Notes: generated from the sequence alone by a model not told the origin. Shown: positions 1 to 63,600, counted from the whole stretch's first letter. The stretch is DNA of 63,600 bases, filler included, from Rhabdomonas costata (GCA_019059605.1; 35 parts of 35 records of this genome joined end to end with filler, not necessarily neighbours in it); one strand, 5' to 3'. Numbers and translations are program-made.

Positions 1-1721
1 GGTTTTTGTTCCCGTTGCAGTGTGGCACGCAATGCCGTCAAGTGCATCGGATATGCACTAGCAGCTGAATCTAAATCCAGCACTGAGACAACAACATGAC
101 CAAGATCCACTCCAAGTTTCATATGCATCATACACATCTGTAGTCCCATAATACATGAATAACTCGCCATCACAGTCCGCTGCGCAACTGGAGCGACAGC
201 ACAACCTGTGTCGCACAGCACTACAAGAGAATTCGGAAGCGCAATCCCAGTGCATTGGACCTTAATCCAGCACAGCACTCCACCTCCGAATCCGCCCAGC
301 CTAAGGTACGACAACGTCAGCAGTGCATGTGTGAAGTTCTACAACTCATAACCGCACGTGCAATGCTGGCAGTTTGCTTTCAGCAGCTCGACGCACAGCA
401 GTAGCCACTTATCTGTGCTAATAGCACAACTAGAAAAGAGAAAATTAATTAATTTCCTCAGTTTTTGTACAACTAATGAATCTATTATGGTCTGTTATCT
501 TGAGATTTTTGATCAATTTTGTTTGAAAATTAAAGCCTAACAACGCAAAATTTGTTGAGTACAAACTGGGATACCAATGTCGTTTTTAAGACCCTTTTTG
601 TGGTTTCCTGTGAATTAAAAACGGCAAATGCATTGAATAATGACTTAATAATTACTCAAAATACAACATTTCATTAAATATAACAAACTAGTGTCCGCCA
701 AAACAAGTGAAAAAGAAAAAGGGCGAAACGTGCAATCTGTGGGCATTTAGCAATAAGCAGACAGGTTAATAAACGGGTTTGATATTAAGCAACCACGTTG
801 CACTGATAGCTACGGGTGAACTCACAGAAAAATTATTTTAGGGCAATAACTCAGTGAAAGCATAGTTGCATTCAGCCCACCAAACTCCCGGGGGCACAGC
901 AGACACAAATCAGAATTCTCAACCGCCAATGCATCAATGCTGCAATGCATCCTCTCTGGGTTTGAAAGAATTGTAGGCGGCGTGCACCAAATCGGACTCA
1001 CACAACTTTATTCTCGTAGAATTCACCAGCCAGATGAGACCTCTGCCCACGCGGTCATTTAACAACCAATTACGCTAAATTGTGCTTTTATGCGCCCAAC
1101 GTCTTGTTTGTTTGTCAAACATTTGCCTATTTCTTTTTCAGCCTATTAAACGACACACACGAAAGCAGTAACAAAAATTGAAATAAAACTAAACGTTATG
1201 CTCAGGATCTTCAGGTTCACTTTCTTCGACAGCAAATCTAACAGGGTACAAATATAATGCCAAAAACTCGTATAAACATCTGGAAATTAGCTTCCATCAT
1301 GATAGTTAAAAATGCACGGTATTCAACTTTTTTTATTTTTGCAGCATTACACACAATCTTGTAGCGCTTTGAGTTTTTCAATTTCTGCTAACTTTAGTGG
1401 AAATTTGTTGTGAAAAAACTGAAGTTTCGCACGTTCCTCTCCTTTTCCACCACAGTCACACATTTATATCTCTCATTCCCTGTGTTCCGGAACCCACCTC
1501 GCTCCTTTTCTCTTCCCGCCCACCATGTCCTCGGAGCCAGATCCTCAGCAGCGGCGCACCGAGGAAGCCCCCCAAAGTGGGCCCTGGAGCTCTCTGAACA
1601 GGTCCGCCACCTTAGCCAGCGAGTGGAAGCTCTGAGCCTGTCTTCCTCGCATCCTCCTCCCGCGGTGGCCTACCCGAAGGATGCCTCCGCTCAGGCACTA
1701 TCAAACCTGGCCACTGACCCA

Positions 1722-1821
1722 NNNNNNNNNNNNNNNNNNNNNNNNNNNNNNNNNNNNNNNNNNNNTTAATTAATTAANNNNNNNNNNNNNNNNNNNNNNN
1801 NNNNNNNNNNNNNNNNNNNNN
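1722..1821. other. Artificial contig spacer (44 N + TTAATTAATTAA + 44 N); first of 34 identical spacers, recurring about every 1.82 kb up to 61784-61883
   Basis: Identical 100-nt N/six-frame-stop linker at regular intervals. Contigs are nearly equal in length (1715-1766 nt), as in a size-sorted assembly. Confidence 0.99.
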
Positions 1822-2137
1822 ATTCCCTTCTACATGGTCTGACAGTACGGTGGTTTCCGTCAGTTTCATTTTGGGTCGGGGATTGACACATGCTTCTCTT
1901 TCATATGTTGCATCGACGGTTTGATGTGTATGGCTGGTATTTCTTTCTGATCGTGTATTACATACATTGGCAAAGCTCACTTTTGCTGGGCAGCTCTACG
2001 TGTACACGCTTATGAGGTACTTGAGCGCAGCCCCGCTGGTGGGCGTTGGATTGGATAGTTTGCCCAGTAGTGGGGGCCTGCCAGGGCACGAGCACGTGCT
2101 GCGATTTCTGACTTCGCTATTTGTCCTGGGGTTGCAG

Positions 2138-3097
2138 GGGCAGACGTCAACCTACTCAATGGCTACGGCGCCACTCCTCTTCACGTCGCGGCCTTCAACA
2201 ACACTGCCGCTGTCGCTCGCGAGCTCCTGGATGCAAGTTGGATCGCCCCGACCCACCCTGTTTTTTTCCTTATCTCATCAGGCATGTTACCAGCTTTCCT
2301 GGTATAGAGTAGCTCTTGATTCATGCCAGTCCGTGAGGTCGAGGGAAAGGAGATTTGAATTCCCAGTTTACTTGCAATCATTTTGTTGTGAGTGCCCGCA
2401 ACGTGCTGAATATTCTGAAGATAATCTTCCAGTTAATGGAAAAGGTGGACATTGGGGGAACATCAGAATATTTACGCTGGGCAGGCAGAATCCATTATCT
2501 ATGTCTTATTTTCTGTTTGTGTAGGGGCGAGTGTCGCCATTGTAGGGCCCGACCTGGCGGAGACTCCTCTACATCACGCCGCCCTGAAGAACTCTGTCGC
2601 GGTTGCACAGGCTCTTCTGGACTCAAGTGAGCTTGCCTCGCCTGAGCTTTTGTCCTTTCCCCCTTCTTCGTACACTCAGCGAGTGTGCATGCAGGGCACA
2701 GCTTCTTAATTCGATCCATCGAGCTCCCGACTGATAGATTCGTAATCAAGACAGACATTTGGTGCTGGAGTCTGGAGTCTGCTGCTTCCAAGTGCAAATG
2801 TGGAATGTCGTTTTCATTGGGCCTGGCTTTGTTGGTGTTGCTTTGGAGTTGGCTGGTTCACGGTGTTTCTTCACGGAACGCACTGACCAGCTGTATGTTG
2901 GAAGGTGATGAATTTGTTTGCACCTATTCAGCAATGTAGGTCGCTGTCGTTTCCGGCTAAAGGATTTCCCACACCGCACACTTTGCTGGATTTCTCAGAG
3001 GCCGACGTCAACGCCGCCAGGGCAGACGGGAACACAGCCCTCCATGTGTGTGCGATGTGCAACAGCGACGGCCTGATTGGCCCGCTGCGCCGCGCTG
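2138..3097 (+). CDS. Ankyrin-repeat protein, partial; exons 2138-2236, 2525-2626, 2999-3097
   Basis: Spliced translation GADVNLLNGYGATPLHVAAFNNTAAVARELLDA / RASVAIVGPDLAETPLHHAALKNSVAVAQALLDS / KADVNAARADGNTALHVCAMCNSDGLIGPLRRAG. TPLH/TALH ankyrin motifs; GT-AG phase-1 introns. Confidence 0.92.
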
Positions 3098-3863
3098 GTG
3101 AGTGGGGAGATGGGGGGTCATGGGAGTTTTGCTACCTGCAGCTGTGCATTAAATTTCGAAACGTACCTCACCCAGACAAGTGCTTGAGGGAATATGTCTT
3201 TTGGAGTTCACCTTCACAATTGTTCGAAGCGCTCTGCATTTTGAGTGTGCATGGTGTCCATGTTGAGTTTAAAATCGAGAGAGAGGTTACAGCTGTAGCC
3301 CATCGTAAAGATGATTAAAGCAACAACCGTATTGAAAGATGAAGGAAGCCTCAGATGCTTCTGTCTGAGTAGGTCAGCTGACGAGTCGAATGCCCTCCAT
3401 CCCCCCTCCGCCCAACTTAACACCAAAAAAAACCCTGAGGAAAAAAGAACTAACAAGAGCGAGCTATTCTTCTTGGGAGATCCTTTTCTCATTCTCATGC
3501 GCTGTTCTTGAGCGTTGTGCAGACCCAAACACACCAACACNNNNNNNNNNNNNNNNNNNNNNNNNNNNNNNNNNNNNNNNNNNNTTAATTAATTAANNNN
3601 NNNNNNNNNNNNNNNNNNNNNNNNNNNNNNNNNNNNNNNNGTGTTGGGTGTGGTTGGGGGGGGGTGGGGAAGTGGACCTCGAGTCCTCCCCTTGCCAAGT
3701 GCACCCTGTGTGCGTGTGTGCTCCAAGGCGTTTGCTTTTTGCACAGTGCAAGAACAGTTCCGAACAAAGTGGAGCTTGTTTCCTTTTTTCCCCGTCGAAC
3801 GCGGTGGCGCGACCCTCCCCTGAGCTCTGTACATTTGGTCTCGCTCATTTGCGGACGTTCCAG

Positions 3864-5141
3864 GTGTTCACGTACAACCTCCCCGGAGTGGCGGACAATT
3901 TGATGTTGACGCGATCGTTGCTTGTGGACATTTACTCAGGTTCGGCGTCATTGCTGCTTCTCATGTTTGTCCCTTGTTTGTTTGTCCTGTCGCAGTGTGG
4001 AATGGAATCTTTCCGATACTTAAGACCTGAAACCAGGCGTTGCACACCGCCTCCATCGTGTTCCCTGTCAAGTCAGTTACCTTTTCCGCTGAACATCTCA
4101 GGGGAATCGGCAAACCGCACTGGAAAAGTGAGGTTTTGTAAGGCTTTGCAACCAGCAGTTTGACTCTTTAGACGAATCGTAAACGATTGGAATACTCTGA
4201 AGGTTTAGTAGGTCGGATGTTTGTGGGGTGGCTCTCCAGGTGTCATATCAAGCTGGAATCACCCCGCAATAAAAGCGGTGAACCCCACGCTGGACATGCC
4301 CAACGCGACTATCACAGTGCTTTACCGCACGGTGCCTGTTTTTTCCTTAATAAGCGAAACTGGATTCGTGATGTATTCTCGGGCTCGCTTAAGGCATTGC
4401 TTTTTTTCACACATACGGCGTGCTCTTTTTGTGTCCAGTTTATTAACAAACGGAGACAAGTTTTTCCTGGTGTTGGTTTTAGAAGGACTGCATACGTCGC
4501 AGCATCTTGCGTTACAATACTACTTTCGAGGGGTCATGGCACAATTTTGTAATGCTGCACAGTGTCTGGCTCCCACGTTTTAGTCGGGCGGGACAGATGT
4601 TGTCCAGTTAGGCGGTGTTAGTGGTGCCCAGCGAAACATTGCCACACTGCCACCCTTTTCAAGTGGGTGGTTGCTGTTTTGTTTCTCATGGGTGTCACGC
4701 AAGGATAGTTATACCCCCCAATGTTCAGAGGAACGTGTGTGATACTTCCTGTGATACATCCATGGGGGTTGATTCGTGGGCCCGCGATGCCCCCTGCTGT
4801 TTTCGTCAGCGCGGCCTTCTTTTCAGCTGCTTGGCGCCGTAGGCGCGAGCAAATGTTTCGACTTTCATTTCGCAGCCATTTTCAATGCTACCGGATGGTG
4901 CATCGACGTTGAGTCGTGTGTCGTGCTCACAACTTTGTGCTCGGGTTGGCAATGCTATCTTTTTTCTGCACGCTATCTCTGGAAGGGTGACTCCGGCTCT
5001 ACCCAAGTCCTGACCTCAGCTCTAGCAGCCTTCAGCGCGGACTGGGACTTCAGGTTTGGGGTGTTCACCTCCGACTCGGGCTTCAACGGCTCCACGGCGC
5101 AGCTGATGGGGTGCACCAGCGACCAAGCTGTGGCTGCCCAG
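3864..5141 (+). CDS. PstS-like periplasmic phosphate-binding (PBP) domain protein, partial; exons 3864-3939, 4240-4331, 4986-5141
   Basis: Spliced VFTYNLPGVADNLMLTRSLLVDIYSG-VISSWNHPAIKAVNPTLDMPNATITVLYRT-GDSGSTQVLTSALAAFSADW. This matches the PstS pattern YNLPG..L.L....L..I..G.I..WNDP.I...NP...LP...I.VV.R.D.SGT. Intron phases are consistent. Confidence 0.85.
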
Positions 5142-6089
5142 GTTTCACCCATTTGGCTATGGCGGTGATTCTTGAGCAATGCCAAAGCATTGTTCTGTCA
5201 AGTTGTGTGACACTCGTGAACTGCTGTGTTGTGATATCTGTTCGATCACCTGTCCCTGGCTGGCTCAGCTTGGTTGATTAGGCAAGATGTTCGCTCTCAA
5301 AAGGGAAGGGTGGAAAAGGAGTTGTGCGATCTCTTCTGATTTTTTCATTGCCCAACCCACNNNNNNNNNNNNNNNNNNNNNNNNNNNNNNNNNNNNNNNN
5401 NNNNTTAATTAATTAANNNNNNNNNNNNNNNNNNNNNNNNNNNNNNNNNNNNNNNNNNNNTGTTTTGTTTTTGGGGGTTTGAAAGCAGGATAGTGGAGAT
5501 GCATATGTCCTCACGAGGGATGTATTTTAGATTGTGGAAGGTTTGAGAAGAAGGAACACAAACAATACCTCTTCATCTCCATGCACAATTCAGAGGCGGA
5601 TGGATTTTGATGGAAAGTGAACCCTCTATGCAAACATTTCTACCACCTAGCTTCACTGCGCTTTTTCTATGCGTCGCCGTGCTACGGATCCTCAGCTTCC
5701 GCGCTGCTTCACCGATGGCAGAGAGGAAGGCCCTGCCCCCAAGGCCTTCACCGGTCCCTTTCTGATCCTCTCCTCTTTTTGATGTGTGCCCAAATCTCTC
5801 ACTCGCTCGCCAATCATCTATCAGGCCGAGGAGCTATGCACCCGAGTATCACTCGCAGCTTTGGACTAAACCCCTACCACACCTATGACACCATCAAAAA
5901 CTGACTGTGTGTTTTTATAGACCTCTGCGAAAGCATGGAAAGAACGGAGGTTTAGTTGCTCTGCTGAGTTATTTTTTTTGGGGGGGGGTAGGGTGTTGTT
6001 GTTTCCTTCACCCACGTTCAACATCAGCTCAGGATCCCGAAATTCTCAGTTGTCGTCAGTGTCGTCAGTGTTGCCTTCTCACAGACCTG

Positions 6090-6449
6090 ATGGCCGAGTC
6101 GGACACCCTGCCTGGCCTCCTCGTTGTTTCCGAAGTTGAGCTTTGCATGCCCATGGGGTCAGCCTCACCCTCCACCTCGATGGCAACCGCGGCTGCAACG
6201 ACGAAGCAGCAGCACCATCGCCACAAGAGCGCAGTGGTCACGTTTCGGGCTCTTGTGGGGGGCTGTGGGGCACAGCAAGAGGTGCTGAGGCTTCGCCCGG
6301 CCACTTCTACCAAAGCCGCAGGGGCTTCTGGTTCCCGTGGGTCGGCCGAGGCCGCGCTGGGGTTGGGGTTTGAGTGCCGTGACCTTCGGGTTCAGCACTT
6401 GGTGGTCACGGTGAAGCCGAAGGCTTCCTCGGAGCCACCCGTCACTGCA
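6090..6449 (+). CDS. Probable first exon of a hypothetical protein (MAESDTLPGLLVVSEVELC...)
   Basis: GC-rich open frame starting 5 nt after a pyrimidine-rich CAG and ending at a GTATGA donor-like site. No family recognised. Confidence 0.4.
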
Positions 6450-8088
6450 GTATGATTTGCGTGGTTCGTTAAAAAGTCGACTTGTCGACTTTTCAGTGAT
6501 ATTGGGCTCCAAGTTTGCCTCCTTCTTTACAGGAGATTGGGCATTTTCTTCATCCAGCCGCACTGGTCAGTCTTGGAGCGACTCCGCCTGCATTTGGCAG
6601 TTGTCTGGGATAGTGTGAATCTGGAACTCGCCCCACACCCACCCCTGTTTCCGGATCAAGGGCCGGATATTTTGGTTGGCGAACTCATAAAAGAATTTGA
6701 AGAAGAATGGGTGGCCTTTCACGCCATTCCGTCAACAGACATCATTTCGCATCCTCAGGATGTTGTTTCGTACGGTAGAGCCTGCCTTATAACGGCATCA
6801 TCAAGAAAGTAAGACTGCCCTTCCTGGAAGGGACGCAACTGTGAGGCACTTCCTAAAAAATTTGGCAACATTCCCTCTCCAACGCTCCCCCCGTCCTACA
6901 AAAAAGGCCATCGCCTTGAGTTACCTCCCCACAAGCAAGCCCTGCGTGCGCACCATTGTGCTCGGCCGCTGCACACTTATGCTTGGGCTCCGGCTCGAGG
7001 TCCGCCACACTGCAGAGCACGGGCTACCCTGTGCTTGCACCCAAAGCCCCGGCCTGGTGGCTGTACTTCGTGGACTTTTTCGCCGCACTCCGCAACAGCC
7101 CGGCGGGCAGCGGACGGACGAGATGCCCATCTCCGCTGAGAGAGGGAGTGCTCCCCTAGCTCGCCATAAGGTAATTCGANNNNNNNNNNNNNNNNNNNNN
7201 NNNNNNNNNNNNNNNNNNNNNNNTTAATTAATTAANNNNNNNNNNNNNNNNNNNNNNNNNNNNNNNNNNNNNNNNNNNNGGGTGGTGGGAGCCTTCAGCG
7301 GGAGGAGAAAAGGAAGATGATGCAAGTGCAGAACGTCGCGCGTCACTTCTGCAAGCATCTTGTGAGAATCCCGAGAAGATCATGATGGTGGATATGGAGT
7401 TTGTGGAATAATCCAGTGAGGTGGTTGAGCCGAACCCACCATATCCTCCGGTGCTAAAACCCAAGCCGCGAGGCCAGTATTACACAGCTAGCACATTGGA
7501 CTACCTCTGTGGATTGGGAACGATGCGAGAGGTTCTTGGGCCTTTTGATTACAAATTTGTCTAGCCCGCAGAGTCCAAGGCGAAAAGCCCAGGTCAGGTT
7601 GCCCAGAGAATTTGCATGGGCATGGGATCATCTTGTGATTCACACAGTTGCATATCCAGTGTGTGGTGTCAAGCCGGCTGATATGCAAATTGTGGAATCC
7701 TAATTTAATCTATAATCATGTTTCAAAGATGGTTACTATGATTTTAAAACAAGAAGTTTTCAAGAATATGATGCTAAAACATATGCAATATTTATTAAAA
7801 AAGAAATTTCCAAAAACACGAAATGAAGTTATTATAAAAGAAGTGTAAAATGTGAAAAAGAAGTGTAAAGAAGTGTATAATGTGAACAGTTATTTGATCC
7901 TATATTTTGGAATAAAGAGTGCTTTTTTTGGAATAAGCAATGCCTTTTAAATTATGTAGCTTGGGCATTAGCTGGTGAAGTGGAAGATAAAACTTGGGTT
8001 GTTGGTCTTGGAAAGAGTGGTAGTTTTTTTTCCCAGGAATACTATTCAACATAGAACTGTACATAGTGCTTGTTGGTTAGTCGGCCGG

Positions 8089-8360
8089 TTAATCCCCCGG
8101 ACTTGGTTTTGCTGAAGCCTTCCGAACTGTGCGGACCTCTGTTGCTGCAGAGACGTGACGTTTTGTCACGTTTTGGTTCATACTTTCCATTTTACATCTG
8201 ATGGCTTCCTGCTCTACCATCGAGGGTGTTGAGGGTGTTGTGCTGCCTGTGCGTGCAGCCAGTGTCTTCAAGATTTCGAAATTGATGGCGTTGAGCATGC
8301 TACGCAGCTGGATGAGGGATTGTGCCATGAATGCGAAGATCGCGACCCCTTCCATCAGTG
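8089..8360 (-). CDS. Probable terminal exon of a hypothetical protein
   Basis: T-run followed by an AG acceptor at 8362-8361, then an open frame LMEGVAIFAFMAQSLIQLRSMLNAINFEILK... to TAA. No family recognised. Confidence 0.35.
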
Positions 8361-9380
8361 CTAAAAAAAAGGGGACGGTGCTCACAACTTACCAAGCCAT
8401 TTCACTCTCACCATACCCCACTAAATGGGTGCTTTTTGGGGGTCAGAAAATGATACAGACACCTACAGACACCCTAACCCCAACCCTACTCGATCGAGAA
8501 TTTATATACAGAGTATCGGGTAATACGTTTTATATTAGGAATAAATTTAAGACCTCTGAACATGTGTTTCTAGATAGGATCATCATGACGATGAACATTT
8601 ACCAAGCAAGAAACTCAATCGCCACGCCGTTACTTATTCCTAAGGGGTTTGTGAAAGTATGTCGGTCAAAGAAGTTACACCGCAGGATGGCTTGGCTCCT
8701 CCTGCCAGTGAGGATTTGATGATGAAGATTACAATCTTAGTATCATCTGTGTGGGTGCTCGGATTCGAATCCCACCCGGCCAGTGCTTGGTTACATGACG
8801 TAAACCCCTGCAAACTCTGAGTTGTGTGGACTGAAATTGCAGGAAAGCAAAAACAACATCATCCCGCGTGTAAGTTTTGCTTTGAAGGCGAGGTTGTTTC
8901 AGTCTTGACCTCAACGGGATTTTGGGGCAAGGTAAAGTTCGGACTGGTTCGAGTCTTTCTTGGGCCTGAAGTTGAGATCACGGCCTACAACACCCAACCN
9001 NNNNNNNNNNNNNNNNNNNNNNNNNNNNNNNNNNNNNNNNNNNTTAATTAATTAANNNNNNNNNNNNNNNNNNNNNNNNNNNNNNNNNNNNNNNNNNNNG
9101 GGTGACGCACAGAGAACAGGGACTAAATACACGAGGGGAACCATTGAGCCTGTTGTTTCACATTAGACCCGCCACAGGCAATGTCAATCGTCCACATTGC
9201 AAGGAAAGGGAAGCAAACGCGATGACGGCACAAAACATTGCCACAACACTACAAACCAATGCCACAACAAAGATTCCCTAAGGAAAGAAAATCGATCCCC
9301 ATATACAAAAACCCAACGTCTGACATGCTGCGGCTTCATCTGGTGTAAAATGAACTGAACCGGCTGTGCAAGGTATGCAC

Positions 9381-10081
9381 CCTGGTCTTGGTCTCCACGC
9401 GAACGTGAAGCTCGCGGACCCTGAGGCTGACCCGGCCCGCAAGGCGGGTGCTAATCGGGTTGATGAGATGCAGCCCAGGGTGCTGCAGCTCGCTGAACTG
9501 GCCCCAGCACTCTGTGCACACACGAAGAAGCCCACAGAGAAAAAACAGCGAAAAAGGAAATCAGCTCATGCTGCCAAGCTGCAACCCCGGACCCTAGGCT
9601 CTACTTGAATCACAGAGGACCCACGCATCGCTTACTAGCCACCTGCAATCACTCACCTCTTAAAAACAAACGCGGATTCTACCAGTGCAGGGTACTTATG
9701 GTACCACCCGGTACCCCCTCCCCCACGCACTATTCTTGAAGAGCCTCGTGTCCTCTTTTGCTTAAAAAAAAAAGCTCACGTTCTGGAGAAGCTCCAAGCC
9801 TGTGGGTATGTATTCGCCTGGCCGACAGACTGCGGTTGAAACGAGAGCTGCTGGGCGAAAGCAGGCGAGAGGACTGAACGGCTTCGCATCAGATTAACCC
9901 TAGATCAACCCCAACCCCAGCCCGAACCTAGAAAGCGCCTCAGAGCAGGTGGAACAAAACGGGTCAGCCCGGTCAACCCACTCACAGTTACGCAACTTGT
10001 CCAGTGTCAAATATCAGTATAGCAGCCAAGGACACCTGCAATGCCCACCTCAGACTGAGGGATGGTGTAGCAACAGCCCAT
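9381..10081 (-). CDS. SPFH/band-7 (HIR-like) membrane protein, N-terminal part; exons 10081-10036, 9511-9381
   Basis: Spliced MGCCYTIPQSEVGIAECWGQFSELQHPGLHLINPISTRLAGRVSLRVRELHVRVETKTR. The SLRV..L.V..ETKT motif of HIR/band-7 proteins is present, with an MGCC acylation start. Confidence 0.88.
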
Positions 10082-13000
10082 TAGATGCTTTCGTGATGGG
10101 CTAACAAACACAAAGAGAAAGGGAAACAAGAAATGAGAGCAAGGTGGGGTGGAGAGGTGGGGACTGGAGAGAAGGCAGACGACAAAAACGGGGAACGGCG
10201 TGAAAATGAGACAAACACTGCGAGCGATGGTGTCAACAGTTGGCATGCATCCCCCTCCCCTTCCATCCTCCAAAAACAACCGTTTTCATGCTTGAGTTCT
10301 TGAGTTCGGGGTTTGTATCTCGAATGTCACTTTTTGGGGGGTTTCAAAGTGGCAAAAAACTCACATTGTAAAGTGCGAAAGAATGGATATGTGCAACAGA
10401 AGGTTCTCTTGGACCGAACGAAAAGCTTGGCCGAAAAAATCGCTTTTGTGAGCTGTTAGTTATTTGGCAGGATTGCTCTGTGAACTTTTTGTGTCTTCTT
10501 CTTCCCTACTGTTCCTGCAATTCCTGGCGTGTTGCAGGCGCAATGCGGGCAATGCGGTCAGCAGACTTTGATCTTTTTAGACCGGGAGAAATGCCGCCAA
10601 ATTTTTTCAAAATTCTAAAAACCCCCTCCTTTAGATGAGCAAATTATGTTCCGTTTCAGAAGCCAAACGGAGCCGGTGCTTGTTCTTGGTGGGAGCAGCA
10701 CCGGTACGCAGGGAAAAGGCAAAAAGCAATGCACAGCACCAAACAACGGGTACAACTAGATTTTGTGGAAAAAACCAAACAACGCAAATCCACCACCACG
10801 TAACACCATAGCAAAAACNNNNNNNNNNNNNNNNNNNNNNNNNNNNNNNNNNNNNNNNNNNNTTAATTAATTAANNNNNNNNNNNNNNNNNNNNNNNNNN
10901 NNNNNNNNNNNNNNNNNNGGGGGTGGTGAGCTGCATCGTGGAGGACGCTCCCACGGGGCGGCCATCGCGGCCTCGCTGCGCCTCAGCAGATCCCTAATGC
11001 ATGCATTTCACGCAACAGCATCCCGGGGCGAGGGTTAACGGGGAAACCCAAAGTCCTCTCTTCGCCTTCGCGAACACAGTCAATTTTGAAGAACAGACGC
11101 TGAGACTTTTTGCTTGAGGCAGAAGGTTGTCCCAACCTTCTGATTAAAGGACGCTGTCATTCAATAACCAAACCAACCACCATTGCATCGCAGTTGTAGC
11201 CAAGCTTCCGACCAAGATAACCCAAATCCCTTCGGTCCCCCAAATCTCCTTCTGTTTGTCGATGCAAAACAGACACAGACACACACCCGACGATCGGTGG
11301 ACGGGCTTCGGGTTTTTCCTGATCTGGAGCCCTCACTTGAGTACTTCTGCTTGTTTTGCTCCCTGAGGAGAAAGGAGAGGAAGGAGCAACAGCAGGTGAA
11401 GAATGTGCCCACGATGCGGACAGTCGGATCGGGGCACGGACAGAAATCGGAAAGCAATCGAACACCGTCCCCATCACATTATGGATACCCACTCGCCCCT
11501 TCGGGATTCTTTCGGATTAATTTGAGCGTATCTCTTTATCCCGAAAAACAGACGGGGCACTGCATTGTTTCTTACGACATGGTGGTGTGGAGCCAAAAGG
11601 GAAACAATTTTTTCCCATTCAGTCAATTTCAGTCACGGTGATGTTAGAGGGCAACCTCGCGAAACGCTCCGTTCCGGTTCTTGCACCCTTTAGGTTGGTA
11701 ACCACCCCTGCCCCTTAGCGGCTCTTCCTTTTTTATCTTGTGCCGCTTCTTTCCCCAGCGTTTAGTTACTGTGCGGGCCAGAAATCGCGCGCGCGGGTGG
11801 TTGGGTTGGTCAGTCATCATGACACACTCGATTTCCAGCAGCATCCGCTCCTTCAGCATTCTCAGCTTCTGAAGCGAAGGGGAGTTCTGCGCGAGCTCCT
11901 GCAGCTCCACAGACTCCTCGACGGGCTTCCGCCCATGGGGGCCCTTCTTCCGGAGAACTTCCATCTCTTCCTCACTCACTCTCTCTTTTCTGTTTGTCAC
12001 GCTCTCACCACGAAGCGAAAAAGTGAGGTGACAAACGAAGAGACCACATTCATACAACCGCTGGAAACATTGAAGCGTCCAAAAGCTGCGAAGAAGGTAA
12101 TGGACAGGACAGCACATGGGACTGCGCAGCGCTTCGCCGTGCAAAGAAAACAACACACCAGCTCTTTTTCTCAATTTTGAGGTGCTCAGCAAAAAAAAAC
12201 TCATCTGCGGAGCACAGTTTACCTACTTCTCTTAGACTAAAACTCATTTCTAGGGTACTGTTACATTTTCAACAACCCTTTTCAACTACAAAAAATAGGA
12301 AATTTTACATACAGGGCAAACTTGACACCTTCGAATGGCGCTGAAACGTTTCGCAGCAGTACCCTATACTTAGATCCCCGCCTCCCACCCTCGAACCTCC
12401 CAGAAGCCCATGGCTCATTTCCAACGAATAAGGCTCCTTTTTTCCCGAACTTTTCCGAATCAATGCGTGAAGACTATAATCCGTTCTCCCAAAAGCCCTC
12501 AACGAACACATAAACCAAACTCCTAGGAAGTTCCACCAGGCATTACTTTACAATCATGGAAGAAGGTATGAAGGACACAGCGGCTGAAGTCTCGCCGGAC
12601 ACGATAGAAATGGCAGCATCCACATCTTTGTGAGGGNNNNNNNNNNNNNNNNNNNNNNNNNNNNNNNNNNNNNNNNNNNNTTAATTAATTAANNNNNNNN
12701 NNNNNNNNNNNNNNNNNNNNNNNNNNNNNNNNNNNNGTTTTGTGGGTAAGCTCCCAAGATCTGGGCTAGCCCCCTCCCCCCTGCGGGGCCCAAGAACACA
12801 CCTGGGGAAGGGTCACTGCCCTCCAACACGGAAAACTCTTCGCCGGGAATCGTTCGCTGGGGTCGAACTTGGCAGATACGCCGTTAGGCACACCCGGCAT
12901 AACTATACTTAGCGCACCCCCCCCCCTTCCTGGAACCCATGAGATAGCATCGACAGTGCGGAGGCACTTTTCGAGCATATCGCCATCATATCTGTGAAAA

Positions 13001-13501
13001 AAGCCACAGATCACAACAGATCACATCAAATTACAACTCCCTTCACGAGCCCGGGGGGCAAGGACCCCCGGACCCCCCCCCCCCGTGCTCCTATCTCAGG
13101 GGACACGTGCACATCGCCATCTGACCCACTACAAACCTTCTATTAGGATCCCGGGGGGCACGTGTGTCGCTCTCTAACCCCCTGCAAACCTTTTACTGGG
13201 GTCCCACAGGACACGTGTATCGCCATGGGGGGGTGCGCTAAGTATAGTGGTAGGGAGGGGGATGCACTGAGTTTAGTAGTACCTTATGCATATAGCAACA
13301 ACTTATCAACCAATTCACCACCAGGGACCAGGGGGGTGACTCGCCATCATGCAGGTTCAGGTCTTCACATTTATATGCTCCCAGTTGAAGTGCCAACCTG
13401 TGTTCGAAACCAAAACGATAGAAAGAAGCCCCCACTACCACAGAGGAACCTGAGGGCTCTAACGCTCGCAGAAAGGCAAAGGAACCGGCGAGGCCGCGCA
13501 C

Positions 13502-14302
13502 CTTGCACTCGTAGTTTGCAAGGAGGAGGATGCGCATTCGTTCTCGAGATTCCGCCTGCTCCCGCAAGAAAGCCTCGCGCTCGCCCGTGTACAGCTCGGC
13601 GTCCGCCGTGACGCGCTCGTCCAAGTCTTTCTGAGAATGGGTGCGTCCGCAGCAGCACAGATTCTCAGGGGTTTCGGCGGGTAAAAAAATCAGCACGTGA
13701 GCTTGAAGAGTGACAAAAGAATGGCCATAAAACGGCGGGCATTAAAAAGGGAAGCAGGGAAAAGGCAAGAGTTCCAACGACCGGAACTTGAAAAGGCAAC
13801 GCTGCTGACGCAAGTATTCAGAGCTGTCCGGAAGCAAAAGATACAGTGTGGGTGGAAGGGCAGAAGAGGGCAGAAGCAGTGCGAAACAGAAATGCAAGTG
13901 ACATCTTTTCGTTCACAGGAATTTCCAAAAGAAGGGTATTAAAGGTAGTGGGAAGGGGAGCAAGTTACACGACAGGATCCGTGTGTTGTGAGTTGCGCGG
14001 TGGCATGCAGGTGCGCGAGCCGGTCACCAGAAGAATAATATAGGGCTGTGTGTTTTCTGAATCAACGAAAGAAGCTGACAAGCAAGATGCAAGTGCGAAA
14101 AGAAGCTAGAGAATGGCCAAGCACCCACCTTGGCCTCGAGGAAGGTGGAGTACTTCTTCCAGTCCACGGGGGCCAGGCCCTGCCGGGCCCGCTTGCGGTT
14201 GACGGCCCACTGGTGCTGCCAGTCCAGAGCCTCGGACCGCATGCGGGCCTCCTCCGCGTCGATCTCCTGCAGCAGCTCCTGCGCCACGGCGTTGTTCTGC
14301 GC
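13502..14302 (-). CDS. Hypothetical helical protein, two internal exons 14302-14129 and 13630-13502
   Basis: Both exons are AG/GT-bounded, phase 0 and GC3-rich: AQNNAVAQELLQEIDAEEARMRSEALDW...WKKYSTFLEAK / KDLDERVTADAELYTGEREAFLREQAESRERMRILLLANYECK. Confidence 0.65.
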
Positions 14303-14606
14303 CTGAAAACCACGCACACACACAAGATTTGCGCACTTGTTAAGGGTGAATTAATTCTCACCGCGGAAGGACTACAAGCCCTCTTCCCCAAAAACTCAAC
14401 GGGGCATCGGTCCATCGGGCCTCACCTCTTCTCGATCCACCCCACAACTCTNNNNNNNNNNNNNNNNNNNNNNNNNNNNNNNNNNNNNNNNNNNNTTAAT
14501 TAATTAANNNNNNNNNNNNNNNNNNNNNNNNNNNNNNNNNNNNNNNNNNNNTTGTTGTGTTTTACCCTAAAACAAGCCAGTACATTGGTTTCCAGGCCAC
14601 TGCTAC

Positions 14607-16032
14607 CTTTGATGTAGCGCATCGCGTCGGGGGTGGCCAGGCCCAGTCTCCAGCCTTTGGCTTCGACGACGATGGTGAACTGGGAGGCCCTCGTCTCCTT
14701 TGAAACACAGCAACGTGGTTGTGCAGTGACAAAAGCACATACCAAACCAAGAGCGGCGTCTGAGCTGCCGTTGGTACAGCTCATCTGCGCAGCTTTTTTT
14801 TTTCACTAATATCATTCACACCAAATGAAACAGGGGGCAACACCAGAAAAACAACCAAAAAGCAAAGCTTGAAGTCTCAGATCTTGTGCGCGTGTACATG
14901 TACCGCCTATCCCGCCAAACGTGCAAAACTATGGAAACTCACAGGGGGCTGCATCGCGAGCATTCTGAGGTTCTTCTCGTTCTCATAGATGTGGAACCGG
15001 AGGAGGCTTTCCACGGTTGCACCCCGCTCCGTAAGCTTCCAGATCTCAAAGTTGCCCCCTGGTGAAAAATGCAAAGATAAACTAAAGAACACAGAGAGAC
15101 GAGCAATCGAGATGGAGACTTGTGCGGTTGCAACTGAAACGGACGAGCCTTGGTTTGCAGCTTAACTTTGGCGCAACTATTCTTTTGAATGGCCATTAGC
15201 CAACGCATGACTCATGATTCCGTCCGTTAGCACTTCGTTCTTTCCCACATCACCTCAAAACACAGGATTGGCTTCGCTTTTGAAGAGGTGCATGAAAAAG
15301 TAGCCCTTGTTCTGGGATTAATGCGGCTGAAACCCACTGCACAGAAAAGATAAAGCAACCGTAGGATTTGTACAGCACAGGACGACCATCGCGGTCAACG
15401 CCCTGCGACCAGCAGGGAAAGTATTGCTCAATAACAGACGCTTCAACTCCAATGATCTGCGAGGAACAATAAATCAGACCACAAACGTGCACCAAAACGC
15501 AAATCAACAAGTCTATGTCAAAGAAGAAAACCACCCATCCAGGGCACTCGAAAGAACTGGTCCCACTGGGGATGCTCCATAAAGGCAGAAAATTCCGCTG
15601 AAAGGCCAACCGACAGTGGAGTAGGGACATCCAAGTTGCTTTTTTCCCTCCGCCTCAGCTGGGCATGAAGATGCAGCCGGGGGCGGAAAAGCTGTCAGTA
15701 AGCCAGTCTTCAGTTTTAGATTTCTCAAGCAAGAAAAAGGCTTCCCAACCCAAGAATCGCCGCTGCGCTTTGGTGTTAGGCAGGAGTCAATTTCGACATA
15801 TTCGACATTTAGAAGACCTTGGGTTGAGACAATTTCGACATTCAGTGACACGTTGCAGTTCTCCGTCACACTTGGGGCATTCCTATGATGAAAAGAAAAA
15901 GTTCAAAAAGAGGACGGAAGGGGGAGATGGCGGCGAGCCTGAGACGGCTCCATCTTAATCAGCTCATCCAGCTTCATTTCCTCTCTCCACTTCACGTCCT
16001 CCGCTAACATGTCGAAGGCCTTCTTCGCGTCC
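14607..16032 (-). CDS. CRAL-TRIO/Sec14 lipid-binding protein, partial; exons 16032-15939, 15456-15360, 15058-14943, 14697-14607 (first intron GC-AG)
   Basis: Spliced DAKKAFDMLAEDVKWREEMKLDELIKMEPSQ-IIGVEASVIEQYFPCWSQGVDRDGRPVLYKSYG-GNFEIWKL...LLRFHIYENE...-FTIVVEAKGW. GVDRDGRPV is the CRAL-TRIO signature. Confidence 0.9.
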
Positions 16033-17349
16033 CTTTATTGAAAGTAACGAACAAGAATACTGGGCCCGAGATTGTCCACTGAAGGAATAAAAACATGCAC
16101 GCTTTCTGAGCACAGAGTGCTGGATCAAACGATGGTACAATCAATTCGAAAGCATGATCAATTAACGACCCCCTGAGCTCCTATTCAAAATCAAACGAGA
16201 GCAAAATACCATTTTCTGGCCTTCAGAAACCGCACTAGAAGATCCCCCACAGTTTCTCCAGAGGTTGCCGNNNNNNNNNNNNNNNNNNNNNNNNNNNNNN
16301 NNNNNNNNNNNNNNTTAATTAATTAANNNNNNNNNNNNNNNNNNNNNNNNNNNNNNNNNNNNNNNNNNNNGGTTTTTGTGCAGCAGCCATGGCAGCAAAC
16401 ACTTGGAGTGAGTGCAATGAGTACAATATTCAGTTGTTGCAAGTGGGGGACATGAAACGTTTAACGTTTAACACCGTTGAACACAAGAATTGTTTCGTGT
16501 TTTCGGGAATTTGTTGTCCAAGCATGGGGGTTAGATAAGTGGGCCTGTACCCACTAGGGGATGTTATTTTTCACGGGGTTTAGGCATACTGTGCCACTGC
16601 CTCCTAGATTTTTAAGTCCTAAAGTTTTCGTTTCGGTCGTTTAACGGTGTTAGGCGTTTAACTGCCCCTCACCAAAACAAATACAATTGCACTACGTGCG
16701 TGTGTCTACGAAGGAGGACGTTTGTGCTTCGCGTGTTCTTGCTGAAGCCTTCTTTCTTATACAACCGCTGGTCCTGGTGTCCCAATAACAGGTCGGTGTT
16801 CTCGTCACTTTCCTCTCCGTTCGTCGTTTGGGCTCGGATTTGCGACTTTCCTTTTGCATCCGCACATGCTCAGGTGCCTTTCTTCTTTGTTTCTTCCTCT
16901 TCCTCCTCCCTGGTACGCCTTCCTCCTCTCAGCTGCGGCTGAACTCTTCCCCTCTTCCTAGTCCGCTCACACCTCTTCCTTGGGATGGAGAAGTCCGAGA
17001 TTGACCGGGCCATCCCCCCTGCCATCGAGTATCCCCGTCAGCCAGGTGCCCCCCTTTCTATTTCCACTTGGCTCCCAGCGTGCTCAGGTTGGAAATCACC
17101 CACCACCTCCCCCAATTCCAGTGACCAGTGTATTTCGCTGGGGAAATAAGAAGGTTTCCTGGCTCATCTCAGAAAAGAAGAAAGAACTAAAACATATTGA
17201 GTCCAACTGGTCATCCAGCAGTTCTGTCCTGTTGATATTGAAGTTTAGCTGAACCTCACAAGTAAGGACCTCGAAACCCGCGTGTTTGGTTTTTTCCTCT
17301 GCCTTTGAGTGTGGGTGTATTCATTGGGCATTATGTGGGGACGTCGCAG

Positions 17350-17941
17350 TGGACGAGGCCCTGGGGCTGCTGAAGAACATCCTGCTACTGATCGGCTTCG
17401 TGATTGTGGTGGTTTTCGTGTTCTTCCCCATCCTCGGGGGCACGGTGTTCCCGCAGTTCCAGGAGCTGTACTACATTTTCGGGGACATTGACCCCTTCGC
17501 CTTTGCAGCTCTGGGGGTTACCCTGGCCATTGGGCTTTCCATTGTGGGCGCGGCGTGGTACCCGCTCACCTTCCTCTCCCTCTCTCTCCCGCTGCCCATA
17601 AACCGCCCAGCCATTCAGCCACAAACCATGACGGGCTTGGATGGCAGCATCTATGAATTTGCGTCTGAATATCGATGAAGGTTTGCCAATAGGTCGACCC
17701 TGCCTTGGGGAGGGCAGAGAGTAACCGGTGCTTGTTCGGAAACAGGAGCCTCAAGCCAACTCCAAAAACTGGTCATCCGGAAATTCCTGAATTATGCCCT
17801 GATGTCGGATGACGGATGGCGTCTTTCTTATCTTTCACGTCGGGCAATTTTGGCAAGTCTCAGGGGGATCTTCCTGACGGGTTCCAGCATCTCGGGGGCG
17901 GCGATCCGCGCGCCTCACATCCGAAGCAAGAACCTCATCAG
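17350..17941 (+). CDS. VMA16: V-type ATPase proteolipid subunit c'' (VMA16/ATP6V0B), partial; exons 17350-17557, 17864-17941
   Basis: Spliced ...[63 protein letters not shown]..G....AP.I..KNLIS plus the extra N-terminal TM helix is diagnostic of c''. Confidence 0.93.
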
Positions 17942-17987
17942 GTCTTCAGTTCAGTTTCTCAAGATGGAAGCTCTGTTAGCTTTTTCA

Positions 17988-18083
17988 TGTTCTCTGTGAT
18001 GTATTTCCGAAGTGCCGTTAGAGCATCTAAAATCTAGGTTTTAGATGCTCTAACGGCACTTCGGAAATACATCACAGAGAACA
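17988..18083. other. Fold-back inverted repeat at a contig end (45-bp arms); likely amplification chimera. Similar cases at 25514-25590, 27040-27221, 36157-36320, 45518-45659, 63534-63599
   Basis: Near-perfect arms that stop at the contig edge, often next to a G/T-only or C/A-only tail. Confidence 0.8.
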
Positions 18084-18221
18084 CAAACANNNNNNNNNNN
18101 NNNNNNNNNNNNNNNNNNNNNNNNNNNNNNNNNTTAATTAATTAANNNNNNNNNNNNNNNNNNNNNNNNNNNNNNNNNNNNNNNNNNNNGGGGTTGGGGG
18201 AATAGAATGAGGCAGCGAAAC

Positions 18222-19756
18222 CGCGGAGTGCCCCCAGCGGGGCCTCGGGGGGTGCCCACAGCGGGTCTTGCCGTGGGGGCACAGCTGCACCCACGGCGGT
18301 CGGGCTGAGCCTGGCTCTGAAGGGTCTGCCACAATGGCACAAACCGCGGTGGATGCGGATCAATGATATCACTGCGTTTCGGAGGTTTTCATTGGCTCAT
18401 TACATTATTTCTTTGGTATTCTTTGGTTACAGACCTCCCCTTTAGAGTAAATTCTCTCCATGTGAACGGCACATTCTTCTGACGCCCACCTTCCCGTTCT
18501 TCCGCTGTTGTCTTCCCGTTCACAGCTCGTTTTGTCCCTCTCCACCGGTTTCGCTGCCTCACTCTATTCCCCCAATTCCCCCTCCTCTACTTCCATCACG
18601 CTTCTGACCTCTGGTTTGGTGACTGGAACCTTTTTCATCATGGGCAATTTCCCATCATGTTCTTCACCACGTTCTTGATTGCTTTCCTCATTGCCTTCCT
18701 GGAACGGTATGTTCAGCGCCATTTTGTTGAGTCTTGTTGTTGGTGGGAAGGGCGACATGGTGGTGCAAATGAAGACTGGAGACTGGGTGACCGTCATGGT
18801 GCGCCGAAATCCATCCTGTTGCATCCATCCTGGGAGCCACACCTGCCAGGTTGATCGCCCACACGTCGTTGGCCTCCCCAGTTCCGGTAAGCCCCCCGAA
18901 GACCACCATGGTGGAGCTCTCGGGGTGCAGCACCGCGGCGTGCCCACGGCGCGCGGGCGGGGGCATCCCACAGCCCCCCCACAGGATGTAGAACAACGAG
19001 CTGCATTGCAAAGTCCACACCATCGTCGACGTGGGCTGTGCCGCTGACCAGCTCAAGCTCCACAGGTCACTGGGGGAGGGAGGGGGGAGCAAGCCACCCA
19101 AAAGGGGTGAATCAGCTTTGTCATGAAGTCCAGTGCAGTCGAAAGCATGTTGATGAATAATGTCCTGTAGTATTAAATTGCCGTAAGGGTATCTTGGTCA
19201 GAGATGAATAATACCTGCACGACAGGCAACCAAGCTCCCACACTCAAGAGAATTTCAGGTCTCCGGTGGCGCAGACTGGCTCAGGATGTCTCTTCTGCGG
19301 TGATTGGAAATCGCTGAAGAAAAAGAAGACTCCGTGGATGTGGTGGCTGGTGTTCTTTCATCACAAGTCGAGGGCCAAGCAGGTCCGGGCTTTGTTACAT
19401 CTCAAACACCTCATAACTTGAGAACCCCGGAACTTGAGAACACGTGTGTGCCTGTGTGTATGAGGGGGCGGCGCGTGAAGGAGTGTGGGTTAGCGATCTT
19501 AAACGGTCAGCGATTTGCCTTTCTTCATTCAGCCCATTCTGTCCCCCAATCCAACAACAAGCGATGTGCGGGATTGTGCCTCATTAGGCCGTCCTTGTCG
19601 CTGTAGCCACCGAAGATCACCATTGACGAGGGCCCCACGGCCACCGCGCTGTGCCCACTGCGGGGGTACGCCGCGGGCCCACAGCTGCTGCCGGCGCAGC
19701 CTCGGGACCATGGCAGTCCTTCCACCCCGCCGTAGTCTGCGGCCAGGTCGGCCATC
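18222..19756 (-). CDS. Kelch-repeat protein, partial; exons 19756-19580, 19069-18843, 18325-18222
   Basis: Repeats PRSGHSAVAVGPSSMVIFGGYSDKDGLMSDLWSL, PARRGHAAVLHPESSTMVVFGGLTGTGEANDVWAI and PRPRWGHSA. Phases are consistent. Confidence 0.9.
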
Positions 19757-20016
19757 CTGGGCGACCCAAAACCACCCACGGAGACATCCATGATCATGTG
19801 CAGATACATCTTCATGAAAGCGTTGCGATAATGACTACAGAACTGGTTGAGCCTGATCTGTGTCACAGCAGCCTCAGATGCACACAACCACCCACACACA
19901 CCCAACACNNNNNNNNNNNNNNNNNNNNNNNNNNNNNNNNNNNNNNNNNNNNTTAATTAATTAANNNNNNNNNNNNNNNNNNNNNNNNNNNNNNNNNNNN
20001 NNNNNNNNGGTGGTGG

Positions 20017-21605
20017 GTGTCGTGCTGGCGGAACTTCTCCGTGCGGGCCTTGCTGATGGCCTCCAACTTTGCTGCCTTGGCCTGGCACTCCTTCTCCTTC
20101 TCCCGGAAATCCACCAGGGCTTGCATGTTGGGCTTCATGTGCTTCAGGCTGGATAGTATTATGTAGCATTAAAAGGGGTTGCTTTCAGTGATTCCTTCCG
20201 GTTTCTCATTGAACTTCCTGGGGCCGGGATTCCGAAGGTATGCCTAATATATATATGCGAGGAGGGAGCGGGAGGCCAGGGAAGCCAACTCTCAGGGGGG
20301 AGAGCCTTAGCCTTAGCTTACTTGGGAAGATAAGGTTTCAACACCTTCCTATTGCACTGCTATCTTTTTGGTCCAGATGATGTGTGATTGTAAGCAGCAA
20401 TCCATAAACGTTATGATCATGCCAAAACGAAACAGACCGAGAGATTAAAATTCTGCGTAATCAATGCATCTCGGCCCGTGAAAGTATTACACCATGTCGG
20501 AGATCGCAGTTTTGCTGACAAAGTGAGAGAGATGAGAGAAGGTCTGTCACCCACCTACTGCACTGCTATCGTTTCTGAACCCGGTGGATATCTGATGGCA
20601 TGGTTCTACAGGCAGCATGGTCCCAGGACGAAGGCGTAGCCTCGGATAGAAAACTTTTGCCAAGTGCAGTACCATCCATACTGCTAACCCGGAACCGGAC
20701 ACGATGACAAAGTAGCGAGTAGATTTCCACCCTCGACCACAGGCTTGCTGAGACAGCACACGACTGCCAGGTGTCCAACTTTAGCTTTCAACGAGCTTCG
20801 GCCGGGCAAAACTCCTTTTTTCCTGAGCTAGCTCAAAACTACCCGCTTCCCGATCATGAAAAGGTGATGCGCAGTGTTCTTGGTCGCGTGGTCACCATCC
20901 GAGAAAACAGAGAAACCAAAAAGAGTAAGGCAGAGCTCGTTCGTCTGTAGATGAGCAGTGCGGAAGGGGGCCAGGGGGTGCGTGGATGAGCGGCATGGCG
21001 CGTACTTCTCTTCCAGGACGCGGAGGTCGTACTGGATCCTTTCCATAGCGTACTCCTTCAGCTGCTCCGCGGAAAGCCGTGTGGTGATCGGGCCAGGGGC
21101 AGCGGCGGCCTCGCCAGCCCTCTTCCCGCCGGCAACTTTCTGGCGCTTTGCCGGACGACCTTCGCCCCGCTCTGAAGTAAACGGCCCGTCCGCCCGTCAA
21201 CTCATGCGTGCATATGAAGACCGCATGAGCCACTGTCTGACTGCTGCGGTGTTCTTGGTGAGCGGTGTCTCCAGGCCAGTTAGGTATATTGTGAAAGAAC
21301 AAAATTGCTCGTTCCACAGAACCCTCTAACACGAAGGTGCCACGAAAATCTTCCGGCTCAAAAAAATAAAAAGGGTATGTGTTGGATGCACAGGGTCGCT
21401 GTGGGTGACCGCAGTGGAGAAACGGGACTTAAAGGGTCTGCGTGTGTGTATTTAGCGCTCGCACGCACAGACAGACAAGCATTCTGGAAGCCCCCCTCAC
21501 ACAGTGTACCCCATCTCCACGGGGGAAAAAGGTGGGCACCTCTCCTTCCGGAAGAGTCCTGCGCGGTGAGCTGCTGAGTGTCGAGCTCCTCCTCGTTGTC
21601 CCCCT
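20017..21605 (-). CDS. SMC4: Condensin subunit SMC4-like, C-terminal coiled-coil part; exons 21605-21540, 21171-21006, 20148 to contig end
   Basis: Spliced ...LSAEQLKEYAMERIQYDLRVLEENLKHMKPNMQALVDFREKEKECQAKAAKLEAISKAR, resembling the SMC4 segment L..E.L......I...I..LE.....MKPNL.AI.EY..KE. Assignment among SMC paralogues is by eye. Confidence 0.72.
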
Positions 21606-21652
21606 CTGAGTTGCGGGGAAGGGAAGAGAGAAGGCATGAGAGCTGCTGTGAC

Positions 21653-21769
<117 letters not shown>

Positions 21770-22093
21770 ACACANNNNNNNNNNNNNNNNNNNNNNNNNN
21801 NNNNNNNNNNNNNNNNNNTTAATTAATTAANNNNNNNNNNNNNNNNNNNNNNNNNNNNNNNNNNNNNNNNNNNNGGGGTTTTGCTTTGCACTTTGATGAA
21901 GTCGATGCACTTTTGCAGTTTGCTTACATGCTCAGATACGGCCCTTTGGTGAGTCTTGAACTGAAGTGCTTTTGTTTTGTTTTCTTGCTCTCCAAATTCA
22001 GTAACGGGGAAGGAAAGCAGAAGCCATTGCGATGTAGTTCGCGTCCTTTTGTTGGACTCTTGATCTGAGGGTCTCTGTCTCTCTCTTCGGTAG

Positions 22094-23580
22094 ATCTCGT
22101 CGCTGATGTCTGTCGCGGAGAATGTTGTGATGCACCAGCTCTCATGGTCACTGCCGCCGGACTATACTCAGCAGGACGGCTGGGTGCTCGCCCTCCCCAG
22201 CGGGGATAACCTGCCTCCAATTCCGGTATGCCCTTCCCTCCGCACAAACAGACTCTCACGCACGCTGTATACTTCACGTTCTCTTCCTCCCTTCCCTTGC
22301 ATAAAAAGCGAACAGCGAAGATGGGTTTTGTAGAAAAAGTCTGTCCGTCTTGCTCCTCACTGCTCACGGGGGTTTTGCAATTGGCATGGGTTTCCCAGGT
22401 CATTGGGTTGGAATCCGTTTTCTTACCTTTACTTACCGTATTGCATTCTTCATGACGGCTTCACCTTCTTCCAAATCTCTCTCAGCATAAGACTGGTTAC
22501 ATTGCAGATAAGCGGTTGAGGTTGGTTGGGAATGAAACGATCCATCGTATCTTATCTTTTCTGCCTCAAAAGCCACGCAGTTCACACACTATGACCCACA
22601 AATCAGCTGTTGTTGGCACATCGGGGGCGCCACTAAATTTGTCAGGTAACACACACACTCTTTTTCCAGACCAAAACCCCAAGAGTGGGCAAGTCCTCCT
22701 TAATCAGACAACTCGGAACTGTGACCCAGCTTGAGCCTTTGGGCGTCAACCGCACGCACATGCAGCTTCACACAATCTCTGCATTTCGGGGGATGGCCGT
22801 TTCTCAGAATCCGTATCAGAAAGATGTCGATCTGGTGCGCTCCTTGGCCGACGCGTTGGCCCAGGCCATGGCTCGAGGCTTCATTCCAGGTGAGACCGGG
22901 TGCACCGCGAGCAGCTCCACGGGGTCGCCCGCCCTGATGACCTGTGTGCGGAGGTGCGGGGCGGGTTCCACCGCCTCGAACTTCAACTTCAACTCCCAGA
23001 GCGTCAGCGGCAAGCCAAGCGCCATCCAGGTGCGTCGGGTAGCTGTTTGAGCAATTATGAGGGACATCGTTCACCCGCTGAAATTGGGATGGGGGCAGAA
23101 CGTAATGCGTCCAATTTTATGCTGTTGTAATCTGGTGGTTGGGCAGTTCGAAGAGGCCCTCCGCTCTGTGGAAGTCAGCCGAACGCAGTATGAGGAGCAA
23201 AAGCGAGGGAATAAACGAATCAGGGATAGGATTGGGGACGGGTCGACGTGATTCACTCACATTCCATTCCATTTTTACGTGCACTGTGCTCTTCTTCGCT
23301 CCGTCGGTGTAGTGGTAGAGAAGCTGGCCTGGCCCTGAGCCTTTCTGCAGTTTGCTGTTGCTCAACCGACGATAGTGCAGCTTTCTTTTTCTATTCGCTC
23401 GGGCTCAAATTCAGTTTGCCGTGGAAGCTCTTTAAATTCCTGAACCCGATGTTGACACCCGTCCCCAATTTCGGCGGGGGATTTCTTGTTCTGCACGTGC
23501 AGGTTACGATGCCGCGGTCCGCTCTGGTGGGACTGGGTCTGTCGACGGTGGACATGTACATCCAGCGCTGGGAGATCACC
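22094..23580 (+). CDS. Large secreted or membrane protein, possibly REJ/polycystin-like; exons 22094-22225, 22808-23029, 23503 to contig end
   Basis: Three phase-0 AG/GT-bounded exons. LADALAQAMARGFIPGE followed by beta-rich segments (AIQVTMP...VDMYIQRW) resembles the region before the GPS motif in PKD1-like proteins. The family call is tentative. Confidence 0.5.
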
Positions 23581-23702
23581 CACCACCCCCNNNNNNNNNN
23601 NNNNNNNNNNNNNNNNNNNNNNNNNNNNNNNNNNTTAATTAATTAANNNNNNNNNNNNNNNNNNNNNNNNNNNNNNNNNNNNNNNNNNNNTTGTGTTGGG
23701 GA

Positions 23703-23975
23703 TCGCAGCAGCACCAGCACCAGCACCAGCAGCACCAGCACCAGCACCAGCAACGTGTGGCAGAAACGCCCGTCTTCAATCAGCAGCGCGGACCTCCGTT
23801 TGGGTTTCACCCTGGGGCTAACCCTGCTATGCCTGGACACACTGGTCTTGGCTTCTCAGCTCAGGTCCCCGCTTGGACTCCCGCAACCTCTGCTACTGTT
23901 TCTGGCTTCAGTGGGGGGTATGGCTACGGCGGCCATGGAGGCTTTCCGGGCCATGCTGGCTATTCTGGACGTTAG
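23703..23975 (+). CDS. C-terminal end of a low-complexity Q/H- and G/Y/F-rich protein
   Basis: Open frame QQHQHQHQQHQHQHQQRVAETPVFNQQRGPPFGFHPG...GGYGYGGHGGFPGHAGYSGR ending in TAG. Confidence 0.6.
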   Translation, partial: SQQHQHQHQQHQHQHQQRVAETPVFNQQRGPPFGFHPGANPAMPGHTGLGFSAQVPAWTPATSATVSGFSGGYGYGGHGGFPGHAGYSGR

Positions 23976-24496
23976 CGGGTCGAGGCTTGAAGAGGCAGCT
24001 TGTATATATTGCGAACGCCCCCCTCCCCCCGCTTGTGACATGATCCCTCTGACCTGGAAAGTGCATCCATTACCAAGTCTTCGTTTTACATCGTGATGTC
24101 GTGATGTCGAGCATTCTTGTCGTTCTCCGCTTTGCTAGACTTTCCTGAACGTCCATTAGCAAGTCCCTGCGCAGTACTTGCACTGCACCCTACTGCGAGT
24201 TGTAATCCCTCTCAGCGGCACCCACTGTGTGCCTTCACATATTCGAAACTGGCATCATCTTATGCTCAGAGCTGGTGGTGCATGGCCATTTGCATTTCGG
24301 ATTTGCAAGTATCAAAGCAGCCAGCAGGTCGAAATTGCCATGGAAAATATCCCAATTCATCGCGTCATTCTCTTTTACATTAATGTTGTTACCTGCTTTA
24401 CTTTATGTTAGTTCTCGTGGAAGCGGTCCTTGGTTTTCCTCCAGTGCGTTTTTCACTTGTCTTTTCTTTTGTACTTGCGATCGATTTTGCATTCCG

Positions 24497-25172
24497 ATGG
24501 GGTGTGGGTCGTCGACCAACTCGGCTGCTCCGCCACCGCCCGCGGAGACCGAGAAGTTCAAGACCGATGGGGTTCGCAAAGCGCAATTTTTATTTTGCTT
24601 CTCAACCTTTTGCACCATGAAGCTGCCGTGCACTCCGCTTTTTCCTGCTTTCTTTAAACAGACCAAGAAAACCCAGAAGAAAGCTTCCTTAGCGGCCGAC
24701 CTCCCAACTTCCAAGCCGGTTGTTCCCTTGTTACCTCCTTGTCTCGATTGGATTTGTTGGTTTTGGTGGTTCTGTAAATTGTTCTCCTGTGTGTTGGCCA
24801 TACAGGCGGAGAAGGTGGACACATCGTTGCCATCCGTCCCTGCCCAAGAGGAGGTTGTGGAAGCTCCGAAGTCGGCGCGAAAGCCCTCTTTTGGGGCGGA
24901 AATGACCCAAAGGTTAGCGGGGGGCGGCATCCCACTTGCATACCCCTCACGTACCCTATTCTTTCTATTCTCTGGTCTTTCCTGTTCTGTGTGCGTTCTT
25001 TTTTTAATGTTGTTATTTGTTGCGCCTTTTCAGTATGTCCCGTCTGGACGACGTTGCTCGGAAGCGCGAGGAGGAGGAGCAGCGAGAGATGAGCCGCAGG
25101 AAGTCCGTGCACCAAAACCAAAAGGACGAGGATGACCAAATCATGGAGGAGCTGTTCATGTTCAGCGACTTC
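24497..25172 (+). CDS. Protein with N-terminal dual-acylation motif MGCGSS, partial; exons 24497-24571, 24662-24718, 24806-24912, 25034-25172
   Basis: ATG followed by four phase-consistent exons separated by T-rich GT-AG introns of 90, 87 and 121 nt. Confidence 0.75.
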
Positions 25173-28007
25173 GTATGTTTCCCTTTGGATAAGCCCGCTT
25201 TTTGCGTCACTTGTTATGGCATTCGGTGTCTAGGTCTCTCGCTACCAATCGCCTCCCTTCGGGCTTTGGGTTGCAGGTTGCCTCCTACCCCCTGTTTGGC
25301 CACCTTCCCCATGGTTTCGTTTCGAAACAATGGACTTTGGGGGGGGGGGGGTAACGGTTACCACGGTGATGGTTAGCAACTGTGACCACTCCCCCCACCC
25401 CCACCCCAACCNNNNNNNNNNNNNNNNNNNNNNNNNNNNNNNNNNNNNNNNNNNNTTAATTAATTAANNNNNNNNNNNNNNNNNNNNNNNNNNNNNNNNN
25501 NNNNNNNNNNNTGTTTTTTTGCATGCGCATCTGTCAGAATTGCAGAAGAAAAACTAGCTCCAAAAGATCCGATAGATGCGCATGCAAAAAATCACAGAAT
25601 CGGACCTTGACGTGCACTGTGTGTGTGACAAATATGGAGGGAGGGGCGACGCAAAACACATCTGCATAGCGAAAACAGTTCCGCTTAGAAGGGGAGCAAC
25701 TAAGCTCTCAACTAGGCTCAACTAGGCTCACCCACTCTTCCCCTCCCCCCTTAGGTATGGACCATAACAAGTTCATCTCGAGACACAGAAGTTCACAGGC
25801 CCCACCCTCGCGCACCTCGGGAGACGGCTCCTCCGCTGTCGAGCCGCCAGATGTTTTTTCCATTTGTGGAAATGCACAGCGCAAAAGAAACACTGCCAAA
25901 GTGTGCGCCGTTGCAGTCCCGTATCTTGTGGTGCGAGAACAATAGAACAGCAGGAACTAACAGTGGATATGGCTCTCTGGAGTTCACTTCCCAAATTCAT
26001 ATGTGAACAGAGTACTGAAAGGGAAACGTGAGCGAGGGGACATCGGATATAAAACCCAACGAAAGAATGGAATCCATATAAACTGTGGTCCATGAGGCCC
26101 ACAGTGAATTCACCACAGTGGCGCTGCGAATGGACGGGGGGACAAACACTGGACATTGGAACGCTAAGAAAGCGTCGCACCCCAAAAGCTCATGCCCACA
26201 TGCCCACAGTGGACAAATTACAATTTTCGGTGATACCAAAACGCCCATGCAAACCATAAACGAGCACATGTGCATTTTAGAAAGCGGCACAAACACCGCT
26301 TGACTTTCTTTTTAAATCATCACACAAAACTGACAGCTTGACAGGGAAAAAGTGCGAAAAGGTGTGAAAAAGGTGCTCTTGGGCTATTGAGATGTAGAAA
26401 TTAGCCAAACGTTTGCGGTTTACGTTGAGTCAGTTTCCGAGAGAAACACCTGAGTCGAAAGGGAAATGATCCTTGTGGATCTGCGAAGAAACCCTCTGCT
26501 TGAAACAAATACTCATAAATTTCGGAGACTGCCACAAAGCTTTGCACCACCTCCGGGATGGGAAGCATTAGCCTTCGCGTACCAGGGAGTCCCGTAAGAG
26601 TCACCTGAAGTAATAGCTCACGTGATGCACCTTCTGTGACCTGTGGTTTTTAGAGTAGCAATGCATTCAGCATCGCCAAAAAAAATCCAGCGCTCAACCC
26701 GCTCAACCTAAAAACCGTGTGCTCAATCAACTAGCCGAGCTTTGTGGACTGCTGATTTGGGAAAGCACGGGCTCCACTTCGCGGAGAGTGCTCTGAAGGG
26801 AGGCCAGAAAGCCTGCTGTTGGATGACCCCGCAGACCCTCCCGATCGCTGCGCCATCTCTGTGCAGAGAAGGTATCCGTGAAAAATGATGTTTGCAGCCA
26901 TACCCCCCCCCCAAGTCTTAACAGAGCAACCAAAACGGAGAGGCGAACACCGCCGTCAGGCGACATTGATGGGAAAAACCATTACCAAAAATTTAATAAC
27001 TTGAAAGTTGGCAAATAACCAACAAAGTACAGGAGGCTCGTGCACAGTTGGCAGTATGGGTGAGCAAAAGTACACCATCAAATTTGCATAATAACACACA
27101 CCTCGAGATCAGGATTTGGCTCGCGCTTTGGAGAAAGGTAGCCAAATCCTGATCTCGAGGTGCGTGTTATTATGCAAATTTGATGGTGTACTTTTGCTCA
27201 CCCATACTGCCAACTGTGCACAAACCACCNNNNNNNNNNNNNNNNNNNNNNNNNNNNNNNNNNNNNNNNNNNNTTAATTAATTAANNNNNNNNNNNNNNN
27301 NNNNNNNNNNNNNNNNNNNNNNNNNNNNNGGGTTTGGGTGGGGCCGCGGGGCTGCTCGAGGAGGGAACCACCGACCTGGGCTCGCTCCCACCACACACAC
27401 ATACACCTTCTTGCGGTGCAGCAGCAGAGAGCCCAGGTCGGTGTATGTGTGTGTGGTGGGAGCGCGTGGGCTGCTTCTTTCCTGGCTGTGGGTGACCACT
27501 ACCCACTGATGGGCGCACGCTAAGTTGGCCTCGGGCCTCGCGAGAGGCACCTTCGGAGCGAGCGACACCCGTGGGGTACCGTCTCAGCGCAGAGCGTTTG
27601 GCAAACGGTTACCTTAAATTCTGTCGCATTCTGGTCGGATTACTTTCGCGCAACTAGCTTTTTGCAACGGTTGTGCACACTGCTCCATTGCTGCGAGACT
27701 CCGTCCTTCAATGAAGGTTGGGTTGCTACGGCCTTCTCTTCATCTTTGAGCTTTTCAGCAGCGGTGTCTGCAGGCTTGCGTGGTGTGCACGGGGGCAGAA
27801 CGGGTCGGGTGGGAAGGACCAACCGTAAGTGGCAAGCAGCGAGGCAGACCCCTGTCCCCTTGAAGATCTGAAATTGAGATGGCAGGGCATTTTTGAAATC
27901 TCTGTATTGTATCTGTGTAAGCGTGAAAACAATGTGAATGGAACGGAGTGGTCGCACCCTGTCTGTGGCGGACTGGTGTCCCTGTCTCCATGCTCATGCC
28001 ATCTTAG

Positions 28008-28760
28008 GGGCCCGTGACGTATGCGCACCTGGTGTGGCCGTCGCGGGACCGCGATCGGGCCCATCCCCTGTGCGACACGGGGTCCTCCACGGCAGTTTGC
28101 GGGGCCGCGGTGGGCGGCGGAGAGGGCTCTGCCCGCACTAGCGGCGTGGAGCCGATCTCTCCGGTCACAGAACACACCGAGAACCTTCGCACTTCGCAGT
28201 TCCCCGGTTCGTTTATGTGTTTCGAAATGTAGTATGTGTGTCTCTGTTTGTGCAGAGGGGTGCAGTGAAGGGTTAGCGTACGCATATCAACACATTGCTC
28301 GAGGAATGTTTTGGATTGGGTCGGATTTATCAAGGTTGGGTTCAACCGTGTGTGTTTCTGAAGCAAACTTCGCCTGTCTGTCCCTAGCAGCTGGAATATC
28401 GAAAAGTACTCCGATGTAATTCATGTCCTTCGCGCGGGCCATGTTAATGATAAGTGCCTGTCAACTGCATCGGGGGACCTGAACCGGGCCCTGTGGCATT
28501 GGGCATGTTGTATGGTGGTTTTCTGCTGGAATTGTTGAAACCAAGTGACTAGGGCAGGGATGAAGAGGGTCTGAGGATGGCTCAATGAGATGAAGAGGTT
28601 CTCCTCCCTCCTCAGCAGTCTTCCATCTACCACCCCGCCGATCCCTCTCTTTCTCGTGCACGCGCGTATCGCTCCATCAGAGGAGGAGCAGCTGCACGAG
28701 GAGTACGACCCCTTCTTTCTGGATAACCCTGATCGTAAGTCAGAGAAGCGCCGGAAGCTG
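28008..28760 (+). CDS. CABLES-like cyclin protein, partial; exon starting at 28008 and exon 28681-28760
   Basis: VTYAHLV and EYDPFFLDNPDRKSEKRRKL resemble the SY..LL and YDP..LDDP....GKH..V motifs of CABLES-type proteins. The junction between the two exons is unresolved. Confidence 0.55.
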
Positions 28761-29147
28761 GTTCTGCACACCCACCCGCCGCTCAGCGCATTACTTTTCT
28801 GTGTCCTTGCAGAGGCTGTTTTGAGAACCGAGCTAAGTTAGCTTAGCCATTTTCCTCCCGTCCACCTCCTTGCCTTGTAGGGCGAAATTAAAACACACCA
28901 AAACGTAGCTTGTTGTGTTGGGCTCGCAAGATGGAAGAAGCTCCGCTGGGAACACGCGTCGAAAAAGATGTACCACCACCCATCACCTGATTGCCCAATC
29001 GTTCCCGTGCCAGTCTCATGCAAGCGCTGCAGCGATGCAATCTGCTTNNNNNNNNNNNNNNNNNNNNNNNNNNNNNNNNNNNNNNNNNNNNTTAATTAAT
29101 TAANNNNNNNNNNNNNNNNNNNNNNNNNNNNNNNNNNNNNNNNNNNN

Positions 29148-29945
29148 ACAAGGCTGCGTCTTTGACGGCCACGCCCAGCTGATGAGGCAAAAGCAACCGG
29201 AGGGCGTCGGAAACCGATTTCTGAAGAACGGCAAGTTCAACCAAACGGCAAATAGCCCACGGCGACGGGCCGGACACCGGTCGGGTCATCGGGCTTCTTG
29301 AGCGGTACCAGGTTTCCAGATGTGTGGAAGGGCCAGCTCAGCCGACAGAGTGCCCGCCGCTGCAAGATTGACAAACACACGCACGGCGCGCAGCAGTCGT
29401 GCTTCTTCGTCGGGTGCCCCACAGAAGCACGCTTCTTTGAGGTGGGAGGGAGTCAGCTGAGAAGGACCTCCAGCACTCGCTTCGGGAAGATCCTTAACCA
29501 GTTTGAGAAGCGTCGATTCATCATCTTCGGTGAGCTGCACCCAGGCGCTGGGGTCGGACGCAGGCGACTGGAGAGGCATGTCACCGCTAGGCTGTAGGTC
29601 CCGTAGCTTTTGCAGCACCTCTGACGTCAAGTCGTGGACTCCCGCCGAAGCGAGCTCTCTCGCGGCTTTGGAGCAACCCCGGTTTGCCAAAGTAGGCAGG
29701 ACTGCCTGGCGGTGGTGGGTCGGTGGATCATTCCACGGATTCTACTGCCAGTTTGCGGCTCTGGCGTTCTGTCAGGGCGGCCGCGTCCGCTTTGGCTTCA
29801 ATCCACAAGGACTCCCAGTCGCCATCGGCCCATCTCGGTAGTCGAGAGAGGATGACGTTGAACTTCCGTTTTCGCCCTCGCTCACCACCACGGCCGTTGT
29901 CGCGCAATATTGCTTTGGCCAAGAGGAACAATTTACCCAGTGTTG
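29148..29945 (-). mobile_element. Decayed non-LTR retrotransposon (CRE/SLACS-like clade), N-terminal RT region with stop and frameshifts
   Basis: Pieces in shifting frames: LFLLAKAILRDNGRGG..RW..GDWESLW; SKAARELAS.G; SAGGPSQLTPSHLKE; LVPLKKPDDPTGVRPVAVG; RLV...LLPHQLGVAV. No introns. Confidence 0.82.
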
Positions 29946-32796
29946 TACGCCTGGGTTGCGGGCATCAGAGAACAACCATCTCTCCTTGAGAAATTTGCCT
30001 TGGTCACGACACCCTCCCGTCTTCGCACCCGCGGAGGGACCCAAGACACCACCGACCGGCACATGGTGGGCAAACGTAACCATTTCTAAAAATTTCTCAA
30101 GCGTAGCGAACAAATGCTTTCTCTGTGCACTGTTTTGTACCCAGAGTGGGCATTTCAACAAAACTTGTTTGATTTTTTACTCTCCACAGGAGAAGGGGAA
30201 AATGGTCTGAGGTGGAAAAAACCCCTTGGCAAAACCCCCGTCGTTGTTCCTATATAAAACTCCTTCCAATCTTCAAATAAAACACCTTCAAACCTTATTT
30301 TTGACATGCATCAACTGAAGAGGAAGAGCGTTTTTTTTTTGTAGTGAGCGTGCAAACTTCGCAGATTCCGGTGTCCTAATTTTAGTTTTTTTTCCACATC
30401 ACGTCACCGAAGAAGACAAGGGTCAGCACCGTGCGGGCTTCGGCAAAGCAAGCGAGGTGAGAAGAAGAAAAAGAGAACACCGGGAGATAAATTTTAAGAA
30501 TTTGCACTCGAGACATTCTTTTCCTTGGGAAACTTTCACTTTCTCCACGCAAGCAAGAGAGCAGCACAAACGCACGTCCACAGAAGGGAAACAGGAAACA
30601 GAATTCGTTTCGGACGTGAGTGGGGAGTCCCCCAAGCCCGAGACCCCCACATCGCAGGACTCCCACTCCAGCCGCACAACAATCCCAGCTGCTTCGCGCA
30701 GAACGGCACCTACTAACGATCGCGCTCTGGCAAGGTGCACGACACCACCTTAACCCTAAGCCTCCCCCCTACCCGTGCCGCCGCTGTCACCGGCTAGAAA
30801 AACGGGCCCTCGAGTCTCCCGGGGAGCACCGCACTTTCCTTTCGGCGGCCACATTTTCCCCACAACNNNNNNNNNNNNNNNNNNNNNNNNNNNNNNNNNN
30901 NNNNNNNNNNTTAATTAATTAANNNNNNNNNNNNNNNNNNNNNNNNNNNNNNNNNNNNNNNNNNNNGTGTGGTGTTTTAGGTTGCCTCCGAGTTAGTGCA
31001 AATCACTGCCACAGCACCAGAGGACAAGGGAATTGATGGTCACAAGAAGTCACTGTCGTCAGATTGGGTGGAATTCGTTCCCATGCCCCATATGTGAATA
31101 CTGCTATCTTTCCCATGTTCGCCTCTGTGTTTGCAATTTGTATCAACCGGATGCGTGTCAAAAGATACCCCTTTATTCTGTGAGGCACTGTTTGAGAAAG
31201 ATGCCCTCGTGAGACTTAGGGACTTCCTGCTTTTTCTTTGTGTTCATTGCTTTTTACTTACAGCTATGCCCAAGGCTTGGATTGCTTTCATCCTAACCCC
31301 GCATTTTAGTTTTGACCACCAGCGATCAGACCAGGTAAACTGCATTCCCCGCTGGGTGTGTGCGCGCTTGTGTGTGTCGCCGAGCAGTTTTCGGCATGGG
31401 TTTTTCCTCCACTTGACATGGAAGCGGCTTGGAAATCCCCACACCCTCTCCATTTCCGTTCCCTTCCCCCTCCCCTCCCTGAGAACCTTTCGCCGCAGGT
31501 TCGGTCGCATGTTTCTTGGGATGGGTTGGCCTTCATTCTCTTGGAGGTTGGAGGCTGCTCTTCTCCCCGAATTGGTGGAGACGAGCGTCAGTGAAAACTT
31601 TACTTGCTTTTCTATGCTTTCTTGCTTTCCTTTCGGGGCGTTTTTCGTCACCCAGCACCCTCGCTTTGGATCGCCGATCCTCCCCTCCCTTCACCCCCCT
31701 CTTGGCACGGGTGCATCACATTTCCATGGCACTGTTTTGTTCATTGCTGTACCTACTGCGTTTCCGCCTACCTCCGTATATTCCTTTTTGGCGGACACAA
31801 ATCACTCTGAGGATTGGAGACCATCTGGTGGCTCTCTCCGTCCGGGCATTGATACTCTTCTTCCTTGCGAGTTCCTTGCGAGGTGGTTGACATAGATCTG
31901 TCACCGTATGGGCCCTGGGGCCAGGTACTGAGGCTCTGTGCCCTACTGCGTTTCTGCTTGAATGGCTTTCACCGTGTTTTATTTCACCACATTCACCACG
32001 TTTCCCTGGTTCGACTATTTGGTGCTCTGTTTCTGGGCTTTTCCTGAATTGGTTCGATGCCGCGGGAAGAAATGGGACGTCTTGCTGGAAGTACAGTGCA
32101 AGTGAACAATTAGTTTGAGATTAAAGCAGATTACATCGTATAGTAAGAACTTATGGGTAGAGGGTAGGACAAATCATCCAAGAGGCCGAAAGTCTCCGTG
32201 AAAAACTTGTCCACCCTTTTAGCGGGAATGGCGAGTGAGTTGGGAGTGGAATTCTGGTTTTTTTTGGTGTCACAACGGACGGGCGCAGTCTGCATTCCGT
32301 CTGGCCACGATTTAAGAAACCTAAGTGATTGTCTTTGCCCACAAATCAACGCTTGATAAATGCTTGGGTTTATTTTACGGCTTCCCAATTGTTTAGGAAC
32401 ACAAAACCTTTAGAACGCATCTGGTTGTGGTACGATTGTGACAACCCAAAGAAGTGACACAACCACGACCATGAACCCCACCACCAACACCCCACAAGTT
32501 CCAACCACACACCAAGGTGAAGGACACAACAAGCACCAAGCACGCCAACACTAACAGCCCCAACAGTGACACCAACGCCATGATCAACAACCAACAACTC
32601 AACATCTAAGTCCAACCACCCTAACGATTGTGAAGTGGCACTGGGGTGCAACTGTTCCTTTAAAAGCCTGGTTTCTGCCCTTAANNNNNNNNNNNNNNNN
32701 NNNNNNNNNNNNNNNNNNNNNNNNNNNNTTAATTAATTAANNNNNNNNNNNNNNNNNNNNNNNNNNNNNNNNNNNNNNNNNNNNGTTGGTGGTGAA

Positions 32797-33793
32797 TTGA
32801 ACGCCGTTTGCGGAAAGGTGGAGTCAGCCCTGGAGAAGTTTCAGTGCATAGGTGACACCCAGGCTGCTTCTCACATTCTTGGTACCCGCTCGGTTCCATC
32901 TTTCGACAGCCGGGCGAGGGACCCATCAAATCCCGTCACGGTGCCACCTTCGAGATAGCCCAAGGCCATCGAGGCCAGAAGCTGAACCGTAACATCGAAG
33001 CAAAGACCCCATAGAATTTGTTTTGGGGCAAAATGTATGGGCAATAACTGGCAACTGCAAATGAAGTGGGAGTCCCCCTCCTGTTGATGAGAGACGGGCA
33101 GACACGAAAGGTTTACAAGGAACTTGCCTCCCTAAGTCTCTCAATAAGAATTGGCTGCATATCACGTGCTTCTCTTCCAGGGACCCTGTACAGTTCTGAG
33201 CTGACTCAATCCCGTGAAAAGAGCGACCTGTCCCTGTCCCAGGTCATTCGCGCAGCGCCCTCCGCTGGGGTCTCGCAGCAGCCCCGATACATGAGCCTTT
33301 TGGCCGCTGTAAGTCTGCTTCCGTCTGTGCGCACCATGGTGACCCAAAACCAGGTGTGTGTGCTTTTCTGAAGGGAGGAGTCAGAGACCATAAGCTGGGG
33401 CTCTTCAGGCTTCTGGACGGCAAGGTGACGTTCTTCCCTGCGGTGACATCTTTGGTCTTGCTGACTGGGACGCAAACGCTTTTCACGCCATCATGTCACG
33501 ATAAATATGAAAATTTTTCAGGTCGTTCGCTGATACTTAGTGCTGTGCGAAAAGCTGGTTCAAGGCCTCTCCTCTGCAATGCACACAGTTCGGAAGTTCT
33601 GGGATAGCACTTAACAAGCCTGCTAATATAAACACTGCTGTTTTCCACCTGCCACGAGATTCACTTGTTTTGTGTGGCAAGAACCTACCCGCCCACCTGC
33701 TTGGTAACTTTGATCGTCCTCAGCGCAACTGCTTTCCTTTGGTGCGTTGTCTTGTTTCCGTTTCCTCCTCGAAAAAACAAAAGTTTCTGGCAG
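32797..33793 (+). CDS. Hypothetical protein, three phase-compatible exons (to 32881, 33181-33353, 33724-33793)
   Basis: AG/GT boundaries with matching phases and an open frame. No family recognised. Confidence 0.4.
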
Positions 33794-33969
33794 GTGTGGG
33801 AGCAACCTTCAACAGCACGACAGTGGGGGACCCGAGGGAAAACCGAAGGATGAGGAGGGAGCCACCCAAAGTCGAAGCAGGGGTGGGGCGGGCGAAACGT
33901 GTAAATGCGCCCTGTTCCGATTTCCTTATTTTAAAAAAGTGTAAATGTAAAACAATAATGGGCTATAAA

Positions 33970-34156
33970 GGCTAAGCCGAAGCAGGCCAGGTTTTTTTTG
34001 TATATACAGCAGTATATACAGCTCTTGGGGTCAGGAGATTACCGACCTTTCACCCTGCAGCCCACAAATAAATGTAAATGAAAAAAATGTGTACATACAA
34101 ACGTGTATATACAAACGTGTATTCACAAAAGACCCCAGGCCTGCTTCGGCTGAGCC
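33970..34156. mobile_element. MITE-like element with imperfect terminal inverted repeats of about 38 bp; related ends at 36990-37041, 39437-39503, 50535-50603
   Basis: Left end GGCTAAGCCGAAGCAGGCCAGGTTTTTTTTGTATATAC versus reverse complement of the right end GGCTCAGCCGAAGCAGGCCTGGGGTCTTTTGTGAATAC. The same motif occurs in three other contigs. Confidence 0.65.
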
Positions 34157-34806
34157 CTCTCTATTGTAAGGTGTTGGACAGTAAAAACAAACAAGTCCAG
34201 TGTTCAAAGGCAGTAAAAACGTGTGAATGCAATTTCTTCTTTTTTTGTACATTTTTGGCCGATCCGGATTTTCTGCTGAAAACTGACATTATGTCCCTCC
34301 AAAGCGTTTCGGATGTCTCTCACAGCCGTTTTACATCTTCACATTGTTAAACAATGCACAAACGCTCCTCTCCCGCCCTCTCCGTGTCTGCCTGATCGAA
34401 ACCCTGTGAGCACTTCGGCTATGCGCCGCACATTCGTGCCTGTGCCTGTGTTTGCTCATTCTTTGTCCCTGAGCAAAACGGAAGTTTTCGGAGAAAACGC
34501 ACNNNNNNNNNNNNNNNNNNNNNNNNNNNNNNNNNNNNNNNNNNNNTTAATTAATTAANNNNNNNNNNNNNNNNNNNNNNNNNNNNNNNNNNNNNNNNNN
34601 NNCAATTAATGGACGACGCTTTGTGGTTTTCGTTGAGTGTTGGGAGGTTCCATTGACATGGTTCTTTTTTTTACCCCTTTGCCACAGCGCTTTGTATTAT
34701 GAAGAATGTTGGGACTGACACTTGCGCAGGTCGTATGAATGATTAGAAGTTGATTTGCTACGTTCCTTTTTGTTTTCTAAGGGGGGGGGTTCCCCTGCAT
34801 CCACAG

Positions 34807-35555
34807 AGTCTTTCAACGTTTCTGGGGAGATGACCGGTCCAGCGGGCACTGCGCTTGCCTCGATGGGCTCCGCCCGGCCCGCGTTGGTGGCGCAGCAACT
34901 GCGCACCCTGCTGGGCGTGGGCGGTTTTGTGCTGTCCCGGCTGCTGGCCCTCGTTGACGCCAGTATGCGCTCGTCCCCTTCCCCCGCCTCCGCGTTGCAC
35001 CCGCAATGCCCTCCTTTCTGATGTGCTTTGTGGGTTGGATTACAATTGCTGTTTCTTGAGTATGGTGAGGTAACAGTGAGCCATGTGCATCGCTCCTGGA
35101 AGCTCCGTCCAGAACAGGATCGAGGGGCCCCACCTGTCCCCACGGTCACATGAGCTGATGTCCACACACCAGTCAGTGTGGAGCCTCTTTGGCTCTCCCA
35201 CAGCTTCCGCAAAGCCCCTTTTCAAGAGCGTTTAAGGGAATGCCTGGCAAAACAAAAAGAGGGAAAGAGGAATTCATTTGGTACATCGGTAGCGCCTAGC
35301 CAAAACCACAGTTTCCACTCATGGACTTGTTTTCGACGACTTTTTGTTTATGGGTTTCGGTTCCTGCACTGCTCAGCCTCTTTGCCCGGCTGGCTGGAGC
35401 TGGGCAGCCTGAGCGAGCCTGCAGCAGAGGTGCAGCGGTCCAGTGGGGAGGTCCTGGAAAGGCTGCAGGAACCCGATCCTATCGCTGACGACGAGGAGCC
35501 CGCGCTGGCCTCCGCAGTGTCGCAGCTGATGGGGCAGCTCAACCACCTCTGGCAG
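34807..35555 (+). CDS. Hypothetical protein, exons 34807-34962 and 35377-35555
   Basis: GC3-rich AG/GT-bounded exons joined in phase 1: ...LVAQQLRTLLGVGGFVLSRLLALVDA / SLPGWLELGSL...VSQLMGQLNHLWQ. Confidence 0.55.
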
Positions 35556-38500
35556 GTTTCACACCTTACGTTCACCCTCTTCGCAACCTCCTCCCTTCAC
35601 TTGCTGGTGCTCACGTTTGCATTGTCTGGTGTTTGTTGTCTGTGTGTCTGTTGACACGCACCGAAGGCGCCGACGGTATCTGATTGAGCCTTCACGACCG
35701 GGTGCCATCTTTTACATACGAGTGACGTACGCCGTACGGAGCAAGCTGGGAGGGGGAGTCTGGGAAGTTGACTGCACGAACAAGGACAACGGGATGCGCA
35801 TGCTCTCTCATGTCGGGAAGCGGGAAATTTCAGCTCTCAGGCTTTTTAACCCGCCGAGGGCCGTTCTAACTCGGTCACCCCGACAGTCGTGTACGAGGTC
35901 AACAAGTCTGTGGTCTCGAATATGTTGGAGGACTGAAGCACAGTGCCTAGATGCATCCATCACGTGGAATTTTACGCACACAACACACACACGCACACAC
36001 ACACACACACTCTCTCTGTCTCTCTGTCTCTCTGTCTCTGTCTCTGTCTCTGTCTGTCTCGTGAAAGCTTTAAAACAGCCAGCCACCAGCCATCGGACTA
36101 AGCCGTCATTGTCATCGCCTTGTTCACGATCGAGCCGAGGGATGTGGGATGGTAGGAAAAAATTATGAGCAGAGACCTCGCTTCGACTGGCCTGTGTATT
36201 ATCACGTTACTCTCCAGCCACCTTTTCCCGTTCCTGGGTGATTTTCGCATAGGGGGAGGCTGGAGAGTAACGTGATAATACACAGGCCAGTCGAAGCGAG
36301 GTCTCTGCTCATAATTTTTTNNNNNNNNNNNNNNNNNNNNNNNNNNNNNNNNNNNNNNNNNNNNTTAATTAATTAANNNNNNNNNNNNNNNNNNNNNNNN
36401 NNNNNNNNNNNNNNNNNNNNCCTGCGAGGACAGGAAATTTCTCACCTGGCAGGCAGCCACTCGGCCTGCAAAGGTGATATACTCTCTTGATCGATGTTTT
36501 TTTTCGCCTCGTTGTATTGTTGCTGTATATCGCGTCTGAGGTTTTAAGGCGTTTCAGCTGTTCTGAGATTTTGTTCCCTTGAGAAATCTGCACTAAGTCT
36601 TCTGGGTCTAGTCTCTTTTGCTCTTGATCGCCATCGAGCAGAAGTGAACACACTTTCGATTCTGCAATGTCCTTCCGATTCACTGTCTCCAATGTTTTGC
36701 AGAGTGTCACTGCACCTGGCAAGTCTTGACGAACGCGAGGGAAGACTTCTGCCTCAGAGCCGTGAAGATCAGGGTACGTCTTTCAAGGCATTGGAGTGGA
36801 AAGGATTTGTCAGAGCATGAAAAAACTCCACTCTCGCTAGTCAGGTCAGCTTGCATGTCAGTTCTGTCTTCATCCATTTGGCTGGGGCCCCTTTCGCGAG
36901 TACAGAGGCAGGTGGTGGGAACCTGCACCAGATAAAAGAAAGAGCCGCCAAGGGGTACCGGTCTGAGTGTGCAAGAACTTGTCTATGCAGCGTTTCGGGA
37001 GGCCCACTGTACACAAAAAAGACCCCGGGCCTTTTTCGGCTTTTCCATGTACAAACATCGTCCATATCCTCCAATCAATACATTGCCTTCATCACACTGT
37101 AATCGTTTTTCGACCGTGTGCCCTAGTATCTGGGGTTCGCGCCACTGCCCATCCTCGCCGCCCCCCCCCCTCCATCGTCCGTTGGCCTGGAGGCTGCAGC
37201 AAGCAAGTAATGCCACATTGGTAATGGAAACCATTCCCTTTCAAGGGAATTGAAGGGTGTCCTTTTGGGAATGTGCGGCTGTCTGTGCTGTTTTCGCAGG
37301 TCTTCACACGCGAGGGTCACAACGCGACCTCTGACACCGTCGCTCAAGCTTCACTTGACTGCTGTCTGATTTCCGCTCGCTGTAAATAGTTGGGGTCGTA
37401 ATTGGGTCTTTTTTCCTGTTACTGAGGCAACACTGATGTAGGATGTGTGAGTGTCGCGTTGGTTTTGCGGTGGTTGTTAATCAAACGTTTCTCATTTGAA
37501 AGTTTGAACCTTTCGACTATTGTCGTCTTTGTTTGTGAGGACCTGCGAAAAGGTGGGAAATTGTGTCTGCTTGAGCTGGCGGGTTAGATTTTTCAGATAC
37601 GCGATAAAATTTGATGATGCAAGAATGGTACGGGGTATAATGTTAGGAGGTTATTCATAAACGTTCACACTTTAACTGTGGAGTCGATTTTTTGAATGAA
37701 CGAGCAAATGTAAAAGTCACAGAAGCACCGCATAGATTGTTCAGGGTCCCGGCAAAAGACAATGCAATAATTTGCAGCGGCTGGGGTGCAGCGCCAAACA
37801 AACACTTTGAAAGGATTGACGTCGTCGCCGGTCTCAGTGTTCGCCCTTTTCGCTGGAGAATGGAAACGGTAGGCAAGGCCAACATATAAATTATGATCGC
37901 AGGTGCTTTGTAGCCTTGATCCTATTTTGGGCCAAACTGTCGTCGGTTTCCATTTCAACGCTTGGGCATTCGCTTTTCACATTGCTAAACCGTCACACCA
38001 GAGAGCAGACAACAATGAGGATTTTCCATAGAAGGGCTGAAACGTTTGCAAATAACTCAGCAATACCAATCGACGAGAACAATGGAATAGAAGAAACAGG
38101 GTGTTAGCAAATACATGAAAAAGCGATGGTCGCCACTCNNNNNNNNNNNNNNNNNNNNNNNNNNNNNNNNNNNNNNNNNNNNTTAATTAATTAANNNNNN
38201 NNNNNNNNNNNNNNNNNNNNNNNNNNNNNNNNNNNNNNTTGTGTGGGGTGAGGCCCGTGGAGGGGGCCATGGCCTGACGAGCACCCCTAGGGGGGCTGCG
38301 GCCGCGCTGTGGAGGCGCAGCCCGGGAGAGGGAACGGCAGAGGGCTGCACGGCTCCCTCAGTTGAGGCGTTCGTCCTGCGAAAGGGAAAGTATATATCGC
38401 CATGGACATTTTATTTCACGACCTCTATACTTTGGCAGTGCCAAAACGCGAACACTTTTTCACTTCATAGCGATTTGGATCCAATTTCGAGTGTCATCCG

Positions 38501-40156
38501 TTGCGTAGTAGAATGCGTGCGGTGTTTGTGAACTGGTGCAGACTCTGTCATCCTTTGATTTTGGACAAGTATCATGCCTAACAGCGCGTTATCTGGACAG
38601 CAGTTCGCAGAATTGAGGTTTTCATGGTCTTTTTCCCATAATTTTGTCTTAGCAACTCACCCTTTGTGCTTGCCATTATGCGTCTCAGTAGAATTTATTG
38701 GTTCATGAAAATAAAAATGTCCAGAGCGACATGCACAGCTCACATGGCTCATGGCTCCCAGGAGTCATCGTGCCGAAGAAAAAGAGAACCAGTTCCAATA
38801 CTCCTACAAAGTGCATTGACTTCTGCGCCAACTCCAAATTTCAATTTAAGACGTAAACGTAGTGACCGTTGGGAGAACAAATTGTGCACGCAAACCCACC
38901 TTTCCGTTGGCACCACTTTATTAGGAACAGTGCTCCGCTCCACTAAGGAAAAAGGGGAGGCAAAGCTATGACCCATCTTACATATTAAAATCATACCGAC
39001 AATCTGATTTCTTGTTCTGTTCTTGCTCTGTCACACTGTGCCAAAAACACACACCAGCAGTCGAACAGAATGGAATATTGTGCGCTCAAAGCCAGGCATT
39101 CCGGACTATTACTGGTTGTCATCCTGGAGGTGTTTTTGCTTCTTTTTGGCCTTCTTTTTCGTACGTGTATCCATGCCTTACTTTGTGATAATGGGTGGGA
39201 TAATGGGGGGGGGTCCGGAAAGTAATTTCAGATGTTGTTTTCCAACGCGACATTGCGCCGCATCTCGTCCGGCCACAAATTTTCACAAGGCAAACATCCA
39301 CACAGGTGTATGGTTGTATTGCACAGATGCAGTGAGACGTCCTGAGATGAAGGCTATTCTGGACCACACACACACACACACACTGAGCTGGGTGTGAGGC
39401 CATTTCAACACTGCAACATTATAACAATGTTGGAGAGCGAAGCCGAAGCAGGTTCGGGGTCTTTGTATAACAAAGGAATTCCCGAAATGCTGCGAGGCCG
39501 GTCCTTGCATCCCCACTCGTGAACCTTGGCGGCCTTTCCCTTAATTTTACTTCATGCGCCTCTTCTTTCTCCAGCGCAGCGGAGGACGGCTCTCACAACG
39601 TATTTATCAGAAAAAGAAAGCGTCGTTCGTTCGCAAAGTATAATGTGCCCTAAAGCAGAGCAAAGAGCAATACCTTCGGTTGCTCCTGCTGACAGGTCGA
39701 AAATCCACCGTGCCCACTTTTGGCAAGCAGGGGCCAGGCTTATCACCGTCCCCATGCGAGGCACTCAGCAAGGAAAGCTCTGAGAAGTCTGACCCCGGCT
39801 GCGAGGTGAAAAATGGCTTTCTTATTACAACCATCACTGCTTGTGTGTTCGAAGGGACGGGCTGTGCACTGGCCTGCAGATATGAAAAAATCGCTAATTC
39901 TCAGATTTGGGGATGTTACTAGGCTCATTTCATTTCCTGTTTTCACACCAAAACCCNNNNNNNNNNNNNNNNNNNNNNNNNNNNNNNNNNNNNNNNNNNN
40001 TTAATTAATTAANNNNNNNNNNNNNNNNNNNNNNNNNNNNNNNNNNNNNNNNNNNNGGTTTTGTTTTCAGTGTCATGGAGTGTTTCTTCTCTCTAATTAA
40101 AAATGTCCGTGAAAGAAAACCCATTCCAAGGAGGACGTGAATGTCTGCGGGCATAC

Positions 40157-41443
40157 ATCCTGGCCGAGGATGATTTCAGGAGCACGGTACTCGCGGGTCT
40201 GTGCGGTGATGCCGTAGTCGAAGTTGGCGGCAATGTGAGTATTTGGGTGGATTTTCATCACAGGAGGGGCCAAGGGGTGATTCCGCGTCAGCACCATCTG
40301 AGAAGCACCCCCCCCCCCTTCCTCCCTCAAATACGGCAAAACTAAAACTGCAGCAAGCAAAACCCACGGGGAGAACGAAAGGAACACCTCAAAAGCGGCA
40401 TGGCACCTAAGCGCAAACGTGCCAAAAGTGCCGCTACTATGTCGTGTCCAAAAGGACACGTCATACCGCCAAGCCGAAGTCGCACAGCAACACATCCGTG
40501 TCTGGCTCCTGCAGGCTCACCCGCTTGGGCGTGGGGGTGCTCGGTAAAAGGTGTTGTGCGGGCGCCTTGCCCTCGATCACACTGGAGGAGGTGGTGGAGG
40601 TGGTGGTGGTGGAAGAGGCGTCTTCGCAAAGCCCAAAGGCAAGCCTGTGAAGCCCGCACCAACAGAAACCGAAAGACTCCCCTCCCGTCGCCAGACAAAG
40701 AACAAGAGGCGGCAAGGACTTAAACTCTTTTCATACGATTGCCCCTCACTCAACTCACTTTTGCGCGAGATGCGCTGAAGCCACCAACACCGATGTAAAC
40801 ATACACCGACGGGGGCCCACCCAATCCATGGCGGTGTCTACGCTGTCCGGGGTTCCCCGGCACCCCCCCAGAGTTCCTCGCCTGAGAATCACAGGATACA
40901 CAAAGAGATAATAACGCTTCCACTGCGGTCCGACTCAGAACGCACAACGGCAAGGTCACAGCCAATTACAAGACAAGCAAATGAATCTGGGGTGGTGGTG
41001 GCGGAATAGAATACCGAAAGTTGACAAAAGGAGCGGGCTTGGCCGTTTCCACATGAGAGAGGATGTTGACCGACACCTTGTTTGAGCTGAAAGGCACCAA
41101 AAGGAACCAAATGACCCGAGCAAGCGACCGAGTAAGCGAGCAAGCACCCCCCCCCCACATTGCAAGTGTCCAAAATCCAGCACAGCACCGAAGAGTGGAA
41201 GAGAAATGGAGGGGAAGGGAGGGCTTCAATCCTTTCCGTGCAAGAAGGTGAACAGAGTGCATGACAACACGTCCAAGACGTCTGCCTTGCGTTGAGGTGC
41301 ATTTTGCAGAGCTTCTACGGCGCAGCAGCTGTACAGACGAACACGAGGAAAACGTTCACAAAAAGCCGCAAAACACCTGGATAATGGGATGTTGTTCCTG
41401 TGGCTCAAAGGACTCCGGGTGACGGCAGGAGCATAGCACTGAA
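40157..41443 (-). CDS. SRPK-like (CMGC) protein kinase, partial; exons 41443-41377 (tentative), 40644-40467, 40297-40157
   Basis: DVLLCDFGLA followed by QTREYRAPEIILG (SRPK-type activation-segment end), with a low-complexity spacer before DFG. Confidence 0.88.
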
Positions 41444-43203
41444 CTGAGAATAGAGAAGGGAATCTTCGCAGGTACACACGCAATTGAATCTCGCAAAGGC
41501 GACTTTTTTCTAGCGTCAACACCACAAACCTTTCGGCGACTCCACCACGGCAGGCTTCCTGTTGATCGACGGGGAGCCCAGCAGCGAGCGGTCAACACCA
41601 TCGGAGCTGCGTTCCCCAAAGTTCCCACAATGAATTGCGACCGTGAGCTTCCCTCAGACGAACTGCCATGCAGAGAAACAACGGTATGTTGCCCGGCCCA
41701 GCGAGACACGTTCGGCAGCAAAAGATGGAATTTCATGTCAACAGCTTCGCAGGAGGCCGCTGCCGACAGTAAACNNNNNNNNNNNNNNNNNNNNNNNNNN
41801 NNNNNNNNNNNNNNNNNNTTAATTAATTAANNNNNNNNNNNNNNNNNNNNNNNNNNNNNNNNNNNNNNNNNNNNCAACTCCTATCCCCAACACCTGGACA
41901 TACACACCGTGTACCGTTCCACTGTGGTGCTTTTACCGGTGCTGTGCAACTTTCCACTTTCCACTTTCTCCGCCGACTTTGCATCTGCTCTCTTCGATAT
42001 TGGCATGACACCCGAGCGTGCTCTTTCCTTACTTACCTGCAACGTAAGCCGATGATAGGATGTATGGGAGATTGGCCAATGCTTGCCCGTGACATTTGCT
42101 CTTCAGCAATCGACAGAACCTTGGCTTCCGTACCATTCACGCTATTTCCCAATAGCATTCAAATCCCGTCTCAAATGGAATACCGAAGATGCAGTGAGGA
42201 GCTGCCAAGGTGTTCTAACTCAGAACAGCAGGTGACACGGACCCCTGAATACTTCATAAAGGTTTTTGTCGGATACATCGGTCAAAAGCAAACCATATAA
42301 GTATATTGGCTGATTGATTTCCAAAGACTTACTAAAGGTTTTCGAACAATTGTTGTCCGGTTAGCGTTTGATAGAAACGCTCGAGTCTCGTAGAAAGAAC
42401 CGCTCTGGTTTTGTACGGTCCCTCTGTTTTTGCTCTCGTGCCATCACTCCTGTGTGAGGGATACTTTGTCTATTCCTCAGCCTTCTTCGGCTTGGGATGG
42501 GCCCCCGAAGCCGAGATGCATGTGTGCTGCAAAGCGTTTGCCACCGATTACGGTGGCCGCTCACCTGCTTGCCCAACTCTCTATCGCCGTAACCACGTCA
42601 CCTCTCTCTCTCCCCTCAAAAGGATGTTGCCCCGGGAGACGGTTGACCTGCGCCTGTTTGGCAAGTGAGTTGAGGGCGGTGGGGAGGTGAGTGGGAACTG
42701 CTTTGCAGGCTGGAGGAATTGGTGCGAGGTGCTGTGTACTGTTGTGGCTTTTCCCGACCGTGGGAGCTGGAATAGAGGCCGTTGTGCGGGTATAGTGTGA
42801 TTGCTAATTTTGTGGATGCGGACATCGGGTCTCTGGAATTCCGTTTTCGAAGATGAATGTGCCGAGATGTGACGCCATCAGCGCATTATTTCTGAACTTG
42901 CGGCGCCCTCACTCTCCCTGAGGCATACGCATGCCCCACACATTATACCCTCGCATCACTCACCCGATGGAATTCCCGTGTGTGTGTGTGTGTGTGGCCA
43001 GATCTTGTTGCGCTTTCTACGCATTTTCTTGTTGCTTTGTCCCCTTTTTATTGTTTTTTGTCTGTGGGAATTGGGGGTCCTCCTTCTTTTCTCTTGCCTT
43101 TGCCTGACTCAATTGATGCCTCTGTAACGCCTCCTTATTGCATTCCCCCTCCCCTCCAACCGGAAAGTGCTTGCTCCGCGTGGCACTGCTTTCAAAGCAA
43201 GCC

Positions 43204-43588
43204 ATGGCCAAGCAAGTCTCATTGGCGCACATCCCCACAGAGATTCCAGCGCCGAAGTACGCGGACGACGACTCCCCACTGAGCTCTCCCGCCCAACACC
43301 GCCGGCACTCGCTGGTGGTGGGCTCGCGGAGCACCGGGAAGCTCGCCAACCCCCCCTTCCGCCTCCCCCACGCCCTCTCCGATGGAGCCCTGCTCCGCAC
43401 CCGTGCCCGCTGCGAGGCCCCTCTGTTCCAGGCCCTGCTCTCCCGGGGCAACAAGACTGGCTCCGCCATCCCCCTGATCGACAGTCTGTATGACCATGAG
43501 TACGGCAGTGATCACGAGCACGACCACGAAGACAGCAACAGCAGCGACACCACTCCAATGTCCTCGGCCCACTCCATCTCTCCTCCCA
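43204..43588 (+). CDS. N-terminal exon of a hypothetical protein (MAKQVSLAHIPTEIPAPKY...)
   Basis: GCCATGG start, then a GC3-rich open frame to the contig end, preceded by a pyrimidine-rich tract. Confidence 0.6.
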
Positions 43589-43691
43589 AAANNNNNNNNN
43601 NNNNNNNNNNNNNNNNNNNNNNNNNNNNNNNNNNNTTAATTAATTAANNNNNNNNNNNNNNNNNNNNNNNNNNNNNNNNNNNNNNNNNNNN

Positions 43692-44636
43692 GTGGGGGTT
43701 GTGGGAGGGCGAGGGCGAGGGCGAGGCGGAGGAGGAGCTCGTGAACGTGTGCGGCAAGTGGTGCGAGGAGGGGAGCGCCGTCGTGGAAGGGATGCGGTAG
43801 GCTCGCGCCGAGGGGTCGGGCTCGTAGTGCAGCCAGGGGTACAGGGCAAACAGGTGGTCCCAGAACTCCCGGCAGACATGCACGTGCCCGCAGTGCACCC
43901 CAAACCCGCAGCGATGCCGCTGGTGCAGGCGGCAGACAAACGACATCTGGAAGGTAGGCATGGGCGGACCCGAACGGGAGGCTTTCAGCGCACCCCCGCT
44001 GACAGGGGTTGCCGAGGAGGCAGGCAGGGTCAGCAGTCTCTCCAGGAAGGCAGTAGGCTGGGTGCGCCTCAAAGGAATTGCCACGCAGGCTCCGCTAAAG
44101 GTCAGCATGAAAACCTATAGGTGTGCGCACTGTGAAAAATCTTAAAAGCAAGCCATGCCAAATCTTCTTAATTCAAAAATTCTTTCTTTCTGATGAAAGT
44201 CAATTACGAGATGCAAGAATCTATGAATTAGCGATTGGTAGAGGTATTATAACCTGGCCTTCTTATTCTGAAATATAAGAATGATGCAGACTCTCTCGAA
44301 TAATACAGATCCCATAAAACATAACATATATTCGTGCCAAAAACGCAAAGCCTTGATCAGCCTTGACCACAAATGTCGAGAACTAGGGCCCGCTGCCGTG
44401 AAGGTATCCGATCCCTTCCCTTCAGGAATGCAGCAGTCCTACCCCAACCGTAACTACCCTGTTAGGTTGGCCCCAATTCTGGGACCAACATCTTCAACTG
44501 ACCTGACCTGACCTCATCAACGGAAATTCACACACCGACCGGTCCTCCATTGCCTGCAGATGAGGGTGCGCTGGTGGCAGGCTGTGGTACCGGCAACACT
44601 CCATCGCAGGGGAGTGTGACGGGGGATGGGCCCATC
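43692..44636 (-). CDS. CCCH zinc-finger protein of euglenozoan type, partial; exons 44636-44536 and 44114 to contig end
   Basis: CCRYH linker motif, then VAIP...TQPTAFL, then CRLHQRHRCGFGVHCGHVHVCREFW (C-x7-C-x5-C-x3-H). Confidence 0.82.
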
Positions 44637-45724
44637 CTGCCCTCGCGGAGGGATCCAAGGCGGGTCCCCCGCCCTCCGATCCATGACCACGAGCGCCTTC
44701 CGGGGGCTCCACCGTCCCGCCCACTCGCCCCGAAGACGGAGACGAGGGCCACAGCACAGGGGAGTCAAGGCGCGGCAACGCCCGGCTTTCATTCGCGCCA
44801 GCCTAGATGTGTAATTTTCTCTCAGCAAAGCAAGACCATTTCCCACACAACAAGATGCTTTGTTATTTGCAATAAACCAATACTTACAGTTTCAAACTAT
44901 CACTTTCTTTTGTTAGAAATATACACAATTCCGCATTTTCTGCAGTTACTGAAGCATCCCGCTCCGAGCATTCTGAAAGCAAAACCCTTATTGGTTAGTT
45001 CCGGAACACTGGACCTGAATATCTCCCCGCCGCAAGTTGCCAACTCACCACCAAGTAAATCAAACGCAAAGTGTGAATGTGCGTGGGGAGGAGGAAAGGA
45101 AAATAAGGAAGGACACATACAAAGGTTGCTCCCCGCAAAGAGAGATCATTTTGCCGAGGGGTGGCCATTGTGTTGAGGGAAACCGAAACGAGTGCAAAGA
45201 CTTGTAAGATCCGAAAACGGACAACGTTTCTAAGCTCTTCTGTCCACTTTATAGTCTTCTTCAGTCTTTTCTCCTTGTTCTCCAAGTTTGGCCAATCAGG
45301 AAAGGGAATGCAATTGCAATGGGACTACGCCTAGGAATCAGCAAAAGGATCTACTAGCACAATGATCGCTTCGAGGCATTTCCGAACCAAACCGCACACA
45401 CACAAAACANNNNNNNNNNNNNNNNNNNNNNNNNNNNNNNNNNNNNNNNNNNNTTAATTAATTAANNNNNNNNNNNNNNNNNNNNNNNNNNNNNNNNNNN
45501 NNNNNNNNNGTGGTGTTTGATGTGACCTCCCTTCTGGAGGGCCTGCGTCACCGCGGATGAGCCTTCCCTCTATCTCTCTATCTCCTGAAGAATCTTCCCG
45601 GACTCTGGCTAACTTGGTCTCCGAGGTGACGCAGGCCCTCCAGAAGGGAGGTCACATCAGACATCCCTGGACTCTCTGCCCGATTCCTGCCGTTACTCAG
45701 TGACTCAATGGGTGTATCATGAAT

Positions 45725-45850
45725 GACATTGGTGTGAACTGCTGAGTTTTCCACATTCGAATTCCCATCAGCGTGATCTGCTGGGCTTCCCACATTCGCA
45801 TTCCCATTGGTGTGATCAGCTGAGCTTCCCACATTCACATTCCCACATTT
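45725..45850. repeat. Imperfect 39-bp tandem repeat, about 3 copies
   Basis: CACATTCG(A/C)ATTCCCAT..G.GTGATC.GCTG.GCTTCC repeated; reads NVGS.ADH..GN.. on the minus strand. Confidence 0.75.
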
Positions 45851-45949
45851 ATCCTGTCCATGACTCCGCTCTCTTGCCACCACGTCGGACGGCCACTGGT
45901 CTTGCGGTCTCTGGCCCCTACCAGGATGGGGTTTCTTATTCATTTGTGT

Positions 45950-47226
45950 GGGCCGCAGCATCCAATCATCCTCTTGACGAACAGACCCTTTGGGGTACTT
46001 GGACATCCGCCTAAACCATGCTCTCAACTGGCCTTGTGAGCTCTCTCGCCGCCCACCACTGACCGAGAAATCGGCCAAACACTTCATCGATACGCCGGCG
46101 TGGGCCCTCGCCTGAATGCACATTTCACAATGTACAGAAACGCTTGTTTGAACGCCGACATGTGCTGCAGATTCGCTGGGCCCGTATAAACTGATCCCGT
46201 ATAAACCCATCACGACTCCCATCCGTTGCTCGTCGGACGCCAGGCTGTCCTGCGCTGGGTAGCGGATGATTCGGATGGGGTACGACTCCCCCCGCTGCAG
46301 CAACTGGGTGGTTATTCGGCTTTTCCCATCCTTCCCCTCTCCCCACGCGATCTTCATTCCGAGGTACTCGAGCACCCCTCGCTGCTTTCTAGTGCTCTTG
46401 TATTCCATTCCGTATTGGGATGTGGTGGGATATTTTCCCGTCATGGTCAGGATATCGTCGATAAACCTAACATCTTCAGGGTTGCATGTGCTCGCAAAGT
46501 CTCACTCAGGTATGTAACACGCAAGATTCGCCAATTGTGGGGCACACTGAAGGCCCAAACCAAACCCTTTAACTTGCCTCTTTATCCTGGTACCCGTTGT
46601 TCACCACGAACGAACGAATACTCCGTTAATGAGCATTCTCAACACCACCAAGAGGTGGGAAGAAGTTGTTCACCACAAACGCCACCAACTCGTGTACTTC
46701 TTCCCGCGTCCACCCCCAATTGACCTGCTTCACCCGTGTCCTTGACCCAGCTTTTCCTTGAGAGGCGCAGATGCTCACCTTCTTTTTGTTCTTCGTATTG
46801 CCAGGCTTCCTCAACTGCTTCGGCAACTCTCTTTCGTAGAAGCTCTTGGTCGAACTTGGGGTACATTGTGATGAAATTGATCGTGTCTGCTGCTTCTCTC
46901 CATTTGTCGAGATTCTCTGCCTTGAATCGGATCGGCTGCACCTCCTCCTCCACACTCATGACAAACCATGCCTTTTTGGGCTCTCCCCTGTCCATGCATT
47001 CCAAATCCTTCTGCTTGAGGCTATCCACCACCTGATTCAGGACTCCCACAGGTTCCGTTCCCGCTCCAGCGACGGAGCGCTGGGGCTTCTCTCTGACCCC
47101 TTTCTGCTTCTCGCTTTTCGTTTTCTTGACTCCTGAGATTATCCTTTTCCACTCTTCCAGATTCCATATGTGTAGGGGAGCCTTTCTTTCGTTTCCAGTC
47201 CTCGCTTGACAAGGAAAGTTCCCCAA
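45950..47226 (-). mobile_element. Decayed Penelope-like retroelement reverse transcriptase
   Basis: ADTINFITMYPK (DF..MY motif), WT.EEV.ELV.FVVNN, RQVKGFGLGLQCAPQLANLACY, RFIDDIL, YLGMKI, and IIRYP..DS......GV...QFIRAQRICS. In-frame TGA and frameshifts; no introns. Confidence 0.82.
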
Positions 47227-47336
47227 ANNNNNNNNNNNNNNNNNNNNNNNNNNNNNNNNNNNNNNNNNNNNTTAATTAATTAANNNNNNNNNNNNNNNNN
47301 NNNNNNNNNNNNNNNNNNNNNNNNNNNGGGGGGTTT

Positions 47337-48843
47337 ATGGAAGTGGGCAGCGTGATGGTTCGCAAGGTGGTCAGCATCATGTTCGCGGACATTGCGGGCT
47401 TCTCGACGCTATGCGAGCAGATCCTCTCTGAAGAGCTGGTGCTGCTGATGACGCAGTATGTTCCTCTCTTTTGTTTTGCCCCCCCCCCTCCAGCTCACCC
47501 AGCCGGAGTGCACTCGGAAGCATTGTCATTCCTTCGTATCACCCTGCGAGTGCCGGTAATGGGGCCATTGGGTTTCGGAAACAGGGGGCAAACGTATTTC
47601 TCATAGGTCGCGTGTGGGACAACCTCCGGCTGCTTTCGTCTGGCGTTGACGGCTCCTACTTTTTGAGCATTTAGGTTGCTTCTCCCGTTGTTATCCGCCA
47701 GGTACTTGCAGTCAATGTGTGAGGCGATCATCCACTCCAAAGGAACTTTAGACAAGGTCTGCTATCCGTCCGTTTTTTCACTCCCATCTTTTCCACCCAC
47801 TCTATTTGCCCACTCTTGTTCAGTCAGTGTTTGGTTAGAACCACCGTCGACCCAGGACCCAGGAAGGCTCCCTCTGTGCGACGGGCTTTGTTTGAAGCTT
47901 TCTGTGTGCTCTTCTTTCACCGTTCTCTCATGTCACCTCCCCATTATTCGTTTCTGTTTTTTCCAGCAGGGCTTGTACCACCACGGGGTCATTTTCATAG
48001 CCTTTCCTTCTGCTTTGCAGTTCATTGGGGACTGCATCATGGCGCTGTGGAACGCCCCGCGCTCCGTGAAGGGCTACCAGGCGGCCTCGGTAGGGGCGGC
48101 AATGGAGATGCAGCGGAGGCTGGTGGCTCTGTGGGAGGAGTGGGATGAGGCGGGTCTTCCTCAAATCCGGTGTGCGTGCGCGTTTCGCTGAAGGCAGAAC
48201 GACGTCCACGATAAGAACGCCTCGTCTTGAGAGATTTTTGGCCGTTCGAGCTGGGGCGCTTTGAACGGACTTCTCGTTTTTGTCGGCATCTTTTATGCAC
48301 ATACGGGTTCGCGTGAAATGGCCGGTGTTGATGCAGAAAGTTCGTTGCCCTTCGCTTGTTGGTGGATTATTTTTCAATGAGTTTGCGTCGCTTTTTCACG
48401 AGGCCGAGAGCGCTGATTTGCACCGCAAAGTTGCTTCCTTCTTTTTCTTTTTCCTTTCCGCAGAATGCGTATAGGCATCAACACCGATGCGGTGCTGGTG
48501 GGCAACGTGGGCTGCGAGCACCGCATCAATTACACCTGCCTGGGTACTGCTGGCGTGTTTCTTTCCGTTGGATCGCAGCCGCTGGTTTGCTGCCACATTA
48601 TCTCTTGGGCTGCTATCTTGTGACTTTGTGTGGCGGAATTGCCGCAAGGTGCATATGTTTTTCAACTCACCTGTGCCAGCCCAAGAGCTGTTGATACAAA
48701 TATCCAATGTAATAGACTTTTCTTCGTTCCGCTTTTAACACATTGTCCTATTGCATCAGTCATCCTTGTGTCGTAGAATGCGTATTCCGGCTGCAACAGG
48801 TGACGGTGTCAACTTGGCAAGCCGCCTCGAAGCGATGAACAAG
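47337..48843 (+). CDS. Class III adenylate cyclase catalytic domain; exons 47337-47455, 47702-47756, 48021-48169, 48464-48543, 48800-48843
   Basis: Spliced VSIMFADIAGFSTLCE...YLQSMCEAIIHSKGTLDKFIGDCIMALWNAP...[42 protein letters not shown]. All introns are GT-AG and in phase. Confidence 0.95.
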
Positions 48844-49585
48844 GTGTGTCCTTTTCTGCTCGCATCTCCCTTTTGGTCCGAAACCAGGTCACAATCTGAC
48901 GAATCTCTTTCTGAAAGCTGAGATAGGAGAGAGGTGGCGTTTAAGCTACGTTCTCCGGCGCAATATTTTTTGGCAGGGGGGGATAGGATGTTCCCTCACC
49001 TTCTCCAGATTCCAGGTTTGAGGCAATTCTGCGCCCAACCCCACCNNNNNNNNNNNNNNNNNNNNNNNNNNNNNNNNNNNNNNNNNNNNTTAATTAATTA
49101 ANNNNNNNNNNNNNNNNNNNNNNNNNNNNNNNNNNNNNNNNNNNNTTTTTTGTTTGCTGTCAGGTGCTTAGCACCTGACATTATGGGTGGACGAGTTATT
49201 GCCTCTGTCTTTTGCAAATGTCGCTATACGGTTTAGCGGTATAGTCACCGGTCCCCATCTATCCTTGCGCCGGGGACGGTCCGTGTCTTCTGCCGTAGTT
49301 TAATCGTACTCGTAATCTCTTCAAGTCTCTGACAGGCAAGCTTTGCAACACTCCCGCACAACTCGCAGGTTGCGACGCGTTTACCCCCCCCTCCTCCTCT
49401 TCTACAAGTCGCGCCATGCAAAGAAGAGTCCAAAACACAGAGGCAATAGGCCTCTATCTGATCAACCAGATTATTCAGTGGTGGCGATGGTGCAGTACGT
49501 GGTGCGCTGCCCCGAGCTCTTGATCTGTGTCATCGTTGCATGGTGGTGTGTGTGTGTGTGTGTGTGTGTTGGGGCTGCAGAGCAG

Positions 49586-49726
49586 GTGATGAGCGCATCG
49601 CCCCCCAAGCACTCTTACGAGCTGCGGTACGGTTCCCAGAAGTACCTGCTGTACCAGAACAGCTACGAGCCCTACGGGCTGATGCGGGCCCGCCAGTTGA
49701 TGCTGAAGCAGGCCGTGGAGGCTAAG
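49586..49726 (+). CDS. GDA1/CD39 family nucleoside phosphatase (apyrase), single internal exon
   Basis: KYLLYQNSYEPYGLMRARQ resembles the Y.LY.HSYLGYGLM.AR segment of GDA1/CD39 enzymes. Confidence 0.7.
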
Positions 49727-52700
49727 GCGTGTGCCCCACTTCCAGCCTGCTTCTCTGCTGTGCCTACCGTCCCAACCTTACTTATAAGCAGAGATGTGGA
49801 AGCGGTCCTATAGTGTAAAATCTGAATGGAGTCTGTTCCCTCAGGTAGGACGCCACTTGTTCACAGTGGGGTTTTCTCACTCCTGGTTATTGTCCCTGCA
49901 ACGTTTTCCAAAATTAGTTTCAGCACCCCCAAAAAAGAAATACACGTTGGAAGTAGGGGGAGAAGCCTCTTCCAGCATCATACCATATTTTGGGGTAGGG
50001 GTGAAGTTGTTGTTCAACCATTTTGGAAAACCTTGCTGTGTTGGCGATGGGGACAGGGATAGAGATGGGCCACTCTAACGCGATCGATAGTTGACACTGG
50101 TGTAGCACCGTGGGCCCGACGGAAACGAACCGGGTGGGGAAACGGGTGTACGACAGTGTCCTGTGTCAAAGCAGCAGCGCGACTGTACATCTTCCGGTTC
50201 TGGTCCTGTTATGTTTCTTTTCTGGAAGCAAAGCGAACGGCTGGTCAGATTACACCTGAGCTCAGTATAATGCAGATTTGGAGCTCTCACAAATGAGTAC
50301 ACGAGCCCAGTCCGCGAGCCCATGGGTGCTTCAAGGTGGCATGCGAGGCGGCAGTCTGGCTTCTGATTAGGCTTCTGGTTAGAGATACCCCTGAGTTTTG
50401 GGTCCCTTTGCACCGAACGCCCTCAATATTTCTGTGTCCATCCCTTTTAACTTTCCCTTTCAGCACCCTTCCTTATGTATTTATGCTTTTTTCGTTCTGA
50501 AGTGAGCTTGGTGTCAGGAAACTCTGAGCCCAATGACCGGCCACGCGTTTCGGGAGGCCTGTTGTTTTTACAAAAGACCCCCAGACCTGCTTCGGCTCAG
50601 CCCGGTTAACACTTTGTTTTATTTGTGCTTAATGTCTTCTTTGCCCGGATATGAACCCCCGGCACTCCTGTAGCCGCCTACGTACCTTTTTCTTCCTGTG
50701 ACCTGTCCTTTCGCCACTGATGGTGAAACCCGTCCCCCTGTTCTCGGTGCAAGGGTTTGGGCTACATCATGTGGGATTGTTGTAGCTCGGGGCTACAACG
50801 ATCTAAACGAGAGGTTAAGGCTGAAAGCTGAAATAAGAAGCCTTCCTCCCCCTCCCCCCACACACNNNNNNNNNNNNNNNNNNNNNNNNNNNNNNNNNNN
50901 NNNNNNNNNTTAATTAATTAANNNNNNNNNNNNNNNNNNNNNNNNNNNNNNNNNNNNNNNNNNNNTTGTTTGGGGGTGACGAAGTTCCATTTTTCTCTCA
51001 TGACTTTATCTTGCTCGCGTGTAGGAGTGGAAACTGTAGAGTAACCAGAACTCTAAAGAGTTTTACATTTGGCTGCGGTTGGTAGCCATTGTTGGATCTC
51101 TAGTTCGGTGGTAATGGTTTTACTCTGTGGAGTAGTGATTCCATTTAAATACACAGAAGCTGGTAACAACGTGAATTTCTTGGAAGAAATGCCGTGCCAT
51201 GCTCTAAAATAAGAATAATAACACAACGTGGTTGCTGTATTGAACACAAATATTTTATTATTGACCGAAAAATAGACCGATGTGTACTAAAACATTTAAT
51301 AAATGTTCTTTTGTAGATAAGTAGACAAAAGCAGGCCGATAATGCACCGCGATAGTGACAGAAGAGGTGCAGTTCCATATACATTGGATTCTATTTAATG
51401 TGTGTAATGTACCCCAGCAACGCGTTGCCACATTTGAAGATTTCAAAACAGTTTTAATCTGTTTTAAGGCTGGAATGTATAGTGTTGTTTCCAATTACAG
51501 AGGATTCCTACTTAGTAGCAATGTGGTTCTCCGCGATACTCAATATTTACTTCATTTAAAGGAGCACTGAATGGCGCTTCAAACGTTCCAGCGATACAAA
51601 AAACACGTCTTAGCTCAATAAGTACAAATAAAGGCAGGCAAAAGCGTTAAGGATCTTGATACAAACCTCATCAACTAATTTCAAAAGACGGAAAGACGGA
51701 AGAAAATATAAATAAAAAAGCGCAAAGTTTGATATGATTGAATTTGATACATGGCTTTTAGCCGTAAAACACTGTGTAGCACAGATGGAACAATAATGTG
51801 CAATAAATATAGTTTGTGTTATAGTGGCAGTGTGTGGGAGCATACGAGACGTAGATAGTATGCGACTATAGAGCCTTGGAACACGCTTACGTGAAGTGGG
51901 TGCTAAAGTGGAGTGGATGTCATGAGGTAGCGGTCTGAAAGCGGTCATGAGGTAGCGGATGCTGATGGTACGTGTCATTGTCATGCTGACATACGCTACG
52001 CCTCACAAATCAGTTTTCACACAGGTCCATCCATCCACCAACATGTACACACCACCAAAGTGGCCCAATAATACAATAATCGACACACAGGAAATACAAA
52101 GGCTACAATGTGTTACTAATTGGTTCCAACACCAAGCGTAGCAGTCAACCTGTCATGTCTGTCTCTACAATATTCACTTTGGATGTTCCACCATGGTTAG
52201 CATCAGCCCAACACACAACACCATAATATAGATGAGCACTAAGCATGAATTTGACGTGGTGTTGTATGTTATGCCAACAACACACCATGTGATGATAAGG
52301 TTGTGACACGGGTGCCATAATAATGTAAAAGCAACCCACATTGGACACACAACAACATATAAAAAGTGACACACACCACAAAATTGGATCCAACAGATAA
52401 AGATGATAAAGCTCTCTACGCGGAGAATAGTCCTCTGTTAAGCCGCATCTAAGATTAACATCACAATATTTCCAATATTTGCATTGGATAAGTCCAGGAA
52501 AACGTCCTTGTATCTTCGCACATACCTCATTTTAATGTGCTCAAGTCCCACACTTTCGCCATACAAGTTCTCCATCAATATAGCGCAATGTGCACGTGGG
52601 CCTTTTGGGCAGACAGCACCAACGTACACTTCGCCAAGAAATTGGATACCAGAAAATATACGAAGTGCCACTTCCAACCCACCNNNNNNNNNNNNNNNNN

Positions 52701-52993
52701 NNNNNNNNNNNNNNNNNNNNNNNNNNNTTAATTAATTAANNNNNNNNNNNNNNNNNNNNNNNNNNNNNNNNNNNNNNNNNNNNTGTGTGGTTGGTCTGGT
52801 GCAGGCATAGCCTGGGCAAGCGAAGGAGGTTGGCAGCGGCGGGGACGAGGTTTCGAGTATGTGGTAAAGGAGGTGAAGCATACCATGTGTATTTCTTCCA
52901 CGCCTTGGTTGCAGAAGCTGCAGGCCACACTTTGGGGAGCACCAGAGCTGTTCGCCCACTCCCCTACCAAATACGCCATGTACGGTGGAGCAC

Positions 52994-53934
52994 CACATGG
53001 GATGCTTGGTTTTGTGGGAGCATTCTCTGGGGGTGGAACCACCGCCACTGGGGAGTGAGAAGACGCCGGGCTGAGGCTCAACAAAGGGTTCGCCCCAGAA
53101 GTCAAAGTGGGGGAGGTGAGCGGGTTTCGAGGGAGCGGGGATGCTGTCACTGGCGAGAGAGGGAACGTTCAACGTATCATGGTGGCGGGTGTCCCATGTG
53201 AACAACACATCAGTTGCGGCAGGGAAATTATTTCAGTCCCCTCAGCCTTGAAACATCACTGTTCAATTGCGGAAGCAAAATAGGGAGGTGGAAGGTCCAT
53301 TTCACAGCCCTGACGTAAAGAAACTGGGCAAACCCAACTCATGGGCAGTCAGTTGTCCAGTTGGCAGCTGCAATTGCAGAGTGGAGCGAAGAACAGTAGA
53401 GGAGAGAACCATTCAAAAGCGAGAAATAGTGCTTCGGAGCCACAAGGCCGACCAGGAGAGGGCGCCTCCTTCCTCCCTCCCTCCCCAAATAAGTGCTGAA
53501 TTCCAAAGGGGGCTGTTTGGGTCTTAAGCAGCTCAATAGTTAGTTATACATATGGTCGGATCCTTTCTGGTTCCCAACTGGAAAGACACAAGAGCAGAGA
53601 AGGAGGAGTTCAAACCTGCTTCAGAGATTTGTCGGGGCAGAGGGTCCAGGCCCCCTGCAGGAGGGGAGGCGCCTTGGCTGCCAGACAGCGGCGACACCAC
53701 CACCGTGCTGGGAGACCCCTGAGAAGTGGCAGGGGCACTTGTGGGTGCCCCCTGGGAACGTATGACCTTCTTCGGAGAAAGGGCCTCTCCAGCGGGGGTG
53801 GAGGTGCATAGGGAGGGGGACCCCAGGCTGCCACTGGCAGGGCCCTCTGGAGGTGAGCGCACCATTCGGAAGCGGGGGCTGAACCGCGGGCGCCGGCGGG
53901 CACATGCCTGCCAGCGACGAACTTCCTCGTGAAG
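52994..53934 (-). CDS. Ser/Pro-rich hypothetical protein, exons 53934-53616 and 53149-52994
   Basis: AG/GT-bounded open frames joined in phase 1, with many SP motifs. No family recognised. Confidence 0.42.
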
Positions 53935-54601
53935 CTGGGAGAGGGGCGCGAGCGGTTTCTATTTCTCACCTTCCTGATCATGTACGCAACCATGCAGCTC
54001 GAGTTGGGTAATAGCTTCTGATGTGTGGATATTTGGCGGTGCTAACCGATGAAGGCATAACTTGTAACGCACATGCCAAGAGAGAGAGAGAAGAATGGAG
54101 AAACAAGCTGCAAGGCAGCATCTCCAACGAATGCCCGCGCTGCAGAATTTCCAATGTTGTCAATGTGTTGATGGGCCGGAAGAATCATCAGAGACAAAAA
54201 ATACAAAAAACGAGCGCGGCGCGAGTTCTCACGCTGATCCCATTCGGTGTGTAAACACAGTTGTTACAGTTACACACAGTTACACATTTCATGGCAGACA
54301 TCTTCAGACACGCAATGATGGAAGGAGGAAGGGGCAGCGAGAAAAATCATACCTTCGTCAGCTGTGAGCAGTACTCCGAGTAGACACAGGTGCGGGAGTG
54401 CTCTGATAAGGGGCCGACGATGGCTCCGCAGGCACACCGGCCGCGCGGAAGGATCCACACAACAATTGCTACCAGCACAGCCAGGGCGACACCACCACCC
54501 CNNNNNNNNNNNNNNNNNNNNNNNNNNNNNNNNNNNNNNNNNNNNTTAATTAATTAANNNNNNNNNNNNNNNNNNNNNNNNNNNNNNNNNNNNNNNNNNN
54601 N

Positions 54602-54935
54602 CACGGGTTTTGCGTGGCGAAAAACCTGAAGTTGGGATGAACCTTGATAGCCTTCATCACGCCGGAGACGACCACCTCAGACCGGCCCTCCAGCACTGGG
54701 ACGAGGCAGGAGAGCACCTCTGGGGGTGCAAGGTTGAGCTCATCGGCGAGGAAGGTGCTCCCGAAGAGCAGCGCATTGGTCAGAGGCCCGTTGCGGAACT
54801 CAAAGCTCCCGTCTCCACTGGGGAAGAAGGTCCCAAAGTAGTCCTGGGAGGTGGTGTTGCCGGAGTTCGACACAAACTCCAGGAGGGTTTGAGGACGCGA
54901 GCCATAGTACGCCCGGTGCTTAGCCAGCAGCTTGA
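54602..54935 (-). CDS. Midasin/Rea1-like AAA+ (dynein-related AAA_5) domain, single exon
   Basis: DYFGTFFP..GSFEFRNGPLTNAL..G..FLADELNLAPPEVLSCLVPVLEG...HPNFRFFATQNP (Walker B and sensor-1). Confidence 0.87.
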
Positions 54936-56043
54936 CTGTATCAGCAGAAACAGCAAAAAAAGTGCGTGGAACAACTGCGGAAAATTTTCACTTTGTGAAG
55001 CTCGCGGCAGGCGTGTGATGCTGCCCAGAAGGCATGAAGGAAAAAGTAAAGCATCCCTGGAATGGCGTAAAACGTGGAGTGTGTATGAGGCAACAGACCC
55101 CAAATCTCGATGACTAAACAACCATTGAACCTCCAAGATGTCAAGCCTAAGCGCAGAGACGAAGCCAGATGCTGGGAAGCTAAGTAAACTATACTAAACA
55201 CCACATAGTGGTCCCCAATCGGCCCAACTAAGTATGGCACCCGTTCCAAATCCTCCGGTCCAGCTACGGGCCCCCAGGTCGGAAGTCACACGGCGAATGT
55301 GGCTAAAACGAGACCCCCCCATTTTCGGGTTGACCCCTGACAATTGGTGCAGGTTCGTAGGCCCGCAGAGTAGCATGGATGAGAACGGCTGGAAGAGCCC
55401 CACAATGAGGAATTCGTGTTGACACATCATCATCAAGAATGCTCCAAAAGCGCCCAACCATACCCTTCGAAAAAGATCTCACACCTCCCAGTCACTTCAA
55501 AAGCAGTCTAAAAGCAGCTTATCTTCACAGGCCTTCACAGGCCTTCACACCTTGGAAGGCCTTCCCAGGCCTTCAAACCTTGGAAGGCCTTCGCAGGCTT
55601 TCCAAAAGGGCATCCGGGTGATGCCCACATCTAAAATAGAATTAATGGCCCTTTTCACCTCCTGACCGCGGTTGGAGGAGAGAAGTTTGCTCAAGAGGTG
55701 GGGCAGCACTCCTCGGGCGTACAGGAGCGTTGGGTGCAGCGCATTGAGCTGACGAGTATCCGCCTGCCGTTAGGGCAGAGCATGCCCCGGCAGGAATATG
55801 CTGAGAAAAAGTAATGCCAACACAACAAGAACAGAGTATGGCATCATTTCTCACACCTTTCTCTGCATCACTTGGTGCACTTCCGCCTTCATTCGTGTTC
55901 CCGTGCCTTTCGCCTTCAATTTGATTGAAAGCAGAATTATACACGGCATTGGCATGGCTAGGTGGGTTTTCTGGTGTTCGAGTGGCGGGGCGAAAGTCTT
56001 GTCTTCTTTTCTTCTTTTCTACGGAACGGGGAGGGAAGGGAAA

Positions 56044-56073
56044 CCCTAACCCTAACCCTAACCCTAACCTAAA
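56044..56073. repeat. Interstitial telomere-type repeat (CCCTAA)4 plus a degenerate unit
   Basis: CCCTAACCCTAACCCTAACCCTAACCTAAA read directly. Confidence 0.85.
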
Positions 56074-56661
56074 CCGCATTGATACTACTAAGCATCCAGA
56101 GATGGCAGACAGTTCACCTAGCCTCGTGAACGGAGTATCGCCCACTGCATGGAAACTCCCAACCCAGCCGCCCGATCTGGGTGTGCCGCAAGAGCCGGCG
56201 CCCCTAAATAAACCTGCCCCACTCATGCCTTAGCACAGTAACAAGAGCTCCCCAAGTCCGCAAAAGCCAAAACCCTTATGCAGCCACAAAATTCCGAGCA
56301 GATTATTTTCAGTCCACATCNNNNNNNNNNNNNNNNNNNNNNNNNNNNNNNNNNNNNNNNNNNNTTAATTAATTAANNNNNNNNNNNNNNNNNNNNNNNN
56401 NNNNNNNNNNNNNNNNNNNNGGAGGGAAGCGGAGAGGTGCAAGAAGAGAGTGGACATAGGAATGGGCAAAGACCTGGTCCAGCCGAAGGGCAGCCGCCCG
56501 GTGGCAAGTATTCCCTAGCCCGAGTCCAGCACCTGTACGGCCTCCCTGGCCAGCGAATGAAACCCGTTAGGTGGGTTCCCAGCCACCCCATTCGCTGCCC
56601 CAGTCGACGCTCCTCCTCGGGCACTGTCCCCACAGCCACCTCCACCGCCATAGATAGAAAC

Positions 56662-58133
56662 CTTCGGTGGGCTCTCCCCCTGTGGGGTGCCGTGAGGCCC
56701 CAGCACTGGAGAGTCCGTGGGCCTCAGGCCCAGCTTGCCATGGGTGGAGAACACGGTAGTCAACCCCGCGGCATAAGGGCAGTGCAGGGAGGCGACAAGC
56801 TCTGGATACTGCGCCGTGGTCGGGGACAGAAAGCTGTGCCGAAAGCAAGTGCGCCCCCGTCTTTGAATGATGGGAGAATATACGGCATCCTCTTTATGTC
56901 CTTCTCCAACAATCGTCAGGGTCAGGGGGGTAGGACCATTTCCTTCGGTTTATATATTTTTATTTAATACTGTCCCTACTCTGACTTGCCGCATGCCCCT
57001 CTGGTAACGGCGCCGGAGCCGTACGCCCCGGTACCGGCGCAGCGCATAAAGGGCGGCCTCTCCCAATTTAATTTCTCCGAAACATTATGTACACACGCAC
57101 ATACACGCACACCCGTGGCGGATGAGGAAGTCAATCGCCACCAGGGCGCAGTTGGGCTTCCACTCCTGGGTACGGCTGGAGGAGATCACGCTGTCGCAAA
57201 CCTGGGTGCCCAGCAAAGTCCATCCGTCCGTCTCCATTCACCGCCCCCCTCCCCCGTACCTCCGGCAGCAATTCGATGAGGACTGGCCGGAAAACAAAAC
57301 TCCGTCCCACGGTTCTACTAGAAATCCCGAGATCTGCAAGCACTTGTGAAGTCTTGCTTGGAGAGCAATAGTGCGGTGGTTCCAGGTGGGTCCAGTCCAC
57401 CCCCACGGTTCCTTCACTGGGCCAATGAGCGTTGCAAGTCGATTCTATACACAAATGCTGCAGCGGATAAACGCAGAGCTTCTTTGAAAAAGGCGTCCAT
57501 CTCACCAAAACAATCGCGGAGTTGCGGAGTTGCGGTTGCAACTCCCACTCACTGGAGTCCGATGTTTTGAGCTGCTTCGTCATAAATGAGGGAAGGAAGG
57601 GTGGGGGAAAGGCAGCCGCAGGCCTTCTGGATGGGCAACAGAAGAAACTCATCCACAATGTGCTTCTTGAGAATAGGCTGGAAACCCGCTGGAAGCTCCA
57701 GGTCGTAGATGAAGCAGGTGTGCGGGAGCATTTGCCCCTGTGCGGAAGGTGAGAGAGACAGACAGGGATGCGACCGGAACGAGACGAGATAGGCTGACAA
57801 CAACTGGCATTCTGGTGGTTAGCACGCCTCTGTCGCGACCCGATGGACGAAATGAGTTGTGGCTGACTGCCAGCACTATAACGTTGGAATCAATCTCGGA
57901 AAACGGGGTAACCGAAAGGAAAGAAAAAGGAAAAAAAGTTCCAAGTTGTGCAGGTCACTTCACTTCTCACTGCTCACACGTGGGAGCAAGCGGGGGAGGA
58001 CCTTCACTTCGCACGTGAAGCTCACCGTGCCGACGGGGATCGCCGTCTCGCTGAGGCTGCGCTTGATTCCCGCTTCCGCCTCGCACTCCTTCAGGACGGT
58101 CTGGAAGACGTTTCCCCCGACAGGCTGCCCCCC
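56662..58133 (-). CDS. Nudix hydrolase (NUDT20/YJR142W-like), partial; exons 58133-58002, 57737-57624, 57201-57113, 56833-56662 (second intron GC-AG)
   Basis: Spliced GGQPVGGNVFQTVLKECEAEAGI...VGTVSF..-CFIYDLELPAGFQP...VDEFLLLPIQK-VCDSV...WKPNCALVAIDFLIRHG-FLSPTTAQYPELVASLH. Confidence 0.92.
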
Positions 58134-58321
58134 AACCCNNNNNNNNNNNNNNNNNNNNNNNNNNNNNNNNNNNNNNNNNNNNTTAATTAATTAANNNNNN
58201 NNNNNNNNNNNNNNNNNNNNNNNNNNNNNNNNNNNNNNCATCCTTCGTTCCTCTTCATTCTTTTTTTTTGGTGGGTGGGGGTGGAACGATACCTTTCAGA
58301 AGCGTAAGAAAACAAGCGAAC

Positions 58322-59689
58322 CTCTAGAGTGACTTCGGAGGTTCGATCAGAGCTGTGGTCGTCCACAACGATGCACTCAAAAGTGAATGCGGGCTTCTCT
58401 GCTGACCTGTAAAGCATCACGTTGGGTACGGGTGTGTCATTCAAAGAAGCAGTGAATTGTAACCCGCTTACTAAACGAGAGAGTTCATGCCGAGACAAGC
58501 ACACCCAAATACAAGCAAAGCGCACCCGAGAGGAGCGAGAAACACAATTACCGCTGATTCAGATAGGACAGGGTCTCCTCCAGCATAATAGGCAAACGTT
58601 CCTGCAAAAAGAAAATGCAAACCGCACACCCGACGAATTGCTTAGGAGCTCTTGGGACCGGGAAGGACCCGCCGACCCACATCATGGCCTTCACCCCAGG
58701 CTCCATAGTCTTCGATATGTGTATGTGTTCCCCTTAAGAGGACAAACAACCCACCCTCTCTCGACTCTAATTGCAGAGGAGTCCGCTATAAACCACGAAA
58801 AAAAAAAGCAGAGACGCTGCAGACAGGCGTGCAGATGGAAGGGGGACAAGGGGACATGCACCTCTTCATTGTACGCAGGAATGACCACGGATAGGCTGAG
58901 TCTCGGAGGCAGGTGCATAGTGGCGGTCAGGTTTGGCGCCGGGACCGTCTTGCCAGGGTCGGCAGGGTCGACAAAGAAGATCTTCGCGTCACTGCACTTC
59001 TGGCGTAGATACCTTCGGCTTGCAACAGCACTGCGGCAAACAAAAGGAGCGTGAGTTGTACGATTCTGATTCGACTGGATGCATGTCTGTGTTTGCCACA
59101 CCCCACCCACCAGTCTTTTGCGTGTGCGTGGGGGCGCACTCTCTCCTCCCTGGGCCAGCAGTGTGCGGTTGGCTCGGGCATTTTCTTTGCATCAGCCCGA
59201 AGACGTGAAATCCGTTCGGAGCCGAACGCGCGCGCCGTTTTCGCGGTTTTTCCCGTGTCTCAGGTTCCCAACGCAGCGCGCGTGCACACAACAAACACAT
59301 ACACACACCGTGCAATATTTCAACCACACTGTACACGCCATCTCGCCCCGCACTTGTGCCTTCCTTGCCACATTCCATATATCGTGAGTGAGTCTCATGA
59401 GTGAGTGAGTGAGTGAGTGAGTGAGTGAGTGAGTGAGTGAGTGAGTGAGTGAGTGGGATGATGATGTTGTTTTTGCAGTCAACCGCAGGTTAAGAATGGT
59501 CGACTGGCTAATCCCTACAATGCGCATTCCGAAAGACATGTCATCGGTAGATCCGGCAAACCTGACTGCAAATATTAAGCACCATAGGATGTTCCACAAG
59601 ACGAAGCACGTCCGGCAGGCCGAGAGGGAGGCCACTTCCACGCCGAAAAAGACCCCGAAGATGAGAACATCATTGGAGAGGTAGGCCAT
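58322..59689 (-). CDS. ALG5: Dolichyl-phosphate beta-glucosyltransferase (GT2), N-terminal part; exons 59689-59562, 59030-58862, 58601-58552, 58406-58322
   Basis: N-terminal TM region, then [28 protein letters not shown]...FTFECIVVDDHSSDRT, the ALG5 pattern. Confidence 0.88.
59399..59454. repeat. (GAGT)n microsatellite, about 14 units, in ALG5 intron 1
   Basis: Direct reading. Confidence 0.95.
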
Positions 59690-62431
59690 AATGTCCTACT
59701 CCCAGTATTCACTTCGAAAACATAAAAAAAAGTCTAAAACCCGAACCCAGAGAAATCTTCGCAACGCCGAACAGAGAGAGATTTCAGAGAGATATCTGTA
59801 AAAAATCCACCAAAAAGGAAAGCCCAGGGCAGAGCAGGAAGGCTGAGACAAAGCGGGCGGGGGCCCTTGCGGCAACCCATCTATTTGGGTTCTCCGCAGC
59901 TAGGCAGTCCACGAATAATTACCAAACACACTCAAAACATTTCACCACTTTCGGAAAGTTCCCTTNNNNNNNNNNNNNNNNNNNNNNNNNNNNNNNNNNN
60001 NNNNNNNNNTTAATTAATTAANNNNNNNNNNNNNNNNNNNNNNNNNNNNNNNNNNNNNNNNNNNNCGTCTGCGTGCTGCAGGCCCCTTCCGTTCGAGCAC
60101 CCATGGGCTGCACACGTCTTTAGATAGGAGCAGCTTTTCATTTTCATTTCACCCCACAAATATACGCCGCGAACAAACACTGCTGTCCCAAACACAAAAG
60201 ACATTCCCACTCCCCTTCGTTGTGTCTTTGCAGTGTGGCTGGAGGTTGGCAGGTGCTCACCCCATTTTCGGCGTTTTGGCCTCCTAAACGGGTGGGTTTT
60301 CCCGTGAACCTGTTTTACCTCTGCTTCCTGCCCTTCGCTGGGCTTGGCGACCGCATTTCTGTCGGCGGGCGGCGTTGCTGCGATGGCGCCATCTTTGACA
60401 GACTTGGGGGACTGATATTATTTTGTGCCGATATTTTAATGGAATGGGAATGAGATCTGGCGACTCATCTTTCATCGCATCGCAGCCAGCGCCAGCGGTG
60501 AATGAAGCCTGCCTCTGAGTGTAAGGCTGGGAGGTAATGACTGCCCCGCCCCGTGGTGTCCAAAAGGGCTCAGAGAGAGTGAGCGTATGAGAAAGAGTAG
60601 GAGAGCCAAAAGTTACTGATGGCAATTGCAGTGTGTTTCCTCCCATATACATTGTAGTAGAGCAATAAATAATTGAACGGTACGGTTCCAACATCCCCAA
60701 ATTACCCCTGAAAACCCACACAAAGAAGTGCGGGCTGGTTGTGCCAAATCTGCCGCTTACTTCGTGTCGCTGGAGTCTAGTTGGCGTAGAATCTCTACGT
60801 GGCTGCGCACCACGGCCGCGACCTCAGCGGAACCGATGGGCCGTGAAATGCTCTCAGACAGCAGCGCCTTCAGGTGGGCTACGATCTAAGATCAGCACCA
60901 CACACCACACACCTGGGAACAAAAAGTTTCCAGCAAGCGCCCCACACCCCTTTGAGCATATACGCCGTTACCTGGAAAAGCCACAGCGTGAGATGAGTAA
61001 ATGACGAGAACCACTGGTGTTGGAAGGATGCACAGCAGTGATCCTATTTTCGGAGTGACCGTGAATTTCAACCTGGTCTTCCGTCAGCAATCTGCGAGAA
61101 GCCCCCCTCATCTTCACCCAGCGTTCATCACAGCCTGGTTTCCCCTTCTCTGCTTCCAGTCATTGGTACCACTGAGCCCATTTTCATACCTTGTCATAAG
61201 TCCAGAACGACACATAGGACGCCCCCAAAAAAGTCTCGCGGCCACACCTAAACTATTTGTTCTCCATTGCTCGGTCTGTTCTCCCTTCAGCGGTTGCACG
61301 CCCACGTGAATTCTTCTGTGTGAATGTGGGTCTTTTTTCAACTGTTTCTTTGTTTCTTTGTGTTCTGGTTCGTGTGCCTGTCCTTTCACCCCGCGGGCTC
61401 TGCCTGTGGGCCTTCCGCGCAATCATGCCCGTCGTCCTTCTGAATGGTCTCTCTCGTTGTGCTTGCTTGTTGTGGCTGATGTTACCGCTCTCTTGGCTCA
61501 GGTGCTGTTCGTGCGTCCCTTGTGTTCTGGTTGGACTCTATAGCCTCCTTTAATGGCTCGTGATGGTGATGCGTGTTGCGGTGGTGCGATGGTGTGTTGC
61601 AAGTGATCTCTCGTTCTCCTGACTTCCGACTGATCCTTCCTCCCAACCTTTCCGTCCTCCGATTCTAGTCTTCGTTCCGTCCACCTCTCCATCCTACCTG
61701 TGCAACTAGATTCTTGTCCGCTATCCATTCTCCCTTGATTTTCGCCAAATCATCGCTCCCCCCAACCCCACACACACCCAACANNNNNNNNNNNNNNNNN
61801 NNNNNNNNNNNNNNNNNNNNNNNNNNNTTAATTAATTAANNNNNNNNNNNNNNNNNNNNNNNNNNNNNNNNNNNNNNNNNNNNGGAGAGTGTTGCCGAGC
61901 AGATAGCTCAGGTCCCTTTTTCCTTTGATTCTCCCTGCTTCTTATGCATCACCTTCGATTTCGCTCCGTCCAGCCTTCGTCTTGTTCCCACTTATTCCCT
62001 TTTTTCGTTCTCCACCGTTCTTAATTGGGTATCTGGTTTGTCTTCTTCCGACGAGTGAAAAAACCAGCTTCTCCCCGGTTCCGAGTTCTGGCGAAGCTGT
62101 GGCCTGTGCTGATTGGCCAAGTATGCAGCCACCAACCCCGTCAATTTTCAAAACCATTCAATAAGGTTGCACAAGAATGCACAACAAAATGCCGTACATA
62201 AATAGCTGGCTCCATTGGTGCATGTGTTGGCGCCCGGCACAAATCAAGCTCAGGGTTTGCTTTTGCGGCTGCTGACATCGGTGCCCGGCTGGTCCGTACT
62301 GTGATAGAGGACTTTAGCTCAAAACAGGTGGCCAGCAGCGACAGAGCCAAAGCTTCTGGTGTCATGTGGTGGTGACGGTGGGGTGTTCGGCTCGGGCTCT
62401 GCTGTTTTCGTGGGTTGGGGCTGGATCTCAG

Positions 62432-63467
62432 CTACTCCGGCGCCTGGCCACGGTGGTGTTGGCGATCCCGCCCAACAACAAGCCCATTCTCAGTGCGATT
62501 CTGGAGCAGCTCATCGCGGCGCTGCGCCGGGGCCACCCCAAGCTCTCCCGCCACGCTCTGCTGTGCCTGAGGGTGCTGGTGTTCCGGGTGGAGTCGCAGT
62601 ACCTGGCCTCGCTGTGGCCAACTATCATGGCAAGCCCGCACGCGTCTGCACTCACTCCCACAGCGTGTGCCCAACCAGCCAAAGGATACCAGGGTCTGCT
62701 CAGAAGGCTTGCAGGTTCAAGAGAGCAAGGCACAGGTAGGTCACCGTGTCCCTTGAACCTGCAAGCCTTCTGAGCAGCGGCCTAATTGCCGTTTGAGGAA
62801 CGAGTTTGGTGGGGTGGGAGGTGGTGTTATCCGTGGGGGCCGGCAGGCTGCATTTTCTACGGCCATGGGGTGCAACTTGCTCGGGAAACAGCGCCTTTCT
62901 CACCACTCGAAACCTTGGGGAACCTTGAGAATGCTATCGAACCCACCTCCTTGGGCTCTGCCGTGGCTCTCCACGAATGCGCGGGAACTGCAGACCCAGC
63001 ATTGAATGATCGAAGACAATGCCCAGAAACGACGAAAAAACGCACTGGGAATCTTGCTACTTTCCTGCGCTTCGCGGCCCATTTTGAAAAAACGCCAGAG
63101 AACATTTGCATCGCCTCCCTTCTTTTAAACTTGCATCTCATCTCTTATGTTTGGTGGGGTTAGAGAGACCTTTTTGCTACCACCCTAAGCAATCTTAAAT
63201 AGTGTCCCCGGTAAAGCGGAACGGCCTCCTCTCTATCTCTCTCGGCGCGCTACACCACAGGAGGAGGTGATCCGCCTCCTGAACAGCAGCGGGCTCTTGG
63301 ACCTCACCGCCCCCCTGGTCACCAGCCCGGAAGGAGCCTCCCCCCAGCTGCTTCACCTGGAGGTAGTGCTGGAGGCGCTGAAGTTGACGGAGCTTGCCGA
63401 GGCCGCACTGCCGTTCCCGTTTCACGTCTTCCAGTGGATCTACAGCCGCACCTCCACCCCGGGGCAG
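62432..63467 (+). CDS. DOP1: Dopey (DOP1) family protein, C-terminal region; exons 62432-62629 and 63261-63467 (GC-AG intron)
   Basis: LLRRLATVV...ILEQLIAALR...ALLCLRVLVFRVESQYLASLWPTIM-EEVIRLL...LEALKLTELA....PFHVFQWIY. This follows the Dopey C-terminal pattern LKRLAF...RVLLLR.SP..L.SLWP.M..EL...ACK.LD....F..Y.W.F. Confidence 0.82.
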
Positions 63468-63600
63468 GTGTGGGCCCCTGCCGCGTGGCTCTCGGGCAGT
63501 TAGTCCCTCAATGTTATGTGTTATCAGTTTGTCTGTGGAATTGGGAAGACACCCGAAATCCGGAGGGGACCAGATTTCGGGTGTCTTCCCAATTCCACAA

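Follow-up and report, generated by a model that had tools for sequence, protein, structure and literature searches.

Splice donors in gene fragments of Rhabdomonas costata probably follow the weak 5' consensus typical of conventional euglenid introns

The introns that interrupt the gene fragments considered here are most probably ordinary conventional U2-type introns of a euglenid, R. costata or a very close relative, with the weak 5' consensus typical of the lineage; we put the probability of this reading at roughly 0.8. The features described by the initial annotation are indeed present: in the core set defined below, 16/22 donors have a pyrimidine at +4, only 2/22 are of GTRAG form, and 2/22 are GC donors. 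The pattern is real but lineage-typical, an already published euglenid habit, and the caveat that it might be so was the right reading, considering the likeness of published E. gracilis and R. costata introns.

The window, a stretch of 63,600 nucleotides with filler included, consists of 35 unrelated contigs of ~1.72 kb each, joined by linkers. The span 2138-63467, to which the pattern had been assigned, is not a single locus, since it crosses 34 artificial linkers, a point missed by the initial annotation. As for the origin of the DNA, the V-ATPase c'' proteolipid exons have 99% identity to protein P0005 (eukprot:RCo003969), whose prefix RCo we take to stand for R. costata, and an exon on contig 24 has 98.4% identity to P0008 across 127 residues. 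When all 662 stop-free ORFs of at least 55 aa in the window were searched against Pfam, matches at E <= 0.01 were obtained in only nine of the 35 contigs, and the roughly 37 donors previously placed inside recognisable protein domains were not reached. Instead, a core set of 22 splice donors was re-derived from 10 of the 35 contigs, three fixed by transcript-derived protein and 19 by conserved motifs, reading phase and stop codons, with 7 of these 19 being weak calls; an extended list of 29 adds seven less certain sites. Per-exon Pfam/PDB support was thin, with E-values of 0.001 to 0.6. The three protein-proven donors belong to the V-ATPase c'' gene (slashes mark splice junctions):

17046..17349, + strand: V-ATPase c'' intron 1, donor GTGCCC, end CAG; junction QP/VDE fixed by P0005
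17558..17863, + strand: V-ATPase c'' intron 2, donor GTACCC, end CAG; junction AAW/GIF fixed by P0005
17942..17947, + strand: V-ATPase c'' intron 3 donor, GTCTTC; the intron leaves the contig unfinished

P0005 matched exon 1 with 100% identity (tblastn) and the exon-2 ORF with 99% identity across half of the query, and it proceeds LIS/IIFCEA past the intron 3 donor, whereas genomic read-through gives unrelated sequence. As a mature coding sequence it joins the three c'' exons exactly, covering 3 of the 22 donors. The adenylate cyclase gene contributes five further donors:

47456..47701, + strand: adenylate cyclase intron 1, donor GTATGT; phase and motif reading
47757..48020, + strand: adenylate cyclase intron 2, donor GTCTGC; junction ...GTLDK/FIGD
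48170..48463, + strand: adenylate cyclase intron 3, donor GTGTGC; exon collinearity with 3r5g_A
48544..48799, + strand: adenylate cyclase intron 4, donor GTACTG; junction ...YTCLG/DGVNLASRLE, phase and motif
48844..48849, + strand: adenylate cyclase intron 5 donor, GTGTGT; incomplete intron, lower confidence

Here, exon 1 hits Pfam Guanylate_cyc at positions 8-34, and the alignment of exon 3 with the cyclases 1wc0_A and 3r5g_A starts at the first residue of the exon. Residues 57-104 of 3r5g_A correspond to exon 3 and residues 110-134 to exon 4, collinear with none missing, and the cyclase-like sequence stops at ...EAMNK before the intron 5 donor, beyond which read-through is unrelated. The remaining donors of the core set are spread over other genes:

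2237..2524, + strand: ankyrin-repeat gene intron 1, donor GTTGGA, end TAG; repeat and phase
2627..2998, + strand: ankyrin-repeat gene intron 2, donor GTGAGC; repeat and phase
3098..3103, + strand: ankyrin-repeat gene intron 3 donor, GTGAGT; incomplete intron
62630..63260, + strand: DOP1-like gene GC-AG intron, donor GCAAGC; border may slide 1 nt
19070..19579, - strand: Kelch-repeat gene GC-AG intron, donor GCACAA; border slides by up to 2 nt, lower confidence
13631..14128, - strand: intron of a gene on contig 8, donor GTGGGT, acceptor TCTCAG/, phase 0; lower confidence
9512..10035, - strand: Band 7 / HIR-like gene intron 1, donor GTGTCC; phase reading
9375..9380, - strand: Band 7 / HIR-like gene intron 2 donor, GTGCAT; incomplete, lower confidence
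58602..58861, - strand: family-2 glycosyltransferase (ALG5-like) intron 1, donor GTGCAT; junction ...VVIPAYNEE/ERLPIML
58407..58551, - strand: family-2 glycosyltransferase intron 2, donor GTAATT, containing an in-frame TAA
21172..21539, - strand: contig 12 coiled-coil gene intron, donor GTGCCC; open frame and phase only, lower confidence
20149..21005, - strand: contig 12 coiled-coil gene intron, donor GTACGC; phase fits, lower confidence
40298..40466, - strand: protein-kinase gene intron, donor GTATGA; in-frame stop within the donor, after ...CDFGLA
40151..40156, - strand: donor of the next protein-kinase intron, GTATGC; kinase-like sequence ends ...APEIILGQD, incomplete, lower confidence

The ankyrin-repeat gene has a single repeat per exon, all three exons matching Pfam Ank with identical phase throughout. 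At its first junction GTTGGA at 2237, rather than the GC donor GCTCGC at 2215 quoted earlier, fits repeat and phase; this sole copy of GCTCGC adjoining a readable gene falls within exon 1, and if used as a donor it leaves phase 0 and hits a stop past the only acceptor (AG 2523-2524). In the DOP1-like gene, exon A corresponds to positions 239-303 of Pfam DOP1_C and its match runs as far as ...WPTIM; the acceptor CACAG/ lies in phase 0, with no phase-0 GT ahead of the stop. Its exon B gave no Pfam match, and the contig 12 exons gave neither a Pfam nor a PDB match, so that an SMC-like identity of the contig 12 coiled-coil gene is unsupported by either. The longer contig 12 intron (20149..21005) has a single acceptor possible beyond the in-frame stop. 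Splicing of the Kelch gene yields ...FGGYSDKDGLM-S-DLWSLSW, the usual Kelch spacing, with both exons matching Kelch profiles. The contig 8 exon has 83% identity to P0007, and the alternative pair GTGCTT...AAAG/ fits its intron as well. Splicing of the first Band 7 / HIR-like intron yields MGCCYTIPQSEVGIA-E-CWGQF..., exon 2 corresponds to positions 15-52 of Pfam Band_7, and the family match stops at ...VETKTR, where GTGCAT is the next GT and a stop follows 13 codons later. Exon 1 of the ALG5-like gene carries a motif that we take to be a family-2 glycosyltransferase signature, and exon 3 of this gene corresponds to positions 26-45 of Pfam Glycos_transf_2. The protein-kinase exon following the intron aligns weakly with residues 192-209 of the SR protein kinase Sky1p (E 0.58).

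Within the core set, 20 donors begin with GT and 2 with GC. Besides GT itself, the most informative position is the last exon base, G in 17 of 22 (~1 bit), which lends some support to the earlier proposal that exon-side cues contribute to recognition. Position +3 is a purine in 19/22 (A 9, G 10), position +4 is C in 8, T in 8, A in 4 and G in 2, and position +5 is G in 12/22. The full GTGTG motif occurs in 2/22 donors, GTRYG in 6/22 and GTRTG in 5/22, three of these being GTATG. Of the eight donors with T at +4, six also have G at +5, against one of the eight with C at +4 (Fisher p = 0.04), and the protein-proven GTGCCC, GTACCC and GTCTTC all lack G at +5. The 17 complete introns are 145-857 nt long and all end in AG (16 CAG, 1 TAG); the last 20 nt before AG together contain 105 C, 118 T and 117 purines among 340 positions, raw counts that suggest a pyrimidine-rich stretch in which C is frequent. 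All listed introns have GT/GC-AG borders, which were also the search criterion, so that this uniformity is partly circular, barring the three junctions fixed by P0005. Neither CAG at +4 to +6, a mark of nonconventional introns, nor U12-like TATCC at +2 to +6 occurs in any of the 22 core donors. When 10 nt of each intron end were joined by a loop and folded, with each 5' end paired with the 3' ends of other introns as control, the mean energy for the 17 introns was -1.15 kcal/mol, with 6/17 at zero, and that of the control -1.27, with 41% at zero. The structural cues invoked by the initial annotation thus received no support, pairing energy being equal to that of the permutation control. AG at all 17 ends together with the lack of mutual end pairing argues for conventional introns.

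This picture is close to what has been published for the lineage. E. gracilis has 11,527 GT-AG introns beside 659 GC-AG introns, with a pyrimidine tract rich in C (Gao et al., 2024, BMC Genomics). The window resembles these in its GT-AG introns with a weak 5' consensus of the GTGTG kind (T at +4, G at +5), in the 3' CAG, in what look like many C in the pyrimidine tract, and in the lack of intron-end pairing (35% at zero energy in E. gracilis, 6/17 here). It differs in the equal use of C and T at +4 and nearly equal use of A and G at +3, and few window donors match the GTGTG consensus in full, in a sample that is tiny and mostly hand-placed. For R. costata itself, Table S2 of Soukal et al. (2021, Sci Rep) holds 9,461 GT-AG rows (GTAG 4549, CTAC 4912) and 634 GC-AG rows (GCAG 308, CTGC 326) of ~11,418 overall, and all 29 complete introns of six marker genes are GT/AG. 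The GC-AG share of GT/GC-AG rows is thus 6.3%, compared to ~5% of conventional introns in E. gracilis and 2/22 donors in the window; the publication describes the conventional introns as GT(GC)/AG, and its table gives the same GC-AG share as found here. While E. gracilis introns are mostly nonconventional, R. costata seems nearly devoid of them, with only seven candidates left after manual inspection (Soukal et al., 2021). For conventional introns that publication lists terminal dinucleotides only, and the literature searched on R. costata introns yielded no donor logo covering +3 to +6.

In our preferred reading, the weak 5' consensus of the lineage consists of an exon-end G, GT (GC in ~6%), a purine at +3, a slight T/C preference at +4 and, at about half of the sites, G at +5, while the 3' end is a probably C/T-rich tract followed by CAG. 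The scant information at +3 to +6 would be offset by spliceosomal proteins, the 3' signals and the G that closes the exon. No unusual machinery would be required. By analogy with E. gracilis, U1 in this lineage likely pairs through its 5' end with GUGUG-type donors; no snRNA was recognised in the window itself. As for the divergent U1 suggested by the initial annotation, the E. gracilis GTGTG consensus pairs with its U1 at all five bases, one by G-U wobble (Gao et al., 2024), so that a U1 matched to the donors of the lineage is already known and hence not new. T-G at +4/+5 may, we infer, also be readable by the conserved U6 ACAGA box, as with yeast GTATGT. In yeast, the T and G at these two positions of the donor pair with this box. 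The window shares these two bases in its GTRTG donors; unlike in yeast, where the consensus is nearly invariant and highly informative, GTATG is here one weak flavour among several. The divergent U6 suggested by the initial annotation finds no support; the U6 of E. gracilis is described as highly similar to human U6 across its internal 58 bases.

Since the protein-proven donors lack G at +5, pairing with a U1 of the E. gracilis type would be short at many sites. One might then suppose that R. costata uses two conventional donor flavours, GTRTG, friendly to U1 and U6, and GTRCC/GTGCAT, where +4 is C and +5 is not G; we regard this as unlikely. This reading counts all three protein-proven donors in the class lacking G at +5. 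If it were true, GTRCC/GTGCAT donors would form only 3-4 base pairs with an E. gracilis-type U1, and the U1 5' end might be unlike that of E. gracilis, for example with a G facing +4 that pairs with C and U, or there might be a second U1 variant, as reported for one diplonemid, or recognition might be independent of U1 pairing past +3.

Position +4 is nearly uninformative in the core set: a pyrimidine stands there at 53.7% of random GT sites in the window (16/22, p = 0.055; ~0.1 bit, or 0.08 bit after small-sample correction); in the better-supported subset 11/16 gives p = 0.17. It is a serious possibility, if the lesser one, that +4 is simply unconstrained, without preference for A, and that the count mirrors base composition, as the equality of C and T would suggest. 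Against this, the extended list (21/29) reaches p = 0.03 and the earlier tally of 29/37, which also included four GC donors and three GTRAG, p = 0.0017. The link of T at +4 with G at +5 speaks likewise, as does T at +4 in the consensus of 11,527 E. gracilis introns. The claimed excess over chance is nevertheless marginal in the core set and was not confirmed.

It is improbable that the flat logo is an annotation artefact, in which many hand-placed donors would be slightly displaced and the true ones would follow a stronger and more usual consensus. The low-information donor code does hold in the small core set, where misplaced donors could likewise flatten the logo: a naive codon-bias gene finder misplaced 2 of 3 protein-proven donors, several junctions offer competing phase-compatible GT sites, and GCTCGC at 2215 fails the phase test. 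Yet none of the three protein-proven donors comes near GTRAG, the stop-forced GTAATT and GTATGA and the cyclase-collinear GTGTGC are likewise non-GTRAG, and misplacement would not yield the strong bias to G at -1 or to purine at +3. We consider it very improbable that the donors in which C occupies +4 and G is missing from +5, plus the two sliding GC donors, form a nonconventional or intermediate class removed without U1 in a structure-dependent manner. In nonconventional introns of euglenids and diplonemids (Milanowski 2014, 2016; Thakur 2025), from the same lineage, C at +4 is the most conserved mark, mostly as CA at +4, +5, with CCAGG at +3 to +7 (Gao 2024), and GTGCAT (twice) and GCACAA have that CA. 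Those introns, however, lack GT/GC-AG borders and have paired ends (CAG with CTG), their removal being thought U1-free, whereas every intron here ends in AG behind an apparently pyrimidine-rich tract, TG/CTG at -8 to -6 was not seen among the 3' ends of complete introns, CAG at +4 to +6 is lacking, ends pair no better than the control, and published R. costata candidates are few. Conventional introns with a weak, lineage-typical 5' consensus are therefore our preferred reading.

Of nine hexamers quoted by the initial annotation, six lie at independently considered sites: GTGTGC (48170), GTACCC (17558), GTCTTC (17942), GCAAGC (62630) and GCACAA (19579, - strand) in the core set, and GTTCGC (58321, - strand) among the seven less certain donors only. 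GCTCGC at 2215 was rejected as described above, and GCCTGC could be placed at no junction.

The significance of these observations outside annotation is slight. In gene prediction for this and kindred euglenid assemblies, models trained on animal or plant donors (GTRAGT) will fail, and GC must be accepted as a donor at ~6%; most of the usable splice information lies in the 3' CAG and in G/GT followed by a purine at +3. In Euglenozoa, intron loss, trans-splicing and spliceosome-independent introns already reach extremes; should the two donor flavours hold genome-wide, they would offer a simple comparative test of co-evolution between U1 and the 5' splice site within this group.

Splice donors were re-derived by translating ten contigs in three frames and placing a junction where family motifs, phase, in-frame stops and a pyrimidine tract followed by AG agreed. 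This gave a core set of 22 donors, with coordinates checked by script, and 17 introns could be followed over their full length (145-857 nt). Three of the donors (GTGCCC, GTACCC and GTCTTC), in the V-ATPase c'' gene of contig 10, are fixed by a transcript-derived protein, eukprot:RCo003969 (P0005, 226 residues), whose prefix RCo we take, from the naming of the source, to stand for Rhabdomonas costata: the ORF at 17253-17675 matches it at 99% identity, and its residues 1-20, 21-91 and 92-116 correspond by tblastn to three exons of the contig. Twelve further donors have some support from flanking exons, and seven are weaker calls. Exon 1 of the cyclase gene, three ankyrin exons, exon 2 of the Band_7 gene, exon 3 of the GT2 gene and exon A of the DOP1 gene are supported by Pfam; both Kelch exons also match Pfam, although their donor counts among the weak ones. 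Exons 3 and 4 of the cyclase gene align with residues 57-104 and 110-134 of 3r5g_A, collinear with solved adenylate cyclases, and the kinase exon matches Sky1p weakly. An SMC-like reading of the contig-12 gene found no support in Pfam or PDB, and its donor is therefore ranked weak. A home-made gene finder combining codon bias with GT/GC-AG borders was dropped after misplacing two of the three donors fixed by P0005.

Several donors named individually in the initial annotation coincide with junctions that we derived independently: GTGTGC (48170), GTACCC (17558), GTCTTC (17942) and the well-supported GCAAGC (62630), where DOP1 homology extends as far as ...WPTIM, the acceptor has phase 0 and the stop is not preceded by any GT in that phase. 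GCACAA (19579, minus strand) is also a core-set junction, made plausible by the spacing of the Kelch motifs, although the position of its border is ambiguous by up to 2 nt; GTTCGC (58321, minus strand) falls on a donor of our own, but one of seven uncertain sites kept outside the core set. The proposed GC donor GCTCGC (2215) is internal to ankyrin exon 1 and did not pass the phase test, GTTGGA (2237) fitting instead, and GCCTGC could be placed at no junction. The estimate of about 37 donors inside recognisable domains appears generous, since a Pfam scan of all 662 stop-free ORFs of at least 55 aa in the window gave a match at E ≤ 0.01 in only 9 of the 35 contigs. Matches at this threshold were to ankyrin, Kelch, AAA_5 and DOP1_C, with weak matches to Band_7, zf-PARP, F-box, Guanylate_cyc and Glycos_transf_2. 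Other coding or coding-like features are as follows.

Further coding or coding-like features of the window
54604-54936, minus strand: midasin/dynein-type AAA domain (Pfam AAA_5) in one long exon running off the end of contig 31
43204-43584, plus strand: N-terminal part of a Ser/His/Asp-rich protein, contig 24, matching protein P0008
45581-46501 and 46642-47226, minus strand: two long, protein-like ORFs (307 and 195 aa), contig 26
29289-29741, minus strand: long protein-like ORF of 151 aa, contig 17
21640-21774: long trinucleotide repeat, (GTT)n / (AAC)n, terminal in contig 12

Relatives of the midasin exon found by protein search are only 48-63% identical. Five exons from five contigs, pooled in one alignment, had no match among 7,556 candidates between 141 and 2000 residues long, and a second pooled alignment, compared with a representative library, had two: P0008 (237 aa), 98.4% identical over 127 residues to the contig-24 exon, whose 127 codons are intron-free, and P0007, a relative 83% identical to a contig-8 exon, whose match ends where the exon ends. 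Neither pooled alignment yielded an additional junction. The 1-2% mismatch of P0005 and P0008 to the window exons would be compatible with a different strain or a near relative. The ORFs of 307, 195 and 151 aa have no Pfam match and could be fragments of mobile elements or genes specific to the lineage. The (GTT)n run translates as poly-N, poly-L, poly-V and poly-C and earns a false coding score.

The donors had been assigned to a span of 2138-63467, which cannot be treated as a single locus: the window consists of 35 contigs of 1,715-1,766 nt each, separated by thirty-four 100-nt linkers (N runs flanking TTAATTAATTAA, at 1722-1821, 3541-3640 and so on), and the span crosses all of them, so that its parts are without physical linkage. 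The contig ends have peculiarities of their own.

Features of the contig ends
First or last 8-29 nt of most contigs, e.g. 3641-3669 and 19881-19908: G/T-only or A/C-only terminal stretches
17988-18083, 36157-36320, 63534-63599, 27099-27162 and 27383-27464: contig-end hairpins

A G/T-only stretch of at least 8 nt opens 24 of the 35 contigs and an A/C-only stretch of at least 8 nt closes 18 of them, the opposite alphabet occurring at 0/35 in either case. These stretches look like remnants of degenerate amplification primers, the identity of the primer being our guess, and the contig ends would therefore not be genomic. Five of the 70 ends have a perfect hairpin (arms of 23-63 nt) at or close to them; Rfam (E ≤ 1) calls some of these miRNA-like on both strands, and they are probably chimeric artefacts of amplification or assembly. 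We attribute the biased ends and the hairpins alike to whole-genome amplification and assembly and not to biology, in agreement with the published R. costata draft, which is described as highly fragmented and as derived from amplified DNA (Soukal et al., 2021).

The core set contains 20 GT and two GC donors. The last exon base is G in 17 of 22 and +3 is a purine in 19, while +4 is C in eight, T in eight, A in four and G in two; +5 is G in 12, and GTRAG occurs twice. After small-sample correction the information amounts to ~0.96 bit at -1, 0.34 at +3, 0.08 at +4, 0.19 at +5 and 0.28 at +6. Compared with random GT sites of the window, 53.7% of which have a pyrimidine at +4, the 16/22 of the core set yields p = 0.055; the subset with better support, as labelled at that stage, which still counts the now weak contig-12 donor under its label B, gives 11/16 (p = 0.17), inclusion of the seven uncertain donors 21/29 (p = 0.03), and the 29/37 originally counted p = 0.0017. 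Thus, A at +4 is clearly not preferred, whereas the positive preference for a pyrimidine is weak. The two GC donors among 22 agree better with a frequency of 6.3% (p = 0.41) than with one of 1% (p = 0.02); for the four in 37 counted originally, the corresponding values are p = 0.20 and p = 0.0005. Of the eight donors with T at +4, six carry G at +5, and of the eight with C at +4 one does, the other seven having a non-G (Fisher p = 0.04), against background +4/+5 dinucleotide frequencies of 33.5% for TG and 20.7% for CG, and the three donors fixed by P0005 are all of the C-at-+4, non-G-at-+5 kind. With 22 sites, this association could be noise, or it may reflect a second donor flavour; two flavours, GTRTG and GTRCC/GTGCAT, are at present a weak hint.

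Among literature matching both the species and introns, R. costata introns are treated in Soukal et al., 2021 only, as GT(GC)/AG, with 29/29 complete introns of six genes being GT/AG and only seven nonconventional candidates left after inspection; one sheet of its Table S2 has 9,461 GT-AG and 634 GC-AG rows of ~11,418, and no donor logo for the species was found in the text that was covered. The introns of E. gracilis comprise 11,527 GT-AG, 659 GC-AG and ~16,150 nonconventional ones; its GT-AG introns have the consensus GTGTG, every base of which pairs with its own U1, once as a G-U wobble, its GC-AG introns have G at +5 alone prominent, and its pyrimidine tract is C-rich (Gao et al., 2024). 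Nonconventional introns bear CA(G) at +4 to +6 as a hallmark (Milanowski et al., 2014, 2016), and in E. gracilis CCAGG at +3 to +7 and CCTG at -9 to -6 (Gao et al., 2024). In the window, neither CAG at +4 to +6 nor a U12-like donor occurs at any of the 22 donors, and the 3' ends read CAG in 16 of 17 introns and TAG in one. In the end-pairing test, performed as published by folding 10 nt of each intron end joined by a loop, the mean energy was -1.15 kcal/mol, with zero in 6/17, compared to -1.27 kcal/mol, with zero in 41%, when 5' ends were combined with the 3' ends of other introns. Lacking end pairing and these donor motifs and ending in AG, these introns are therefore conventional.

Such introns are most likely removed by standard two-step splicing on a U2-type spliceosome. 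We infer that U1 would pair with G/GU and the purine at +3, and U6 would next read +4 to +6, with extra specificity perhaps coming from the 3' CAG and the pyrimidine tract. A U-G at +4/+5 suits the conserved ACAGA box of U6, as in yeast. A lineage-specific fit at +4/+5, published for E. gracilis, may likewise aid donor recognition in R. costata, and GC donors represent the usual minor variant, at ~6% instead of ~1%. No Rfam family, U1 and U6 included, was detected in the window at gathering thresholds, and at E ≤ 1 nothing but miRNA-like hairpin artefacts on both strands appeared. Elsewhere, the core of E. gracilis U6 is close to that of human U6 (Gao et al., 2023), and U1 is conserved among diplonemids, a single variant being described from one species (Thakur et al., 2025).

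The weak-code donors described in the initial annotation are thus largely real, and its caveat that they may be lineage-typical was well placed, the interpretation being essentially what is published for euglenids. What is new, from a very small sample, is that positions +3 to +6 are now also described for a second euglenid, a heterotrophic one.
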